In this document: positions 1-64,000 of the stretch, piece after piece | Layout: the number at the start of each line of letters is the position of its first letter | Position numbering within the stretch: position 1 is the first letter of the stretch | NCBI GenBank assembly: GCA_963701855.1 | Contig: CAVPBK010000012.1 | Span: 1-64,000 of the forward strand | Source: Nitrospirota bacterium | Lineage (GTDB): Bacteria; Nitrospirota; Nitrospiria; Nitrospirales; Nitrospiraceae | Direction of reading: 5' to 3' | Length of the DNA: 64,000 bases | Notes under the pieces: model-generated | What the model was told of the DNA's origin: nothing | Database searches by the model: none | The model's input: the letters and a program-made list of their open reading frames with translations, nothing else | Position numbers and translations under genes: made by a program

Positions 1-120
1 TTCGCCACTCCCACGGCAGCACCGGCTGCGGATCAGCCCACAATCCTTTCCTCGCCTCTCGCGCCGACTGCTCTAACTGCTCCAGTTCCGTATCTCCTAG
101 AGAATATTTTCGATACCAGC
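1..120 (-). pseudogene. Thermonuclease (SNase-like) 3' remnant
   Basis: Minus strand translates WYRKYSLGDTELEQLEQSAREARKGLWADPQPVLPWEWR, matching the C-terminus of the long copy at 48198-48704. Confidence 0.85.
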
Positions 121-358
121 GAGCCCACGATGCAGGCTGATTCTGTTCGATCCGATGTGTGAGAGAATAAAGCCCGTGCCGCCACACACAATGCCCTTCT
201 TCAGCATGGCGTCAGTCGCTCGGCCATCTCACTTCGAAAGAGTTTTCCGGACACCATTAGGTGATTCGCGGCCGCTGAAAAATCCATCTGTTCTTAACCG
301 TTTGGGAACGAGCCCAATGTCACTACCAGAAAATTCTCACGCATACATTCAGAAACTT

Positions 359-1006
359 TCAGAGACTCTTCATTAACCGGACGACCTTACCCCACACCTT
401 GTCCTGTTTCGATAATAGAAGGTTTTCATACCTTGGGTTCAGGGGATGGAGTATGTAGTGGCTTTCGATATATTCGACTTGTCTGAAGAGAGCGGTTTCT
501 GGGTGCCCTCCCGGACAATGGACGATGACATAGTCTCCGGGCTTCCACTTGCAATCTGGATCCACAAAAATGATCTGCCCCTCCCTGAACATGGTCTCCA
601 TCGAGTCATCCTTTACTTTCAAGGCGACGGTGCGTTTCCCAAAAATGTCTGTCGTATCGAGCGTCGCTTCGGCATGGATGACACCAGGAAGGCTTGTGCT
701 TGTGATAATCTGACTCATGTGATACCAGTCCAACAGGGGAATCTTCCGAATGAGACCAGTAGCAGACTGAAGGGTGCGATCTGATAGATTAAGAATCACT
801 GTTGAGTGTGTCGACCCACCGGTCTGAAGTACATCCACATCCACCCGAAAATACCTCGTAAATTTGTCCCATACGGCAGAGTCTGTAGGGAATTCATTGG
901 CAATAATATTCGTGATCGTTTGCAGGGAAACCTCAATGGCCGAGGCCAATTCCTCTTCCGTCAACCCTTCCTCTAATTCTCTAAGAATAAGACTTCTCAC
1001 GTTCAC
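359..1006 (-). CDS. XRE-type HTH / S24 peptidase (LexA/CI-like) transcriptional regulator
   Basis: N-terminal HTH (GLTEEELASAIEVSLQTI), IPLLDW linker, S24 motifs ALKVKDDSM and LHPLNPRY. Confidence 0.85.
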   Translation of the reverse strand: MNVRSLILRELEEGLTEEELASAIEVSLQTITNIIANEFPTDSAVWDKFTRYFRVDVDVLQTGGSTHSTVILNLSDRTLQSATGLIRKIPLLDWYHMSQIITSTSLPGVIHAEATLDTTDIFGKRTVALKVKDDSMETMFREGQIIFVDPDCKWKPGDYVIVHCPGGHPETALFRQVEYIESHYILHPLNPRYENLLLSKQDKVWGKVVRLMKSL

Positions 1007-1119
1007 AGCTAGTACTCCGATCGTTTCCTAACGCAGAATTTGACCACCACTCCACACCAAAGGAAAGGGCAGCATAATGAAAATGCTATTCTGCATTGTG
1101 CGACAAAGCAAGAGGAGCG

Positions 1120-1195
1120 ACGGGAGGGGTGAATCGAGAAGGGCATAGGGGACTGGGAGGGGCGTATTCTAAGAGGGAAGCGAAGAACGGCGCAA
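1120..1195 (-). promoter_or_regulatory. Repeated promoter + leader module (copy 1)
   Basis: TTGCGC-18nt-TAGAAT followed by ATG CCC TTC TCG ATT (MPFSIHPSRR); lies upstream of the S24 regulator. Confidence 0.65.
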
Positions 1196-1210
1196 GGGCC
1201 ACAGGCCGTC

Positions 1211-1267
1211 AGCGAGGGGAATGCGCCGTTGACGATGCAAGCACTCTCCGAGCTGCTACGCAGCTAG
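1211..1267 (+). pseudogene. DUF72-like protein C-terminal remnant
   Basis: SEGNAPLTMQALSELLRS*, same peptide as the remnants at 52605, 61065, 61700 and 62413. Confidence 0.6.
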
Positions 1268-1429
1268 GTGCTTCTGGGCCACAAATTCACCGCAGAGAAT
1301 GCAGTTGTAGTGTCCTGCTGAAGGCCCCACGTCATTCCATTCCAATTCCAGGTTTAGATGCTCACATGGTGATCGATCCGTTCGCTCTTTCCATTTCACT
1401 CGTAAAGCAGCCGCTTGATTTATGGTCAT
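1256..1429 (-). CDS. Small Cys/His-rich protein (possible zinc ribbon)
   Basis: CEHLNLELE...YNCILCGE; paralogue at 16768-16959; AAGGAGG RBS. Confidence 0.6.
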   Translation of the reverse strand: MTINQAAALRVKWKERTDRSPCEHLNLELEWNDVGPSAGHYNCILCGEFVAQKHLAA

Positions 1430-1539
1430 GGGATTGCCCTCCTTTTGGGTGGCAGCGCACAAGAAATTCTATCATGGCTTGCCTGAAGGACTAAAGGTGG
1501 TGAGAAAACGGACAAACCAATCCGCTGGTTGAGGGACAA

Positions 1540-1983
1540 TCAAAACCTCCATATCGGTTTGCTCGCTCTGAGGTAGCCTAGGAGTATGTCTCTGCGAGAA
1601 ACGACGCCTACTAGCTTGCCTTCCGCGTCAACCACGGCAACCCGAATGAGATGTTTGCTCTGCAACAGCTGAATAATCTCCATCGCTGGTGTATCTTGAG
1701 TCACAGAGATGATCCCCTTGGTCATCATATCCCCTGCCGTCACCGTCGAGAGTTGTTTGCCCTCCGTGATTACCTTGAGTAAGTCGAACTCACTCACCAG
1801 CCCGACTACCTTGCCGTCACTGGCTACAATGGGAACGCTCCCAAACCCGCCTTCAGTGATCGCCCCAGCCAGCTTATCTCCCGTATCCTCAACATGGTAA
1901 TACGACACCACATTTTGCATGAACTGCTCTGCCTTGAGCGTTGTAAAATCATGGGGGCCTATCATGTATTCGACGCGTCGCAT
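1540..1983 (-). CDS. CBS domain protein
   Basis: Two CBS motifs (VPIVASDGKVVGLVSEFDLL; VAVVDAEGKLVGVVSRRDIL); GAGG RBS. Confidence 0.9.
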   Translation of the reverse strand: MRRVEYMIGPHDFTTLKAEQFMQNVVSYYHVEDTGDKLAGAITEGGFGSVPIVASDGKVVGLVSEFDLLKVITEGKQLSTVTAGDMMTKGIISVTQDTPAMEIIQLLQSKHLIRVAVVDAEGKLVGVVSRRDILLGYLRASKPIWRF

Positions 1984-2384
1984 AATAACACCTCCTATTC
2001 GGGGGTCTTGTTAGATTCTCCCTCATTGTCCATCCCTTTTCTCGTCTCGGTTACGACAAGGCAACAAGGTGTCGCTCCATTTTTTCGCGATCATCACGAC
2101 CGCAAACCATAAAAAGGTACAATCCATCGTTACTTTGGAGCATGAACCATACCTGATTTTGACTGATCGGCGAACTGGTGTGCTCTTTCACGATTCCAAT
2201 GACTTGACGCGTTCTAGAGCATGAAGCTGCGAGGACAAGGCCTAGCTCGGAGAGGCAAGGGTCCACAGTCAACTGAGAGGAGATGTGGCTATTTGCCACG
2301 ACAGCAACGTGCAGCTTCATGCTTGGGGGGATGGGGTGGAATCATTAGGAGGACTAGAATCGAACCTCGTTCAGGAAAAATCAA

Positions 2385-2543
2385 TTGACCAAAACCAAAA
2401 AAGTGGGCTAGCGGCAGCTTGAGGAATGAGCCCTAGTGGTACGTGACGGAACGTTGCAAAGGGTAGCGACGGTCGAGACGAAACGTGAAGGGCGTAGAGG
2501 TCTCGTAGGGAAGCGTATTCTAGGGGGGCAGATCAAACCGCAA
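2385..2543 (-). pseudogene. Degenerate promoter + leader module (copy 2) with adhesin-E-type N-terminal remnant
   Basis: TTGCGG-15nt-TAGAAT; start codon mutated to ACG; xPFTFRLDRRYPLQRSVTYH*GSFLKLPLAHFFGF. Confidence 0.6.
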
Positions 2544-3064
2544 GGAGGGGCGGGATTTGTTGGCGTGACGCAAACCGTCGTTTGTCCGGGTGCGCCCACC
2601 CAGATGATACGCTTCGGGTACCCATTTTATAACCAGGGCAACGACGTTCTGCTCAGCGCGGATGGCCAAAGCTTCGGCGACACCCATTTGCCTTTTTATT
2701 CCTTCCAGTTCACACGGCCGTAGGACCCCAGCCCCGGCCTACTCGTCCTTTCGCTACCGTGGTCGTCACGGTGCCCTTCGCGGACTTCGAAACCAAATCA
2801 CGTTCGCGTACCTTGCCGCGGTCTACGGACTCGGTGAAAGACGTGGAGGTGTAGGCGATGAAGCTGTTTCTCCCGTTCTTGGATCGACGCGAAAAGCCAC
2901 GGTTTGTAGGAGTCAGCCATTTCATATTCAGAGAGCTTTCTCGGCAGGCGGAGAGTCTATTGAGGACTCTCACGCCTAGCCATAAGTCCGTCGCGCCTCT
3001 CATCGGACCGGTCAGAATCAGGAAATTACTTGCAGGATGTGGCACCTAATGGCACACCTAGACC

Positions 3065-3352
3065 ATGAGCATGATACGGAGAAGGGCCTGGGTCAGCCTC
3101 GGAGGGAGTCTGTGTTTGGCCATCACCCTGAGCGCCTGCGGAGCCCTGCCTGCCACCTCAGTCAACAAGAAAAGTGATCCTGCTGCTGTCGACGCAAGTG
3201 TCGTCCGGGCCCTTCAGCGACACATCATAGAGCGAGAGAAACGCATTGCGGAGTTAGAGGCCCAGTTGAACGCCTTGAAGGTGATCGATCAGGACATGGA
3301 GAAACGGAGGCAGTCCAGCCGGCCACCCGCGACGTTGACGCCTATTGAGTGA
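3065..3352 (+). CDS. Hypothetical lipoprotein with coiled coil
   Basis: Lipobox LSAC; heptad-like REKRIAELEAQLNALK. Confidence 0.65.
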   Translation: MSMIRRRAWVSLGGSLCLAITLSACGALPATSVNKKSDPAAVDASVVRALQRHIIEREKRIAELEAQLNALKVIDQDMEKRRQSSRPPATLTPIE

Positions 3353-3423
3353 CCATCGTTCAGTGGGGTAGTTCCGTCACGATAGTTCATCAGTAAGAGT
3401 GATTGATCAAGAAAGGAGACAGC

Positions 3424-3768
3424 ATGACCGGGTTTGTCATGCGGAAGAATCACCGGCTCAAGAAATTGGTGCCGGTGCGGTACCTTCGGGACAAGATTGC
3501 CGGTGAAGGCATCATCAAAGATCTTTCGCTGACCGGGAGCTATATTACGGGGAATGCACCGGTCTCCGTAGGCATGGCGCTCGCCCTGCAAATTTTTGTG
3601 CCGGGAGACCCGGAGCCGTTGTTGATTGATCGCGCCATCGTGAAATGGGTCAAGGGATCTGAGTTCGGGGTGGACTTCGACACCCCCCAGCCGGAAGTGA
3701 CCCAGCGAATCACGCAGATCATCTCCGCACTGATCAAGACACAACATGGCTCTTCCCGTAGGGGATAA
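3424..3768 (+). CDS. PilZ domain protein
   Basis: RxxxR (RKNHR) and DLSxxG (DLSLTG) motifs; VKWVKGSEFGVDF. Confidence 0.85.
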   Translation: MTGFVMRKNHRLKKLVPVRYLRDKIAGEGIIKDLSLTGSYITGNAPVSVGMALALQIFVPGDPEPLLIDRAIVKWVKGSEFGVDFDTPQPEVTQRITQIISALIKTQHGSSRRG

Positions 3769-3816
3769 GAGAAGGGGACAACAGGTGCACGGCCCCCCAC
3801 ATGAATCTACCTGCGC

Positions 3817-3844
3817 TTTCGCCACTCCCACAGCGGCACCGGCT
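3817..3844 (-). pseudogene. Thermonuclease extreme 3' remnant
   Basis: Encodes PVPLWEWRK; TTCGCCACTCCCAC core shared with other copies. Confidence 0.7.
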
Positions 3845-4390
3845 AACCCTCAAGGATAATTCCCCGCCTGCAGGCGTACTTTCCCAATGAACTCCGCTTG
3901 CGCGTGTTTCAGCCCTTCCACGAACTGCGTAAGAGGGCCACTCCTTTCAGGATGACGTTCTGCCATAATAGAGGCCTTCCCCCTCGCGCACGTTTACCCG
4001 TTCACAATGTCGTGTAGGGGTGCCAGGACTAAGTCGCCCTCAAACGAAGTCCTCAAATCCTTCTTAAGCCTACGCAGCTCCTGTGAGAAACGGGCAACAT
4101 CGGTAGCATGATCGGGGCAGTTACTTGCGAAATCTTCCGAAAAATCGAGGGACGATAAGAGATAAGCGCGAATGTTCCAGAATGATGGGCTATCATCTGC
4201 TGGTTTCATAACACCCTCCTTACGGACAATTCCCCGCCACTCGATACCCCGCTTCTTCGGCCTCTGCCGCGCTATTAAACGCTACTCTGTTCTCTGTTCT
4301 GTGGTGCAACCTGGCTGTAGTTCGGACCGTCAGGCCAGTGATAGATGTGACTCTTTCGGTTGCCGATGACAGGATAAGGAGACGCTGAGG

Positions 4391-4831
4391 TCAAGGATGC
4401 AAAGTCTTGCCAGTAGCTCCTAAGAGTGGCGGACTACGAGAAGACGTACTGCCTTCGGTCTCAGCATCCAACGGTACGAGGCCTGACAAGTCCAGTGATT
4501 GCCCTCGTCTGGCCTTGCGATAGACCCACGGTGGGATGGGTGCCGGATCAACCCATAAGCCTTTCTTTGCCTCCCATGCATCCTTTTCCAGGCTTTCAAG
4601 CATGGAATCCTCCGGCGCATACTTCCGATACCACCAGCATCAGCCTTGCTTGACAAGTTCCTGATTGAGATTCATCCCATCGGGCAGGATCACATCGGCA
4701 ATGGCGCGCTTGTACTTGTCGTAGCCGTGGCTCTGTAGCGTGACTTCTTTCCCGAATACGAGGTCAGAGGCAGCCTGCTTCGCTCGTTTGCCGAACACCT
4801 GGCCTTTCTTAGGACAGTCGATGCTGCTCAG
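4391..4831 (-). pseudogene. Thermonuclease pseudogene, 5'-truncated with in-frame stop
   Basis: LSSIDCPKKGQVFGKRAKQAASDLVFGKEVTLQSHGYDKYKRAIADVILPDGMNLNQELVKQG*CWWYRKYAPE...GLWVDPAPIPPWVYRK. Confidence 0.9.
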
Positions 4832-4883
4832 TCATGAACGGACAGCCCAAGAGAAGGGCACACACTTACGTGGCCGATAAACG

Positions 4884-5750
4884 CTAAGGGAAAGAACCAC
4901 CTCTCCCAAACTGTTGATACGCGTGATGCTCGCACGCAGAGCGGAGGTCGTCAAACGCTTTGAGATCCTTGGGGAACCGATTCACACACCGGAGTAGAGC
5001 CTCTCCTAAGTGTTCGTCATTAGTTTTGTCCTCCAAGACCTGTAGTTTCCCCGTCAGATCAATGGGTGGGGCTTCCTCAGGATGTGTCGCATGCGGCAGG
5101 GGACGAGACGCTGAAGGTATGGGCGTCGGGGCAGCGGAATGAGCGCCCATGAGTTTCCAACTCTTCAGGCGACCGTCCTCATCGAGCACGAGGGTGAGCC
5201 TAAATTGTGGGTAGTCCCAAATGGCTTTGCCACTCTGGGGGTGGATGGTGATCGAGCGGGGTTGCCCCACTCGCTCCCAAATTTGATCATTACTCATCCC
5301 CACCTGGAGGGTCCGGTCAGGGACTACCTGGGCCACAGATGGAGAGCTGGCGGAGGGGCTCCCCGATCTGCCGCGTCGAACGAGACGTTCGAGATCTGCG
5401 GTCTGCACTCGCAGGAGCCGCCATACGTTTACCTTACTGGGTGCACAGCCTGGCGATTCAGGCGCTTCATACACCATTTGGGTCTCGATCGTGACACCCG
5501 CAATCTCGTGCGTTTGGGTGAAGTTCCGAATCTCCTGGACCGCTGACTCATAGGCCTGTTGTCGGCCAGCCTCAACGCTCGGAGCGCAGGAGGCACGGCC
5601 AGCAAAGAACATCTCATCACCAAAGCGGAACATCGCTTGTTCTGTCCAGAAGGGATGGGATAAGACATCATCGCCGTGGGCCGAGGAGACGAGTGAGGCT
5701 AGGCCGAGCACAATGACAAGTTGGCAATAAGACCGCATGGTGATCATCAT
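4884..5750 (-). CDS. Hypothetical exported protein
   Basis: 288-aa ORF with signal peptide (LASLVSSAHG); central LQVGMSNDQIWERVGQP resembles SmpA/OmlA-like motifs. Confidence 0.65.
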   Translation of the reverse strand: MMITMRSYCQLVIVLGLASLVSSAHGDDVLSHPFWTEQAMFRFGDEMFFAGRASCAPSVEAGRQQAYESAVQEIRNFTQTHEIAGVTIETQMVYEAPESPGCAPSKVNVWRLLRVQTADLERLVRRGRSGSPSASSPSVAQVVPDRTLQVGMSNDQIWERVGQPRSITIHPQSGKAIWDYPQFRLTLVLDEDGRLKSWKLMGAHSAAPTPIPSASRPLPHATHPEEAPPIDLTGKLQVLEDKTNDEHLGEALLRCVNRFPKDLKAFDDLRSACEHHAYQQFGRGGSFP

Positions 5751-5769
5751 TTCTGCTTCGCCACAATCT
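5747..5769 (-). pseudogene. ComEA/HhH gene extreme 3' remnant
   Basis: IVAKQK*, identical to the end of 6178-6283 and of 49756-50055. Confidence 0.6.
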
Positions 5770-5818
5770 GACTCTTGACTAGCGACTCTCTGTAGCGAGA
5801 GACCGGCCAGAATGGCGG

Positions 5819-6118
5819 CTATTGGCCCATTCCGGGAATGAACTGCTTTAAGGACTCCTCTTCTTTTTTCATGGTATCCCCCCCCGTCGGTGACAGGGCA
5901 GACAACTGATCTTTGGCGTGTTTGAGCGTGCCCATATTCTTTTGGAGCGCGTCCACGTTCTTCTCCATCTCGACCAGCGCGCTCCCGATCTGAGTAATGG
6001 AAGTTTTTAACCCGAAGAGTCCTTGGGCTGAGGCGACATGCAACGAGAGCCCTCCCATACCAAATCCGAGCAGGAACGCGGCAATCGTGACGATGTAGAT
6101 CGATCGTGTGGCTGTCAT
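5819..6118 (-). CDS. Hypothetical exported coiled-coil protein
   Basis: GGAGG RBS, signal/TM segment, heptad region. Confidence 0.6.
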   Translation of the reverse strand: MTATRSIYIVTIAAFLLGFGMGGLSLHVASAQGLFGLKTSITQIGSALVEMEKNVDALQKNMGTLKHAKDQLSALSPTGGDTMKKEEESLKQFIPGMGQ

Positions 6119-6177
6119 AGATTCCTCCCTGGTTGTGTGAATCCTATTTGCATTCTTGCGACGACGTGTAACCCCTC

Positions 6178-6283
6178 TCATTTCTGCTTCGCCACAATCT
6201 TGTATTTGATCCCCTCATCCGTGGCGCGTGGCAGGATCTTTTTCTGTACCAGTTCATCCCTCCGTGAATACGGTCGGCCCTTG
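6178..6283 (-). pseudogene. ComEA/HhH gene 3' remnant
   Basis: KGRPYSRRDELVQKKILPRATDEGIKYKIVAKQK*, near-identical to the C-terminus of 49756-50055; cut off by an IS3-like end at 6284. Confidence 0.85.
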
Positions 6284-6383
6284 TGACCTGCCCCCGTTTA
6301 TTACAGCTGGAGAGAATGTTGAAGTCAAAAGGGATCTGGAATGATTTGCTTTGCAGCCAACCGTAAACTATTGTCCGAATCCG

Positions 6384-6977
6384 TTATACCGATTTAGCCG
6401 CAGCCATTTGTCTCACAGTAGCCAAACCTTTCCAATCTTCCATGTCTTGATCAGGTTTTTCTGTCCGATATTTCGCGTAGAGAGCAATACCTTCGAGATC
6501 TTCTAGAATATCGACCCGAACTCCCTTTTGGCGAAGCATTTCTTCGTTGCCCGAAGCACTTGTTACATCACCTACAGCGACCCTGTTGAACTGGCGCATA
6601 TAAATCAACGTCGCACATACATCACAGGGGCTCAATGTCGTAAAAATTGTCGTCAGGCTGAAATCGAGGCGCCCGGCATCGCGTATCGCGGATGTTTCGC
6701 CATGATTATACGGGTGGTTCTCCTGGACGAGTCTGTTATGCCCTTTGCCTAAAATCTGGCGGGTTTCATTGCTGATAACCACGCCACCAATCGGACAGCC
6801 GCCTTCATCATATCCCTTCTGTGCCAACAGAACCGCGATACGCATGAAATCCTTGTCCGTGAGTTTCCTGAAAAAGCCTTCCTCGACTATCTGCGGCAAG
6901 CTTTTGGTTGGAAAATGGGCAATAGTATTCAACACCGCATTTGTGACAGGCGTGTCTTGAGTAATGAACGCGTTCAT
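6384..6977 (-). CDS. Zn-dependent nucleoside/cytosine deaminase (CDA fold)
   Basis: GGCPIGGV, GHN, HGE and SPCDVC motifs. Confidence 0.9.
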   Translation of the reverse strand: MNAFITQDTPVTNAVLNTIAHFPTKSLPQIVEEGFFRKLTDKDFMRIAVLLAQKGYDEGGCPIGGVVISNETRQILGKGHNRLVQENHPYNHGETSAIRDAGRLDFSLTTIFTTLSPCDVCATLIYMRQFNRVAVGDVTSASGNEEMLRQKGVRVDILEDLEGIALYAKYRTEKPDQDMEDWKGLATVRQMAAAKSV

Positions 6978-7374
6978 GCCCGTTTCTCTCCCATCTTTTG
7001 AAATTGAAGTCACTTAAGCCTGAGCCGTTGCTGCCCCCTTTTCTTCCCTCAGATGGCCAGGCCGTCCACGCGCCCAGAAATGTTGGATTGCACGGTCCGA
7101 CCGTCATTCTTGCCCTAGTGCGCCTGATGAAGCACTGCGATCACACGCAGCGGAACACCGATACCAGCGGCAATCTTTATCGGCAGAGCGATCACTTCGA
7201 ATCCCAGATCAGGAAGAACGAGAAGATCACCAAGATTTTCGAACACCGGTACGTTATGGGAGAGGAGCACGATATGCGTCTCAAATCCAGTGGATTGCCG
7301 CTGTTTCTTCTCTCGACCATCGGATTGCGGTTTCAGGGATCACAATGCATAAGGCCGAACAGCGCATAGGTGAT

Positions 7375-8136
7375 TCACCGCCGTGCTCGAATTTGGAGAA
7401 AGTCTTGATGGACTGAGAGGCGATGGGTGCCGTCGGCGGTGGCAAAGTGCGTTGCGACATAGGCTTCTAGGTCGCGCCGGGCGGGAGGCCGGCTGATCGG
7501 CAGGAGATTGAGCATGAATTCGGCGACGGTATAGGCCGCAGCAGGCTCTGAAGTCTCCACATGGGCGAGGTCGAGAGTCGTGGTGACGTCATAGCGGTCG
7601 CCGTGTTTGGTGCGGAAGGTGTCGGCGAGCCCGCCGAGGTCGAACCGATGGCCGAAGAAATATTCTAGCATGGTCATGCAGGCGGTGCCACGATTCTGAA
7701 GCACGACGACCGTGACGCCGGCGGGCGACATCCAGGAGACCAGCCGTTCGAGGTGCGCGAGCCACTCTTCAGCCGGAATGTAATAGAGTGTGTGAGAACA
7801 AAGGACAAAATCTCCTTTGGTCTCTGGACTGGCGGCTAAAATCGACGTGTCGATGGCATCGACCTGCGGGATGGCACGCTGGAGCTGGGTCAACAGATAC
7901 GTGTTCGGTTCGATCGCAATGGTGCGGTCGAAGGCCCCGGCGAAGATGCGGGTGAGTTCCCCGTTGCCGGCGCCGGCGTCGATGAAGACCTTTCGCACGG
8001 GCAAGTCGTCCACCAACTTCTGCAACAGTCGCTTCGCATTCCGCTTCTGGTCGGTGTGGGCGAGAAAGACTTGAAAGGCGTGCTTGTAATCCTCGCCCTG
8101 CGAGTCAAATACGCGAATGGGTTCCGATTGTGTCAC
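7375..8136 (-). CDS. Class I SAM-dependent methyltransferase
   Basis: FIDAGAGNG motif I, AIEPN, DFVLCSHTLYY; start codon uncertain. Confidence 0.85.
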   Translation of the reverse strand: MTQSEPIRVFDSQGEDYKHAFQVFLAHTDQKRNAKRLLQKLVDDLPVRKVFIDAGAGNGELTRIFAGAFDRTIAIEPNTYLLTQLQRAIPQVDAIDTSILAASPETKGDFVLCSHTLYYIPAEEWLAHLERLVSWMSPAGVTVVVLQNRGTACMTMLEYFFGHRFDLGGLADTFRTKHGDRYDVTTTLDLAHVETSEPAAAYTVAEFMLNLLPISRPPARRDLEAYVATHFATADGTHRLSVHQDFLQIRARR

Positions 8137-8544
8137 GGTGGTGTCCTGTTGAGGGTCGGATGGGTGTGTCAGACCGTTGATGGCGTCGCAGCATACCCCT
8201 TTCCCCGCGAGAATGCACCAAGACTTCCTAGGGAAAACGGCCACACTGGATGCATGTGTCAGAGCGCACCGCAGGCCAGCGGTGGCACATCAGGGAGAGA
8301 GGCCAACGTTCTGCTCTGAGCAGAACGGCTATAGCAGGGGCCAAGACTAGGCAGACCATGGAATAAGCCCGTATAATTCCGACTGAAGCCGCTAGAGTAG
8401 CTACCGAACGCCAGGCACTCTCAGTAGGCCTTCAGCCTAGTCCTCGATCGGGCAGGGCGTCAAGTACGAGTTGCCGGTTCAGGCCACAACAAAAAATAGA
8501 CTCAGCGACCCTCGTGTCAATGTCACCTGTCGAATTGTCTACTA

Positions 8545-9096
8545 TCATGGGACAGCGCGTCCTGGCTCGTGCTTCTGAATGCGGGCCACCACATCGTATA
8601 TCTTCTGCTCCGTCAGCAGCGCGCCCTTGACGTATTCCTGTACGCGCCCCTCTTGATCGATGAACACGCTGACCGGCAACCCAAACACCCCAAATTGATT
8701 TGCCACTTTGTTATCACGATCCATCAGAACTTGGTAGGTGTAGCCGTGCTGTCTGATGTGTTCGCGCACCTCGGCATCGCCTTCGAGTTCGTCAATTGCC
8801 AGTATGACAAACCCATTGTCCCGAAGCCTGTCGTAGGTGGCCTGCATGGCCGGCATTTCCGTTGTGCAGCCCTTGCACCAGGTGGCCCAAAAGTTCACGA
8901 GCACGATCTTGCCGCGATATTGGCTGAGGCTCTGTGACTTGCCCTCCAAGTCGATCAGGCTGAAATCCTCGGCCTGCATACCGACGGTCGGGACTCGCGA
9001 GCCCATGCTCCACACCAGGCCGCCGCTGACTACGAGTGTGACACTCAAGGCCAGCAGCCCCACCAGGGCTTTGCTGTGGGTCGTTTTCAAGTGCAT
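8545..9096 (-). CDS. TlpA/ResA-family thiol-disulfide oxidoreductase
   Basis: N-terminal anchor, LVNFWATWCKGC, GLPVSVFID. Confidence 0.9.
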   Translation of the reverse strand: MHLKTTHSKALVGLLALSVTLVVSGGLVWSMGSRVPTVGMQAEDFSLIDLEGKSQSLSQYRGKIVLVNFWATWCKGCTTEMPAMQATYDRLRDNGFVILAIDELEGDAEVREHIRQHGYTYQVLMDRDNKVANQFGVFGLPVSVFIDQEGRVQEYVKGALLTEQKIYDVVARIQKHEPGRAVP

Positions 9097-9225
9097 CGCT
9101 CCCTCCAATTGGGTTGTTGGCGTCAAGGGCGTGCATGGGGAGGGATCAGTATGGCGTGGCCCCGTGAGACCGTCAAGGCGCAGAGGATTCCTCAGGCAGT
9201 TCTGCCATCCATATCTTTACTGCCT

Positions 9226-9361
9226 CTTTCGCCACTCCCACGGCGGAACCGACTGTGGGTCGGCCCATAACCCTCGCTTGGCCTCTCGCGCGTCCTTCTC
9301 TAGCCCTTCCAGCACCGTATTCCCTGGCGCATAATTTCGATATCACCAGCACCAACGGTCT
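9226..9361 (-). pseudogene. Thermonuclease 3' remnant
   Basis: DRWCW*YRNYAPGNTVLEGLEKDAREAKRGLWADPQSVPPWEWRK. Confidence 0.9.
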
Positions 9362-9573
9362 ATGACCAGCGTATGAATAACATAGAGCTTCGCGCGAGAC
9401 ATGCGAGAAAAGCACGATGAGCAAGACTGCGAGAGAAGCACAGGCTGAAGGCCGAAGTTTTCGGAACATCATCCTTCAGCCATCGAACCCTTGCCATCCC
9501 ACCACTTTCGCCCGTCTCTCCCGCCCGCCCTTCTGGGAGTGACCGATCATTTGTGTTAAGCTCACTCTCACCG

Positions 9574-10482
9574 ATGACTCCTTCACCAAAGTATCAGGAA
9601 GGGAAACTGTTTTGCAGTCGTTTGCTTCTGCTGGCCCTGCTCTGTGTAGCCTGCATCGCCTGCAGCACGACCGCCCCGACCGGAACAATCCTCTTTGAGG
9701 ACGCTCGCGGATCCGTGTCTCTGCAGACGATTTCTGACCCATTGATTCAGGCCAGTCATCCGATCAATCTGGAACCAGCCCTTCTCACCCAGTTATTGAA
9801 AGGCTTAGAGATCGATGACGGAGGTGTTGGGGCCCACCATGTCAAGACCATGCAGTCTTCGATCACTGGAGCGGTAGCTATCTCCCCCCTCTTTTCGGAA
9901 GATCAGGTCCAGTTCCTCGCTCCACTACTTGCGGAAGGTTTACGTACAGCAAGACCCAATCAGTCTATCGAATATCGTGTTGTGACAACGCACGAACCTT
10001 CTAATAGATTTCAAACACCGATCACGGAAACGACCAGCGGGTCTCTCTATGGCTATGGCCGGCAACTGTACATGATCCTCTCTCAATATCGCTATAACCC
10101 GATGCTGACGAGAATTTCACAGGAACAAGTCGATTATTCAAGCCTCAGGTGGCGTACGCTGCGGTTCACTCCGAAAGCCGCTCTCCGAGCCGATAGCCCG
10201 AATCCGCCGACAATGGAAAAGTCGACCGACAGGTTCGTTGCCATCGATTATCAGCTACTGGACCAAGCGTGGCGGGCCTTGGCAACCAAGAGGCAAGCTG
10301 CCCCTCAGGTGGGAGGCGGGGCCACGATAGTTGGCGAGCCGCTAGAAGCCACTCGCGCGGCCGAAGCCCAGGCTCGCTCCACAGAAGCCTTGGCTCAGGA
10401 AGTGGAAACCCTCAAGCAGGAGCAGGAATCCATTCAAAAACAACTCGGCAGCCAGAACCCCGGACAAGATAGCCCAAAGTAG
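9574..10482 (+). CDS. Hypothetical lipoprotein
   Basis: About 300-aa ORF with lipobox-like CIAC and a C-terminal coiled coil. Confidence 0.7.
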   Translation: MTPSPKYQEGKLFCSRLLLLALLCVACIACSTTAPTGTILFEDARGSVSLQTISDPLIQASHPINLEPALLTQLLKGLEIDDGGVGAHHVKTMQSSITGAVAISPLFSEDQVQFLAPLLAEGLRTARPNQSIEYRVVTTHEPSNRFQTPITETTSGSLYGYGRQLYMILSQYRYNPMLTRISQEQVDYSSLRWRTLRFTPKAALRADSPNPPTMEKSTDRFVAIDYQLLDQAWRALATKRQAAPQVGGGATIVGEPLEATRAAEAQARSTEALAQEVETLKQEQESIQKQLGSQNPGQDSPK

Positions 10483-10552
10483 AAAGCCGCGCCGCTATTA
10501 AAGCAATGAGCGAGACAGACAAGGGTCTGAAGGGTAACGGCTGAAGCTTTTG

Positions 10553-10714
10553 TCACGGCGCCACGGCTGCGGAACGGTCCACAAGCCTTTCTTCGCCTCT
10601 CGCGCTTCCTGCCCTAGCTTGTCAAGCTCTGCATCCAGTGGAGCGTACTTTCGGTACAATCAGCACCAACCGTCTTTGACGAGCTTCTGATTCAGGTTAG
10701 TACCATCCGGGAAG
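10553..10714 (-). pseudogene. Thermonuclease 3' remnant (degenerate)
   Basis: PDGTNLNQKLVKDGWC*LYRKYAPLDAELDKLGQEAREAKKGLW. Confidence 0.85.
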
Positions 10715-10724
10715 TCCGTCTTGG

Positions 10725-10796
10725 TGACATGCCCCCTCCTCCCGTCAGCCAGAAATCCTAACTCCAGATCCGACCTGGGTTAAGGGGGGCCGGTCA
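10725..10796. mobile_element. 72-bp MITE-like relic bounded by IS3-type inverted repeats
   Basis: TGACATGCCCCC ... GGGGGGCCGGTCA; the right end is identical to the IS3 IR at 30242-30254. Confidence 0.45.
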
Positions 10797-11286
10797 CAAA
10801 TCCCTGACCGACTAACAGCCCGAGCACCACCTGCGCAAGACGGCGGTAATGCTCTGGTGGGATCTCCAGGAAGCGGACACCCATTGATAATGGGCGAACG
10901 GAACAGACCATCGCTGTTTCGACATGGATCGCTTCTTCCTCCACCGTTGTCTTCAAGACCATTTCGATAAAGGATCCCTTGGGGAACCCCGTTGTCTGTA
11001 GGGTGCAGCCATCCATCGAAATCTCAGTGATTCGGTTGGTCACTGGAAACTGCATGTGGTCGAGAACCTGGGCCTCAATGGAAGTCGGAAGGCGTATGTA
11101 CTGACGCCGGTCGAACGCCTGCGTACTGTGGCGCGCACCGGCATGAAAGACACGAAAGCGATTCGTGCACAGCTGGCATCGACATGGATATACATTGATG
11201 CGGCTCAATAGGCGTTCGATCCTGCCTTCCGGGTAGGTCACGCGTACAAATGAAGTCTCACAACTCGGACAGTGCAATGCTCTCAT
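10780..11286 (-). CDS. Zinc-ribbon + PilZ domain protein
   Basis: CPSC...CQLC N-terminus, DRRQYIR and EISMDGC PilZ motifs. Confidence 0.85.
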   Translation of the reverse strand: MRALHCPSCETSFVRVTYPEGRIERLLSRINVYPCRCQLCTNRFRVFHAGARHSTQAFDRRQYIRLPTSIEAQVLDHMQFPVTNRITEISMDGCTLQTTGFPKGSFIEMVLKTTVEEEAIHVETAMVCSVRPLSMGVRFLEIPPEHYRRLAQVVLGLLVGQGFVTGPP

Positions 11287-11318
11287 GAACCAGATAGGAC
11301 CTTGCTCTGCGTCAGCCC

Positions 11319-11368
11319 TGACTTGCCCCCAGTTGTTAGGTCACCCTTCAGGTTCGTTCATGCCGACC
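11319..11368. repeat. IS3-family terminal remnant; direct repeat of 12506-12556
   Basis: TGACTTGCCCCCAGTTGTTAGG(T/C)CACCC...GTTCGTTCA(T/C)GC present at both sites. Confidence 0.7.
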
Positions 11369-11635
11369 ACCTCTAGGCAACCTTCGTACCACGTCCAATA
11401 TGACGAGCCAGCTTTTTGAATTTGCAATAAAAGGGTTAATTTCTATGGCTGATAGTTCTTCTAAGATCCAGTCTTTGAATTCATCTTGATTCTCAATGAA
11501 GAGTCATTTTGTACCCCGACTGGTGGTGACATCCCAAGAACCGCCAGATAATTCCGGGTGGTTTATCGCGATCTTCACGACGTGACAAGATGGAGAAATA
11601 GGAGGTATGCTCTCCCAACAGAAGTGAGATAAGAA

Positions 11636-12418
11636 ATGGCTTCCAACACTGTCTTACCTATTTCCAATGCCAAGCGAGGTGCTCAATCTGACTCCAAGAG
11701 TGCTAAACTTCCGCAGTCTTCTGTTCGTACAGCCTCTCTGCAGGAGCTGAAGACCGAGGCGCGTCGGTGTCGCACCCCGAAGCAATTTCAGGAACTCTTG
11801 GAGCACCTGCGAGCGTTCATCCCGTTCCAGAAATTCATCGGCTTGTGGGGCTATCCCTCGCGTACGACCATCCGCTTTATCTTTAATCAGGGGTTTCCCC
11901 CTGACTGGATGCGCTGGCGTCTCACGACCGGCGCGTTATGGACCAGTCCACTGTTTCACGAATGGCTTCGGACAAAACGAACAAACCTGTGGTGCGATGC
12001 CGTGAAGCACCTGAAGGCACAATTGGATCCTGAACTGGTGAGGCAGATGAAGCAGGCCGGTGCACAGTATGCGCTCTTCGGAGGGGTCGCCAGCCCAGCC
12101 TACTTTGTATTGATTGGTGCCGCCATGCCGTCTGCAGCGAGTGGAAGAGCGCACCTCAAGCGATTTGGTTCAATCGTTCCGTTCCTGGTCCAGGCAAGCC
12201 AGCGTGCTTATCCACGCACACTGCTCACGAAGCGCGAGATGGCCGTGCTTGAGCGTCGCGCGATGGGAGAGATTACCAAACAGATTGCGGCCTCTGAAGG
12301 GATCAGTGAGCGTACGATCCGAGAGCACTTCCAGCGCATCAAAAGGAAGCTCTATACTGATGATCTCGTAAATGCTGTCGTCATCGCGGTGAAAAGCGGC
12401 ATGGTACTTCCCACTTGA
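11636..12418 (+). CDS. LuxR-family transcriptional regulator with autoinducer-binding-like N-terminal domain
   Basis: C-terminal HTH LTKREMAVL...KQIAASEGISERTIREHFQRIKRKL; N-terminal FPPDW motif. Confidence 0.85.
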   Translation: MASNTVLPISNAKRGAQSDSKSAKLPQSSVRTASLQELKTEARRCRTPKQFQELLEHLRAFIPFQKFIGLWGYPSRTTIRFIFNQGFPPDWMRWRLTTGALWTSPLFHEWLRTKRTNLWCDAVKHLKAQLDPELVRQMKQAGAQYALFGGVASPAYFVLIGAAMPSAASGRAHLKRFGSIVPFLVQASQRAYPRTLLTKREMAVLERRAMGEITKQIAASEGISERTIREHFQRIKRKLYTDDLVNAVVIAVKSGMVLPT

Positions 12419-12505
12419 AGAAATAAAGGTGTGTCTGGGGACTCGTATCGCGAGAGGCGAAGTTAGAATCTCAGTGTGAGTGTGTCAGGCTTTCTTTGGC
12501 ACTGA

Positions 12506-12636
12506 TGACTTGCCCCCCAGTTGTTAGGCCACCCCCTCAAGTTCGTTCACGCAGACAGGCTGATCGGTGCGACGGTACGAGTCTCTGGGGCGGGTGGCCG
12601 ATACCCCAGCGCACTATGCGAGCGCTGTGTGTTATA
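12506..12636 (-). mobile_element. IS3-family right-end remnant (integrase C-terminus + IR)
   Basis: YNTQRSHSALGYRPPAPET, compare RPHRALGLRPPAPET of the IS3 near 30150-30190. Confidence 0.8.
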
Positions 12637-12740
12637 CGTGACGGAGCATTGTGCTGGGAAGCGACGATCGGAACGAATCGAGGGGGCATAGGAACCTCGC
12701 AGGGAGGCGTATTGTAGGAGAGAACTGAAGGAAGGCGCAA
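12630..12740 (-). promoter_or_regulatory. Repeated promoter + leader module (copy 3)
   Basis: TTGCGC-18nt-TACAAT, GAGG, ATGCCC; frameshifted leader SIRSDRRFPAQCSVTYN. Confidence 0.7.
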
Positions 12741-12872
12741 GGCCCGTTCTCATCGCACACCTGGGAGTGCGTGGGTATAACGAGGCCTGACTCGACTCAT
12801 ACTTCCAGACTCACGCTCTAGATCAGAACTGCTCTTCGCTTCAATGACTGATCTGAACGGCTATGCTATTTT

Positions 12873-13205
12873 TCAATCGCGAATCGTTAGGTCTACCCCA
12901 GGCGCATTCTCGGCCAACCCACTACCAGCAATAATCTCTCCATCAACGGTTGTAATCTTATACGCACACCACTCGATGTAACCTGGCATGCTAATAGTGC
13001 GATTGTCCCTTGTGTGGGCAATTATATAGCCGAAGTACGCCGTACGAACGGTGCTTGTTTGGTCGTCCTTGACTGAAACTTCTGCATCTCTAAAGTCGAC
13101 ACTCGAATTATTGATGATAGTGATTGGAATATTCACATCTAGGAACGTTCGTTTTTTCATCGCTGAACGTTGGCCTTGGAGTGATAGTACCTTGCCTCCT
13201 GACAT
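12873..13205 (-). CDS. Hypothetical protein (beta-rich, lower GC)
   Basis: GGGAGG RBS before ATG; open frame of about 110 aa. Confidence 0.5.
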   Translation of the reverse strand: MSGGKVLSLQGQRSAMKKRTFLDVNIPITIINNSSVDFRDAEVSVKDDQTSTVRTAYFGYIIAHTRDNRTISMPGYIEWCAYKITTVDGEIIAGSGLAENAPGVDLTIRD

Positions 13206-13209
13206 AGTG

Positions 13210-14402
<1,193 letters not shown>

Positions 14403-14578
14403 GCCCCCTGAGTTGTACCAGCCGCAATGTGAGTCAGGCGTATTGTTGGTCTCACAGAACCTCCAAACAAGCAGCGTTCAAAGAGTGTGCGGCAAACCTG
14501 CAAAGCCTGGTGCTACGTTCCCGAGGCTGGATCTAACGGAGAATGCATCGCAGGTTGCTGCATGTATCCCGTCCCGCA

Positions 14579-16264
14579 TCAGTCGAGCCGATTTGCCTTG
14601 GCCATCGACCGTCCTGCACTCCGAAGGGACTCGGGACAGTCCAACCGATCGGTGTGAATTTCGATGAAGACGAGGGCATCTGTGGTGACAGCCTTACCCA
14701 GCGCATCTTCGAGTTCCCCTTCCGTACGGACCTCAAGGCCCAACCCACCTCCGAATACGTCGACCAGCTGGTGATACTGCCAGGGTTGAATATCGTTGTA
14801 GGGGCGATCACAGATCACCCGTTCGATCGTATAACCGTCATTATTGATGAGAAAGATGATCGGCTTGAGATGGTTCCGGATCATCGTCGACAGGTCCTGA
14901 CCAGTCACTTGAAACGAACCATCCCCCACAAACAGGACGGTACGCCGATCCTGCGCGGCCAGACTAGCGCCCAAGGTTGCTCCGACGGTATAGCCAATCG
15001 ATCCGTAGAAGGTCTGCCCTATGAACGTCACTCCGTCCGGCATGAGCATTTCTGCGGCACTGAACAGGGACACGCCTGTTTCAGCAATGACGATTGAATC
15101 CGGTGCAATGAAATGGCTCACACGGTCGAAGAAACGCTTGATGGTAAGCGGTGTCGGCGCATTCGGCCGGAATGGCTCCGTATGTCGGTGTACGCAGCCA
15201 TCGGTGGCACGATGAATCTCGAGGGTGTTCGGGTCTCGGGGTGAAAGCTTTTCCGTCAACCCGAGGATAAAATCGTGGAGAGATACGTTCTCGTAATGAT
15301 GATGTTTGATCTTCACGGAATGGATGTTGGCACAGATCGTCTTGGACGCATCGAGATGGGTGGTGAACCCACCCGTGTTCAGATCGGTCATCAAGGCTCC
15401 CAGTTGTAGCACGCAGTCAGCGGACTCGACCCGCTTCCGTACATAGTCGCGACTCCGATCTCCCTCAAAGAGGCCAATGAATTGTGGGTGGTGCTCTGAA
15501 AGAACGGTCTTACCCAACATCATGGTGACGTACGGAAAACCCGTCTTGTCGAGAAAGCCGGCGAAGGTGTTTTGCAGCTTGAAGCGGATTAACTCTACGT
15601 CGGCGATCACAACGGGTTTCTGTGCCACATCCAGCATTCCCATCGCTTCCTTGATCGCCTCCCTGAGCGCCTCTTGATCACTGGGGGCAGGCGTGGGAAA
15701 GAGGAACGCACTCGGCCGATGACATGTCTTCATCACCACGTCTGCGGGGAGACTAATGTAGACCGGTTGCTGGTGAGAAAGACAGGCCGACAACACCCGG
15801 TCGATCTCGGCCGGGGCCATGTCTGCGGACATGAGCTGGGTTGAGGCGGCGGTGATTTTCTCATAGATCCGCAAGGGAATCTGATAATCGCCCAAGGTGT
15901 GATGCAACAACGGCCGTGTACGGAAATTCGCCGTCGCAGGGGAGCCCGTAATCACTATCACCGGGACTCGTTCGGCAAATGCTCCCGCCACACCATTGAG
16001 GGCACTCAGTTCTCCGACCCCATAGGTTGAGGAAAATGCCCCGATACCTCGAATACGTGCATAGCCGTCGGCAGCATACGCCGCATTGAGTTCATTGCAG
16101 GTACCGACATACTGCAGATTGCTCTTCAATACCTGGTTGAAGAAACCCAGTACAAAATCTCCCGGCACGCCAAAGAGGTGATCCACTCCGATCTCTTTCA
16201 GCCGGGTTAACAGATATTCAGCAACCGTGACCTCCGAACTGATCATACTTGGTACACACCTCAT
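14579..16264 (-). CDS. TPP-dependent alpha-keto acid decarboxylase (pyruvate/indolepyruvate decarboxylase family)
   Basis: FGVPGDF, CNELNAAYAADGYAR, LHHTLG, TPP motif GDGSFQ...NNDGYTIER. Confidence 0.93.
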   Translation of the reverse strand: MRCVPSMISSEVTVAEYLLTRLKEIGVDHLFGVPGDFVLGFFNQVLKSNLQYVGTCNELNAAYAADGYARIRGIGAFSSTYGVGELSALNGVAGAFAERVPVIVITGSPATANFRTRPLLHHTLGDYQIPLRIYEKITAASTQLMSADMAPAEIDRVLSACLSHQQPVYISLPADVVMKTCHRPSAFLFPTPAPSDQEALREAIKEAMGMLDVAQKPVVIADVELIRFKLQNTFAGFLDKTGFPYVTMMLGKTVLSEHHPQFIGLFEGDRSRDYVRKRVESADCVLQLGALMTDLNTGGFTTHLDASKTICANIHSVKIKHHHYENVSLHDFILGLTEKLSPRDPNTLEIHRATDGCVHRHTEPFRPNAPTPLTIKRFFDRVSHFIAPDSIVIAETGVSLFSAAEMLMPDGVTFIGQTFYGSIGYTVGATLGASLAAQDRRTVLFVGDGSFQVTGQDLSTMIRNHLKPIIFLINNDGYTIERVICDRPYNDIQPWQYHQLVDVFGGGLGLEVRTEGELEDALGKAVTTDALVFIEIHTDRLDCPESLRSAGRSMAKANRLD

Positions 16265-16767
16265 CCCATTGCTTAAGGGCGCATAGCGGAGATAGACGTA
16301 TCGCTCGAGCTGTACCGACATCCTGTCAGGTCATTATCGATACACGTGCCTTGGGGATCAAAGAGAGACCGCCCTATATGCATGTTGTTTATATTGCAGG
16401 TAGCTGGTGATCTCGGTTGAGCGTAAGCGGTATAATGCGCTCACGATTTTTTCGGATCGGCCCAATATTGCTTCATAATTGCCCCCTCTGTGATGGCGTC
16501 TCGATCCCTTTCTCTCTAACTCCGGTTTCTTGCGTCGGTTTCGTTTTCATCTCCGTCTCCTGGATGTTTGTGTGGAACATTCTATGAAATCCCTAAGAAG
16601 GGCGTGGGTCTGGGAGTTCAAGCGACGATAATGCTCAATGAGGCCAGACCCTCCAGAACTTGTTCGTGAGGAAATGGGATCGTCACCTGTGAAAGGATTC
16701 GGTGAAGTATGCCGAGAAGACCGCATACGGTCTGGTCACAGCGCTTGCCAGGCTCTCTTAAAGGCAC

Positions 16768-16959
16768 TCATGCCTCATGTTTTATAATCACCTCACCACA
16801 GATAATGCAGTAATACTCGCCGGTCAGATAGCAGCCCGTCCCATCGATCTCCAATTCCAGCGTACAATGATCACAGGTTGGTGGATCTGTCAGCAATCTC
16901 CACTGTGCTTGTAAGTCGACAGCTCGACAGCTCTTGTGCCTGTCATCGGACTTCCCCAC
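16768..16959 (-). CDS. Small Cys/His-rich protein, possibly 5'-truncated
   Basis: CDHCTLELE...YYCIICGE; paralogue of 1256-1429. Confidence 0.5.
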   Translation of the reverse strand: MGKSDDRHKSCRAVDLQAQWRLLTDPPTCDHCTLELEIDGTGCYLTGEYYCIICGEVIIKHEA

Positions 16960-17096
16960 TGGTTCGTTGGCTACAATCTAACATCCGCTCGCTTCTGCAG
17001 GACTGGGACAAACCCTAGGATCGTGCTCTCATAGATCTATGTTAAGTTCGTCACCGCTTCGGCTAGGTCCATGGTCTGTCCTCTCCTGGTTGGGGG

Positions 17097-17149
17097 AGAG
17101 GGGTCAAGTTCACATGATGAGAGGGGTCAATTTGGCATGATTACTGACA
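17097..17149. mobile_element. IS21-like terminal remnant
   Basis: Two AGAGGGGTCAA repeats 23 nt apart ending in TGACA, the layout of IS21 ends. Confidence 0.55.
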
Positions 17150-17581
17150 CCGCGGGTTGATGGCCCCATATATAGCACCAACAGTAGGCGCAAACACGAT
17201 CGCAAATTTTCAGCGAAAGTTCCCCGAATTTCATTTAGCAAGGGGGGGCGAACCTCTAGTCGGCTAGGGGCTGGGTGTGCGCCAGGGGGAGGCGCACACG
17301 AAGAGAGTTCAAGGGATACGGGATATAAGGCACCTCATCTAGCCCGGCAATTTCTTAACGAGCGGGCATTAAACCCGTCGAACATCAATCGTACTGGTAG
17401 CTATGTGGTAGCAGAGCATTCTAACCACTCGTTCTCTCAAGCGACTTTGATAGAGAAGCAAACTAACAAACCGCAAGTCGATTCTTTAAAATAGCGAGGA
17501 AGTTGGCGAGGCAGGTTTAGTTCACCATTTTTCATGTCCAGCTGGGTCTTGGAAGAAGTCCCAACCGGCCTGAATCATTGA

Positions 17582-18022
<441 letters not shown>

Positions 18023-18152
18023 TCGTTTCCACTTCGAGGTTCCGTGCCACGTTTAGGCTGCTGAGAACGCTGCCGGCACACTGTTCTCAGATGAAGTACG
18101 AAGAGAAGAATATACAACTATATGTGCCTTGGCATGACCGAAACGATTAGTC

Positions 18153-18455
18153 ATGGCTGATAAAATTCCAAAAGCAATTTCTAATGCAACTGTCATTAAG
18201 GTTTTAGCTAAAGTCTTTGCTTTCCAAGCCATCGAGATCAACCTATTGCGTTCGCATGCTGGAATATCCGATGCCAATTGGAAAACCCTTAAGACCGAAG
18301 CCTTTAAGAAAGCCTACGCGAAGCAACGCTCTTTTTATGAAGATCGCTTGACGGGTGCGTTCGCTTTAGAGCGCATTTCCCAGTCTGAACGCGAGACAAG
18401 ACTTCTTGAACTCTGGCTAAATCAGAGTGAGGATTCCTCCAAAGACGAACCGTGA
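18153..18455 (+). CDS. Hypothetical protein (AT-richer)
   Basis: 100-aa ATG ORF, no motif recognised. Confidence 0.45.
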   Translation: MADKIPKAISNATVIKVLAKVFAFQAIEINLLRSHAGISDANWKTLKTEAFKKAYAKQRSFYEDRLTGAFALERISQSERETRLLELWLNQSEDSSKDEP

Positions 18456-19026
18456 ACCAGTGCTCTCAGCATGAGAACATGCCCTTTGCTGCGAGTGACA
18501 CCACCCGTTGGAAACAGTTTCTGACGCAGGGATTGACATCCATCGATCCTCTCTTCTGCTACCACGTTGCTACCAGGACAGGACAACCCATCCCCATCTG
18601 TCCTCACTTGGGCAGTTCCACGATTGTGGTTTGTTGTGGGATTAGGTTGTCTGAGGTTGGATCGTCTGAATTTCGTAAATCGCAGGTCGGCGGCCCATAA
18701 AGCACCAACGGCAGGCGGAAACACGCTCACAAATTATATATGGACCCAGCCTGCGGTGCCACGACGGTGTGTCACGCGATGCACCAGGTTAAAACATGGC
18801 TGCGTCTATATATCCGGCATCTTGGTGGACAATCAATGTGTCCGGGCCTTGATGACATACGCGCGCATTCTCCTCATGAGCACAACGGCCTTGTTTGGGC
18901 CGACAATGTGTCCAGGGTCTGAACGCGCCGGGTGTCCCTCTGATGTCATCACGGATCGTCCGCGCTGCACTCCTTGGTGTGAATCCTCCTGGTGTGATGC
19001 GGTTCGCTGCTCCCTCGCAAAGACCC

Positions 19027-20061
19027 TTACGACCCTGCCGGCGCCGAGGCGGGTGGTCGATACGGCGCATCATGGGCCAACAAGGCCCAGATGACTCGGG
19101 CATTGTTGTTGGCTCAGGCCACCGCGGCCACATGGGCACCGTTGCGGTGTGTGAGCGCGCACAGCCATCGCCCCTGTGTATCGGTTCGTCGCTCGGCTCG
19201 CTGCACGACGGCGCGCGCCCCATGAATCAGCCGCGTCCGCACGTACCGACTGCCGCGTTTCGAAATCCCGCCTACCCGTTCCTTGCCCCCACCGGAATAT
19301 TGTCGAGGCACCAGGCCCAACCAGGCCGCCAGATGGCGTCCATTGCGAAACGCCTGGGGCCGACCGACGGTCGCCACCAGCGCGGTGGCCGTCAACGGCC
19401 CAATCCCCGGCACCGCCGCCGGTTTCTGGCAGACTGGATGCGTCCGATACACGCGCTCGATTCGGTGCGTCACTTGTTCGATACGCGCGTCGAGCTCCGT
19501 CAGTTGCTCAGACAACTCGGCGAAGGTGTCTCAGACACATGCGGTCAATCCCGACGCCGCGTCATCCAAAAAACGAACGACGGCGGGCCGGACCTTCTCC
19601 GAGGATGATGCGATGACCAACCTATACTCAGCCAACAAGCCCCGAATCTGATTGAGGACGGCGGCGCGGTGTTTCATGAAGAGCGATCGCGTGCGATGCA
19701 CGGCCTGCATATCGGCTTGTTCGACTGTCTTGATCGACACAAAGCGCATGGTGGGTCGGCCCACCGCTTCGCAGATCGCTTCCGCATCGCGCCCCTCATG
19801 CTTGTTGATCTTGACGTAGGGCTTGACATACTTCGGGTGCATCAGCTTGACCGTATGCCCGAGCTGTTCAAACGCTTGACCCCAGTGCTGCGCACTCCCG
19901 CATGCCTCCATCCCGATCACACAGGCCGGTAGGTTTGCCACCGCCTGCAACAACTGATTGCGCTTCACGCGTCGACTGAGCACCGCGCGCCCTCGCGCAT
20001 CTACCCCGTGCAACTGGAACAAGTTTTTCGCCACATCGATTCCCAAGGTCGTAGTGTGCAT
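19027..20061 (-). pseudogene. IS110-family (IS1111-group-like) transposase pseudogene
   Basis: GIDVAKNLFQLHGVD, IGMEACG, VPGIGPLTA, WLGLVPRQYSGGG; in-frame TGA at about 19531 and 19114; long downstream non-coding end to about 18736. Confidence 0.9.
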
Positions 20062-20533
20062 GACAGCCCCTCCCTTCTTCCTGCTGATGAGTGTAGGTTG
20101 TGCGCTCTCACAACCCCATCTTGCCTCGTGCTGCGCGCTTATAGGAAAACGATTTTGAGATAAGTTCTAGTTTCGAGGTGGGTGAGAAAAACCGTGTTCG
20201 ACGCCCTGCACGATACTCTCAAACCCACACGCCCGGCCCCGAGCGCATTTGGGGATTAGAAGTTCAGGACTCTCTGCACACGCTGATTGCGATCAAGTTT
20301 CCACAGCCTCTTCCTCAGTATTGACAAGAAGAGCTCTGTCTAAGAATGATGTCGCATTCTCATTTGCAGAGTGGGCGTCAAATCAGCGGGTGAGAGGAAG
20401 TGCGGACACGGTCCTAACCCAGGTGATAGGTGGACTGGTTTAGGCGTAGGAGCAGCGGTTTAGCAAGAAAAGTGTCTTTCACTGTCCTACTCCATTAAGC
20501 GGGAGACGATACTCTGCTGAGACGGACGCTTCG

Positions 20534-21583
20534 TCACTTGCCATCAGCCCGCTGCTCCGTGATCGAAACTTTCCCCCAGAAGACATAGTGGGCATAGACC
20601 TGGTAGACGATGATCAACACAAATCCGATGACAAACCACACGACTCCGGCTTGCAGACCGTAAGAATTGGTGGTGGCATTGAAGATGGTGAGACTGTTTG
20701 CCTGGTCCGTCGTCGCGATTAGGATGTTGGGATAGTACCCCCAGGCGACACTTCCGAGCAGAGCAAGTATGAGCAGGCTTGAGGTCATGAAGGCTGCCAC
20801 ATCGTAGTGTCGTCGTCGTAACACAAGCATCGCGACAATGGCGATCGCTCCGCCGATGGGAAAAATATTGCCCACCGGATGGGCGGTATAATTGACCAGA
20901 AGATTCGGCTGTACGATCGTGATCCCAAGCCTCACCAGGAGCGCGCTCCCAAGCGCCACCCAGCCCATCAGGTTTGCCGTGGCCACAGCCCGCGCATAGA
21001 GGGCGCCCTCGGTTTTCATCGCGAGGTAGTTGGCTCCATGCACGGCCAAGATCGCGACACTGGCAAGTCCCATCAGCACAGTGAACCAATCCAGAATCCC
21101 TGGCTCTGGACCCGTGAAGAAGTCTGTCCACAGCGCGACGAAGAAATAGCCCTCGCGATTCAGCGGCACACCGCGAATCAAGTTGCCGAGCGCGGCGCCG
21201 AAGACAAAGGCCAGCGAGAGACTCGCGGCCGAAAAGATGACGTCGCACAACTGCCACCACAGCGGATGCTCCACACGCGACCGCAATTCAAACGCCAGTC
21301 CACGGAACATGAGCAGCCACAGTACAAGGATCAGCGCGAGGTAGAAACCGCTGAAGCCGGACGCATAGGCCTTGGGAAACGCGAAGAACAGTATCCCGGC
21401 TGCTCCGATCAACCAGACTTCGTTCCCGTTCCACACCGGGCCGATCGCGTCGTGCATCGCCTCGCGGTCTGCCTCACTTCGCCCAAGGAATGGATAGAGG
21501 ATTCCTACGCCGAAATCAAAGCCGTCGAGCACCACGTAGAGGCCCAGCATCAGCGTCACTGCTGTGTACCAAAAGGTCTCCAT
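20534..21583 (-). CDS. cydB: Cytochrome bd ubiquinol oxidase subunit II
   Basis: LDGFDFGVG, IGPVWNGNEVWLI motifs; multi-TM. Confidence 0.95.
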   Translation of the reverse strand: METFWYTAVTLMLGLYVVLDGFDFGVGILYPFLGRSEADREAMHDAIGPVWNGNEVWLIGAAGILFFAFPKAYASGFSGFYLALILVLWLLMFRGLAFELRSRVEHPLWWQLCDVIFSAASLSLAFVFGAALGNLIRGVPLNREGYFFVALWTDFFTGPEPGILDWFTVLMGLASVAILAVHGANYLAMKTEGALYARAVATANLMGWVALGSALLVRLGITIVQPNLLVNYTAHPVGNIFPIGGAIAIVAMLVLRRRHYDVAAFMTSSLLILALLGSVAWGYYPNILIATTDQANSLTIFNATTNSYGLQAGVVWFVIGFVLIIVYQVYAHYVFWGKVSITEQRADGK

Positions 21584-21585
21584 GA

Positions 21586-22959
21586 TCAGTATCCGTGGCC
21601 GTCCTTTCCATCAACAGCCAGCCTGCCCGCCTTCAGAACCAGTGGCATCGGCCCCTCACGGATGGCTTGACCCATGAGGAATAGAAATACCAGTCCCAAC
21701 AAGCAGTACAGGCCCAGGAATCCCAGTAATGTGAACAAGACATTGCCCGAGTGCACGAGTGGTGAGGCGCCCTCAGCGGTGCGCAACAAACCATATACCA
21801 GCCACGGTTGGCGGCCCAGCTCCGTCGTCATCCAACCGGCCGTCGTGGCGATATAGGGGAAGGGGGCTGAGAGGAGGAGCAGCCACAACAGCCATTTTGA
21901 CCGAAACAACCAGCCACGCCACAGCATCAAGAGCGAAAGACTCATCACCGACGCCAGGATCGTCCCGAGACCCGCCATGATGTGATACGCGTAATACAGC
22001 AGCGGGATATTGTCCGGCCATTGCTCCTTCGGAAATGCATCGAGCCCTTTCAATTCAGCCTGCAGTTCCTCGTAGATCAGAAAACTTAACATTCTCGGAA
22101 TCACCAGCGGATTATCGATCGTTAAGGTCTCCATGTTCGGTTGCCCGACGAAAATCAACCCGGCGCCGCGCTCGGTCCGGAATAGGCCTTCAAAGGCCGC
22201 GCCCTTGAGCGGTTGATGCGCGAAGACCTGTTTGGCGTTGCCGTCTCCTGTCGGAAAGATCATGAGCACACAGGCAATGGCGCCGGCCATGACTCCCGTC
22301 TGCACGAATGTTTTGGCATAGGTCATGTGGAGACCCATGAGAACATACAGCGCGCCCACGGCCGCCATGACGCAAGACGCCGTCACGACGGCGGCCGTCA
22401 TGGTGTGCGCGTATTGCCAGAAGATCCACGGATTCGTCAGAAGGCCGGTCAGGCTATTCACGAACACGCGCCCATCTTGAGCCAGTGAATAGGCGACAGG
22501 ATGTTGCATCCAGGCATTCGTCGCGATGATGAAATAGCCGGACAGCCATGCGCCGAGAAAGAGCATCACTGTCGCCATCCATTGAACCCATACGGTGAAA
22601 CGCTTGTCGCCGAAGAGCAAGATACCCAGGAACGACGATTCGAGGAAGAAGGCAAAGATGCCCTCCATCGCTAAGGTTTGGCCGATCACACCGCCCGCAA
22701 AAGTAGAGAACTTCGCCCAATTCGTGCCGAACTGAAATTCCAGCGGAATGCCGGTGACGACGCCGAACGCGAAATTGAGAGCAAAAATCTTGGTCCAGAA
22801 CTTCGCCACCTCGTGATAATGGATATCGCCCGTCATGAGCGCGCGTGTCCGGAAATAAAGAAGCAGCAAGGCCAGCCCCATGGTCAGCTGAGGAAAGAGG
22901 TAATGGAAGGTGACAGTGATGGTAAATTGGAGGCGGTCGTAGAGCAGGGCGGTTTCCAT
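21586..22959 (-). CDS. cydA: Cytochrome bd ubiquinol oxidase subunit I
   Basis: FHYLFPQLTMGL, EFQFGTNW, ANAWMQHP-like, ELGRQPWLVYG motifs. Confidence 0.95.
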   Translation of the reverse strand: METALLYDRLQFTITVTFHYLFPQLTMGLALLLLYFRTRALMTGDIHYHEVAKFWTKIFALNFAFGVVTGIPLEFQFGTNWAKFSTFAGGVIGQTLAMEGIFAFFLESSFLGILLFGDKRFTVWVQWMATVMLFLGAWLSGYFIIATNAWMQHPVAYSLAQDGRVFVNSLTGLLTNPWIFWQYAHTMTAAVVTASCVMAAVGALYVLMGLHMTYAKTFVQTGVMAGAIACVLMIFPTGDGNAKQVFAHQPLKGAAFEGLFRTERGAGLIFVGQPNMETLTIDNPLVIPRMLSFLIYEELQAELKGLDAFPKEQWPDNIPLLYYAYHIMAGLGTILASVMSLSLLMLWRGWLFRSKWLLWLLLLSAPFPYIATTAGWMTTELGRQPWLVYGLLRTAEGASPLVHSGNVLFTLLGFLGLYCLLGLVFLFLMGQAIREGPMPLVLKAGRLAVDGKDGHGY

Positions 22960-23659
22960 CGCAGCCTTCCTGGAGCGATCCCTCTGTGCTACGGTGGTGA
23001 TTCAACCACGCCAGGGCGCTTCGGATTCAGCAGTGCGCTGCGTGAGAGGCATGAACAGCGGACTCGGATCTGATCCTGTTTCTTCAGCGCCGAATGAACA
23101 CGTAATGGGCTCAGACGTGACCCCCTCAAATTTCGACAGATCGCATGTTGCGGCATCAACTTGATTTGTTTTGGGACCACAGGAAATTATACGCCGAAGG
23201 ACTTGGTAAGACGAGATGTCCAATGGAGGGATTTCGACTAGAATGTTGGACAGGAGGTGAGCGGGAGGGCTGGCTTGTCCCCGTCGTGGTCTAGCCCGTT
23301 GGATCATCAGCGGTCGGCGAGTCGTCGGACTCACTGGATCAGAGGAGAGGTAAACTAGAATCCGAATGTTATGGGACGGCATGCTCGGTGCCGGCGAAAG
23401 GCGCGAACAGGATCAGGGATGAGCGCCTGTGAGGAGTGTGCGCCAGGGGGAGGCACAAACAAGGAAACGCCTGAGTGGGCAATTGGGCCCTCGTCTTAAA
23501 AGGTCAAATCAACGGTGTTTGGTAAGTGCTCGCTACTGCAATAGTTTCCCCTATATCAGCTGCATTACCGGGCGATTAGCACGTTCCATAGGTTCTAGGT
23601 CCTCCCGTTTCTTCATTTCCGTTCCCGCCTAGTCTTGTCACAAAATTCGCCACAGCGGC

Positions 23660-23681
23660 TGGTGTCCCCAACGGGATTTGA
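23660..23681 (-). repeat. tRNA(Glu)-like 3'-end fragment (att-like)
   Basis: Minus strand TCAAATCCCGTTGGGGACACCA ends in CCA; 17 nt identical to 55238-55254. Confidence 0.6.
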
Positions 23682-23770
23682 TGGGCTTTGCCCAGATGCG
23701 CTGCATTCTTGGGAAATCCCCTTCCACGGGATAGTGGCGGCCGCATGACCACGGCGCTCGCCTCAGTCCT

Positions 23771-23796
23771 GTGGCCTAACAACTGGGGGCTAGTCA
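23771..23796. repeat. IS3-type terminal remnant, inverted relative to 11319/12506
   Basis: Reverse complement TGACTAGCCCCCAGTTGTTAGGCCAC. Confidence 0.65.
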
Positions 23797-23872
23797 GAGG
23801 CACTACCATTAGCAACGGGGCTTTAGTAAAATAATTGTGACAATAGTACAACCTCTAACCGAGGAGGCTGCC

Positions 23873-24457
23873 ATGGTATCCTTCTCTAAAATTATCAGTG
23901 TCGTCGCGTGTAGTGTCGTGCTGGGCGTCGGTGTCTTCGGTGCCACCCAGGCAATAGGGAGCACGGGACATAACCCTTGCGCTGATAGGAAGGGCGGACT
24001 TCCCAACCTCGTGATGTGCGACACCGCCAAGAGCGGAATGCACTCCAGTCCCATGCAGGCAACAGCGAATATGAGACATGACCCCTGTGCTGATAGGAAG
24101 GGCGGACTTCCCAACCTCGTGATGTGCGACACCGCCAAGAGCGGAATGCACTCCAGTCCCATGCAGGCAACAGCGAATATGAGGCATGACCCCTGTGCTG
24201 ATAGGAAAGGTGGACAGCCCAATCTCGTGGCCTGCAGTGAAGAATTACGGCAGGGTATCGAGACGATCAAGGGTGAAGTGCTACGCGTTGAGGGCGCGAA
24301 CTATGTCGTCGAGCGGTTCGACGGGAAGGAGTTGGAGTTGCATATCGATAAAGCCACCAAGCTGGGTGGCACAATCAGCCAGGGTGATCGTATCGAGGCG
24401 AAAGTAGGCGAAGTCAATAATCAGATACACGTACTGTCTCTTCGCCGTCTTGAATAG
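23873..24457 (+). CDS. Exported protein with 36-aa Cys-loop repeats and a small OB-like domain
   Basis: Signal peptide; repeats; TIKGEVLRVEG...GDRIEAKV domain shared with 32583, 45477 and 45914. Confidence 0.8.
   Translation: MVSFSKIISVVACSVVLGVGVFGATQAIGSTGHNPCADRKGGLPNLVMCDTAKSGMHSSPMQATANMRHDPCADRKGGLPNLVMCDTAKSGMHSSPMQATANMRHDPCADRKGGQPNLVACSEELRQGIETIKGEVLRVEGANYVVERFDGKELELHIDKATKLGGTISQGDRIEAKVGEVNNQIHVLSLRRLE
23969..24237 (+). repeat. 108-bp tandem repeat, about 2.5 units, in frame
   Basis: GCTGATAGGAA recurs at 23981, 24089 and 24197. Confidence 0.95.
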
Positions 24458-24714
24458 TGAAACTCGGTGCAGCGGGTACGAGGAAGCTAGGCCGTTAGGA
24501 TCGGCACGGAATGCGCTGGAGCATCCCACCAGGCCGCTCCCCTTGGGGGCGGCCTGGGTTAGTTTCTTTAGTGCTTCAAGGCGCGACAAGCACCGATCGA
24601 CACGCTCGAACCCCCCATAAAGAGATGACCAAGGAGGATCGGTGTTGGCCTAATTAGTGTGGCTCGTAGGAGAAGGTGGCATTGATCACCAAGTTCAATC
24701 GAATCCTATCTACA

Positions 24715-24885
24715 GCGACCAGATCGATCGTCGGTCACAAGTCCGAGAAGATGTGGAAGCGCTACAACGCCATCGAGGAAAGCGACTTGGTGAATGCAGC
24801 GAGCAAGCTCAATACCTACCTTCAAACTAACACGGTATTAACACCTGCCCTTACCGCTCAGATAGCTGGCTCTATAACCGCTTGA
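24715..24885 (+). pseudogene. Tyrosine integrase C-terminal remnant
   Basis: IVGHKSEKMWKRYN resembles the LGH...RY box II. Confidence 0.7.
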
Positions 24886-24890
24886 AAAAT

Positions 24891-24936
24891 TGATGCCCCC
24901 GATACGAATTGAACGTACGACAAACGGTTTGGGAAC
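24891..24936 (-). pseudogene. Degenerate tRNA 3'-half (Arg-like; att-like)
   Basis: Minus strand T-arm GTACG-TTCAATT-CGTAT followed by CGGGGGCATCA (CCA decayed); directly after the integrase relic. Confidence 0.55.
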
Positions 24937-24981
24937 ACGAACTCGGTAAAAACGCTGAAGTATAGCAGGATACACCAGGAC

Positions 24982-25326
24982 TTGATCCATGAGCTTGAGC
25001 AATTGGCGGGGATAGATCAGATTACATCCATCGACGAAGCCCGGCTCAAACGTGAACTGAAAGCTCGGTTTGGCGACATTAAATCCATGCTGGGGTGTCA
25101 TGTCTCATCGGCCAGACAATTGCTGCGCGTGCTGATGGAACATCCGTTGCGCTGCGAGGCGGTGCAAGAAGGAGATAGAAAGGAATATCGCGTGACCGGA
25201 ACCGGCAGCTATTTACCGCTATTGCCAGAAGTGTTGGCGCCGCTCAATTCTCCACAGAAAAGCCGCTCCGTTGTATGTGGTGTCCCATATCAACATGAGT
25301 TGGAACCAATTACTCCAGTGGCTTAG
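24982..25326 (+). pseudogene. Probable large serine recombinase C-terminal remnant
   Basis: ARQLLRVLM...EYRVTGTGS parallels TRQILRKLL...YEFKGTAS at 55100-55200; ends with TGGTGTCCC. Confidence 0.55.
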
Positions 25327-25503
25327 AAAGGTGGATTCGCTAAAGTCTAGCCATCATAAATGGGAAATAGAGTGCCCACCTAGTGCATTGCAAGCGATTT
25401 CTACTATCTAAAGATCATCCCACCAATGCTTGGAACCAGGGCATAGAGAAGCCCAGAAGCTTAGCTGGGTCGGCTGATTATGTCCTGCATGAACTCCCCT
25501 CGG

Positions 25504-26019
25504 TTACTTCACATTCATCTCGCAGCGAGCTTCCATCGACTTGGCGATAGCCCCGCCTCTATCAGGAGAAACTCCATCCGTATGTTCAGTCATTAGCAAG
25601 CGGCTCGTTTTAGGAAAGATGGAGTATACCCAGACTTCGAATCGATGAGTGACTAGGAATGTGTGCATTTCATCCGACGAGTAGACACGTACCGCTCTTT
25701 CATACTGAGGGGGGCCGCCGGCAGCTCCTTGCATTACTACTTGTGCTTCGTTCTTTTTGATCTCCCAGATGAGCGTAATCTGCCCACCAGATATACTCTC
25801 TGGCTCATCTACCATTTTATTGCCGCCCCTGATTCCCTCAATTCCAATGACTCTGCCTTTTGGCTCCTTGCATACAGCAGTGAGTGTCTCGGCACCGGCC
25901 AATGACCATAAAGGAAACAGGAAGATTAGGCAGAGAACCCCTCCTGTGAGTTGACCAGCGTAGTATCTAACGGAGCACTGCACAGGGAAGCGACGGTAGG
26001 AACGAATCGTGAAGGACAT
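25504..26019 (-). CDS. Chimeric exported protein: conserved leader fused to an unrelated secreted domain
   Basis: MSFTIRSYRRFPVQCSVRYYAG leader, then signal-like segment and a novel domain. Confidence 0.7.
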   Translation of the reverse strand: MSFTIRSYRRFPVQCSVRYYAGQLTGGVLCLIFLFPLWSLAGAETLTAVCKEPKGRVIGIEGIRGGNKMVDEPESISGGQITLIWEIKKNEAQVVMQGAAGGPPQYERAVRVYSSDEMHTFLVTHRFEVWVYSIFPKTSRLLMTEHTDGVSPDRGGAIAKSMEARCEMNVK

Positions 26020-26069
26020 GTGAGCCTCCCGGGGAGGATCATTCTAGTAGGGAGACGAATCAAGCGCAA
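26017..26069 (-). promoter_or_regulatory. Repeated promoter module (copy 4)
   Basis: TTGCGC-17nt-TAGAAT, GGAGG, ATG. Confidence 0.75.
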
Positions 26070-26596
26070 GGCCACTGGCGAGGCTTAGCCGCCGTCGATG
26101 CTGCTACCAAAGCTTGACAGGTCAATGTTCTGGCGTGGTTGCATCTCAGCTAAACGCCAATCTGCTTCAAAATAGCTCCGCCCTTTGGAGTCAGTCCGTT
26201 TTGAACGAGGTCTGGGAGTGACGCACAATGATAACCGAAAATGCCATTCCAAATTTCCCTTCCCTTAGGTACTGGCTTACTGCCTGCGAAACTATTCAAT
26301 GGCAGTGCTGTCCCAACGTTGAAGAAAGCAGCAATTTGCATCTCATAAGTGATTGATTCGACTACGTACACATTTCGGTGCGTGATTGAAGTCGGCACCA
26401 GGTTCAGAAGCTGTGAACAACAAGCCAGTTAACGTGTTCCGTCTATTGATGACACGAACGTTGGGACACTACTGGTTTTGCGTTTATCATCATCAGTTCC
26501 TCCTCGTGCTTCCCACGCTATCGTGAATGCCCCTCACGGCAAATACCTTGTCCGGCACAAGCATGATGATTTTTGAATAGTCATGTCAGGCATCCT

Positions 26597-27034
26597 TCAG
26601 CCTGAAGCTATCGAGGCTCTCAGATGAAACGTCCCCCCATTGTGAGTAGGGGCATGATCGGATCCGATGCGGCGATACCACCAGCGTCCCTCCCCCTCTG
26701 AGAAATCTGGCACAAACTCAACCATAAAACCGCCATCTCGGTCATTCTCCTCCTGAAACCACATGCCGTTCCAAGTATGATCGATGAGCCGCTGTGTCTC
26801 GAATCGCCCGTTTTTCCACTCATAGTGACCGTTCCCGTGTTCGTCGAGGGTTAACAGCACAGCCGCGCCTGTGCTATCGATATATTCCCATTCGCCCGCG
26901 AGGATACGGCGGTCACCGGCCTGTGATGCGATCGGTGGAGATGGGGAGTCGATGGAAGCAGCCCGATGGACACAAGACGCAGATAGCACATCGCTCGCGA
27001 TCAGGATCATGATAGTAATGTATCGTCGGATCAT
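26597..27034 (-). CDS. Hypothetical lipoprotein (beta-barrel-like)
   Basis: GGAGG RBS, SASC lipobox-like, LAGEWEY...GEGRWWY. Confidence 0.65.
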   Translation of the reverse strand: MIRRYITIMILIASDVLSASCVHRAASIDSPSPPIASQAGDRRILAGEWEYIDSTGAAVLLTLDEHGNGHYEWKNGRFETQRLIDHTWNGMWFQEENDRDGGFMVEFVPDFSEGEGRWWYRRIGSDHAPTHNGGTFHLRASIASG

Positions 27035-27115
27035 CAAGACCTCCCAACTCGTTTCCAAGCCAATGCGATTCAGGACCGGGGCCCCAGTGTCGGGCGACCC
27101 TCGCGAGCACACGCG

Positions 27116-27754
27116 CTAAAGGGCGCTGCTCCGCAGATCACGAACCGGGGATACATCGTGGGTTCCCGGTTCGACAATGAGCTTCGGCTCGTTGTCATGG
27201 CCGGGTACGGTATTTGTGTTTACCTCGTCATCTGGATTTTCAATCGTCACAATCTGCAGCGTGACCCTCAGTGGGTACCCTGCCAGAGGATGGTTGAGAT
27301 CAATCAACGTTTTCTCCGGCAAGATCCATATGACCCTGGCCCGCCTGCCTGCGTTATCCATGACGGTGTCGCCTTCCTGGGCTTCTAGCGGCAAATCGCC
27401 TGTTGGAATAATTTGCAGTTTTGTCTCATCGCGAGGGCCAAACCCTTCTTCCGCCGACAGGGGAAACGTTTTGCTCTCTCCGGGCTGCATACCTACCGTC
27501 TGCTGCTCAAGTCCAGGCGGGATAAGATGCTGTCCTTGGATGAACTCCTCGATATCGGTGTAGGTCATGGTGGGGTTATCCTGCAGGGTGATTTGAAACC
27601 GCGCTGTCACCTTCATTCCGTCCCGCACTGCCACGTCATTACTCTCCACGAGACTCGGTAATGGCTGGAGAAGATTCCCATGCCCCTCCAGGAGCATGGC
27701 AAAGCCAATCGCACTTATGCCGATCGCACTCATGAGGTACCGTAGGGTAGTCAT
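27116..27754 (-). CDS. FKBP-type peptidyl-prolyl isomerase (SlyD-like) with N-terminal anchor
   Basis: GMQPGESKTFPLSAEEGFG, IDLNHPLAG. Confidence 0.9.
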   Translation of the reverse strand: MTTLRYLMSAIGISAIGFAMLLEGHGNLLQPLPSLVESNDVAVRDGMKVTARFQITLQDNPTMTYTDIEEFIQGQHLIPPGLEQQTVGMQPGESKTFPLSAEEGFGPRDETKLQIIPTGDLPLEAQEGDTVMDNAGRRARVIWILPEKTLIDLNHPLAGYPLRVTLQIVTIENPDDEVNTNTVPGHDNEPKLIVEPGTHDVSPVRDLRSSAL

Positions 27755-28525
27755 ACAATGGTTCCCCCTATCTATCCGAATAGGTAAAACTGCATCGTGT
27801 AATAATGGGATGAGATCCTCCGCAAATTGCCTGCCACCGACTTGCGCTGCAGGCGCACTCAAGAATATTTGCAAACTGTCAAGATCTTAGAGCGATTTTC
27901 AGAAACGGATCAGAATGTGACTTGTATCCCCCAGGCGAAACATCTTGTCCGGCCACGGACATTTTATCCATCCGTATGTTGTGCCCCACTGAAATTGTGG
28001 ACAGGCGACTTAGCCAGACGCAGGAAACCCACTCGATTCTTTCAGGACCCATCACGGCAGAAGACAACCGAGAGTCCCCAACCAGAATCACGTGAGTGTG
28101 CCTGTGTCCATGGCGCAGGTTATGAGGACGTGATGCCAGGTAAAAGCGAGCGAAGGCCAGTCGAAACACAGGGGTACAAAACAAGATGAGCGCGATGAGG
28201 CCGGGGGAATCTCGGTTGGATTACATGCTCCGCATCATGCGCGACCCGAAACTGGAGCGCTCAGTACGGATAGCCATGGCGAAGGCCGCACTGCCCTTGC
28301 CAGCCGTGAGGATTCCATGGGGTGAAATATGACAGCAAAGGCTTGCGTCCAAAAGCATCGTGCCAAACTGAAGACAGAGCTATGTGGAAGGCTGGAGGTC
28401 TGTGTCGGTCTCGACGTGATTGAAGGCGTGCGAACACTCGCCAGGCGAAAGAACGTCTCGACGTGGCTTGAGGATGCGCTCAAAGCGCACTGTTTGGAAA
28501 AAACTCCCTAGATAGGATTTATTTT

Positions 28526-28690
28526 CTACCGATATCCTGGCTCAGTTGAAGGACGAATTGGACCTCGCCAACGGTCCCTGAGTTTTGCCCCTAGTCGATC
28601 AATGTTTATCCACAAGACCTTCACAGGCCCATTGGTCATCAGAACTTCCCCCAAGATCCACCGAGAAGAGTCCTCATCCTGAAACCAAGC
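28526..28690 (-). pseudogene. Remnant of small 'YWF...WRGPI' family
   Basis: WFQDE...WRGPIRPSTEPG aligns with 51044-51292. Confidence 0.5.
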
Positions 28691-28707
28691 AGGAAACATC
28701 TGTCGGC

Positions 28708-29072
28708 TCATGTTGTGCCCGGTTTGGGCTTGAAAAAGTACAGCTGAGTGTTCTGACCGACTATCGACAGAGGGCCGAGAATTCTCTCCAGGTTCACCCT
28801 TGCAGTGGCCAGCACGTCATCATAGGTGAGAATGCGGAGTTTCGGCTGCGCATTCTGAATGCTGACGATCGAGCGCCGATTCTCGTCAGTCAGACTACTT
28901 GACCGCCCGATAACTACAAGTCTGCGAGGATTTGTGGAGATTCCGGTCAGGCCAAGCGTAGACTCAACCAGATCCTTGTTGTTCTCTATGAACTCCACCC
29001 AATCTGAAATCTGCTTGATTGCATGGGTGACTTCTTGGCGTTGCTGACCATCCTTACGAAAGAGCTCATGAA
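28708..29072 (-). pseudogene. Shedu/DUF4263-like nuclease C-terminal remnant truncated by IS3
   Basis: AIKQISDW...PRRLVVIGRS...LRILTYDDVL. Confidence 0.65.
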
Positions 29073-29074
29073 TC

Positions 29075-30254
29075 TGACCGGCCCCCCTTAACCGGATCCG
29101 ACCTGTATGTTAGGGTCGGGCCGAAAGGAGGACCGTATACCCCGCAATCGTCGCACCGTCGAGCAGATCATTACCAAGCTGCGTGAAGCCGAAGTGGCCC
29201 TAAGCAAAGGACAGCCCTCGCGCAGGCCTGCCTCACACTGGGGATTACCGAACAGACGTACTACCGTTGGCGAAATGAATATGGCGGGCTCAAGATCGAT
29301 CAAGCCAAGCGATTCAAAGAGCTGGAGCGTGAGAACACGCGACTGAAACGCGCCGTCGCCGAGCTCACTCTGGATAAGTTGATCTTGGAGGAAGCTGCAG
29401 AGTAAAACTTCTAAGCCCAGCGCGCCGCCGACAGACTGTGACGCACTGCTGCGACACGCTGGGCATCCCAGAACGCCGGGCCTGTCGGGTGCTGGGATAA
29501 CCGCGCTCGACGCAACGGTATCAGCCCGATCCTCCGGACGATGAGGTCTCGTTGACGACGGCGATCATCCGGCTGGCGAACCAATATGGGCGCTATGGGT
29601 ATCGGCGGATCACCGCCTTGCTGCACCACGACGGTTGGCGCGTGAATCATAAACGCGTGGAGCGGATCTGGCGACGGGAAGGACTCAAAGCGCCGCAGCG
29701 CCAACCGCCACGTCGGCATCTCTGGTTGACCGATGGGTCCTGAGTCCGGCTCCGCCCGCAGCAGCCCAATCATGTCTGGGCCTACGACTTCGTGGCGCTA
29801 CGAACGGAGGACGGCTGTCCGGTCAAGCTGCTCACGATTGTGGATGAATACACGCGCGAGTGTCTGGCCATTGAGGTGGCCCGACGGCTGCGCTCGGATG
29901 ACGGTCTCTTCTGCTTGGCGGAGTTGTTTGTGCCCCGCGGGGTACCTACACATATTCGCAGCGACAGTGGCTCCAGCACGTGGGGGTCCAAACGTTGTTC
30001 ATTGAGCCCGGCAGCCCGTGGGAGAATGGCTACGTCGAGAGTGTTAACGGGACGCTACGCGATGAACTGTTGAATCGGGGACCGTTTGCTACACTATGGG
30101 AGGTGCAAGTACTCGTGGAACGTTGGCGACGACACTGCAACCAGATTCGTCCCCATCGGGCCCTGGGGTTGCGGCCACCCGCTCCTGAAACGATTGCGCC
30201 CCAGCACTGTGCGTAAGTAACATTCACCCTGGTACAACCACGGGGGGCCGGTCA
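29075..30254 (+). mobile_element. IS3-family element, degenerate
   Basis: Perfect 13-bp IRs TGACCGGCCCCCC; orfA EQIITKLREAEV; orfB YGYRRI, WAYDF, IRSDSG, PGSPWENGYVES with stops and frameshifts. Confidence 0.92.
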
Positions 30255-30405
30255 CAGAACAAGTTGGACACTCGCATCGGGTAGACTCCAAGGAATGCTA
30301 TGTTGGACATTCTGAAGTTTGGGAATTAGTAACCGACAAAGCGTGGGGAATAGTGTTTTTGGAACCTTCCTTGGTATAAGGCATGTCTTCTGATAGGGAA
30401 GAACC

Positions 30406-30933
30406 GTGATGTTTCGATATTGCGTGCCGATAATGGTTGTCTTGATCTCCCTGTCCTATGGCTGTAGTAGTCCACCAATTACACAGGAGAAAACCATTCA
30501 GGAGCTTACTGCAGAAGTGCGCAATCCCAGTATTCAGTTTAATGATGCAAGATTTCATCATTTGAACCAACAATCGCTAGTTTCTATCCGATATAGAAAT
30601 GCTGGTCCGGGTCACGCCTATCGTGTGGTAACCAACGTTAAAGTTTTTCTGGATACCCGCAAAGTGCCGATAGAGGAAGATTCTATCGGGCTTGAGTCCA
30701 TACTTGCTCCGAATGCCGGTCGAGAATTGCGTGGTATCCTTCCCAACACATTTTTTGAGACCGTGATTAATGGCACGGCGAAAGTAACCATGGAATATAC
30801 AGTGTCATATCAGAATGAGCAGGGCAAAGAGTTTGTGGCTTTTTCAATCTGGCAGTTCAGTAAGACGACGATGGAGCCATTTCTCCGAGAGGATCAACTC
30901 AATTTACCTGTTCATCCGCCCCCCAAGCCATAA
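30406..30933 (+). CDS. Hypothetical lipoprotein
   Basis: SYGC lipobox; lower GC. Confidence 0.6.
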   Translation: MMFRYCVPIMVVLISLSYGCSSPPITQEKTIQELTAEVRNPSIQFNDARFHHLNQQSLVSIRYRNAGPGHAYRVVTNVKVFLDTRKVPIEEDSIGLESILAPNAGRELRGILPNTFFETVINGTAKVTMEYTVSYQNEQGKEFVAFSIWQFSKTTMEPFLREDQLNLPVHPPPKP

Positions 30934-31004
30934 TGGCTGATGCGGTCCCTCACTAGAACTTGCGGGCATTACCATCCCAATTGCATTGCTCACGGCTGCA
31001 CATG

Positions 31005-31128
31005 AACCGGATCAGCCCACAACCCTTTCCTCGCCTCTCGTGCTTCCGTCTCTAGCCCTTCCAGCACCATATTCCCCGACGCATACTTCCGATACCACCA
31101 GCCCCACCCCTGCTTGACGAGTTCCTGA
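31005..31128 (-). pseudogene. Thermonuclease 3' remnant
   Basis: QELVKQGWGWWYRKYASGNMVLEGLETEAREARKGLWADP. Confidence 0.9.
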
Positions 31129-31163
31129 TGGGTCCAAAAGGGTTGTGAAATCAGATCTAGTCA

Positions 31164-31826
31164 ATGTATCCAGCAGGGAATAAAATCCTCGCTATGCACA
31201 TTGATCACCGCACTCCTCGGCCGATCTTCGCACCTATCTTGATTGTGTGGACCATGATTCTCTTGCAGGGGTGCATCTCCAAACTTCCGTCGATCCCTAT
31301 CCACTACCCCATCACGTCAGGATCACACGAGGCGCTCCCCTCGTCCCGAGACGTGATTCTCGTCTGGGGAGAGGAACCGCTGACTGATTTGGCCGTGGAG
31401 TGGCTTATCGCCCATCATTACGCTGCCATCGTCAGGCCAAAGACCGAACTCTCCCAAGCTAAGGAACAATCACACACGTTTTCAGATCGGACGCTCGCGC
31501 TGTCGGTGGCGCAGAACGTGGAGGCTGACTTTGTGCTATTTCTGGATCGTGAGGAGAGCAAGCACGGGGTGTTAGTCGAGCCACGATGTGACGATCAGTT
31601 CTACGTCGATGTGGCCGTGCGTGGGGTATCAGTGCCGACCGGCGCAGTGGTGTGGCGTGGGAATGCCCATTACCCCCATTGTGTGGATCTCAGCAGACGC
31701 ACGTTTCAAAGCCTCACCTGCCAGGCCCTCGCCACCGCGTGGGGCCTGCGTCCGTCTGGCCAGCTAGAGATCCCGTCGAGCCTGATGTGTACGGCTGGCC
31801 AAACTGAGCCAGGATTTCTTCGCTGA
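31164..31826 (+). CDS. Hypothetical lipoprotein
   Basis: LQGC lipobox; TGAVVWRG motif typical of CsgG/LpoB-like folds. Confidence 0.65.
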   Translation: MYPAGNKILAMHIDHRTPRPIFAPILIVWTMILLQGCISKLPSIPIHYPITSGSHEALPSSRDVILVWGEEPLTDLAVEWLIAHHYAAIVRPKTELSQAKEQSHTFSDRTLALSVAQNVEADFVLFLDREESKHGVLVEPRCDDQFYVDVAVRGVSVPTGAVVWRGNAHYPHCVDLSRRTFQSLTCQALATAWGLRPSGQLEIPSSLMCTAGQTEPGFLR

Positions 31827-31882
31827 CACTGGTAACGTTCGTTCGGAGCCAGCTTGAGCAGTGGCTGATAAATCTGCCTATG

Positions 31883-32042
31883 GCTGGCGGTAGTCAGTAA
31901 GGTTCACACGCCTTGGATCACGGTGGGTGTGATCCGGGTGAGCCCAACTGACCAGTTAAGATTGAAACGATTTATCCAGACCCCAGCAGCCTTACACATT
32001 AATAAACCTACTCTCATCGACCAACTTCTCATTCGGGCATAG
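31883..32042 (+). pseudogene. 3' fragment of the PilZ-like gene at 44050-44436
   Basis: Close nucleotide match to 44277-44436. Confidence 0.85.
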
Positions 32043-32104
32043 TTCGTCGATTGTTGTGTGGGGTAAAGGAAGGAGCCGGCCCGTCACGTCTCGCTCATCT
32101 ACGC

Positions 32105-32190
32105 CCCTTCCGCCACTCCCACGGCGGCACCGGCTGCGGATTAGCCCACAATCCCTAGTTCGTCTCTCGCGCTTCCTTCTCCAGCTTCTC
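32105..32190 (-). pseudogene. Thermonuclease 3' remnant
   Basis: EKLEKEARETN*GLWANPQPVPPWEWRKG. Confidence 0.88.
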
Positions 32191-32582
32191 AAGTACCGCT
32201 GGGGAACCGTTGCCGCTCGGCAGTCAATGCATCTAATTGTGGACGGTTAGCGTGGTCAGTTGGATGCAGAAATCCCACTAAATCTATTCCAAACCCATCG
32301 TCGCAGAAGACAGCCCGACGCAGATCTGCACCCCGTCTGCTATCGCGCCTACTCGCGAGCTTAGCGCACGACGGTTCGCGTCTATCAACTGGTGCGCCGG
32401 GATTGGTTGGGAAAATTCGGAACTCTTTGGCGAAAACTTCCAGATATGAAATCCTCACTATCCTACCCCCAAGCGCACCGACTTATCAGGGTTGTAAGCG
32501 CGAGTTGAACGCCATCACTCGATGTGCCAAGCAACGGTCTGCCCGTCATCGTATCCCTGAAAGTCGGTGCCCACTGGTCTCC

Positions 32583-32987
32583 TCAGTGTTTAGCCAACCT
32601 GCTATCCTGCGTTTCCGTTTCTTTATTGTTGATATCGTGAATGGCCAGCACGCTTGTCACACCACCGTTCGCTTTACCGAGTTTCGCCTCAATCCAATCT
32701 CCTGGCTCGAATACGTGGCCGTTTCTCAGGGCTGCGGTGACTGGCAACTGCACTTCCTGCCCATTAAAGCGCTCAACGACAAGCGTATCGCCGTCCACGC
32801 GCAGGACCTCGCCCTTGATGGTTTGAATGCCCTGCCGTTCTTCTTGACTACACTGCAGGAGATTCGGGAGACCACCTTTTCGACTGGCACAAGGGTCAAG
32901 GCGAAATGCCTGCGATGCATCGGCCAGACTCAGGCACAGCACAACACCGCATGAGAGGACACCGATGATTTTTGGAAGGGATACCAT
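32583..32987 (-). CDS. Exported OB-like protein with a single Cys loop
   Basis: DPCASRKGGLPNLLQC + TIKGEVLRVDG; paralogue of 23873. Confidence 0.8.
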   Translation of the reverse strand: MVSLPKIIGVLSCGVVLCLSLADASQAFRLDPCASRKGGLPNLLQCSQEERQGIQTIKGEVLRVDGDTLVVERFNGQEVQLPVTAALRNGHVFEPGDWIEAKLGKANGGVTSVLAIHDINNKETETQDSRLAKH

Positions 32988-33080
32988 GACAACCTCCTTG
33001 TTAATGATTGGTAGTTCGAAACCCGTGTCTTCCAACCCCCTGAGTTCGCCAGGGAGTCATATGACCTTTCATCTATACGT

Positions 33081-33593
33081 TTACACAACGGGTACATGAA
33101 TGAGTATCAGGGGATTTCTGAGAGTTCCTGGAAAAATACCTGAGCAGGCCTGTGGGAGAAGTGGATGCTCACGATAGGCAAACGGTACAAACACCGTAAA
33201 GGACAGCGCTGAAGCTCCGACAACCAGCGCGGCGAGATGCCGCACCCCTGGAATAAAGTATGCCACCAGCAGGGAATATTTGCCCCAATGGAGAACCCAG
33301 CGCTGTGCCTGGGCGAGGTGGTCAGGGCGAAGGTGAAGGTAGGGCCTCCACTTCGAGACAACTTGTACCCCAACAACACGTCCGAGGACATAGCTCAACG
33401 TAATCCCGCTGGCACTCCCCAGGAAGGCTGTGGCCAGCGCGGGCACGATGTGCAGTTTTTCTTTGAAACACAGATAGCCGACAAACGTCAGTAGCGTTTC
33501 GTCGGGTACTGGGAGTCCCACAATGCCCAGCACCAGTAAGACAAAGAGCATCTCATAGCCATATTGCGCAATCCAATCGATGCCAGTTTCCAT
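33081..33593 (-). CDS. DedA-family membrane protein, probably C-terminally truncated
   Basis: GLPVPDETLL, YFIPGVRH; the last ~30 aa are not DedA-like. Confidence 0.8.
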   Translation of the reverse strand: METGIDWIAQYGYEMLFVLLVLGIVGLPVPDETLLTFVGYLCFKEKLHIVPALATAFLGSASGITLSYVLGRVVGVQVVSKWRPYLHLRPDHLAQAQRWVLHWGKYSLLVAYFIPGVRHLAALVVGASALSFTVFVPFAYREHPLLPQACSGIFPGTLRNPLILIHVPVV

Positions 33594-33675
33594 CTTGACA
33601 TGATCCCCATCAAGAAATTGATGGTCTCGACATTTCTTCCGTCGTCATTGGTGTTGACGCTAGGAGGAACAGATC

Positions 33676-33817
33676 TTAGTTACGACTGAGCTTGCGAAAT
33701 GCCCAGGGCGGGATCGGATCGGGGTCACCCACCAACCCACGTCTCGCTGCCCTTGGTTTGGCCTCCAACTTCTCCAGCATGGTATCTCCCGGCACATACT
33801 TCCAATACCACCAGCAC
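33676..33817 (-). pseudogene. Thermonuclease 3' remnant
   Basis: CWWYWKYVPGDTMLEKLEAKPRAARRGLVGDPDPIPPWAFRK. Confidence 0.88.
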
Positions 33818-34036
33818 AATGGGATGGACAGAATGTCCGTCGCCGGACAACCTGTTCCCCCTGACATGGCATGACCACACCCTGTCTCGCCTCTGAACAT
33901 CTCTCTAACCGCCTGACAGTTTTGCGACTATTCATGATTGCGCCTGGAGCCTAACGTGGTGGCAGGCGATTTGCTGTTAACCCAACTTTCCAATTGCACG
34001 CGTTCTTACCCAATCGGATGAAAGGAGGATCGCCGC

Positions 34037-34600
34037 ATGCCTACTCTAGGATACATAGTCATTGCGATCTGTTTAGTCATGCTTCTGGGGTACGGGTATC
34101 TTCTTGTCCAGGTATTTCCGATTCTCCTGAAGACCAATGATGAGGCCGTGCAAGACGGCGCGATGGTGACGGCGCAGTTGCACATCACGCCGCAGGATAA
34201 CCTCACCACGACCTACAGCGAGACCGAGCAATTCATCCAAGGCCAGCATATTACCCGCCCCGCGATCGAGCAGCAGGTGGCCGGCATGCACCCGGGAGAG
34301 AGGAAAACATTTTCTCTGTCGGCGGAAGAAGGTTTTGGCCCCTACGATGAGACAAAACTTCAGAGTATCTCGATAGAACAATTGCCGCGTGAAGCCCGGG
34401 AAGGTGACATTATAGAAATTATAAATGATGACGCCGGTAAGGCCGGTAAGAGTGCCACGATCGTGAGTATCCTGCCGGAGAAGGCTGTGCTTGATCTCAA
34501 CCATCCCCTGGCTGGGAAACCGCTGAATGTCACGCTGGAGATCGTGAAGATTGAGAATCCAGATGAGAAGGCACAATCCCCTAACCGCTCCGCCAGGTGA
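34037..34600 (+). CDS. FKBP-type peptidyl-prolyl isomerase with N-terminal TM
   Basis: GMHPGERKTFSLSAEEGFGPYD, LDLNHPLAGK; paralogue of 27116. Confidence 0.9.
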   Translation: MPTLGYIVIAICLVMLLGYGYLLVQVFPILLKTNDEAVQDGAMVTAQLHITPQDNLTTTYSETEQFIQGQHITRPAIEQQVAGMHPGERKTFSLSAEEGFGPYDETKLQSISIEQLPREAREGDIIEIINDDAGKAGKSATIVSILPEKAVLDLNHPLAGKPLNVTLEIVKIENPDEKAQSPNRSAR

Positions 34601-34629
34601 TGGTTGTATATCCTTAGGCGATGGACAAG

Positions 34630-35899
34630 TTAGATGGTTACGACCGGAAGTTCATTCCAATCAGTGGTGTAGGCGGGGGAACGCCGGTGAAACTGAGTCT
34701 TCCACGCCTTGGTGATACCGCTTGACGCATAGTGGAGGGTGCCAGCTCCCCACCGATTATTGATAGAATCGAGTGCGGACATGAGCCGCTTGGACTTCCG
34801 CCGGTCCTGGGAGTCGAACAGATCGGCCTGTGATTGACTGGCTGGAACAAGACCCGTCAGCATCACTCCCGCCTTCTTGTAGAGGTACCCGTCTCGATAA
34901 ATCGTCCGTATCCCCTGAAGCGCACACCTGATTAGCTCCGAGGTACTGTCAGTCACAACAGGCAGGTTTAGTGTTAGGGAGTTACTGTATTGTGGTCCTT
35001 CTCTGAACTCGTTTGTGGTGAGGCACACCGTCAACACCGTCGCGGCCAGTCGCTTCGCCTCTCAGTTTCTCCGCTACCCTCGATGTATAGACCGATACCG
35101 CCTCTTCCATTTCTGCAAGAGTGTTGATGAGCGTCCCAAAGGCGCGGGAGCAAGTGAGGGACTGCTTGGGCGAAGGACACTGTTCCAGATCCAGACAGGA
35201 TACCCCGCGCAATTCCATTACAAGACGAAGCCCCACAATTCCCATACGCTTCCTTATCCACTGGTCATCGACCCCGCGTAACTGGAAGGCAGTGGTGATG
35301 CCGTGTTGCTTCAACATGTGGGCATGGTTCCGTCCTATTCCCCACACGTCTTCCACGGCAACCCTGCCTAGCAATGCGTCTCGGTCCGGACAGGCGAGCA
35401 AGTCAAACACTCCTCCTGTATCAAGCGTCCGCTTTGCTATGCAGTTGGCAATCTTTGCGAGAGTCTTCGTCTCTGCAATACCGACTGAAACGGGAATGCC
35501 TGTCCATTGCTTCACGGTTCGACGTATTTGTCGCCCGTACTCGGTGAGATCACGTCTCTCAAAACCCACCAAACTCAAGAAGGCTTCGTCGATGGAATAG
35601 ACTTCGAGGTCTGAACAGAACTGTTCCAAGGTCTCCATGACACGTTGCGACATATCGCCGTAGAGCGTGTAGTTACTGGAGAACACATGGACTTGGTGTG
35701 CATGGAGCACCGGCGAGACCTGAAACTCAGGGACCCCCATCCCGATGCCTAACGCTTTCGCTTCGTTGGAGCGAGCGACTACGCAGCCGTCATTGTTAGA
35801 GAGGACGACAATTGGCAGACCGTTAAGCTTGGGGTTGAAGACCCGTTCGCATGAAGCATAGAAGTTGTTGCAATCGACAAGGGCAAAGATGGGAGGCAT
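34630..35899 (-). pseudogene. umuC: Y-family DNA polymerase V subunit, frameshifted near 35055
   Basis: LVDCNNFYASCE, SIDEAF; C-terminal YKKAGV...SPAYTTDW lies in a second frame. Confidence 0.9.
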
Positions 35900-35905
35900 T
35901 GGAAC

Positions 35906-36331
35906 TCAGAGGGCGTGAATGACGTTGGTGACAACTCCCCAGATTTCAAAGGACTGTTGAGCCTGAATCTCGATAGGGTGATAGTCCTTGTTAGCGGGGA
36001 GGAGGCGCAAGGCCTTGTCCCGCTGATAGAGCCGCTTGACTGTCAATTCTCCATCGAGTGCCGCCACGACCACATTACCGTCTACCGCTTCGAGTGACCG
36101 ATCCACGATGAGCAAGTCCCCTGAATGAATCCCCGCGCCGGTCATCGAGTCACCAGACACCCGCACAAAGAACGTGGCGGCGGGGTGTTTAATCAAGTGC
36201 CGGTTGAGATCGAGCTTGCCTTCGATATAGTCGTCAGCGGGAGAGGGAAAGCCTGCGGGGAGTCGGCCAAGGAACACCGGCAAGGCGTATCGCGTCGAGA
36301 GATCGGGGGCGTAGACAGTATCGACATTCAT
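35906..36331 (-). CDS. umuD: DNA polymerase V accessory subunit / S24 peptidase
   Basis: AGFPSPADDY, GDSM, TVKRL. Confidence 0.92.
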   Translation of the reverse strand: MNVDTVYAPDLSTRYALPVFLGRLPAGFPSPADDYIEGKLDLNRHLIKHPAATFFVRVSGDSMTGAGIHSGDLLIVDRSLEAVDGNVVVAALDGELTVKRLYQRDKALRLLPANKDYHPIEIQAQQSFEIWGVVTNVIHAL

Positions 36332-36341
36332 AGGCGGTAGT

Positions 36342-37034
36342 CTAGCCCCATATCGAGACAGGCTCAAGACACTGTGGCGCGTCGTGGCGCGGGTTGTTAA
36401 CGAGGGTGCTCACAGGGTAGGCCATGAGTTCCTCGCTCGGATAAGGACGTAGGAAAGTATTGAGCGATTCTACTTGCAGGAAAGTCGGGTCAAGCCATTG
36501 GTCGTAGGACGTGGGAGCGAGAATCACCGGCATCCGGTTATGAATTGGCTGCATCAGTTCATTCGGCTCTGTCGTGATGATCGTACAGGTCTCAAGGGGT
36601 TGCCCTTCAGGAGGCGTCCAGTGCTCCCATAGCCCAGCAAAGGCGAAGGGCTGCTTGCTCCGTAGTCCAACCCACATTGGCTGCTTACGTGCGCCTTGCA
36701 CCTGCCATTCATAGAACCCCGTGGCAATCACCAGACACCGACGTTTCTTGAAGGCAGACCGAAAGGACGGTTTCTCCGCCACGGTCTCGGCTTTGGCGTT
36801 AATGCACTGATGCCCAATCTTGGGGTCTTTGGCCCAGGACGGGATCAACCCCCACCGAAGCATGACGAGTCTGCGCGTCGTGGTATCAGGCTCAATTCGT
36901 ATGGCTGCGACGGGTTGAGACGGCGCGATGTTGTAACGGGGTGCGAACAAAGGCGGATCGGTGAGTTCAAACTGTTGGGCAATCACCTCAGACGAGGCAG
37001 TTTGGCTAAAATGTCCACACCTGCTCTTGTACAT
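36342..37034 (-). CDS. SOS response-associated peptidase (SRAP/YedK/HMCES family)
   Basis: CGHF, RYNIAPSQ, WGLIPSW, GFYEW, IHNRMPVIL; start anomalous (see findings). Confidence 0.92.
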   Translation of the reverse strand: MYKSRCGHFSQTASSEVIAQQFELTDPPLFAPRYNIAPSQPVAAIRIEPDTTTRRLVMLRWGLIPSWAKDPKIGHQCINAKAETVAEKPSFRSAFKKRRCLVIATGFYEWQVQGARKQPMWVGLRSKQPFAFAGLWEHWTPPEGQPLETCTIITTEPNELMQPIHNRMPVILAPTSYDQWLDPTFLQVESLNTFLRPYPSEELMAYPVSTLVNNPRHDAPQCLEPVSIWG

Positions 37035-37037
37035 TGT

Positions 37038-37066
37038 ACGCTAGGCCGTCCATGGGGAGGTGTCAA
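37038..37066 (-). promoter_or_regulatory. Putative sigma70 promoter for SRAP-umuDC
   Basis: TTGACA-17nt-TAGCGT; related promoter at 40976-41004. Confidence 0.55.
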
Positions 37067-37075
37067 GGCGAGAAA

Positions 37076-37413
37076 CTAGCGTGTGCGATTGAGCGGCTCG
37101 AATGGCGTGTTGGGATTAAACCGATTCGCCGGGTTCAACGGATTCTGCGGGTTGTATTGATTAGCGGGATTGAACGGATTGTTGGGGCTATACCGATTCG
37201 CTGGATTCACTGGGTTCCCGGGATCATAGCGGTTTGCAGGGTTAAAGGGATTGTCAGGCGCATAGGTCGTGCTGGGTTCAGCGGGTTGTCCGGCGCATAC
37301 TTACTAGCCGGATTGAAGATGTTGTAGTCGCGCTCGTATTTCTCGTCAAACCCAGGATCGGCGAATGCGGGGGTGGCGAAGAGGAGTGAGCAGAAAAACA
37401 AGATCACCTCCAT
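37076..37413 (-). pseudogene. Exported Asn/Pro repeat protein, frameshifted
   Basis: Signal peptide then 13-aa NPANxYxPxNPx-type repeats; frameshift near 37265. Confidence 0.75.
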
Positions 37414-37515
37414 GGTGATACTCCTGGAGCGTACAATCAGAAGATTTAGCCTATTCCCCGCCTGGAGACGAGCGCAAGCGAGAAGGAACAGTTCCTGCCC
37501 CCTTCTTCTCTTCCC

Positions 37516-38493
37516 TCAACGAGTGTGAGCTGTTCGCACCACGACGAGTTTATCCGTTCCGGATTCTGCACCCCATACTTCGCCCGACCGCCCGAGAATT
37601 TGTCGAACATTAGCCCCGGGACTCGGAAACGAGAAGACCTCAAAGGTTTCTTGGGCCGGATCAAACTGCACCAGCGCGTTTGCCCCGAAGTCGCTCAGCC
37701 ACACTCGGTCCTGGTCATCCACGTACACGGCATACACCCCTGGGTTCTGACCTGGCAGGCGCCATTCGCGCCATTGCCCATTGCCGGGGTCATACATCGC
37801 CACCTGTCCCGTATTCCATTCGCTGACCCAGATGTGGCTGTGGCTGTCCGCCCAAACCCGACGAGCTCCTTGGCCTCTGGTGGGCGGTTCGAGGACCGTG
37901 GCCGCTCCGGTGTCTGGATCCACTCGTGCGATATAACTGCCCGCGAGCGATGCGTAATACACCATGCCATCAGGCGCTGTGGTGATGCCATACGGGCCCG
38001 TGCCCCGTGGTGCATCGAAGACCTGCACGCGATGGTTTTTCAGGTCCATGCTCCCGTAGATACCACCCTGTCCAGTGAACCAGAGCACCCTCCGACGATC
38101 GAAGGTGGCGGTATTGAGGTTGGTTCCTTCACGGCCTTTCGGCAGCGGAAAGACGTGTACTTCGTCCGTCTTCGGGTCCACTCGCACGATGGCATTCAGG
38201 CCACCGTCTGTGATCCAAGGCGCGCCGTCGGGTCCCACAATCACACCATGAGGCCGCGAGCCCTGGCCCAGCATAATATGACGCGTTTCCCCCGTGGTTG
38301 GATCGAGCCGGCCCAGCTCTCCGGTGGCCTGTGCCGTATACCACACCGTGCCATCCGGGGCTGGAGCAACATCATGCGGGCGCGACCCGGCAGGCACCGG
38401 GTATTCCTGAAGCGTCGTGGTCTTTCCAACAACATGAGGAACGTCAACAACACAGAGGACCACCGCCAGGCTCCAGAGCAGAAGATTCCGCAT
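37516..38493 (-). CDS. Virginiamycin B lyase (Vgb)-like beta-propeller, exported
   Basis: Repeated PHDVAPAPDGTVWYT / PHGVIVGPDGAPWIT / PYGITTAPDG blades. Confidence 0.88.
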   Translation of the reverse strand: MRNLLLWSLAVVLCVVDVPHVVGKTTTLQEYPVPAGSRPHDVAPAPDGTVWYTAQATGELGRLDPTTGETRHIMLGQGSRPHGVIVGPDGAPWITDGGLNAIVRVDPKTDEVHVFPLPKGREGTNLNTATFDRRRVLWFTGQGGIYGSMDLKNHRVQVFDAPRGTGPYGITTAPDGMVYYASLAGSYIARVDPDTGAATVLEPPTRGQGARRVWADSHSHIWVSEWNTGQVAMYDPGNGQWREWRLPGQNPGVYAVYVDDQDRVWLSDFGANALVQFDPAQETFEVFSFPSPGANVRQILGRSGEVWGAESGTDKLVVVRTAHTR

Positions 38494-38580
38494 GCGATTC
38501 GCCTTCCTTTCGGAATCACCCCGATGCACGATGGCAGGATCTCGCGGAGCGTACGAGTATCGGGAGGGCGCTGAGGCACA

Positions 38581-39462
38581 TTAGGCGATACCGTATTGTT
38601 TAAACCAGTTCTGCAATCGCCTCCACCCATCCTCCGCCTGTTCCTTTCTGTAGCTAGGCCGATAGTCCGCATAGAATCCATGCGGGGTATGAGGATAGAC
38701 CACGATCCGAGAGGGGCTTCCCACTGTTTGCAACGCGTGCCGCATCTGCTCGACGGTGTCGAGCGGGATTCCGCGATCGTCCGCGCCATAGAGCCCCAAC
38801 ACCGGGGCTTTGAGGGATGACGCCTCGTCGAGGGGGTGGGTCGGTTGCAGGGCGCTGGGTGTGCCAACAAGCCGCCCATACCAGGCCACCCCTGCCTTCA
38901 GTGTGGGATTGTGTGCCGCATACAGCCACACAATTCTTCCTCCCCAACAGAAGCCCGTGATGCCGAGTTTCTCGACGTTCCCTTCCCCTGACTCGGTGGC
39001 CCACGCCACGGCGGCATCGAGATCGGCCAATACCTGCGCATCCGGCACTTGTGAGACCACCTTGGCGATAATCTCATCGATGTTGGACAGCGTCGAGACA
39101 TCACCATGGCGAGCATAGAGCTCAGGCGCGATCGCCAGATAGCCTAGCTTGGCGAATCGACGACAGATGTCCTTGATGTGTTCATGGACTCCGAATATTT
39201 CTTGTACCACGAGCACAACCGGCAGCGCGGTTCCTAGCTCGGGTCTCGCGCGATAGGCTGGAATGTAACCATCGCGGGTGCGGATCTTGATCTCCCCAGC
39301 CGTCAGCCCAATCTGGTCTGTCGTGAAGGTCTCGGCCGAGACCGGCCGCACGGCTAAGGCGAAACCTGCAGCCAGCGTCGCCATCACCAGGCCGCGACGC
39401 GTGATGGTTGCCGCTACGATGGAGTGGGGGGAGTGTCCGAGACTCCGGTCGTGATCTGCCAT
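38581..39462 (-). CDS. Dienelactone hydrolase family protein with Tat-like signal
   Basis: TRRGL, QEIFG, GFCWGG, HGF. Confidence 0.93.
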
Positions 39463-39489
39463 GTCCCTTGCGTCGCCTCGTGGTGAAGA

Positions 39490-39804
39490 TTGACCGGCCT
39501 CTGGAGACCTACACCATGTCCAGGTGATTCCTCATCTGCGCACAACTTCAGCACTCACGAAGACACGCTGCCCATTCGGCACACCGATCGTCAGCGAACA
39601 TATCTTCCCATCAGGCGGCGGCACATCGCCGAAGAGCCGCCAACCGAAAAGGAAGAGATTCCAGACGATGCCGTGGCCCCTCAGACAGCCCTGTACGAAA
39701 GGTCACGGGACAACACACAGGAACACCACGGTAGGGACGAATCGAACAGGGCATAGGAGCCTCGTATGGTGGCCCAGTTTAGGAGGGTGAGGATCAAACC
39801 GCAA
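39490..39804 (-). pseudogene. PilZ-domain pseudogene with promoter module (copy 5)
   Basis: TTGCGG-17nt-TAAACT; MPCSIRPYRGVPVCCP then frameshifted EGHGIVWNL..GWRLFGDVP...CSLTIGVPNGQRVFV. Confidence 0.75.
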
Positions 39805-39995
39805 GACGGGGAACTGAGAAATGGTTGTTTTGAACCACGTTCAGGATAGTAATGCCGCTGAGGCGGATGCGTTCAAGGTGGTGGTTGTGCAGGACTTCGA
39901 GGAGCTGGCCATCGGAAATGTTGGCGGCGAGGTCGGTGGGGCGAGGAGTTTAGGTCCATTGCTCTCCTGGTCGTTTTTCTGCAGTGTCGGCACCC

Positions 39996-40922
39996 TCACA
40001 TCCCCCCTCGTTCAGCTCGGGGGATGGTGAGTTTCGCCTCAATAAACTCTCGATGTGCCAGCTTCAGGCTTTTCGCGATGAATAGAATCATCTTAATTTC
40101 CTCAGAAGACGTGGTCTGCGCCGCGTTGGCCACCTGAAATAAGACGCGCACGAAATCATTCCGTTCTTGGCGCGTGGTCTGATCAAAGAAATTCCTGGCC
40201 AGGCGAACGACATCCAATCCTTTGACCGCTTGCGAACACCCAATCTCGGTTACCAGATGGGCCTCAAGATCTGAAAGGGCCCAGCCTTCTTTCAGGGCCT
40301 GGGTCATTGTGCGCTTCTCTTCTGGCGCGACCTCGCGATCCGCCCATGCCACATGCGCCATCAGCCCAGCGGCTAAGCATAGCTTGCGGATCTGGGCATC
40401 GGGCAGGGTGACCTGCTGCCCGCGCTTTTCCAACTCGGTGACGAGATGGTAATACACGCGGTTTTTAATGAAATCATCTAACCGCTCTTCTCTACTGAGT
40501 TCAGCCCCAACTTTGCTTCGCCGTTTCCCCATCGCGCCGTGAATGGTTTTGGTGAGGTGTGCCAGTAGCCCGGTTGAGGCACCCTCCACATCGTGTTTGA
40601 CCTGCGCGAGGGCCGTGGCTTCTGCGGGCGTCAACGCACCATCCGCTTCTACCAGCCTCGTGACGGTGTCGATGACCAACTGCTTCTCTTCTGTCCAGCG
40701 AATGGCGCTGACCACCCGTTTCAGCAGTTCCTCCCGTTCCTCAGGAGTGACCGGCGAATCCATGTATATCTCAAGTTGTTGCCAATCCTCTCCGGTCAGG
40801 TCGGGAATTACAAAGAGCAGATCTTTGACGGCATTGCGTTCCTCATGGACAAGCGTTCCATCTGCCCAGGCGACCGCAATGACCAGTTTTGCGAGATCTA
40901 AAACAAATTGCTTCTCCGCCAT
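39996..40922 (-). CDS. TerB-family protein (tandem TerB-like domains)
   Basis: AVAWADG...EE motifs twice (AVAWADGT, HVAWADRE). Confidence 0.8.
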   Translation of the reverse strand: MAEKQFVLDLAKLVIAVAWADGTLVHEERNAVKDLLFVIPDLTGEDWQQLEIYMDSPVTPEEREELLKRVVSAIRWTEEKQLVIDTVTRLVEADGALTPAEATALAQVKHDVEGASTGLLAHLTKTIHGAMGKRRSKVGAELSREERLDDFIKNRVYYHLVTELEKRGQQVTLPDAQIRKLCLAAGLMAHVAWADREVAPEEKRTMTQALKEGWALSDLEAHLVTEIGCSQAVKGLDVVRLARNFFDQTTRQERNDFVRVLFQVANAAQTTSSEEIKMILFIAKSLKLAHREFIEAKLTIPRAERGGM

Positions 40923-41044
40923 CCGGCCCTCGGTTGCTTCGTGAAATCATCAGCGACAGATTATGATTCGGACCAAGGCTAGACGGCTCGTAAGGAGGTG
41001 TCAAGGCGGGTCGTCCAGGACCGTTGGTGGCTTTCTGCCTCTCC

Positions 41045-41169
41045 CTGCCGCCACTCCCACGGCGGCACCGGCTGCGGATCGGCCTACAATTCTCTCCTGG
41101 CTTCTCGCTCCTCCTTCTCCAACCCTTCCAGCACCGTATCCCCTGGCGCATACTTCCGATACCTCCAGC
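41045..41169 (-). pseudogene. Thermonuclease 3' remnant
   Basis: WRYRKYAPGDTVLEGLEKEEREARREL*ADPQPVPPWEWRQ. Confidence 0.9.
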
Positions 41170-41199
41170 GGGAATGAGACCATAATGGCTCTCTCTGAG

Positions 41200-42310
41200 T
41201 CATGAGTTCAATTCCAACTCTACCGTTGCTGTAGCGAAGGAGTACTCCAGTCGAGAGAGACAATCAGGCCTACGCTTGGTATCTTCCGTGCCGATACCAC
41301 TTCGAAAACGCGCCACGAGATGTTCTCTGGCTGAATTAGACTGGGCTTCCCACCAACTCGGACGAAAATATGTATTCTCTAAATGCTCACATGCGAGATG
41401 AAATGCGGCGTTTGCCATGGTGCCCTTGGGCAGCGCTCTAAATGAGTCAATAAAGAGTTCTGTGGGACCCTGAGACCTACCTGTCCAGCCTAGAACTGCG
41501 ATGGATTTCCCACCGACCACTGTGAGGTTAAAGCTAACGTGTTCAAACTCGCTCTCTCCTCGCGTGATGATTTGTAGTGCGTTACCATTGAAATCAAATT
41601 GAGGGTGAAAAGCCCCACAGGCGACTATGGGTAGGGCGCTTGAGAACATTACGCTATAAAACGAAAAATCATCGAAATTTCCGTTTAGGAATGCTGCATC
41701 ATACTTGCCCTTCCAGCCGTCAAGATCCCTAATGCCCCGTTTAATACCTTCACGAATGAGATGCAAAGATTGCTGCTTTGCGCACTGCATTTCAAATGGA
41801 TCGCCTTTATCTGCTTGCCTCTGAACTTCTATCGCGCGTAGCGCCGCGTCCTTCATGAGCCTTTCGTAACATATTGCTCTAAAGGAAAGCAGGAATGCAG
41901 CCTGTTTGTCCAAAGTGATTGAGGATTTTTCAATTGGTGAGAACAGTTCATCGTCATGAGCACCACAGAACCCCGTGAAGGTGGACGCATCCTTCACACC
42001 GCACAGACACGGAACAATTTTGCCGTCGTTCTTCACAATATTCTGAAAGCCGAGCTTAGGAGAAAGAACATGGCCCTCCTCCGCAATAGCCGCCAAGCCG
42101 CCCTTGCGTTGCACAGTATGCGCGCGAATGATGTTTTGGCTACAAGTCGCTGCGCTGGCTTGTGGGTGTAGACAGTAGCCTCGTGACATCTCCGCTCGTT
42201 GATCCGCTATCAGTTTTCCGATGGGATAGGCTTCTGATACTCGCGATCACGATGACATTTTTCCATTTCTTGCCCGATCCGCACCAGCAAAGGACATTGA
42301 CGGGCATTTG
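41200..42310 (-). pseudogene. SEC-C motif hypothetical protein, N-terminus frameshifted
   Basis: CWCGSGKKWK at about 42270-42290 is out of frame with the 329-aa body (CLHP...IIRAHTVQ...FTGFCGAHD). Confidence 0.7.
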
Positions 42311-42420
42311 CATGCGGGGTTGCAGCAACATCGACGGGTTGAAATTTGCAATCAGGGATGGATGCACAGCTTTGATTTTCCTGTTAGCGTCTGGGTTCAG
42401 TGGGTCTCCGGAACAAAGGG

Positions 42421-42599
42421 TTAGGCTCTTGCAGGAGGCTGCTCGAGATGAAACTCGGTGATAATGTCGTAGCGGTCTTGCTTCATGCAGAGACCCTTCC
42501 GATTGAGCGCTTCCACAATCGCGGCAATCTCCCACATGTGTTGGAGACGGTCGCTTCCTCAATGCTCATGCTGTCGCGTTTGGGGTTTTGGTTACTCAT
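42421..42599 (-). pseudogene. Remnant of 'MSIEEATVSNMWEIA' small protein
   Basis: Same peptide at 47372-47415; frameshifted here. Confidence 0.6.
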
Positions 42600-42642
42600 T
42601 GTGTAACCTTGTCTACGGCGAAGGTTGCAAGTGACTGCACGA

Positions 42643-43035
42643 TCACTTCTTGCCGCAGGCAAATTCCCACAAAGTTTGACCGATACTTTCTGGCACAACT
42701 GGTTCCCACTTTTGTTCGTTCGAGTTGACCGAAACCACCGTACCGTTGCCCATATTGCCAGAGAACTGAGTGGCCGCAAGAGTCCTCGTGCGCTCTTCGG
42801 CACAACTAAATTCCCGTTGCTTTTTGGTAGACAAAAACGAGGTGTTCTCCACGGTTTGTACAGTCTTGAAATCGTTCAATTGCCACATCTTCACCAAATC
42901 CCCCTTGCGGCGCACGGTATCTGGATTGACGTAGGTAGTCATTCCAATCTGGTCGTTGCCACCAACCGCCACCCATTCTGCATACGCTGGTCCACTACTC
43001 AGCACCAGGAGTGTGATCAGGAACAGTCGTTTCAT
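42643..43035 (-). CDS. Surface-adhesin-E-like exported protein
   Basis: SSGPAYAEWV, YVNPDTVRRKGDLVKMW, terminal ACGKK; paralogue of 50508. Confidence 0.75.
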   Translation of the reverse strand: MKRLFLITLLVLSSGPAYAEWVAVGGNDQIGMTTYVNPDTVRRKGDLVKMWQLNDFKTVQTVENTSFLSTKKQREFSCAEERTRTLAATQFSGNMGNGTVVSVNSNEQKWEPVVPESIGQTLWEFACGKK

Positions 43036-43162
43036 GTGAATCCCTCTGCGGAAGGCATGGTCACGAGGCCTTGAAGGGGGAAGCGATGGTAATGGCGAAT
43101 TGAGAAGGGCATAGGGCCTCGCAGGGAAGCGCATTCTAGTCGGATGTCGGCGTGAGGAGCAA
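43032..43162 (-). promoter_or_regulatory. Repeated promoter + leader module (copy 6)
   Basis: TTGCTC-18nt-TAGAAT; leader MPFSIRHYHRFPLQGLVTMPSAEGFT* whose stop overlaps the next ATG (ATGA). Confidence 0.75.
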
Positions 43163-43277
43163 GCGAGGGCACTAGGGGATTTCACAGTGCCGTAAATATC
43201 TGCGCAACCTTAACATTTAGCTCATCCCACGGTTCCCTATATGGCTGTTATTGAAACTGTCAGCAAGGAGGATGTAA

Positions 43278-43535
43278 ATGGCTGTTGCTGCCCCGTTTAT
43301 TCCGACAAGTCATGAGATGCCCTCAGCCTCGTGGAGGGGGACGACGTTACTCCCCTGTTGTTGTGTGTGCGGACTCGTTCGAGATGAGACCAGACCCGCA
43401 CATCATTCTCAGCGTTGGGTCATGCAGGGGACGTATCGAAATTTACATGGCGTGGAGCCGTCCAATTGCCTTTTGACTCATACCTACTGTCCAGAATGTT
43501 TATTACAAGCCCAGCATGGAATCAGGGCAGCCTAG
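43278..43535 (+). CDS. Small Cys-rich hypothetical protein
   Basis: AGGAGG RBS; CCVCG...THTYCPEC. Confidence 0.65.
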   Translation: MAVAAPFIPTSHEMPSASWRGTTLLPCCCVCGLVRDETRPAHHSQRWVMQGTYRNLHGVEPSNCLLTHTYCPECLLQAQHGIRAA

Positions 43536-43789
43536 GGGCTTGCCCAGTGATTGAAAAGGAGGTAAGGAAGAATGAACACAGAGAAGAAAGAGGAGTATGT
43601 CCAGCCAGTGCTCGTGAGGCACGAGTAGCTGCGGGATATTACTGCAAAGGCTTCTGGCGTTCATCTCTCAGCGTTTAGCTTAGGCCATTCCTATGGCCAT
43701 ACCATACCATCACCATCACCATGACAGATAAGCCACTGGGAGGGTGGTCGATTCATGAGAGTCGGCTACCCACGTTTCTCCCGATGCGC

Positions 43790-43848
43790 GAGGGCACGGG
43801 GGCCTCGCAGGGAGGCCTATTCTGGAAGGGAAGCGAAGGAAGGCCCAA
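43790..43848 (-). promoter_or_regulatory. Degenerate promoter module (copy 7)
   Basis: TTGGGC-18nt-CAGAAT, CCCTGCGAGGCC, GTGCCC. Confidence 0.55.
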
Positions 43849-43900
43849 GGGCGATCCGCGAGAGAATGGACGTAGTTGATCAACGGTCGAGAACTCGTGA

Positions 43901-43947
43901 CTTCCTCCACTTCCACGGTTCCACGGCGGCAACGGCTGGGGATCAGC
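43901..43947 (-). pseudogene. Thermonuclease extreme 3' remnant
   Basis: ADPQPLPPW...PWKWRK. Confidence 0.65.
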
Positions 43948-44049
43948 TCTCTTATGTTTTCGGATCACCACTATTTTTGGTAAGTCCGCGCATCTCTTGA
44001 AGAATAGCCACGCCCCCCATTCCACTCCATCCTGCGCTACTATTATACG

Positions 44050-44436
44050 ATGGCTCAGTGGACACAACAGACCAGGGAAGATAGTCCGGGGTTTAATACG
44101 AGGTTTACTATTGACTGTGTGCTTCCGCTCGCTAGCACCCAGCTTCAAGCGGACGGGTGCGTGCTCGAAAATATAGAGGATGGACATAAGCTCATCACCC
44201 CTGAGTACCTGAGAGCAGGGGATCTTGTGAAAATCCAATTATGGTTGGAAGGTGAGGAGGCCTTTGTAGACATCCCGCTGGCGGTAGTCAGTAAGGTTCA
44301 GGCCCCTTGGATCACGGTAGGTGTGATCCGGGTGAGCCCACCTGACCAGTTAAGATTGAAACAATTTATCCAGACCCCAGCAGCCATACACATTAAAAAA
44401 CCTGCTCTCATCGACCAACTTCTCATTCGGGCATAG
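44050..44436 (+). CDS. PilZ-like hypothetical protein
   Basis: LRAGDLVKIQLWL...AVVSKV...RLKQFI pattern; PilZ motifs degenerate. Confidence 0.55.
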   Translation: MAQWTQQTREDSPGFNTRFTIDCVLPLASTQLQADGCVLENIEDGHKLITPEYLRAGDLVKIQLWLEGEEAFVDIPLAVVSKVQAPWITVGVIRVSPPDQLRLKQFIQTPAAIHIKKPALIDQLLIRA

Positions 44437-44486
44437 TTCGTCGATTGTTGTGGGGGGGTGGAATGAGCCGGCCCGTCACGCGCCGC

Positions 44487-44971
44487 TCACCTACGCCCCT
44501 TTCGCCACTCCCACGGCGGCAGGGGATACGGGTCGGCCCACAGGCCTCGCCACGCTTCCGTGCCTCAGTCTCCAACTGTTCCAGCGCGACATTCCTCGGC
44601 ACATACTTCCGATACCACCAGCACCATCCGTCTTTGACCAACGTGTGATTCATGTTGGTGCCATCAGGCAGGATCACATCGGCAAGGGTGCGCTTGTACT
44701 TGTCGTAGCCGTGCGTCTGGATTGTGACTTCTTTGCCAAAGGCGAGGTCAGAGGCGGCCTGCTTTGCACGATGGCCGAAGGCTTGGCCTTTCTCAGGGCA
44801 GTCGATGCCACTGAGGCGGACACGCTCAGCATGGTGGCCATTCAGTACTTCGATGATGTCGTCATCGAGGACGGAGACAACGGGGCCGGTGAAGTCAGCG
44901 AAGGCCAGTGCAGGAAGAAGCGACAAGAATGTCGCGAATATGAGAGATGGCCGTATTGAGAAGGGTGTCAT
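44487..44971 (-). pseudogene. Thermonuclease, near full length, frameshift near 44550
   Basis: Signal peptide, FTGPVVSVLDDDIIEV, RLSGIDCPE, DKYKR, WWYRKY. Confidence 0.9.
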
Positions 44972-45476
44972 CGCTGTCTTTCGGCGGAACGCTCCAAACC
45001 GTGCCATGTCCATCGGGCACATAGCTAGCTGAAAACCGCACATCTCCCTCCTCCCTCTTAGACGCGGCAACCTTGGTCAGTCACGGGCTGACCCCCCGAC
45101 TCGCCATGATCCATCAAGGGTTATCGGCACTTCTCCTCCGTTGCTCCGCCACATGCCCGCCAAGGAATCCCCTAATTTCAACGGACTGCGACCAACGGAT
45201 TGAAGTGAACGAGGACGGCATGCTCTGTGCCTTACGACGATGCTGTAGGCACAATTCACGTGAGCAGTTTGAGGATTGTGCATATTTTTTTGAAAGGAGA
45301 CACACCATGACGATGATCGATGCGGTGTTGTTCAATGGTTCGCAGTATATCGTGTCGCTTGGACTCTTGGCCCTGGCGTGGGCAACGTTGCAGAGCAAAA
45401 ATACATGAACGCAGAGTTCGGCGGCGCGCACTGTTTGTAGCGTGAACGGTATTCACCACTAACCCAAGGAGGTCCC

Positions 45477-45767
45477 ATGATATCCATTCCCCAAGTTGGC
45501 AGCATCCTGTGTGGCATGGCGTTACTCTTGACTGCGTCCTACGCGGTCGCGCAAGCGCCGAATGACCCGACGCACAACCGGACCATCAAGGGCGACGTAG
45601 CGCGCATCGACTATGCGTACTATGTCGTCAAGGAGCAGGACGGCCGGGAAGTGCGCGTGCATGCAGATAAGACGACGCAGATGATGGGACAGCTCAAGCA
45701 GGGCGATCGTGTTGAAGCGGAAGTCACCGCTGAGAACCACATCCTGCGGATGCGTCCACTCCCCTGA
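45477..45767 (+). CDS. Small exported OB-like protein
   Basis: TIKGDVARID...GDRVEAEV. Confidence 0.75.
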   Translation: MISIPQVGSILCGMALLLTASYAVAQAPNDPTHNRTIKGDVARIDYAYYVVKEQDGREVRVHADKTTQMMGQLKQGDRVEAEVTAENHILRMRPLP

Positions 45768-45913
45768 GTCAATCTCTCATGGCCGCGGAAGGATGTGTTT
45801 TTGAGCTAGCGCATCCTTCCGCGGCCATGGTCGACCTTGATGATCTTTTCCGAATAGGCGTGACCAATTCCCCACTCACTCGGTCTGCGCTTACAACAAC
45901 CAAGGAGGTTGCC

Positions 45914-46285
45914 ATGTTATCTATGCTGAAAGCCATCGGTGCTCTGTCTTGTGGTTTCGTGCTGTGCGTGAGTTTGCCCAACACCACACAGGCCATCAAC
46001 AATCTGGCGCAAGAATTGGAACAACAAGAAGCTGACGAGCAAGCCGACAGGCTATCCGGTGCGGTGAAACAAGAGAAGGAAACACCGACGGGCGCCATCA
46101 CAGTTCGAGGTGAAGTGTTACGCATTAAACGCAATAACTATTTGATCAGGAAATTTACTGGTGACGTAGAACACTTGCATCTCGACGACAACACTCAAAA
46201 GACCGAGACTATTCGCCAAGGGGATCGGATTGTGGCGAAGGTGGACGATCAGAGGCATGTGTTGCTGATTGGACCGATTCAATAA
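45914..46285 (+). CDS. Small exported OB-like protein
   Basis: TVRGEVLRIK...GDRIVAKV; AGGAGG RBS. Confidence 0.75.
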   Translation: MLSMLKAIGALSCGFVLCVSLPNTTQAINNLAQELEQQEADEQADRLSGAVKQEKETPTGAITVRGEVLRIKRNNYLIRKFTGDVEHLHLDDNTQKTETIRQGDRIVAKVDDQRHVLLIGPIQ

Positions 46286-46299
46286 ACCGTTCCACTGCC

Positions 46300-46774
46300 G
46301 GTGCTGCTGCGAGAGACCCACGGGGGGGTTAGGCGAGGGATCAGCCCAGAGACCTTGCTTGGCCTCCCGTGTGTTCGTCTTTAGCTTCTCCAGTTCCGTA
46401 TCGAGCGGCGCATACTTCCGATACCACCAGCACCAGCCGTCTTTGACCAGCATGTGATTGACGTTGGTACCATCCAGCAGGAGCACATCGGCTAGGGTGC
46501 GCTTGTACTTGTCGTAACCGTGCGTCTGAAGGGTCACGTCTTGGCCAAATGCGAGTGCTGAGGCCGACTGTTTGGCTTTTTGACCAAAGGCTTGGCCTTT
46601 CTCAGGGCAGTCGATGCCGCTGAGGCGGAAGCGTTCAGCATGGTGGCCGTTTAGCACTTCGATGGTGTCGCCGTCGAGAACACTGACGACAGGGCCAGTG
46701 AAGTCGGCGAAAGCGACGGTTGGCGGTAACAGTATCAGCGAGAGAACAACAACTAGGCGCAACTGGCGTGGCAT
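46300..46774 (-). CDS. Thermonuclease (SNase-like), catalytic motifs intact, frameshift at extreme C-terminus
   Basis: LDGDTIEV, RLSGIDCPE, DKYKRTLA, GLWADP; G7 run at 46322-46328. Confidence 0.85.
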
Positions 46775-46895
46775 AGACAGGCCTTCCAGCATGGGGAATC
46801 GATAGCTCAGGCTGATCCCCTGGGCCTGCTCCCGCTGAGCAAGAGGATGAACCGGCTTGCCGAGCGCCTCTCCCTCACCGGGTTAGGTTGGGTGG

Positions 46896-47351
46896 TTATC
46901 CGAGTTTGTTAAGCTCGTCATCATGCTTTTTTAATAGGACTTCTGTTTGACGCATTCTCTCTTTACTGTCGCGATCACAGTGATCGAAATGTGCCCTGGC
47001 CTTGTCCCAATCTGAGCGGCTTACTACCTTGCGTTGTGGTATCCCTTTGTCATGGTAGTCAATCACAAAGACGCTGCCGTTCTCGGAGCACTTCTCCATG
47101 TCCTCAAGTTTCATATGCGTCCCAGCTATCCATGTCTCTTGAGTATAGCCGGTCTCAGGATTCAGTATGTGCGCGGTGACGGATTGATTACCTGACTTCA
47201 CCACTTTAAATACTCCTTCCTCCCCCTTTTGCATCTTCTCCCGCCACGCCTTCGTGACGACCACATCCTTCATGATGCCGTTTTCTTGTTCAATCTGAAT
47301 GGTCATCTTTTCGCCAAACATCGCATCAAATAATCCTGTACTAAACTTCAT
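46896..47351 (-). CDS. Hypothetical protein
   Basis: About 150-aa ORF, lower GC. Confidence 0.55.
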   Translation of the reverse strand: MKFSTGLFDAMFGEKMTIQIEQENGIMKDVVVTKAWREKMQKGEEGVFKVVKSGNQSVTAHILNPETGYTQETWIAGTHMKLEDMEKCSENGSVFVIDYHDKGIPQRKVVSRSDWDKARAHFDHCDRDSKERMRQTEVLLKKHDDELNKLG

Positions 47352-47550
47352 CTCACCCCCATTGGTTACACGCAATCTCCCACATGTTGGAGACGGTGGC
47401 TTCTTCTATGGACATGATCTCGTGTTTGGGGAGTTGTCGTTCATGGCGTAAACTCGTGTTTTCTGTTTCACCACAGTCTGGACCTTGATCGTGTCGTAGG
47501 TGGCCTCCCGCACTGATGATACTCCTCTTGATCATCATGAACATTGACCG

Positions 47551-47934
47551 CTATCTCTCAGGACTATCCCGACAAGCTTTCCGCAAGGCCTGGTAGAGGG
47601 CCCGGTGGACCATGAGGAGATGTCGCTCGCTCGGTCTGGCATCCAGCTCTGCCTTGAGTATGTCCCGTATCTGATCGGAAGTCATTCCTGCAACGCAGGG
47701 GTTGATCCAGAACAAGCCTGGCGTCTTCAGTGTGGCAGCGAGATCTAACCCATCCGCGACACCCATGGCATACGTGGCTTGCTCGGTTTTATTTAGCCCC
47801 AACCAATCATTGCCACTCATGAACCCTTTGGGCACATGTGCTTCATCAAGGCCCATCTCGGCTGTGGAAGAGAGAGCAGTGCCGAGTAGTAATCCGAGAA
47901 CCAATGGCGCTAGCCCAAGAATGTATTTCAACAT
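47551..47934 (-). CDS. Rap1a/Tai-like exported protein
   Basis: Signal peptide; SGNDW...YAMGVADG...C...TSDQIRDILK..L...P..RH...AL...C pattern. Confidence 0.55.
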   Translation of the reverse strand: MLKYILGLAPLVLGLLLGTALSSTAEMGLDEAHVPKGFMSGNDWLGLNKTEQATYAMGVADGLDLAATLKTPGLFWINPCVAGMTSDQIRDILKAELDARPSERHLLMVHRALYQALRKACRDSPER

Positions 47935-48021
47935 ATGCCCTCCTCGGAAGACGCGGTCTCATGAGCAGTGATGCATGCTCGTCTCTTTGGTGTCATCCGT
48001 CACAAGAGCTGGCTTACCGAA

Positions 48022-48074
48022 AATAGAGGTCTCGCAGGGAGGCATATTGTAGGAAGGGGACGATCAAACCGCAA
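48022..48074 (-). promoter_or_regulatory. Repeated promoter module (copy 8), leader lost
   Basis: TTGCGG-17nt-TACAAT, CCTCCCTGCGAGACCTCT. Confidence 0.7.
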
Positions 48075-48197
48075 GGCGGGGCGTGGGGAATTGGTGGTAT
48101 TGATTGGAGGAACTTTTCTGGATGGCAGGTTACTTTTCAGGTCTGGATAAACCTCTTACTGACAACTATGTGCCGATCGATTTCTTGTTGCGTCCAC

Positions 48198-48704
48198 TCA
48201 ACGGTTCAGTTTCCGCCACTCCCACGGCGGCACGGGTTGCGGATCAGCCCACAAGCCTTTCCTCGCTTGGCGTGCCTCCGCCTCTAGCTTCTCTAGGACT
48301 GTATCCCCTGGCTCATACTTGCGATACCACCAGCAACAACCGTCTTTGACAAGCGTCTGGTTGACGTTCGATCCATCGGACAGAAGCACATCGGCCAGAG
48401 TGCGCTTGTACTTGTCATAGCCGTGCGTCTGGAGCGTGACGTCTTTCCCAAAGACTAAGGCTGACGCAGCCTGCTTGGCCTGCTTGCCGAACGCTTGGCC
48501 TTTCTTCGGGCAATCGATGCCGCTGAGGCGGATACGCTCAGTATGGTGGCCGTTCAGGACTTCGATCGTGTCGCGGTCAATTACCCCGACGACTCTTCCG
48601 GTGAAGTCGGCAGCAAGGCCCAGAACCGGACACAGCAGAACGATGTAAATGAACCAAAGAATTACTGCGGCTAAGAACAAAGTGGAGGGCGGTAAGAACC
48701 TCAC
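48198..48704 (-). CDS. Thermonuclease (SNase-like), full length, motif substitutions
   Basis: IDRDTIEV, RLSGIDCPK (conserved E replaced by K), PVPPWEWRK. Confidence 0.85.
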   Translation of the reverse strand: MRFLPPSTLFLAAVILWFIYIVLLCPVLGLAADFTGRVVGVIDRDTIEVLNGHHTERIRLSGIDCPKKGQAFGKQAKQAASALVFGKDVTLQTHGYDKYKRTLADVLLSDGSNVNQTLVKDGCCWWYRKYEPGDTVLEKLEAEARQARKGLWADPQPVPPWEWRKLNR

Positions 48705-48758
48705 AAATATTCTTCCTATGGGACCATGGCACAGCCATGGCAGCCTCCTGGCTGCCTC

Positions 48759-49157
48759 CTATGGACGAAACGACTTTGTCTGACGTTTTCGATCGCGGAC
48801 GACGAGTGAGGGGAGCCCCTCGTTGTCCACCGAGAGGACCAACCGTGTTTTGCCATCCACATCACGCACCTCTACTCCGGTGTCCTTGGAGATCCCGACC
48901 CGCACCCGCGCAGTATCAAACTCATCGCGCATGGTGAGGACCGGCTGCCCTTCGTCGTTGAAGGAAAGGGCGGCTCGCGTGTGCCCCTGTTGATCAATGA
49001 GGCGGAACTCCTTGGCACTGACGACGGCGGGCACCTCCCCTGCCGGTTCTTGCGCCGTGACAAGGCCTCCCCCGACCAGAAAGATGGCGACAATTCCGCC
49101 AAGCAGTCCAGATAGCATACTGACCGTGATGAGCACCCCTGTCTGTGGTCTGTCCAT
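48759..49157 (-). CDS. Hypothetical membrane-anchored protein
   Basis: TM segment, then AKEFRLIDQQGHTRAAL beta repeats. Confidence 0.7.
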   Translation of the reverse strand: MDRPQTGVLITVSMLSGLLGGIVAIFLVGGGLVTAQEPAGEVPAVVSAKEFRLIDQQGHTRAALSFNDEGQPVLTMRDEFDTARVRVGISKDTGVEVRDVDGKTRLVLSVDNEGLPSLVVRDRKRQTKSFRP

Positions 49158-49374
49158 GAGTCTTCTCCTTATTGTTACGTGGTCTTCGTTGGCAGCGTTC
49201 CTCCTGGCACGTCTCTCAAGATGAACACATGAGGGAACTCACGCCACAGCTAGGTTGGCTATGAGGCGCTGCGTTCACGCTAAATTCTGTCATGCTATCA
49301 GCTTACGAGGGTAGGAGCGAAAGGAAACGCCTGGGCTATTTCTGTCCAATCCTCACAAAGGAAGGGAGGTTCCA

Positions 49375-49719
49375 TCAACAGAGTTGCACCGTGGCAACCG
49401 TCGTGTCGTCGTTGACATATACATAGAAGCAACCACGGCTCGCCGTGTGCGGAGACTGCTGCACGAACAAGACGGACCATTCTCTGGCGTGCGAGTCAAA
49501 AATCACGCTGGTGATGTCGTAGTCATAGAGCTTCTGCTGGATCACCTTCCGGGCTGCCGTTTTGGCGAGGGTGAGCACCTCAGGCTGGGTCAACTGCGAG
49601 GAACTCTTGCCGGGAGAGGCATCAGGGCCTGAGGGCTGGGTAGAGCGCACAACCGTCGGTGCAAGACCTGCAAGACACAGGACAAGACCGACAGCTCTGA
49701 GAACTGTCGTGGCTCTCAT
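49375..49719 (-). CDS. Hypothetical exported protein
   Basis: Signal peptide; operon-like with the upstream genes. Confidence 0.55.
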   Translation of the reverse strand: MRATTVLRAVGLVLCLAGLAPTVVRSTQPSGPDASPGKSSSQLTQPEVLTLAKTAARKVIQQKLYDYDITSVIFDSHAREWSVLFVQQSPHTASRGCFYVYVNDDTTVATVQLC

Positions 49720-49755
49720 GTGATAACGCTCCGCGTGTGATCTGGCGTTCCACGC

Positions 49756-50055
49756 CTACTTCTGCTTCGCCACAATCTTGTATTTGATCCCCTCATACGT
49801 GGCTCGTGGAAGAATCTTCTTCTGCACCAACTCATCTTTCCGTGCATACGGTCGGCCCTTAATGATCTTTTCAGAGTACGCATCGCTAATACCGGGGAGC
49901 GCCTTGAGTTGGTCGGCGGTGGCCGTGTTGAGGTCGAGGAGATCGTCTTTCTCAGCCGCAGCGAGGACAGGGCCGGGACTGAGCGGGACAGACACAATGA
50001 GTCCCGTGATGGCAAACAGAAAGAATGCGCCGATGAACACACGTAGACCAGTCAT
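49756..50055 (-). CDS. ComEA-like helix-hairpin-helix DNA-binding protein
   Basis: LDLNTATADQLKALPGISDAYSEKII. Confidence 0.88.
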   Translation of the reverse strand: MTGLRVFIGAFFLFAITGLIVSVPLSPGPVLAAAEKDDLLDLNTATADQLKALPGISDAYSEKIIKGRPYARKDELVQKKILPRATYEGIKYKIVAKQK

Positions 50056-50420
50056 GATGCTGTCTCCTTCATTGGTGTGAGATCGTTCCTCACTTGTCGA
50101 ACCTGGACCTCGATCTTCCGTGCAAGCGCCTGCCCCTGCCGACTGAGCGACAAACGCACGGCACGACTATCCGTGACCGAACGACGCTTCCTGACCCAGC
50201 GTTTCCCCGCGAGGTCCTTCGCTACCACACTCAACGTCGGGAGTGTCACGAGGAGCGCGGTTGCGGCATCCGTCAGCTTGGCATCCATGTGCCGTTGCAG
50301 ATAGAGGAGCACGCCCGCTTGGAGCGGTGTCACGCGGATCGAGTCCAATCGTCGTCTGAACTAGCCGTGCAACTGCAACACCAGTTCCAGGAGTGTCAGC
50401 GCCTCATGGCCATTGTGCAT
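50052..50420 (-). pseudogene. MarR-family regulator with in-frame TAG at 50362-50364
   Basis: TPLQAGVLLYL...DSRAVRLSLSRQG. Confidence 0.75.
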
Positions 50421-50507
50421 GACGCCTCGCATAGTTAGTGCCTCGTCCCCTTCGCTACCCGCTGCCCCACCTCAATAAGCCGCCTCAACCATTTGAGCAC
50501 TACGCGA

Positions 50508-50972
50508 TCACTTCTTGCCACATGCAAGTTTCCATTCCCGTTTACCAAGAGTTTCTGGTGCAATTGGTATCCACTGGCCTTCCGCTAAGCTTGACGAAAC
50601 CACCTTACCTTTTCCCATGTTGCCAGCCATCTCGAAAATTGAATTCGTCCGAACGCGCTCTCCTTTGCAGTCGTACTCACTTCGCATCTTCGTAGAAAAA
50701 ACAGCGTCGCGTCCCGTGGTTATAGGAGTCTTGTAGTCATACAAGAGCCATATCTTCACCAGATTTCCGTTGCGACGAATGGTGTCTGGATCGAAGTGCA
50801 CCGTCATCCCGTCGGCTTCGGTAAGCCTCACCCATTCCGCATTCGCTGGAACAGTATTCAGCAGTAGGAGAGTTGTCATTGCCCAGAAGCTCAAAAAGAA
50901 GAGTGGCCCCGCGTTGTTCGTAACGGCGCAGTGCGCAGGAAAGCGACGGTGTGGGCGAATCGAGAAGGGCAT
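50508..50972 (-). CDS. Surface-adhesin-E-like protein carrying the conserved leader
   Basis: MPFSIRPHRRFPAHCAVTNNAGP + signal + FDPDTIRRNGNLVKIW...ACGKK. Confidence 0.75.
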   Translation of the reverse strand: MPFSIRPHRRFPAHCAVTNNAGPLFFLSFWAMTTLLLLNTVPANAEWVRLTEADGMTVHFDPDTIRRNGNLVKIWLLYDYKTPITTGRDAVFSTKMRSEYDCKGERVRTNSIFEMAGNMGKGKVVSSSLAEGQWIPIAPETLGKREWKLACGKK

Positions 50973-51024
50973 AGAGGCCTCGCAGGGAGAGGGTAGTGTA
51001 GGAGGGAAACGAACTATGGTGCAA
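50970..51024 (-). promoter_or_regulatory. Repeated promoter module (copy 9)
   Basis: TTGCAC-18nt-TACACT, CCCTGCGAGGCCTCT ATG. Confidence 0.7.
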
Positions 51025-51043
51025 GGGCCGATGCGATTGGTTA

Positions 51044-51292
51044 CTAGCGTCCTGGTCCAGTTGATGGCGGGATCGGGCCACGCCACGAGGCTTTGAGCAT
51101 CGCCACTGGTTGGTCTTTGTCAGGCCACCAGACGGTCAGTTCCCCATTGGTCTCCCGCACTTGCACCATGATGTCCCGAGATGGTGGGTCACGCCGAAAC
51201 CAGTAGCAGCCAGGTTGAGTGGGCGGCTCTGGGCTCCATTGGATATCCGTCGCTATTGGAGAGGGCTTACTGACCTTCGCCGTTGAATCCAT
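51044..51292 (-). CDS. Small hypothetical protein ('PTxPGxYWF' family)
   Basis: WSPEPPTQPGCYWF...WRGPIPP; paralogues at 58344 and 28526. Confidence 0.65.
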   Translation of the reverse strand: MDSTAKVSKPSPIATDIQWSPEPPTQPGCYWFRRDPPSRDIMVQVRETNGELTVWWPDKDQPVAMLKASWRGPIPPSTGPGR

Positions 51293-52381
51293 GCAGTGCC
51301 TCGAAAAAGCGGGTCTGACTGTACGACAGAATGCCGGGCTCTGCGGCTAGGGCAATCCCTCCAATCTCAAAAGGGAGGAATGGCCCGAGTTTCAGATTTC
51401 ATAGCCACTTCATGTGCCTGTCTCTATGTCATTCACGTCCTGACTCATACGCCTTCCTGCCCACTTCTGTCCCTATATGAGACTCTTGTCGGGCGGCAAA
51501 GCCTTGCCAGTCAAGGGATTTGACGCCATTCCCACGAATTGCGACGGGCTGTCGGCTCGATGGAAGAGTTAGGGGCACCCGTCGGTTCTCTCCAATGAGA
51601 CGTGCACCACGATTGACTACATCCGAGAGTTGCCCATTAGCCAGCCATCGCGGCAGATGTCGCTGACGATAGAGGCGATGTCTTGAGGAGTTTTGATTAT
51701 GTGGCTTCGAGAAGCCTCCAAGAGCGGTAATTTGGGATCTGCTTTATCTAGGTCATACATCGAACACTCGTGGTCGGAAATGAGGATGACCCGGTGTACT
51801 AGGCTGCCAGGGGGTATCAGAAGACGGAGGAAGGCCACGTCCACCAACGCAAGGTTCTGAATGGCGTGCAGGGTTGCTTTGGGCTGGCCCGTTGGGGCTA
51901 GTACGACAAAGTCGCCGACGCTTCCGCTCTGTATCAATAGCTCCGTGGGGGAGTGAGGGGATGTTGTTGCTCTGTGTGCGGTGTACGCACTGTGCACTCT
52001 TTCGGAGAGTGCACATTCAGCATCCATCGTGCTGCTCAGTGACTTGTCGTCGTCAACGAGGGTGAGACGTGATGGCGGGCTGCGAAACGCAATGCCGCCC
52101 TTTGCCGTTTGCATCACCTTCCGATACATGCTCTCGTGACCCCCCCCCTAAATTTTAAGTATGCTGCAGCCTACCCGTGCATACGCGCAAGTAAGCCAGA
52201 AACTGTGCCCGCCACCGCCTATATACCACCTCACGCCACTCACCGTCACCCCACGCGGCAACAAAAACCCCTTGTAACTATTGATGATCACAAGGGGCCT
52301 TTCATCGCAGGCAGTTGAGGGAGGATGTTTGTCTATACTCGAAAGACGAGTCCGTCCGTGGGGAGGTGTCAAGGCGAGAAA

Positions 52382-52600
52382 CTAGCGTGGGCGATTGAGC
52401 GGTTCGAATGGCGTATTGGGATTATACCGATTCGCCGAGTTCAACGGATTCTGTGGCTTGTATTGGTCGGCGGGATTGAATGGGTTAGTGGGACTGTAGC
52501 GATTCGCTGGATTGACCGGGTTTCCCGGATCATAGCGGTTCGCAGGGTTAAAAGGATTGTCTGGCGCGTAGGTCTGTGCGGGGTTCAGGGGTTGTCTGGC
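52382..52600 (-). pseudogene. 5'-truncated copy of the Asn/Pro repeat protein
   Basis: Close nucleotide match to 37076-37295. Confidence 0.8.
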
Positions 52601-52604
52601 GTCG

Positions 52605-52790
52605 GCGAAGAAGCGGGCCGAGCCATATACCAAGATTGTGGAAGAGTTACCGCAGATGCGAAGAGAAGCGGTGCAGTTAGTGCGGCAGGCAGTCGGCGCG
52701 GGACGACGCGTATATGCTCTGGTCAACAATCGGGCTGAAGGAAACACGCCTTTGACGGTTGAAGGACTTGTGGGGATGTTATTAAAATAA
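52605..52790 (+). pseudogene. DUF72-like protein C-terminal remnant
   Basis: AKKRAEPYTKIVEELPQMRREAVQLVRQAVGAGRRVYALVNNRAEGNTPLTVEGLVGMLLK*. Confidence 0.7.
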
Positions 52791-52825
52791 AGGCTCGGTT
52801 CCTTTCGGAGCCGAGCCTTTTATTT
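52785..52825. terminator. Bidirectional intrinsic terminator
   Basis: AAATAAAGGCTCGGTTCC-TTTC-GGAGCCGAGCCTTTTATTT hairpin. Confidence 0.8.
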
Positions 52826-52965
52826 CAGATTCCGGCATGGTCGCACTGCATGCACACGAGGAGGCGAGTGTCCCTGCACAGGGCTTCCATAGCGGTTTCT
52901 GACCTAACGCCACACTGACTACACCCCGGTGATCCGCTCGCTCCGCTCAGGACGCACAGTCTCAA

Positions 52966-53352
52966 TCACCGCAGTGCCACCGTCGCGGCGGTGGGAGTCT
53001 TGAGAAGACGCCTTAGGGTGTGTCCCAGGAGATCCAGCGAGGAGCCTTTTACAATGAACTCGCTCACCCCCAGCGCACGAACCTGCTGCTCCGTCTCGGG
53101 GGTACTGTCCCCCGTTAACATGATCACCGGCTGCTTGAGATCGACACTGCGTATCTGCTTCAAGACCGTGACCCCATCGAGGTCCGGCATGTTCAGATCA
53201 AGCACAATGACATCGGGGTGTGCTTGGCGATACAGCTGTAGGCCCTTGCAACCGTTGTCGGCGAGTATCACATCATATCCCTGCTGACGGAGTAGCAGGT
53301 CGAGCAGCGTTCGAACGTTCGGTGCATCATCAATGACGAGAACCTTCGCCAT
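52966..53352 (-). CDS. Single-domain response regulator
   Basis: VLVIDD, VLDLNMP, MLTG, FIVK. Confidence 0.92.
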   Translation of the reverse strand: MAKVLVIDDAPNVRTLLDLLLRQQGYDVILADNGCKGLQLYRQAHPDVIVLDLNMPDLDGVTVLKQIRSVDLKQPVIMLTGDSTPETEQQVRALGVSEFIVKGSSLDLLGHTLRRLLKTPTAATVALR

Positions 53353-53382
53353 GGTTACCCTTTCCACAATTTAATACCGGCC

Positions 53383-53646
53383 TCAGCATTCGAGGCTTTG
53401 ACTCGCGCTTTCCCCATCGGCGACTCGACGTTGGACCGGAGTTACAACCCCTGGACGGAGTGCAATCTGATAGGTCGGGCAACCAAGTTGTCGCATCAAT
53501 ACCCCTCCATGCCTCGACATCCGATCCACGGCGGTAAATACCTGACTCCAACTGTAGCTTCGGGATAGGTGCACGACGACATCATCTAGGCAACAGGGGC
53601 CACCGCTCCGCAACTTTTCAATGATCGACTCTTCTAGGTGCGTCAT
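53383..53646 (-). CDS. Small winged-helix-like hypothetical protein
   Basis: SWSQVFTAVDRMSR; paralogue of 61338-61589. Confidence 0.65.
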   Translation of the reverse strand: MTHLEESIIEKLRSGGPCCLDDVVVHLSRSYSWSQVFTAVDRMSRHGGVLMRQLGCPTYQIALRPGVVTPVQRRVADGESASQSLEC

Positions 53647-54019
53647 GGGTAGAACCTCCGGGTGAAGTGAGGGGCATGAGAAAGCATGCGTGCAGACAGA
53701 AATGCGGCGCGTCGGAACTAGAATATGGCCTCACCCGCCGCCCTTTAGCGCGGATGATGAACCTGCCCACCTCCTCCATGCTGTCTTCTTTTATACACTT
53801 CTGCGAAAAATCTGAGTGGGTTTCCCACCCCTGCGTTGCTTAGATGAAGATCGGGTTGAATCTGCTGACTGAACAATTTTGACCAGATTGCCTTCCTCCT
53901 AGCCTGATGCAGTTTCTGCCCCTAGTACCAACTTGGCCTAGCGTTCTCAAGGGGAGCTGGCCATGGGAGTCACACCGATGGCGACATTTAATCCCCAGAC
54001 GTTCCTCAAAGAGATCGGC

Positions 54020-55292
54020 AGCGAACGCCATGCTCAAAAAGGCCAGCCTAGGGCATGTGTGCGGCGCCGGTGCTATGGCTACGTCGAGATCGTCTCGTCC
54101 GTGCTCGATGCCTACGGGCGGCCCAAGCGCGATCACGTAGAACGGAAAATCAACGAGCAACAAGCGGACGTGGTCCGGCAGATCTTCCGCCTCTGCGCTG
54201 CCGGCAAAGGGATGGTGTCGATCGCCAAGCAACTGAACGATGAGGGTAAGCCGGCCCCACGAAATAGCCAGGGCCGTCAGATCTCCTGGAGCCCGTCGTC
54301 CGTGCGCAGCGTGCTCTTCCGGCCACTGTACCGCGGCATCGTGACATGGAACCGGACCAAGAAGCGCAATACCTGGGGCATTCAACAGCAGCGCAAACGC
54401 CCGGAGAAGGACTGGCTCAAGATCAGCATGCCGGAGCTTCAAATTGCCTCCGAAGCGGAATGGAGGGCTGCCCATGATCGGCTGACCGCAACGCGTGCCG
54501 TGTACTTACGCGGGACGAAAGGCGAGTTGTGGGGAAGGCCGGCCAGCACGCTCGATTCCAAGTACTTGCTCACAGGGCTGGTGAAGTGCGGCGCATGCGG
54601 AGGAAGTATCTATGTAAAGAGCAGCTCCCGGAAGGGAGAACGTGCGCTTTTCTATGGCTGTATGACCTTTCATCTTCGCGGACGGACCGCATGTGCCAAT
54701 AGTCTTCTGACGCCCATGGATCGGGCTAACGAGGAAGTGCTCCGCGTGCTCGAGCACGATGTGTTGCATCCGAACGTCATTGCGACGGTGGTGCGGAAGG
54801 CCGTGGATAAGTTTCGGACGTCGGAACGGGAATGGAAGGAACGCCGGGAGGCGCTACACAAGCAAATCTCCTCGATCGACATTGAGCTCGGGCGGCTCGT
54901 GGCAGCCATCTCATCCGGAGGAGACATCCCGGCACTGGTCGCGGCGGTCAAAATAGCGAATGACCGAAGAACAGTGCTGTCGCAGGATCTGGCGGAGGTC
55001 GATAGCCAACAACATTCGGACGCCGATTATGATCAGCTAGAAAAAGAACCGCGGGCACACTTCGAAGCGTCCTGGCAGACGATATTAACCAGGTTGTTCA
55101 GACTCGCCAGATCCTCCGAAAACTTCTCGGCCCGGACCGCCTCCCCTTCATCCCCATGACGAATGAGCGTGGCTCTCAGTATGAATTTAAAGGGACCGCT
55201 TCGATTGGGCGGTTAGTGGCTGGCCGTGCAAAGGCCCTGGTGTCCCCAACGGGACCCGTCAAACCAGGGAGCAACTATAGAGCACGCGCTTA
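54020..55292 (+). pseudogene. Large serine recombinase lacking the catalytic N-terminus, frameshifted
   Basis: CYGY, ADVVRQIF, IAKQLN, YRG, LLTGLVKCGACGG zinc ribbon, coiled coil; second frame ends LVSPTG. Confidence 0.85.
55238..55254 (-). repeat. tRNA(Glu)-like 3'-end fragment (att-like) inside the recombinase 3' end
   Basis: TGGTGTCCCCAACGGGA identical to 23660-23676. Confidence 0.6.
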
Positions 55293-55323
55293 GCTTCAAG
55301 CTCGAGCTGTTGGTGGTGGCCAC

Positions 55324-55731
55324 ATGAGCACCCGTCTAGCCCTCCCCGCCCGCCGCCACCACATCACACAGAAAGTGAAAATCGCCGGACAACGGACGCT
55401 CTACCTCAGCGTCCATGACGATGAACGGCCGGCAGAAATCTTTCTCAGAGTAAAGGGGTCCGACTGTTCCTCCGAATTGATCGGTCTCTACGACGTCATC
55501 GCCCGCCTAATGAGTTTGGCCCTGCAGTACGGTGCTCCACTTGAGAAGGTCGGGGATCTCCTCGCAGGGGCTAAATTTGCTCCATGCGGCCCGGTCTCTG
55601 GGCACGCTTACCTCAAACAATGTTCGAGTCTCCCGGATCTGATCGGTCGGCATCTCTTGGTGGCGTACTGCGATCGAGAGGAGTTGGCCCCTGCGCCTCT
55701 GTCTCCGGTCGAGAAAGAGTGTCCGAGATGA
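55324..55731 (+). CDS. TSCPD-like domain protein (NrdJ C-terminal-like)
   Basis: LPARR..ITQKVKIAG..LYL...PAEIF, ARLMSLALQYGAPLE, SSLPDLI. Confidence 0.75.
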   Translation: MSTRLALPARRHHITQKVKIAGQRTLYLSVHDDERPAEIFLRVKGSDCSSELIGLYDVIARLMSLALQYGAPLEKVGDLLAGAKFAPCGPVSGHAYLKQCSSLPDLIGRHLLVAYCDREELAPAPLSPVEKECPR

Positions 55732-55773
55732 TTGGCGCCGACACACATTCTTTGTGAGGGAGAAAGGAGCATC

Positions 55774-56037
55774 ATGACCACCGTCAGACAACACAAGCGC
55801 TCTCGAGATTCTCGATCGACGGTCAACGCCATGCTGGACCAACCACGGCGGAGCCCCGCCTGGAAGCGGCGACGACAAGCCGCTCGGACGGTCTTCCGTC
55901 GATTTCTGAAAGAGGTGGATAGCTGGGAGAAGAATCCCCGCTATTTAGGCATGACGTTCCACGGAATCAAAGACGGCGATCGCTTGGGAGAGAAGCTGGT
56001 CCAGTTCGCTCGAGACGTGGTCGCGGGGCGCCGATGA
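55774..56037 (+). CDS. Hypothetical basic protein
   Basis: AAGGAG RBS; operon-like. Confidence 0.5.
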   Translation: MTTVRQHKRSRDSRSTVNAMLDQPRRSPAWKRRRQAARTVFRRFLKEVDSWEKNPRYLGMTFHGIKDGDRLGEKLVQFARDVVAGRR

Positions 56038-56156
56038 GTAGAGAGAAAAGCAAATCGCGGATGGGTTCAAGGACGCCGGGGCTCAAACGAAAACATGATG
56101 AAGCTGATCCCCCCATCGTATACAGAAATTCGGGTGGCTCCCGCGGTGAGATTCGC

Positions 56157-56585
56157 TTATTTGGGCGAAATGCCTGGTGGGAATGGTCCGGTGGCAGCCG
56201 GCAGTTGAAGCTGCTGGGCGCAGCGTCCAATGAGGGGCCAGGCTTGCTGCGCGAGCGCCTGCCCATCACGATGGCCTTCTCGTAGTTCCACTTGGGTGAG
56301 CTGAGTCAGAGCGACAAAATGCAACTCAAACCCTACGATCCGTTGAGCCAGGAGCGATTGTCGTGTGACGGTCAGAAAAAACTCCTGCTGATCAGGCCCC
56401 CCACTGAGGTGCGCCTCATAAGGAGAGTCGATGGCTTCGATCCCACGAAGGACGCAGTAGGAAAGGGCAGGAGCCGGGGCCGAAAAATTCCCAACCTGAG
56501 TCGTGGGCAGCTGACGAACCTCGGCCAGGCTCGCGACGCAGCCTGAGATCAGCAGGGCTAGACACAAGAGTGAGAGACGACGCAT
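56157..56585 (-). CDS. Hypothetical lipoprotein
   Basis: MRRLSLLCLALLISGC lipobox. Confidence 0.7.
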   Translation of the reverse strand: MRRLSLLCLALLISGCVASLAEVRQLPTTQVGNFSAPAPALSYCVLRGIEAIDSPYEAHLSGGPDQQEFFLTVTRQSLLAQRIVGFELHFVALTQLTQVELREGHRDGQALAQQAWPLIGRCAQQLQLPAATGPFPPGISPK

Positions 56586-56800
56586 GCAGGAAATCCTCGC
56601 ACAGCCCGCGGCCGGGCCCAAGCGTCATTACCGAAACATGACCCCAAGCACGGTGCCGGTCGCGACGATGACACCCCGGGCCAGCAATGCCTCGAAGAGC
56701 GAGCGCATTTCAGCCATGGTCTTTACCCCTTCATGTTGAAGATAGCGCCGATTGGGCATTTCGCAAACCTCGGAGTCACCCTAGAAGTGAAAGGAACATC

Positions 56801-57322
56801 ATGGGCGGTCTGACTCCGAAACAAGCGCGGTTTGTTCAAGAGTATCTCGTCGATGTGAACTCGACGCAGGCAGCAATTCGAGCTGGGTACAGCAAAAAGA
56901 CCGCGCAGGAGCAGTCGTCCAGGTTGTTATCAAATGTTATGGTTTCGGCGGCGGTTGCCAAAGAGCAGCACGCACTGGGGAGAAGAGGGGAGGCGGAGAA
57001 GGTGATCGCGGAGTTGGCGCTAATTGGTTTTGCCAACATGGGGGACTACGTGAATCTCTCTGATCCAGACAAACCAATGGTTGACCTTTCGAACCTCACC
57101 CCAAAGCAAGCATCAGCGATTGCAGCGGTCACGTACGAGAAGCGAGGGATAGAGCGACGTGTGAAGATCAAGCTACACGATAAGCTCAATGCCTTGGTGA
57201 CTCTCGGAAAGCATCTTGGGCTATTCAGTGAACGTCACTTACTCGGTGGTCTCGATGGCGGCGAGGTCAAGCAAGTCCATTCGATGGAAGTGGCGTTCGT
57301 CAAACCCCCGAGGTCACTATGA
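56801..57322 (+). CDS. Phage terminase small subunit
   Basis: LTPKQARFVQEYLVDVNSTQAAIRAGYSKKTA; KIKLHDKLNAL..LGKHLGLF. Confidence 0.9.
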   Translation: MGGLTPKQARFVQEYLVDVNSTQAAIRAGYSKKTAQEQSSRLLSNVMVSAAVAKEQHALGRRGEAEKVIAELALIGFANMGDYVNLSDPDKPMVDLSNLTPKQASAIAAVTYEKRGIERRVKIKLHDKLNALVTLGKHLGLFSERHLLGGLDGGEVKQVHSMEVAFVKPPRSL

Positions 57323-57371
57323 AGGTCAGCTTCCCGACACGTTGGGGGAGGATGCGTAGAGTAGTCGGGAC

Positions 57372-58238
57372 TCACTGAGCCGGTGAAGAGGCCGGCCATC
57401 CCATGGCAAGGTCCGCCACGATCGTCCCAATGACGACTTTGGCCTTCATGCGAAGCGGAATCCGCCTCGCGTCATTGGTGAACCATACCCGAATGTTCCC
57501 CTGGTTGAGGAAGATACCTTGGAACGGCATCACGACCAACACCCGAATAGTTTCGATCGTACCCCATGCACCCCTGATGGTCTCAATCTTTTCCACGAGT
57601 ACGTCTAGCTGATAATTCTTTTTATCATGGTGCACATTCATCGTCAGAGACGACCCTGGGTAGGGCCGTAACTCACTGCGGGCATAGTAGAGACAGGAAA
57701 TGGCATCTTGAGTGTGTGGCAGGATCGGTAATGTTTCCGTCGACCCTCCTTTGACCTCTGTGACTGTGCCCTCTTTTTGATGAAAGCTGTACTCGATGTC
57801 TTCTTTCTTTTTTCCTTCTCGTCGCCGAAAGCTCAAGTGTTCTGGGAGCAAGGTCTCGGGATCCACCAGCGACTCCACCCGGTTATCCACGGGGAAAAAT
57901 TTCGTGATGGCAGGCCGCGACTGTGCGGTGGTCACCAATTTTAGAAGGGGAGGATTTCCGTCTGTCCCAGCAGTGACTCCCATGACTGCCGTCCCGGCCG
58001 TGATATTCAGCCAAGTGATCGTGTAGGTGAACTGTTCTCCGATGTGGAAGGGGCGCCCTGAAGGGAGCGGGCTGCTGTCCCCAGCCCACGAAACCGTCAG
58101 ATTCATGGAGCTCAGGATCAGGGCTACCAGTACGCGAACCACTCCGATGGGCACACAATAACCGCCACCCATTCGCGCTATTATCCTCGCCAGGGGTTCA
58201 CTTGAGACCGAAGATGGCGCAGATGAACCATGCCACAC
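57372..58238 (-). CDS. DUF3108-like protein
   Basis: GEQFTYTITWLNITAG, IRVWFTNDARRIPLRM; start uncertain. Confidence 0.75.
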   Translation of the reverse strand: MWHGSSAPSSVSSEPLARIIARMGGGYCVPIGVVRVLVALILSSMNLTVSWAGDSSPLPSGRPFHIGEQFTYTITWLNITAGTAVMGVTAGTDGNPPLLKLVTTAQSRPAITKFFPVDNRVESLVDPETLLPEHLSFRRREGKKKEDIEYSFHQKEGTVTEVKGGSTETLPILPHTQDAISCLYYARSELRPYPGSSLTMNVHHDKKNYQLDVLVEKIETIRGAWGTIETIRVLVVMPFQGIFLNQGNIRVWFTNDARRIPLRMKAKVVIGTIVADLAMGWPASSPAQ

Positions 58239-58343
58239 ATCACTGAATCAATCCGTGCGATGAGCCCAATGCGGTTGGAGGAGCTGGGAAATCCAAGTCA
58301 GTAGAGGGATCCGAACTGCTGTGGCCCTTGATGCGCGGTGTAT

Positions 58344-58545
58344 CTACCTTGGTTCCTGGGCAACTTGATGCACCAGTTGCCAATCGCCTTTGAGTTGGGT
58401 GACCGCTTTATCACACTGGGGCCACCAGACGGTCAACTCGCCATTTTTCTCGCGGACTTCCACTTTGATCGCCTTGGCCATGGTCTTCGACTGAAACCAA
58501 TAGACTCCTGGTCTCGTCGGAAACTCGGTCCCCCGCCAGAAGGAG
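58344..58545 (-). pseudogene. 'PTxPGxYWF' family copy
   Basis: PTRPGVYWFQ...VEVREKNGELTVWWP. Confidence 0.6.
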
Positions 58546-59000
58546 GCTGTCAAGAAAAGTCTTATGGCCCTCACGAGGCGAGATACGACAGCTCCTTCAC
58601 GATCTTTCAATACCAGCAGTTCCATCATGCCATCTCGATACGAAGGCCCGGTCCTTCTCGGAGCCGGGCCTTCACCGATCAAAACTCCATCAGAATTCCG
58701 ATGGCGTTCACGGCTCGTTCACAACGCGTCCGCTGTGGCCGTGTTCCCATCGCGTTTTCTGACATACCACATCGTCCTGGATCCGCGAGAAAAGGGCCAC
58801 TAGGGAACACCCTAGTGATGGGCCGTTTCCAGCCTTATGAGCCATCCGCCCTCCTATATTTTATTTATCTGGTCACCTGGGCTGCCTGTGCAAGTCCAGG
58901 TCTTTGGTGAACCGAGCTGGACTCAAACCAGATACAAGATTCGGTCGTAACAAATGCTCGTATAGCAGAGCGATTGTTCCGCTCATTCTAACGGCTCCTC

Positions 59001-59019
59001 TTCCGCCACTCCCACGGCG
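59001..59019 (-). pseudogene. Thermonuclease extreme 3' remnant
   Basis: TTCCGCCACTCCCACGGCG (PWEWRK), identical to 48211-48229. Confidence 0.6.
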
Positions 59020-59135
59020 CTCCTTCAGGTTCATCCACGGGCTGGCTGGTATGAGCTGGTCGCAGGTTCGGAATTTTCAACCTTCAACAACACCGTAACC
59101 CCCCTCGATTGACTCCTACGTGCAAGCCGCCCTCC

Positions 59136-60895
59136 TCATCCAAAGGCCGTGAGATTCCCAGGGGTTTGCCTTATGCGATAGGCCATCGCATGGTCCGACA
59201 TCCCACGGAAGTGTTCCATTCCGACGAGAACACAGGTGTGCCCATCTCTGATGGCTGTATCTTGGAAATGGTGCAAATATTCCATGGTCGTGTGGTCAAC
59301 GATCTTGCCGGCCAAAATAAGCATATAGTCGGCTTTGGTGCCTTCCGGGACCACGATCTTCTTGAGTTCCGCGTCGAGTTTCACCAGATTCATGCAGGTG
59401 ACTGACGAGAGGTAAATCTTGTAGGGATTCTTCATCTCACCGATAGTGCCCCGTAGTACTGCATTGGCCGCGACGGTCATCACCTCACGCGCACCACGGC
59501 CGTCCCCGATGCGGATGACCGGATTGCGGAACAATTCCTTGAGTGCGGCCCCCACCCCCTCAACTGGAGAGGCCTTTATGATATCTTTCGCGAGGATGAC
59601 CATTTTCGTCAGCGTACCGACAATCATCCCCTCCAGCAGGTCTGAGGTCGCTAACGTCACCACCAGATTGACCACGGCAATACAAATCTGTTCCTTACCC
59701 ACCGAGAAGATCCGGATGAAAACTTTGTGCGAGACCAGTTTCCATCCAACCCACATGAGCAGCGCCGCCAAGGCCGTTTTCGGGATTTGATTGATCAGGG
59801 TTGTGGCGTACAACAGGAAGAACAACTGAAAGATCGCATAATAGAAGTTGGCCCAGAGGGTGCGGCCCCCGACGAGCATGTTGGTCGTACTCTTCATTCC
59901 ACCGGGAATGATGGTCAACCCCCCCAACATACTGGAGCAGGTGTTGGAGACCCCCATGGCCCGCAAGGTGACATTGGGGTTCGACTTGCGTTTAAACGGA
60001 TCGATTTTATCGATAGCTTGGATCGTGGCAAGCGACTCGACCCCGTCGATCAGGGTCAGCGTAACAATGGTGACTAGGTAGCTCCACCATAATTCTGTTC
60101 GTTCCCAGGCCTCCGTCCAATGGGGAAAGACGATCCCATGTTCAAAGACATCGCTGGGGACCTTGATGAGATACTTCTCCTCGAGTCCGATGAGCCACGC
60201 CACCAAGCCGGACAGGCTGATCACGATCAGGGGCACCGGAATGAATTTCGTCCAGGGCTTCTGTATACGGGCGAGCATACTGGTAATAAAAAAAGGAGGA
60301 AGAGGCTCACGGCTCCGATGGCGAAGATCAGCGGTGTCATGTCCATGACCTGTTCGGGAATCAGCGAGATGGCTTTGGGAATGGATTTGATGGGTGGCGT
60401 GATGTACCCAACAAATGCCGGGACCTGTTTGATGATGATCAGGCTGCCGATCGCCATCAACATGCCTTCGACCACCGAGATGGGAAAAAACAGCGCGAAT
60501 CGCCCCGCATGGAAGATGCTTAAGATCACCTGCACGACGCCGACAATGCTGATGGCCACTAGCAAAAGTGGATAGCCCACCTCCAAATTTCCATTCCCCA
60601 ACAAGATCATGCCGGCCAAGATCGCCGGCGCCAGGCCGGCGGCCGGCCCGCTGATCGTGAGATAGGCCCCCCCGAGGAAGGGAAAGATAAAGCCGGCAAT
60701 GATCGCCGAAATCAGCCCGCAGACAGGAGGCGCACCGGAGGCAATCGCAATACCAAGCGAGAGCGGGATGCCCATCATGGCGATTTGCAGACCCGCCATG
60801 AGGTCGTACCGCCAATGCTTCAACCCCGCCACCCCGTTTTGGGGTTTCTCCTTTTCTGGAACATCGTGCTGCTCCGGGGTAATGTCTTCTGGCAT
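59136..60895 (-). pseudogene. SulP-family anion/bicarbonate transporter split by a frameshift at a T7 tract
   Basis: DLMAGL, PLSLGIAIASG, ISGPAAGL, NVTLRAMGVSN; frames join at 60288-60294. Confidence 0.88.
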
Positions 60896-60991
60896 ATATG
60901 ACCCTAGAATTTCGGCCCTAGGTCCGTGTTCTTTTCACATTCACCGCAGATTCTGGTCACCAGCAAGTCCTTCCTTTTCCTCTTCGAAGAT

Positions 60992-61030
60992 CATGGCCGG
61001 ATTGTAGGAGGGAACCGAACGAAGGCGCAA
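60992..61030 (-). promoter_or_regulatory. Repeated promoter module (copy 10), upstream of SulP
   Basis: TTGCGC-18nt-TACAAT. Confidence 0.65.
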
Positions 61031-61064
61031 GGGCTACCGGCGCTACGTGGGGCACTAGCCATAG

Positions 61065-61200
61065 CGAGAGACGGTGGAGCTCGTTAGGAAGGGCCATCGC
61101 AGAGAATCGGCGAGCCTATGTGTTGGTCAATAATCGTGCGGAAGGTAATGCGCTGTTGACGGTGGAAGGGCTTGTGGGAATGCTACGCGAGGATACCCAA
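61065..61200 (+). pseudogene. DUF72-like C-terminal remnant
   Basis: RRAYVLVNNRAEGNALLTVEGLVGMLRE. Confidence 0.7.
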
Positions 61201-61337
61201 AGGCCCGACCCCCTTTCGGAGCCGAGCCATTTATTTCAGATTCCGCCATGGTCGCACTGCATGCCCATGGAGGCGAGTATGCCTGCAGAGGGCTTCCATA
61301 GCGGTTTCTGATCCAACGGGCGTTCGCTTCTCGCAGA

Positions 61338-61589
61338 CTACCTGCTCAGACTTGATTGCATCTCCTTCGCACTCGGTGCTGACATGAATTCTGTTAGCCG
61401 CGAGCCGAGTGAGATCTGATAGGTCGAGAAACCGACTTGACGAAGGAACACCCGCCCGTCCCTCGACATGCAATCTACAGCACCGAATACCTCTCCCCAA
61501 CTGAAATTAGGAAGGGCCGAGACGACCTCATCAAAACAGCGTGGATCACTCTGTAGCTTTTCAAGAATCGCTTCTTCTATGGGTAGCAT
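61338..61589 (-). CDS. Small winged-helix-like hypothetical protein
   Basis: SWGEVFGAVDCMSRDG; paralogue of 53383. Confidence 0.65.
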   Translation of the reverse strand: MLPIEEAILEKLQSDPRCFDEVVSALPNFSWGEVFGAVDCMSRDGRVFLRQVGFSTYQISLGSRLTEFMSAPSAKEMQSSLSR

Positions 61590-61699
61590 GGCGTGAGACC
61601 TCCGATTGAAGTGAGGTGCGCAGGTTACCGGGCATGCTAACAGGAGAGGGCGATGTGCGGAACTAGGAAATGGCCTACGAAACCTGCCAGGAGCCAGAA

Positions 61700-61815
61700 T
61701 GTTTCAGTACAGCTGGTGCGCCAGGCTGTCGGAGCGCGTATGTCCTGGTCAACAATCGGGCGGATGGCAACGCCGTTGACGGTGCAAGGCCTTGTGGGGA
61801 TGTTGCGGGGCGGGG
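61700..61815 (+). pseudogene. DUF72-like C-terminal remnant
   Basis: VQLVRQAVG / AYVLVNNRADGNA / PLTVQGLVGMLRG, with indels. Confidence 0.7.
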
Positions 61816-61831
61816 ATTGTGGAGGGATTGT

Positions 61832-62074
61832 TCATTCACCGCCCATCCCTGGAAACTTGCCTTGAGCCAATTTCTGCATCATCTCCATGAGTTGCTGCGT
61901 TGCTTCATTGCCTTGGATATTGCGCATCTGTGCTGTGCGCGCCGTCTCTTGATCACAGGCGCTGATATGCACAGCGCGCCCACCAATTTTCTCCTCTGTG
62001 CGAATGTCTGTCACCACTAATGTCTTCCCATCCACAACGATGAGACTCCCTGTCTTTATTTCCACGTTCTCCAT
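61832..62074 (-). CDS. Hypothetical protein
   Basis: GGGAG RBS; 80-aa ORF. Confidence 0.55.
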   Translation of the reverse strand: MENVEIKTGSLIVVDGKTLVVTDIRTEEKIGGRAVHISACDQETARTAQMRNIQGNEATQQLMEMMQKLAQGKFPGMGGE

Positions 62075-62412
62075 GTCTGTACTCCCTTTCTGTGATATTG
62101 GACATGACGGATAATAAGCAAGACGGGGAATGTGGTTCAAGCGAAGAACGGAAGTTTGGTACCTTTCCCCTCCGTTATCGTTTCACCTTTCCTCTCAAGG
62201 TACTCGTCCTTCCCTCATCTTTTACCATGAGCCGAACGGTAGTGCGCGTGGGGCGCAGAAGCAAATAAAGAAAGGTGGCACATGCCATAAGGTAAACACC
62301 CAAGCCAAGATGTTCCATAATTCACCCTCCCTTTCGCTAAACAAGCTAACCAACCAACATTAGTCACGCATTAGTAGAAGATTAAATGGAACTTATGCAT
62401 CGGTAGAAGGAC

Positions 62413-62466
62413 GAAGGGACCGCGCCGTTGACGGTGCAGGCGCTCTCTGAAATGCTGCGACGTTAA
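62413..62466 (+). pseudogene. DUF72-like extreme C-terminal remnant
   Basis: EGTAPLTVQALSEMLRR*. Confidence 0.6.
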
Positions 62467-62839
62467 GTGAAGTTTGCGATTGCTCAGTGAAGCCTATGGC
62501 GCAGATCCTGAAGACGTGGGAGGCGTAAGGCGAAAACGCGAAACGTCGATGAAGGCAGAGGGGGGTTAGGCGGGCGCCAATATTTTGTAGTACACAACCC
62601 GGCCCTGCTTTCTGCAAGTGAAGCAGATTCCTTCTTCTCCTAAGACCAGTTCATTATTTTGTGAGGGACGGCTGGCATCAATAAATGTCAAGTGGGAGCA
62701 TCTCACAAGTGGAAGCCTTCCACTACCGTAAGTGTTTCACCCTATACCACGCTTCTGGGGAATATCCCACGATCATCGAGACCGAGTACATTCCACCTAC
62801 ACAACGCATTCTTCACCACTAACTAACCGGAGGTTCATT

Positions 62840-63088
62840 ATGACCAAGATCGAGACCGACCACATCGATACCGCCATCTATTCCCTCGCGACAGTCACCG
62901 ATACGGCGAACGGTGCTGTACGGGAACAACTGATAGGGATTATCCAACAGCTCTCGGATCTCGCCGGAGCACGTACGAATGTTCGCGTCTGGCTCCACGA
63001 ATTCAATCCCTCTATCCCAGTCGAAGCACCTACGGCAGTAGCAGACGCCGCCGCACAGGAGTTCGACGAGACGATGGCCGGAAAGTAG
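62840..63088 (+). CDS. Hypothetical protein
   Basis: GGAGG RBS, 82-aa ORF. Confidence 0.55.
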   Translation: MTKIETDHIDTAIYSLATVTDTANGAVREQLIGIIQQLSDLAGARTNVRVWLHEFNPSIPVEAPTAVADAAAQEFDETMAGK

Positions 63089-63465
63089 CGAACATGACAC
63101 GCGCCGGTTGCTCTGGCCAGGGCTTCCGGCGAAGTTCTTCCCATCACCGCATAGCGCACAACGCAGTTCTCGACAACAACAACTCGGTCGGAGAGACGCC
63201 CGCAAACCGCGAGGCCGGGGGACTAACTGGTCTTTTCACGTCTCTCCAACTACATCACCACTGAAAATGGGAGCATCTCGGAACATGAACGACAAGACAT
63301 TCGATCAGGTAGAAGCGGAAGAATCCCGCCGACACCATCGGGCTATGAACATCACGCCAAAGGAACACGCAATTCAACGGGCCATCGCCAAGCGTAACGC
63401 GAAGGAGAAACTCGCCGCACCAGTCACCACGGCACCGATCCTCCCGGCTCCTGCACCGACTGTCG

Positions 63466-64000
63466 ATGAAGAATCACACAGTCAACTTGTACCCGGAAGT
63501 CCACTTCGACTTCTACCGAATCCCACACTCGCCCGCTATGCATACCGTCATCGACTTCTACTTCTCCAAGTGGAAGACCTACGAAGAGGGACAACGACGG
63601 CGGGCACTCAAAGCGGATAGTATCCCGGCGTACCGTCTCATGCTCGGTGTATTGTTGGCCAACCTACAGCACGCGAAGGTCACGGGCCGTAAAGGTGGAG
63701 TGTACACGTCACGGTCGAAGGCGATCCTAGGACGATCAGAACCTAGATACTGGCCGGTGGAATTCAATGAACGCTTCATTACGCTCCTCGACGGTCTCAC
63801 CGACATGAACGTAATTCTCCAACAGGTTGGTATGTGGCACGGTGATCGAACGATCATCAACGGGACTCGTCACTTGTGGGATACCATGCGACGGCAGCAC
63901 GCCTTGCATGAATGCGACACCACAGCGAATCGGGTTCGACAAGAGGTCTGTCTTCTGAAGTCTTCCAAGGAGTGGGATGCCGACAGCCCCATCGAACCAA
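63466..64000 (+). CDS. Hypothetical protein running off the window end
   Basis: Open frame MKNHTVNLYPEVHFDFY...EVCLLKSSKEWDADSPIEP with no stop before 64000; absent from the supplied ORF track. Confidence 0.6.
   Translation, partial: MKNHTVNLYPEVHFDFYRIPHSPAMHTVIDFYFSKWKTYEEGQRRRALKADSIPAYRLMLGVLLANLQHAKVTGRKGGVYTSRSKAILGRSEPRYWPVEFNERFITLLDGLTDMNVILQQVGMWHGDRTIINGTRHLWDTMRRQHALHECDTTANRVRQEVCLLKSSKEWDADSPIEP

Follow-up and report, generated by a model that had tools for sequence, protein, structure and literature searches.

The window, a stretch of 64,000 nucleotides that forms the start of contig C12 of a Nitrospirota bacterium, makes up the distal 64 kb of a composite genomic island that measures at least 71 kb and is anchored at a tRNA-Glu(UUC) gene (Table 1). 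Mobile elements integrated serially at the 3' end of this tRNA gene, and each new element displaced the older ones away from the tRNA, leaving an exact repeat of the tRNA 3' end behind. The island as a whole was probably built by this ordinary serial, site-specific integration and was subsequently shuffled and eroded; dedicated capture machinery is unnecessary under this explanation.

Both copies of the tRNA-Glu 3' end in the window are direct repeats in the same orientation as the tRNA. The copy at 55238-55254 separates the integrase element, which extends from 55255 to C12:71532, from an element with a large serine recombinase. In the congeners G016, G042 and G092 the point 55254 abuts the tRNA itself, showing alternative occupancy of the site, and the segment ending there (from 54025, 54074 or 54611) shares the same 17-nt overlap with the tRNA. 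Similarly, the segment 24977-25200 is placed 44-77 nt from the tRNA in G072, G005 and G034. The flank past the tRNA is conserved, with matches in 72 of 81 genomes of the genus, and by a hand count about 55 of the 69 long matches start at query positions 90-94, precisely at the tRNA 3' end. Genome-wide, tRNA fragments outside tRNA genes give 47 matches at about 45 places, and most clusters of thermonuclease (SNase) copies have integrases or integrase fragments within them or adjacent.

Further traces of mobile elements lie in the window. The serine recombinase relic is present in G016 as an intact 600-aa form including the Resolvase domain. The integrase fragment and tRNA-Arg half at 24676-24935 are the remnant of a different integrative element, and the terminase small subunit gene is a phage or satellite relic within the tRNA-proximal element. 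The IS110 copy has three further copies in the genome that are 99.6-99.9% identical. The left 23 kb of the window lie past the last tRNA repeat; their content, together with the position of cydA 10-14 kb from the tRNA flank in G012 and G083, suggests that they belong to the island as well. The growth of the locus by repeated arrival of units in the same orientation, as proposed in an earlier note made from the letters alone, is thus backed by recombinase relics with tRNA-derived att repeats, which that note had correctly named as a possible delivery route.

Table 1. Features of the island; positions without prefix refer to the window.
Feature	Position	Strand	Remarks
tRNA-Glu(UUC)	C12:71533-71610		island anchor, 7.5 kb past the window
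Tyrosine integrase	C12:69871-71435		adjoins the tRNA-Glu 3' end
att relic, 17 nt	55238-55254	(-)	exact copy of the tRNA-Glu(UUC) 3' end
att relic, 22 nt	23660-23681	(-)	exact copy of the tRNA-Glu(UUC) 3' end, older
Large serine recombinase relic	53963-55159	(+)	Recombinase and Zn-ribbon domains kept, Resolvase domain absent
Tyrosine-integrase C-terminal fragment	24676-24885	(+)	tblastn matches of the ORF land on integrase loci
tRNA-Arg(CCU) 3' half, 42 nt	24894-24935	(-)	adjoins the integrase fragment
IS110-family insertion sequence	13241-14409	(+)	
Terminase small subunit gene	56687-57322	(+)	PF03592, E 3e-32
SNase gene, intact, secreted, 168 aa	48198-48704	(-)	PF00565, E 2.4e-25
SNase gene, C-terminal tail altered	46118-46792	(-)	PF00565, E 1.3e-20; translation
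SNase gene, frame lost near 3' end	44423-45070	(-)	PF00565, E 1.2e-19; two tblastn pieces in different frames
SNase short 3' core relic	~43900-43945	(-)	promoter side of the small PilZ cassette; sequence reading
SNase 3' relic, ~125 nt	41045-41167	(-)	just upstream of TerB gene 39996-40922
SNase N-terminal fragment (~aa 32-62)	39852-39938	(-)	repeat family D5
SNase 3' relic	33679-33867	(-)	upstream of DedA/VTT gene 33081-33593; tblastn
SNase 3' relic	32098-32199	(-)	followed by partial second PilZ cassette copy; tblastn
SNase 3' relic	30993-31154	(-)	tblastn
SNase 3' relic	10555-10713	(-)	tblastn
SNase 3' relic	9226-9381	(-)	upstream of TlpA/AhpC-type gene 8545-9126; tblastn
SNase pseudogene (aa 57-168)	4505-4846	(-)	two stop codons; tblastn
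SNase short 3' core relic	3816-3843	(-)	fuzzy match, 2 mismatches in 28 nt
SNase 3' relic	2-130	(-)	contig start; tblastn
Leader copy	50919-51033	(-)	putative promoter, 5' UTR and first 24 codons of small PilZ gene
Other leader copies	1101-1200, 2442-2550, 12637-12748, 25966-26076, 39702-39811, 43060-43170, 43767-43855, 48018-48083	(-)	nhmmer
Small PilZ-like cassette	43948-44443	(+)	gene 44050-44436, convergent with SNase gene 44423-45070
ComEA-like gene	49756-50040	(-)	PF12836
ComEA relics	6181-6282, 45783-45839	(-)	tblastn
DUF72-like 3' end	52599-52781	(+)	aa 234-294 of the single intact gene C3:156630-157517
Other DUF72-like 3' ends	1211-1258, 61090-61191, 61704-61808, 62407-62460	(+)	

The recurring backbone pieces keep one strand across the window, as the earlier note had described. 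This holds for all 14 SNase copies and relics on the minus strand (three near-full PF00565 genes, eight tblastn loci, one N-terminal piece and two short 3' cores), for all three ComEA-like copies on the minus strand and for all five DUF72-like 3' ends on the plus strand, the two shortest of which have weak E-values (0.12 and 0.21) and are both backed by repeat family D11. The promoter/leader copies are likewise all on the minus strand; nhmmer finds nine in the window, where the earlier note had counted ten, and a tenth outside it at C12:67073. The copies have indeed diverged from one another, with mutual identities of 60-84%. The intact SNase gene closes a gene run consisting of a MarR-like gene (50052-50348), the ComEA-like gene and two ORFs (49375-49719 and 48759-49157).

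Two of the leader copies show how such pieces are joined to other sequences: the copy at 50919-51033 is fused to a signal/TM segment and an Adhesin_E domain (ORF 50508-50972; PF16747), and the SNase fragment at 39852-39938 ends after RLSGI and is fused there to a leader copy. A consensus promoter scan flagged none of the leader copies. The cassette gene 44050-44436 appears PilZ-like from a reading of its sequence, and a Pfam scan of it gave no match. The cassette is present in 12 of 12 fetched congener loci with 78-94% identity, its junction with the SNase core is common to 6 of the 13 cassette copies compared, and a second partial copy (31883-32150) is 90% identical to 44277-44542.

SNase relics of the C-terminal part are about twice as many as N-terminal ones, and the per-residue coverage reaches about 36 in the C-terminal third compared to 15-19 elsewhere, an excess for which we can only infer an explanation. 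The left edges of the relics cluster, about ten of them lying within 8 nt of the WCWWYRKY codons, and seven to nine short relics start just upstream of a 27-nt core that shows 0-3 mismatches; this clustering is not obviously predicted by simple decay, although short relics accumulate at the detection limit.

Directional site-specific integration would give related elements a shared orientation, so that the genes they have in common would keep one strand across the island. These genes would have been a secreted SNase nuclease, its ComEA-like partner, and a small PilZ gene together with its promoter. Serial integration alone cannot explain the dense run of five SNase copies at 39-51 kb, since only two tRNA-Glu repeats were found compared to 14 SNase copies. 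Single-gene modules would subsequently have been shuffled, and redundant backbone genes eroded, by homologous recombination among the many paralogous modules of this and other islands combined with illegitimate joins and deletions. The remnants left today would be silent SNase, ComEA and DUF72 3' ends, along with 5' promoter/leader pieces of the PilZ gene now fronting other genes.

The backbone pattern is not specific to this locus. The genome carries about 48 SNase loci on 8 contigs and on both strands, with 37 of them beyond the window and spread over 7 other contigs (21 plus, 16 minus), and 33 of the 43 leader copies detected by nhmmer are likewise found elsewhere in the genome. The earlier note had held that remnants spread genome-wide in random orientation would refute its proposal, and this is largely what is observed. 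Moreover, SNase matches were present in 18 of 18 same-genus genomes of a first sample, with 1-40 per genome. The expectation that relatives exchange cargo between conserved remnants also failed: no conserved backbone with exchanged cargo was seen, and the cargo order of the relatives is not identical to that of the window either. Instead, single-gene modules are reordered and reoriented among relatives; five modules of the window occur in G015:C9 with changed order and orientation, and the longest non-self match amounts to 1.7 kb for window positions 38001-58000 and to 2.5 kb for 1-12800. Eight of the 20 ends of blocks shared with G015, the nearest relative, lie inside backbone repeats (P ~2e-4, given that these repeats make up 8.1% of the window), with two of the eight coinciding with contig ends and the G015 loci having been selected for matching. 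As this exceeds chance, recombination at backbone repeats is plausible, and the role of the backbone as recombination anchor stands to this extent, whereas a dedicated gene-capture system was not demonstrated. Compared to a paralogous region on contig C3, the window shows a 4.2-kb difference with ComEA pieces on its flanks.

It seems unlikely to us that the array arose by cassette exchange through homologous recombination, in which portable homology arms would be provided by the PilZ promoter/leader of ~110 nt and by the ~125-nt SNase 3' end, whose core of 27-40 nt is nearly invariant. Any DNA between the arms could, in a RecA-dependent manner, be exchanged for another unit's content or be added to it, and units with cargo behind the promoter would be retained, resulting in an integron-like function without dedicated recombinase. 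Accordingly arranged, the minus strand of the window reads roughly as leader, one to five cargo genes and SNase, repeated several times; the SNase core is found at one edge of several modules in more than one species, and the arrays keep to one strand in most clusters (e.g., 7/7 SNase 3' matches and 3/3 leaders in G015:C23). G000 and G015 share the TerB module at 97% identity; its upstream end, 41074, lies inside the SNase core, upstream of which the relic is only 83% identical. The block ends in backbone repeats also fit, as does the leader copy at 1101-1200, which with 96.9% identity to G015 is more conserved than the spacers (88.5-90.4%). However, the SNase relic at 10-130, the one comparable with an orthologue, is 90.1% identical to it and evolves as spacer DNA does. 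Arms of 60-84% identity would make recombination inefficient beyond the core, and only 11 of the 43 leader copies in the whole genome begin an ORF of at least 80 aa, which makes most of them relics too. Many module junctions look as if they were inherited from one old event instead of having arisen repeatedly, and four metagenome runs yielded no solidly flanked excision or insertion variant.

The short SNase, DUF72 and ComEA 3' ends could also be att relics of integrative elements targeting the 3' ends of protein genes, their attP carrying a copy of the target gene end as tRNA-targeting elements carry tRNA 3' halves. The sizes of the short SNase relics (~30-45 nt) and short DUF72 ends (48-54 nt) match those of the scattered tRNA 3' halves in the genome (17-60 nt, mostly ~45 nt), the one intact DUF72 gene borders an island while its 3' fragments number at least 11 and are spread over 7 contigs, and in one region devoid of an SNase gene a cassette is bracketed by two SNase cores at a distance of 1.67 kb. 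We nevertheless regard this as quite improbable: by a manual reading of the distances, all 23 SNase cores are more than 3 kb away from each of the 22 tyrosine-integrase matches, neither of the only two Resolvase-domain matches in the genome is near a core, the short relics have left edges scattered across ~25 nt, and the majority of relics are longer (100-340 nt). A true new cassette system, in which a dedicated site-specific recombinase would act on the SNase core (CCGCC-N8-GGCGG) as an attC-like site, is very unlikely, although the core contains a short inverted repeat and breakpoints gather near it. No integron integrase was found (best TIGR02249 score 80.8 bits, cut-off 265), the repeats have no conserved attC-like fold (consensus energy -3.4 kcal/mol; 1 of 22 pairs compensatory), and neither an integrase nor another recombinase lies beside an SNase core at any locus of the genome. 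Many phyla share the same 17-nt coding motif, since the PPWEWR end of SNase proteins that it codes for is conserved, and the inverted repeat is a consequence of codon choice. Finally, a chimeric join at repeats in this metagenome-assembled genome is extremely unlikely, even though the contig begins within an SNase relic and short-read contigs of public runs break at repeats. The contigs of four runs, each from a different study and mostly 95-100% alike, cover 30 of 30 bins (29 of 30 in X5) and bridge several relic junctions, namely 46599-48461, 39072-40453, 41444-43143, 49767-51174 and 44423-44828. The same relic junctions occur in G015 and other species, and copies of 60-84% identity are too diverged for collapse or mis-joining.

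Several known systems resemble the island in part. Like integron cassette arrays it is polarised, has small cargo genes whose function is often unknown, carries a repeated sequence where cassettes end and may use a shared promoter; unlike them it has no IntI and no attC-type fold, its repeat is decaying coding sequence of variable length, its cargo units are often multi-gene with some genes on the opposite strand, and its arrays are spread over many tRNA-linked islands. Accretion of ICEs and IMEs by site-specific tandem integration at one att site yields composite co-oriented elements with att repeats between them. This arrangement is found here as well, whereas genes for conjugation or mobilisation were not identified in the window and most recombinases are relics. 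In Rhs/CDI orphan toxin/immunity arrays, gene fragments of the same orientation alternate with small unrelated genes, a pattern attributed to recombination displacing older modules. The island shares this interleaving of co-oriented fragments and small unrelated genes; however, Rhs/CDI arrays retain the conserved 5' core that precedes a variable toxin tip, whereas the piece kept in the island is the conserved 3' end of a nuclease that is small and complete, and the adjacent genes do not qualify as consistent immunity partners.

The tycheposon islands of Prochlorococcus are described as integrating new elements at the island tRNA and pushing older ones inward, with fragmented integrases and partial tRNAs scattered and distal accretion of acquired material (bioRxiv 10.1101/2020.12.28.424599). 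A replication module is among the defining features of tycheposons. The island agrees with the Prochlorococcus islands in tRNA integration with inward displacement, scattered integrase and tRNA fragments, distal accretion, the presence of both tyrosine and large serine recombinases and a terS-bearing satellite-like relic. It differs in the host phylum and in additionally carrying co-oriented SNase, ComEA and DUF72 3' relics and PilZ 5' promoter/leader relics, protein-gene relics that recur across the genus.

As a summary, the new, locus-specific integron-like system without IntI that had been suggested gives way to delivery by classical integration at tRNA-Glu. The locus is the product of an ordinary process with some unusual details.

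The open reading frames of the window were called and scanned against Pfam, which identified three near-full SNase (thermonuclease) genes (table). By profile score these are predicted members of the SNase/thermonuclease family, as they reach 71-90 bits with PF00565 against a cut-off of 21, while one fragment reaches 44 bits; a signal peptide is predicted from the sequence in each of the three proteins. A tblastn search with these proteins revealed 8 further SNase pieces in the window, and together with one N-terminal piece and two short copies of the near-invariant 3' stretch of the gene, here called the core, this gives 14 of 14 SNase sequences on the minus strand, exactly as the earlier note had described. 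The copies are 60-84% identical to each other, confirming that they have diverged. Read in frame, the repeats match the C-terminal WCWWYRKY...GLWADPQPVPPWEWR stretch of the protein, and many of them contain stop codons; they are decayed coding sequence.

A second repeat of ~110 nt, the promoter/leader, occurs in the window in 9 copies rather than the ten previously counted, all of them on the minus strand as claimed. Three ComEA pieces, all minus, and five DUF72-like 3' ends, all plus, agree fully with the earlier counts, which were thus right almost to the number. The leader consists of the upstream region, the 5' UTR and the ~24 initial codons of a small PilZ gene, of which intact 110-aa versions with the leader lie on another contig of the genome, C6. 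In the window, a frameshifted PilZ comes after the leader copy at 39811, and at window 50508-50972, as well as at C3:161564 and C11:113287 on other contigs, the 24 PilZ codons form a fusion with a signal or membrane segment and Adhesin_E. A chimeric gene of 24 small-PilZ codons, a signal/membrane segment and Adhesin_E or another domain is also found at C4:11788. Just 11 of the 43 leader copies in the genome begin an ORF of at least 80 aa. The putative -35/-10 pair of the leader (TTGCGS, 17 nt, TASAAT) is our reading alone, because a consensus promoter scan flagged none of the five leader copies in window 38500-51500.

In comparison with G015, the closest relative found, identity is 96.9% for the leader (1101-1200), 98% for the CBS gene and 90.1% for the SNase relic at 10-130 against its orthologue, the last value being the same as for spacer DNA. 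This single comparison would fit SNase relics that are silent and a leader that is still functional. The adjacent stretch 1211-1442, a DUF72-like 3' end plus the next ~170 nt, recurs as a unit on C6, on C9 and three times on C11, and has 96.1% identity to G015, above the spacers; a family of small ORFs encoded on the other strand may account for this conservation.

Positions of the SNase, PilZ, tRNA-associated and IS110 features (plain numbers refer to the window; C12 is the contig of the window, C6, C9 and C13 are other contigs of the genome)
Feature	Position	Strand	Remark
Near-full SNase gene (thermonuclease, PF00565)	44423-45070	minus	Pfam scan
Near-full SNase gene (thermonuclease, PF00565)	46118-46792	minus	Pfam scan
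Near-full SNase gene (thermonuclease, PF00565)	48198-48704	minus	Pfam scan
SNase N-terminal piece	39852-39938	minus	sequence-repeat search
Short SNase 3' core	3816-3843	minus	
Short SNase 3' core	about 43900-43945	minus	
Intact 110-aa PilZ gene with leader	C6:1518725		
Intact 110-aa PilZ gene with leader	C6:1582472		
tRNA-Glu(UUC)	C12:71533-71610		7.5 kb past window; contig scan with all tRNA genes
Tyrosine integrase	C12:69871-71435		adjoins tRNA-Glu 3' end
Exact tRNA-Glu 3' end repeat, 17 nt	55238-55254	same as tRNA	
Exact tRNA-Glu 3' end repeat, 22 nt	23660-23681	same as tRNA	
Fragment of another integrase beside a 42-nt tRNA-Arg(CCU) 3' half	24676-24935		
IS110-family insertion sequence, four copies	13241-14409; C6:360704-361872; C9:507868-509036; C13:97307-98475		

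The remnants are not confined to this locus. A genome search returned 49 SNase matches, which merged into 48 loci on 8 contigs, a few of which are perhaps due to non-SNase tails in two of the queries. As 37 of the 48 lie outside the window and on both strands (21 plus, 16 minus), the proposal of a local system does not hold. The genome has one intact DUF72 gene and at least 11 DUF72 3' fragments. All 18 genomes sampled from the same genus contained SNase matches, 1 to 40 in each. Strand uniformity recurs in other SNase clusters, i.e., at C4:271-281 kb (5/5), on C8 (4/4) and on contig C23 of G015 (7/7), next to the 14/14 of the window, and mixed clusters were found on C5 (3/4) and at C6:1515-1525 kb (2/3). 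A family of small secreted proteins, for which a Pfam scan gave no match, is likewise represented about 35 times in the genome; its members in the window (23837-24457, 32583-33035 and 45477-45767) share a conserved C-terminal domain of ~70 aa, and the first of these contains two to three 108-nt tandem repeats (23935-24150).

The anchor of the locus is found outside the window, which itself contains no tRNA gene in a tRNA scan and nothing at gathering thresholds in an Rfam scan. It is a tRNA-Glu gene bordered by a tyrosine integrase, and two exact repeats of its 3' end lie in the window (table). The flank on the far side of the tRNA was matched in 72 of 81 genomes of the genus, the tRNA 3' end being the exact start of most alignments, and many contigs of other assemblies end at this position. 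In three congeners (G016, G042 and G092) the segment that ends at window position 55254 runs into the tRNA, with the same 17 nt in common; therefore the inner element resides directly at the tRNA in these genomes and the outer 16 kb are missing. The large serine recombinase of this inner element is intact in G016 (600 aa with a Resolvase domain), and the window copy has lost its catalytic domain. In three further congeners (G072, G005 and G034) window segment 24977-25200 sits 44-77 nt from the tRNA. The features of a tRNA-anchored composite island were found: a border tRNA with integrase, repeats of the tRNA 3' end, a conserved flank with variable content and alternative occupancy.

We conclude that the underlying mechanism is a known one, in which elements integrate serially at a tRNA gene and recombination and decay follow. 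Elements integrated one after the other at the one tRNA gene, and since related elements would integrate directionally, their shared genes would come to lie on one strand, a simple explanation of the shared orientation. The same picture of island growth through serial integration at a tRNA gene is known from islands of Prochlorococcus (bioRxiv 10.1101/2020.12.28.424599); a replication module of the tycheposon type (primase, helicase, polymerase) gave no Pfam match among the ORFs scanned here. The accretion of co-oriented units accompanied by recombinase and tRNA relics, as proposed in the earlier note, is thereby retained, but its mechanism is one already known and not that of a local system. 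Genome-wide, about 45 tRNA fragments occur outside tRNA genes, mostly 3' halves of ~45 nt and many of them distant from the cognate tRNA; such a number in a genome of 4.3 Mb suggests a very extensive history of integrative elements. The window also carries cydAB, encoding a cytochrome bd oxidase (window 20534-22959), which is accessory: the cydA portion had a match in about 15 of 80 congeners, and in G012 and G083 it lies 10-14 kb from the tRNA-Glu flank.

Several alternatives were weighed against this reading. An integron is characterized by an IntI-type tyrosine recombinase and attC hairpins, and neither was found: none of 19 genome matches to TIGR02249 exceeded the cut-off (best 80.8 bits vs 265; the genome is 97% complete), and the consensus of 12 SNase 3' repeats folds with only -3.4 kcal/mol and 1 of 22 compensatory pairs. 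The absence of IntI and of an attC-like fold in the repeats speaks against an integron, and the integron-like local system lacking both that the earlier note envisaged finds no support. No other recombinase accompanies the repeats, as none of 23 SNase cores in the genome lies within 3 kb of any of 22 integrase matches and neither of two Resolvase domain matches is near a core. The 17-nt core motif is ordinary SNase coding sequence; in a scan of genome contigs it was present in many phyla at least among the matches listed. For PF04986, representing rolling-circle capture of the IS91/ISCR type, there was no match here and none in the control genomes either. In orphan arrays of the Rhs/CDI type, fragments of a conserved 5' core are followed by a toxin tip that varies and by an immunity gene, whereas the fragments here are 3' ends of a 168-aa SNase and the downstream genes are mutually unrelated, a pattern that does not fit this type of array. 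The one-strand polarity is also not explained by a leading-strand bias, since the local GC skew, weak inside the islands, is matched by no more than 32 of 48 SNase loci and 28 of 43 leaders. Around most SNase clusters the skew is ~0.01, compared to about 0.05-0.06 elsewhere in the genome, and such near-zero values fit acquired or rearranged DNA.

The relics themselves show clustered edges and C-terminal pieces outnumber N-terminal ones about two to one. Crossing-over focused on the sole long identical blocks could produce this, as could progressive trimming combined with a detection limit, or a true recombination site. The relic-edge octamer GCTGGTGG was considered as a Chi-site and rejected, being not over-represented (331 observed vs 338 expected); its strand skew (155 to 78) is no more than G-rich words usually show. 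Hairpin formation upstream of the junctions of the 125-nt relics was dismissed as well (mean -2.53 kcal/mol, n = 10, vs -2.41 kcal/mol for 3000 random 32-mers; P = 0.40). Insertion of IS110 into SNase relics was likewise rejected: the left flanks of the four copies are unrelated to one another, and 0/4 copies lie in SNase sequence. These copies are 99.6-99.9% identical, suggesting recent activity; ~167 nt of non-coding DNA precede the transposase, and the right flank is similar in three copies.

Next to integration at the tRNA, the content of the island is reshuffled. Comparing window 1-12800, 22000-25200 and 38001-58000 with 80 congeners, the longest block in common with any of them is at most 2.5 kb, and what is common are single-gene modules of 70-97% identity on scattered contigs. 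In G015 five window modules lie inside 12 kb in changed order and orientation, and within the genome itself window segments recur at more than a dozen places, some with 92-99.9% identity. The TerB module is 97% identical to that of G015 from 41074 onward, a position inside an SNase core, vs 83% for the relic upstream. A small PilZ-like cassette (43948-44443) was present in all 12 congener loci fetched, and among 13 copies compared the SNase core follows the same junction in 6 and other sequence in 5. ComEA pieces flank the 4.2 kb by which the window differs from its C3 paralogue. Moreover, the blocks in common with G015 have 20 ends, 8 of which fall in backbone repeats, a class covering 8.1% of the window (P about 2e-4); two of the eight are contig ends, and the G015 loci had been picked for matching. 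The backbone repeats are probably crossover points. A wider reading is that, genus-wide, the PilZ-derived promoter/leader and the SNase 3' end (27-40 nt core) bracket exchangeable cargo as crossover points and so spread single-gene modules between islands and species, an integron-like outcome via homologous recombination or some recombinase; we consider this improbable.

Further arrangements were observed. A 550-nt gene that is widely conserved has one copy at C6:34457-35031 and another at C6:1151557-1153261, where it lies between two SNase 3' cores that are on one strand, 1.67 kb apart and far from any SNase gene; the first core junction is present in the congener G077 at 91% identity. The SRAP-umuD-umuC module (window 34630-37034), in which umuC is broken into two ORFs that overlap (34630-35037 and 34982-35899), is 80.6% identical to a module on contig C9 of G015 that is flipped relative to the other shared modules. 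The FKBP-like genes at 27116-27973 and 33822-34600 form an inverted pair ~6.4 kb apart with arms about 70-77% complementary.

A chimeric assembly is unlikely because contigs from public sequencing runs bridge several of the junctions and other species have the same ones. Contigs from four public soil runs of four studies cover the 18 kb compared, mostly with 95-100% identity, spanning several relic junctions and breaking at repeats, as is usual for short-read assemblies. Joints between repeats in these contigs have sides of only 21-58 nt and are for this reason read as repeat cross-matches. The public-run contigs, which drop rare variants, contain no solid variant with an excised or inserted cassette. 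One contig of run X2 has a 182-nt deletion at window 42320-42503 with long flanks, a real variant in or beside a SEC-C-motif gene.

As a summary, much relic DNA is retained in the 4.3-Mb genome: SNase sequences at about 48 loci, the leader in 43 copies and tRNA fragments at about 45 places. A full-text literature search found no paper on SNase relics or on such islands in Nitrospira. Should the repeats really guide the exchange of single-gene modules from species to species, small secreted and periplasmic proteins could spread by a simple route that requires no dedicated machinery. With this locus, island growth by serial integration at a tRNA gene is clearly documented for a nitrifier, the mobile DNA of which is little studied.

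Follow-up and report, generated by a model that had tools for sequence, protein, structure and literature searches.

In soils and water treatment, nitrite is oxidised mainly by members of the genus Nitrospira, which are also the complete ammonia oxidisers there; to our knowledge, little is known about how their accessory genes move. In integron arrays, small modules that lack a recombinase and each end in a recombination site are stacked in one orientation and are found in differing contexts between genomes; the site, attC, has the core consensus GTTRRRY and is a folded imperfect palindrome. The pdif modules of Acinetobacter plasmids are moved by the host XerC/XerD at dif-like 28-bp sites of alternating orientation, orphan toxin-immunity modules lie downstream of cdiA or rhs genes with a conserved 5' edge and a variable 3' part, and pilS copies serve as silent donors for gene conversion of the pilin gene. 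The Islander database, as outlined in its description, holds genomic islands that reside in tRNA genes with displaced tDNA fragments, often in tandem (PMC4383910), and the dusA-specific integrases are summarised as having their attachment site in a protein-coding gene (PMC4482086). Here, we analyse a window (the whole stretch of 64,000 nucleotides under study) from a Nitrospira genome that carries an array of pieces of a staphylococcal nuclease (SNase, PF00565) gene. In the text portions returned by a full-text literature search, we found no description of Nitrospira nuclease-gene fragments or of cassettes such as those described below.

Results

Nuclease pieces in the window

Using an nhmmer DNA profile built from nine long SNase copies to scan the window and the whole genome, we detected 13 SNase pieces in the window; every one is on the minus strand and none on the plus strand. 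Two relics (3816–3844 and 58990–59019) are below the length reach of the profile and were picked up by the core motif described below and repeat family D8/D17. Profile, motif and repeat families together recovered all 14 minus-strand thermonuclease sites of the original prediction, which had also claimed that the core survives in relics of ~20–30 bp, as it does in the latter two. The predicted coordinates were offset from those of the profile by up to ~130 nt on the tail side (4391 versus 4522), and one internal piece without a 3' end had been missed (39843–39914, minus strand, profile positions 115–187; nhmmer E 9e-10 and tblastn).

Because the window begins at contig base 1, within a core, the first copy, a 3' fragment at 3–119 (minus strand, profile 364–480, core at 4–17; nhmmer E 9e-24 and motif), is cut by the assembly. 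The following nhmmer matches are likewise on the minus strand. A fragment at 4522–4844 (profile 154–476) has two TGA stops and a degenerate core, and 3' fragments lie at 9221–9383 (profile 327–489, in-frame stop), 10555–10713 (profile 311–470, in-frame stop, degenerate core), 30984–31131 (profile 331–478, degenerate core), 32103–32198 (profile 393–488), 33691–33819 (profile 356–484) and 41045–41169 (profile 360–484, in-frame TAG). The core of 32103–32198 with 220 nt downstream is 90% identical to 44277–44542, and the fragment at 33691–33819 sits downstream of SRAP-UmuD-UmuC, a gene order that a relative has with an intact SNase. The relic at 43907–43947 (profile 446–487) has a degenerate and partly duplicated core. 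Of the two motif-detected relics, also on the minus strand, that at 3816–3844 (repeat family D8) consists of the core and ~14 nt of SNase-derived left arm, while the shortest, at 58990–59019 (repeat family), has the core and 5 nt of left arm, lies ~115 nt downstream of a sulP-like gene and has a tail similar to that of a fragment on contig 11. Scanning the window for Rfam families and for tRNAs gave no matches. Because 23 of 30 other Pfam-annotated genes in 1–59019 are also on the minus strand (manual count), the co-orientation within the window is less striking.

Three minus-strand copies, identified by nhmmer and Pfam, are long: copy A at 44423–45070 (profile match 44493–44977), copy B at 46118–46792 (46302–46776) and copy C at 48198–48704 (48203–48683). 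Their PF00565 scores (89.5, 74.3 and 71.2 bits; cut-off 21) place them in the family, and copy C matches solved thermonuclease chains with an E-value of 2e-8. DGDT and DxPE are the metal-binding and catalytic motifs of staphylococcal nuclease. The claim that each long copy carries a lesion held copy by copy: copy A has DDDI in place of the DGDT of others and a frameshift ahead of GLWADP; copy B has a degenerate end (PNPPVGLSQ...) and has lost its stop, giving a readthrough of ~60 codons; and copy C, a 168-aa open frame, reads IDCPKKGQ where the solved S. aureus nuclease reads VDTPEF, so that the motif glutamate (DxPE) is a lysine, and has DRDT instead of DGDT. Intact DGDT and DxPE motifs are found in none of the three long window copies (B being damaged at its end) and are present in copies elsewhere in the genome, e.g. 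at C6 1525026.

Distribution in the genome and the genus

In the whole genome, the profile detected 59 SNase pieces, comprising 10 near-full copies, 28 3' fragments and 21 others. While 28 pieces keep the 3' end, seven keep the 5' conserved part without it; 5' fragments are thus not as frequent as 3' fragments, in agreement with the original prediction. Nonetheless, 5' and internal pieces exist (21 of 59). Neighbouring SNase pairs have the same orientation in 30 cases versus opposite orientations in six. Copy count and strand bias were followed into relatives, a check that had been suggested: all 18 same-genus genomes searched have SNase matches, up to 40 per genome, and in the five loci of relatives with at least three pieces, 26 of 26 pieces are co-oriented. 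A search for an autonomous element showed integrase genes 0.2–1.7 kb downstream of the nuclease in five loci of relatives, but the 6-kb flanks contained no second core. As context only, viral contigs contain one exact core, inside an intact nuclease gene that follows a type III restriction-modification pair.

A conserved core at the 3' end of the gene

The core, TGGGAGTGGCGG, encodes WEWR at the extreme 3' end of the SNase gene, within a conserved stretch of ~36 nt (GATCCGCAGCCGGTGCCGCCGTGGGAGTGGCGGAAG), and its layout can be read as CCGCC, an 8-nt spacer and GGCGG. The motif GCCACTCCCACRGC has eight matches in the window, in a single orientation, with 0.09 expected from shuffles. Outside SNase hits of at least 80 nt, core 11-mers occur 26 times versus 1–7 times for the equally conserved WWYRKY 11-mers. 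Eight relics hold at most 25 nt of SNase sequence left of the core, and the sequence immediately past the core varies between copies. The cores of relics are more conserved, which is a bias since the core itself was the search handle. Folding of five sites as single-stranded DNA gave no signal beyond shuffles (z −0.99 to +0.62). We also considered tRNA mimicry, as the core fits the 5' end of tRNA-Leu(tag) at 15 of 19 positions, but the genome has no displaced tRNA-Leu fragment and we set this weak lead aside.

Fragment decay and selection

At least one in-frame stop is present in the 3' region of 26 of 61 fragments, and 13 have frameshifting gaps. Because pN/pS is 0.30 for fragments and 0.32–0.35 for full copies, the conservation of fragments is mostly inherited from working genes. 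The fragments resemble remnants of numerous island-borne genes, each acquired on its own. Their 5' breakpoints are broadly scattered (profile positions 100–450), so that the truncations resemble ordinary deletions rather than cuts at a site; in relatives' loci, the proportion of relics with a start past profile position 420 is 10 of 79, approximately as expected for evenly spread breakpoints. Excess nucleotide conservation near PWEWRK, which the original prediction proposed to test, is seen in one of two measures: third-position information is 1.29 and 0.90 bits at the two proline codons of the core versus 0.25–0.48 at five other proline codons, but synonymous divergence is not reduced in the 3' third (pS 0.55 versus 0.56 for the whole gene).

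Cassettes with boundaries at cores

Contig 4 of this genome (G000) and a sister genome (G015) are ~95% identical over 12 kb apart from an 820-nt segment that only G000 has (C4 277956–278775). On either side of this segment lies the 15-nt direct repeat GGGAGTGGCGGAAGA (C4 277941 and 278776), of which the empty site in G015 has one copy; as in an integrative element, the 820-nt cassette has flanking direct repeats of the target end and a single-copy empty site in a relative. By contrast with such an element, this cassette and one of 437 nt have small ORFs only, with no recombinase gene inside. In a third genome (G077), the 820-nt cassette is present at 85% identity between two cores, and the match (query 423–1293) begins and terminates within ~20 nt of the cores at ~442–456 and 1277–1291. 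Among the ~48 matches listed for the upstream block, none passes the core and 11 stop at query 440–464.

In the window, a TerB cassette (39852–41074, minus strand) is 97% identical to G015, and identity stops inside the core (41058–41074); the cassette has a different upstream neighbour in G015, and the context changes within the core. Both genomes have the variant GGCGGCAG, and the differing base lies just before GGGAG. Together, the TerB and 820-nt cases confine the crossover to GGGAGTGGCGG. Another cassette between two cores (43921–44443, minus strand; 128-aa ORF at 44050–44436 on the plus strand) has ~72–89% matches in many same-genus genomes, most of which begin from 43921 to ~43990, i.e. 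at the relic core or at most ~70 nt from it. Besides the 820-nt and TerB cases, three junctions are at cores (C9 485683, window 43921 and C8 ~5165). Each cassette case could reflect either an insertion or a deletion.

Comparing 349 kb of G015 with G000 (blocks of at least 500 nt and at least 88% identity), 8 of 119 informative synteny-block ends, at six distinct places in G000, lie at most 30 nt from a core-like site versus ~0.5 expected, the latter by hand arithmetic from the fraction of sequence taken up by core-like sites. An all-against-all count of block ends near cores in 92 loci (29 versus 2.5 expected) consisted mostly of ends of nuclease-to-nuclease matches, and this figure was discarded. 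One junction is untidy in that an insert in G015 contig 23 replaces profile positions 417–465. Because the inserts that split the nuclease gene on contigs 3, 8 and 9 are mutually unrelated, we rejected the idea of a single element targeting this gene. Public data from four soil runs (assembled contigs only) cover 31000–50900; loose ends cluster at 32107, 46406–46408 and 48211, at the margins of conserved nuclease sequence, and contig joints run between paralogues or involve a second repeat family, with core-to-core excision in none of these assembled contigs.

Search for a recombinase

The best match to the integron integrase model (TIGR02249) scored 80.8 bits versus a cut-off of 265, and none of 19 matches was above it. 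Among 22 tyrosine recombinase matches, none is on the array-bearing contigs 4 and 5, the sole large serine recombinase is truncated, and no recombinase tied to the core was identified. The usual tRNA islands also occur in this genome and contain the arrays. At least four SNase arrays lie within such ordinary tRNA-integrated islands, which implies that these islands do not themselves rely on the core.

Discussion

Our working model, to which we give an even chance, is that the core is a recurrent recombination junction in a mosaic flexible island, where small modules come and go and nuclease genes decay around it. Junctions and direct repeats are located at cores. In this model, the window of this soil Nitrospira would be a mosaic flexible island in which secreted SNase-type nuclease genes would have arrived repeatedly on mobile islands and would now be decaying. 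Modules of 0.4–3 kb, mostly without a recombinase of their own, would be gained, lost and swapped at the core; every event would deposit a co-oriented core copy, and subsequent deletions would shorten the redundant nuclease gene, starting at the 5' side and leaving its end. We infer that the exchange is the work of a site-specific recombinase acting in trans, probably a tyrosine recombinase, and not of short-homology recombination. More tentatively, soil Nitrospira might possess a cassette system that resembles integrons but lacks an integron integrase, with its site in the last codons of a nuclease gene and a recombinase that would act in trans at TGGGAGTGGCGG; the 3' fragments would then be sites that cassettes must keep for mobility, and cassettes of one to a few genes would move between islands.

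A serious rival, which we consider quite possible though not probable, is plain decay of redundant island-borne nuclease copies combined with short-homology recombination at the core. Here, 3' pieces would outlast 5' pieces either because stumps bearing a promoter and signal peptide do harm or because detection is easiest at the 3' end, and junctions would fall at the core because it is the longest near-identical run among paralogues and favours short-homology recombination. The stops in fragments, the broad 5' breakpoints, the equal pN/pS of fragments and full copies, the proportion of relics that begin past profile position 420, close to that given by evenly spread breakpoints, the many trivial block ends at gene ends together with the untidy junction, and the lack of an identified enzyme all fit this explanation. 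However, at 15 nt the repeat is short for exchange of the RecA type, yet cores bound the 820-nt cassette in two genomes; the core occurs in isolation several times more often than the other most conserved motif; and neighbouring pieces are locally co-oriented. Moreover, because seven 5' pieces are present and were detected, detection alone cannot yield 28 versus 7. The same observations give partial support to the original proposal that the 3' end is kept as a DNA site and not as protein: the 28 versus 7 bias, isolated cores, core proline codons and junctions inside the core speak for it, whereas the broad breakpoints, unreduced 3' pS, fragment pN/pS, other pieces and missing enzyme speak against it.

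It is improbable that a needed element just downstream, in some cassettes a promoter-like repeat driving the next gene, is what keeps deletions from the 5' side from running past the 3' end. Three repeat copies (48023–48103, 43782–43850 and 39724–39833) do lie 10–95 nt downstream of SNase pieces, and on the minus strand the repeat reads TTGCGC, 18 nt, TAGAAT, a putative promoter recognised by eye; but it adjoins only 3 of 15 window pieces, the sequence right after the core differs among copies, and cassette boundaries inside the core are left unexplained. We regard as very unlikely that the fragments are silent donor cassettes renewing an expressed nuclease by gene conversion, as co-oriented partial copies without a 5' end near full-length ones, and copy diversity (60–80% protein identity), would suggest, because many fragments are not free of stops and frameshifting gaps, all three long window copies are damaged, and the end is the conserved part, with no variable region between conserved ones. 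Finally, a classical integron, with pieces as attC sites and modules as integron cassettes, is scarcely credible: the arrays resemble one in that their modules are small, mostly co-oriented and each terminated by a repeated site, but the integrase match is far below cut-off, the junction core differs from GTTRRRY and a folding signal is absent.

Returning to the core as a recombination junction, a true recombination site would amount to a cassette system that is invisible to standard integron and island finders and in which a protein motif defines the site. It would account for part of the mosaicism of Nitrospira flexible regions and for the assembly breaks there, and the 36-bp site with its recombinase would be a candidate tool for organisms in which manipulation is difficult. 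If only decay and short homology are at work, one conserved gene end would still be a preferred breakpoint of island rearrangement across the genus.

How does this locus compare with known systems? As in the outline of tRNA islands considered here, inserts are flanked by direct repeats of the target gene end, the target is regenerated and repeat events yield co-oriented partial copies; unlike in that outline, the target is formed by the last codons of an island-borne protein gene, the inserts are 0.4–3 kb without an integrase, and partial copies range from 15 nt to the whole gene. With the dusA-specific integrases, as summarised, the locus would share a conserved stretch of a protein gene as attachment site, but their islands occupy a housekeeping gene at its 5' end and have their own integrase, whereas here it is the 3' end of an accessory multi-copy gene with no linked integrase. 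Integron arrays likewise have small, site-ended modules without their own recombinase, in one orientation and in differing contexts between genomes; the Nitrospira arrays differ in having no IntI, another core, a site in coding sequence, locations at many places in the genome and no identified attI or common promoter. Like pdif modules, the modules are discrete, small and bounded by short sites with inverted half-sites, and the pdif recombinase is encoded elsewhere, but the Nitrospira core copies are direct repeats. Finally, the cdiA/rhs orphan modules also form arrays of co-oriented 3' gene fragments, with the conserved and variable ends reversed relative to those of the SNase fragments.

Nuclease pieces in the window

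The window makes up the first 64 kb of a 107-kb contig in a 4.30-Mb genome (15 contigs; G+C 0.55), and ORF calling together with Pfam searches identified it as a flexible region in which short unknown ORFs are numerous. Pfam matches included the SOS-mutagenesis genes SRAP, UmuD, and UmuC, cytochrome bd, adhesin-E-like lipoproteins, fragments of IS110 and rve transposases, a truncated large serine recombinase, a small terminase subunit, and three genes of the staphylococcal nuclease family. Because three copies of a 1169-nt element (13241-14409) are present elsewhere in the genome at 99.6-99.9% identity, this element is probably an active insertion sequence; no Pfam match at E 0.001 was obtained for its 379-aa ORF.

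We searched the genome on both strands with a nuclease DNA profile of 493 positions built from nine long copies. In the window, this search recovered 13 nuclease pieces, all on the minus strand, including an internal piece at 39843-39914 that was absent from the original prediction. The two shortest relics in that prediction, in which little nuclease sequence remains around the core (a short motif in the last codons (WEWR) of the gene), were recovered through the core motif and repeat families. Because profile, motif, and repeat families together find them, all 14 predicted nuclease sites are real. The core motif matched eight times in the window vs 0.09 expected; the pieces are real and far above chance. 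The damage in the three long copies was also as originally described: copy A (44423-45070) carries DDDI in place of DGDT plus a frameshift, in copy B (46118-46792) the end is degenerate and the stop has been lost, and copy C (48198-48704) has an open frame with a lysine at the glutamate of VDTPE, as aligned to the solved thermonuclease. Most short fragments in the window contain in-frame stops.

Distribution in the genome and genus

The genome contains 59 pieces in total, which by our own classification comprise 10 near-full copies, 28 with the 3' end but without the 5' part, and 21 others, seven of which keep the 5' conserved part without the 3' end. Nearly all long copies in the genome have stops or frameshifts. 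A divergent copy on contig 6 (266897-267331; ~46% identity) is intact, has intact counterparts in several relatives and is probably a stable paralogue. With the copy C protein as query, matches were obtained in all 18 same-genus genomes (1 to 40 each) and in 7 of 12 genomes representing the order's other families (1-3 each), and most of the listed matches cover residues ~100 to 168 alone. The phenomenon belongs to the genus. Profile analysis of 92 loci from relatives gave 42 full copies, 79 3' fragments, and 42 other pieces, counts that are biased because the loci were fetched with query peptides; the 3' fragments in these loci start at positions scattered over 100 to 450 of the profile, in which higher numbers lie nearer the 3' end. 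As a separate observation, assembly breaks often fall inside nuclease fragments (e.g. the relatives' contig ends G013:C27:3-137 and G007:C146:3-149), and the window's own contig begins inside a core (1-17).

Origin and decay of the pieces

Fragment pairs have a median pN/pS of 0.30 at pS 0.50 in the 3' region, full copies have 0.32 in this region and 0.35 over the whole gene, and codon positions 1 and 2 are more conserved than position 3, fragments included. The ratio and the codon-position pattern in the fragments indicate that the divergence arose while the genes worked; the pieces are relics of many distinct genes rather than duplicates that a single gene produced recently. Decay is now under way. 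A stop is present in the 3' region of 26 of 61 fragments (1.22 stops per 100 codons vs 0.34 in full copies), and 13 of the 61 have frameshifting gaps.

The intact nuclease genes of relatives sit in mobile contexts: restriction-modification genes precede some of them, integrases and a primase-like gene lie near some, and SRAP-UmuD-UmuC precedes the intact nuclease in the same order as at window 33691-37034. A viral-contig collection yielded one exact core; the nuclease gene that contains it is intact and follows a type III restriction-modification pair. In this genome, ordinary tRNA-integrated islands contain at least four of the arrays. One of these islands, 7.7 kb long (contig 9 482153-490020), contains three nuclease pieces and is bounded by the intact tRNA-Ser(tga) at one end and by a displaced 39-nt 5' fragment of it at the other. 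Its integrase is oriented toward the tRNA, and three other genomes have an empty site.

Junctions at the core

This genome's contig 4 is collinear with contig 24 of the sister genome (G015) at ~95% identity, and the two have in common five nuclease pieces of equal extent, demonstrating that such arrays are inherited. Their sole difference is an 820-nt segment that, of the two, only this genome has, with ...GCCGCCGAGGGAGTGGCGGAAGA at its left end and ...ACTCCCATGGGAGTGGCGGAAGA at its right end; the sister genome has at the same place one ...GCCGCCGAGGGAGTGGCGGAAGA and then the right flank. The segment contains two small ORFs, one for a cysteine-rich 93-aa protein, a paralogue of which follows directly after a different relic core, 3.7 kb upstream. 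Among 85 genus genomes searched, the segment also occurs in a third genome (G077) at 85% identity, where the match spans both cores, from ~20 nt ahead of the first to just past the second, and the right-hand relic has the same nuclease-derived sequence in a less decayed form. Many genomes also contain the block that lies upstream of the first core, which consists of non-nuclease DNA and a fragment beginning at profile position 314; of ~48 listed matches to this block, none passes the core, and 11 end at query 440-464.

In a second case, a TerB gene block (window 39852-41074) is 97% identical to contig 3 of the sister genome, and the identity begins inside the nuclease-derived CAGCCGGTGCCGCCG.GGGAGTGGCGGCAG. 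Upstream lies a 125-nt nuclease fragment in this genome. In the sister genome, a 437-nt mini-cassette carrying two small ORFs occupies this position, and a nuclease fragment precedes it. Both TerB copies have the unusual GGCGGCAG and differ in the base before GGGAG, which together with the 820-nt segment would narrow the crossover interval to GGGAGTGGCGG. Elsewhere, an 890-nt block behind the core at contig 9 485683 occurs twice in the sister genome behind a degenerate relic core, and this junction is not clean because the insert there replaced profile positions 417-465. The block at window 43921-44664 ends at a relic core in both genomes, with different downstream contexts, and in both a contig 8 block stops 20 nt past an isolated core.

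Enrichment, conservation, and orientation

In 349 kb of the sister genome, 68 blocks of at least 500 nt at ≥88% identity to this genome gave 119 informative ends. Eight of these, at six distinct places in this genome, have a core-like 15-mer no more than 30 nt away, vs ~0.5 expected by our own arithmetic from the space such sites occupy. A wider all-against-all test (29 ends vs 2.5 expected) was discarded because the ends were mostly those of gene-to-gene matches. Detection bias in the core counts was tested with 11-mers: the commonest from the core occur 65-76 times inside long nuclease hits and 21-28 times outside, and those from WWYRKY, the other best-conserved motif, 52-80 times inside and 1-8 outside.

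Among 49 full copies, the two proline codons beside the core have third-position information of 1.29 and 0.90 bits vs 0.25-0.48 bits for five other proline codons. Because pS is not reduced over the whole 3' third, any nucleotide-level constraint is confined to ~20 nt. A small inverted repeat (CCGCC, 8 nt, GGCGG) is present in all five folded sites, and the folding energy of these five core sites revealed nothing beyond shuffles. Neighboring pieces within 12 kb in this genome are co-oriented in 30 cases vs six opposed, as are 26 of 26 in the five loci of relatives that contain at least three pieces; because 23 of the 30 other annotated window genes are also on the minus strand, this co-orientation is partly a regional strand bias.

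Other repeats and resemblances to the core

A second repeat family of 45-110 nt is present at window 1116-1199, 2465-2510, 12674-12744, 25989-26034, 39724-39833, 43082-43164, 43782-43852, 48023-48103, 50942-51028, and 60996-61034. Its minus-strand sequence resembles a promoter (TTGCGC, 18 nt, TAGAAT) with a GCCTC...GAGGC hairpin behind it. Nuclease pieces are located 10-95 nt upstream of three of the copies, and one soil-run contig links 43821 to 48062 across two copies. Another repeat, starting GGGAGTGGCCAAGGCTGCCC, is absent from the window and has 31 copies genome-wide when ≤8 mismatches are allowed over 45 nt (e.g. at contig 6 positions 35149 and 837362); its opening 9 nt are those of the nuclease core, and some copies form inverted pairs ~90 nt apart. 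The core and its surroundings also match the 5' end of tRNA-Leu(tag) (contig 6 1446850-1446932) at 15 of 19 positions, 11 of them consecutive; a displaced tRNA-Leu fragment was not found in the genome.

Candidate recombinases and comparison with known systems

Neither an enzyme for the core nor an integron integrase was found in this genome. The gene at window 53963-55159, its only match to the large serine recombinase family, has recombinase and zinc-ribbon domains without the resolvase catalytic domain and adjoins the small terminase subunit gene. There are 22 tyrosine-recombinase matches in the genome, several adjoining tRNA genes and none on contigs 4 and 5. In five relatives' loci, integrase genes lie a short way downstream of the nuclease, with no second core within reach.

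The original prediction proposed that the 3' end of the nuclease gene is retained as a DNA site. Persistence as such a site accounts for the junction data better than any other single explanation, and our confidence in it is evenly divided; the main rival is that decay accompanied by short-homology exchange produces the pattern. In the part of the literature covered by our search, we found no description of such a nuclease-core system. The system departs from an integron in the tests that define one, and from a classical island in having no linked integrase. Its closest working likenesses are the target-end repeats of integrative islands, along with integron cassettes.
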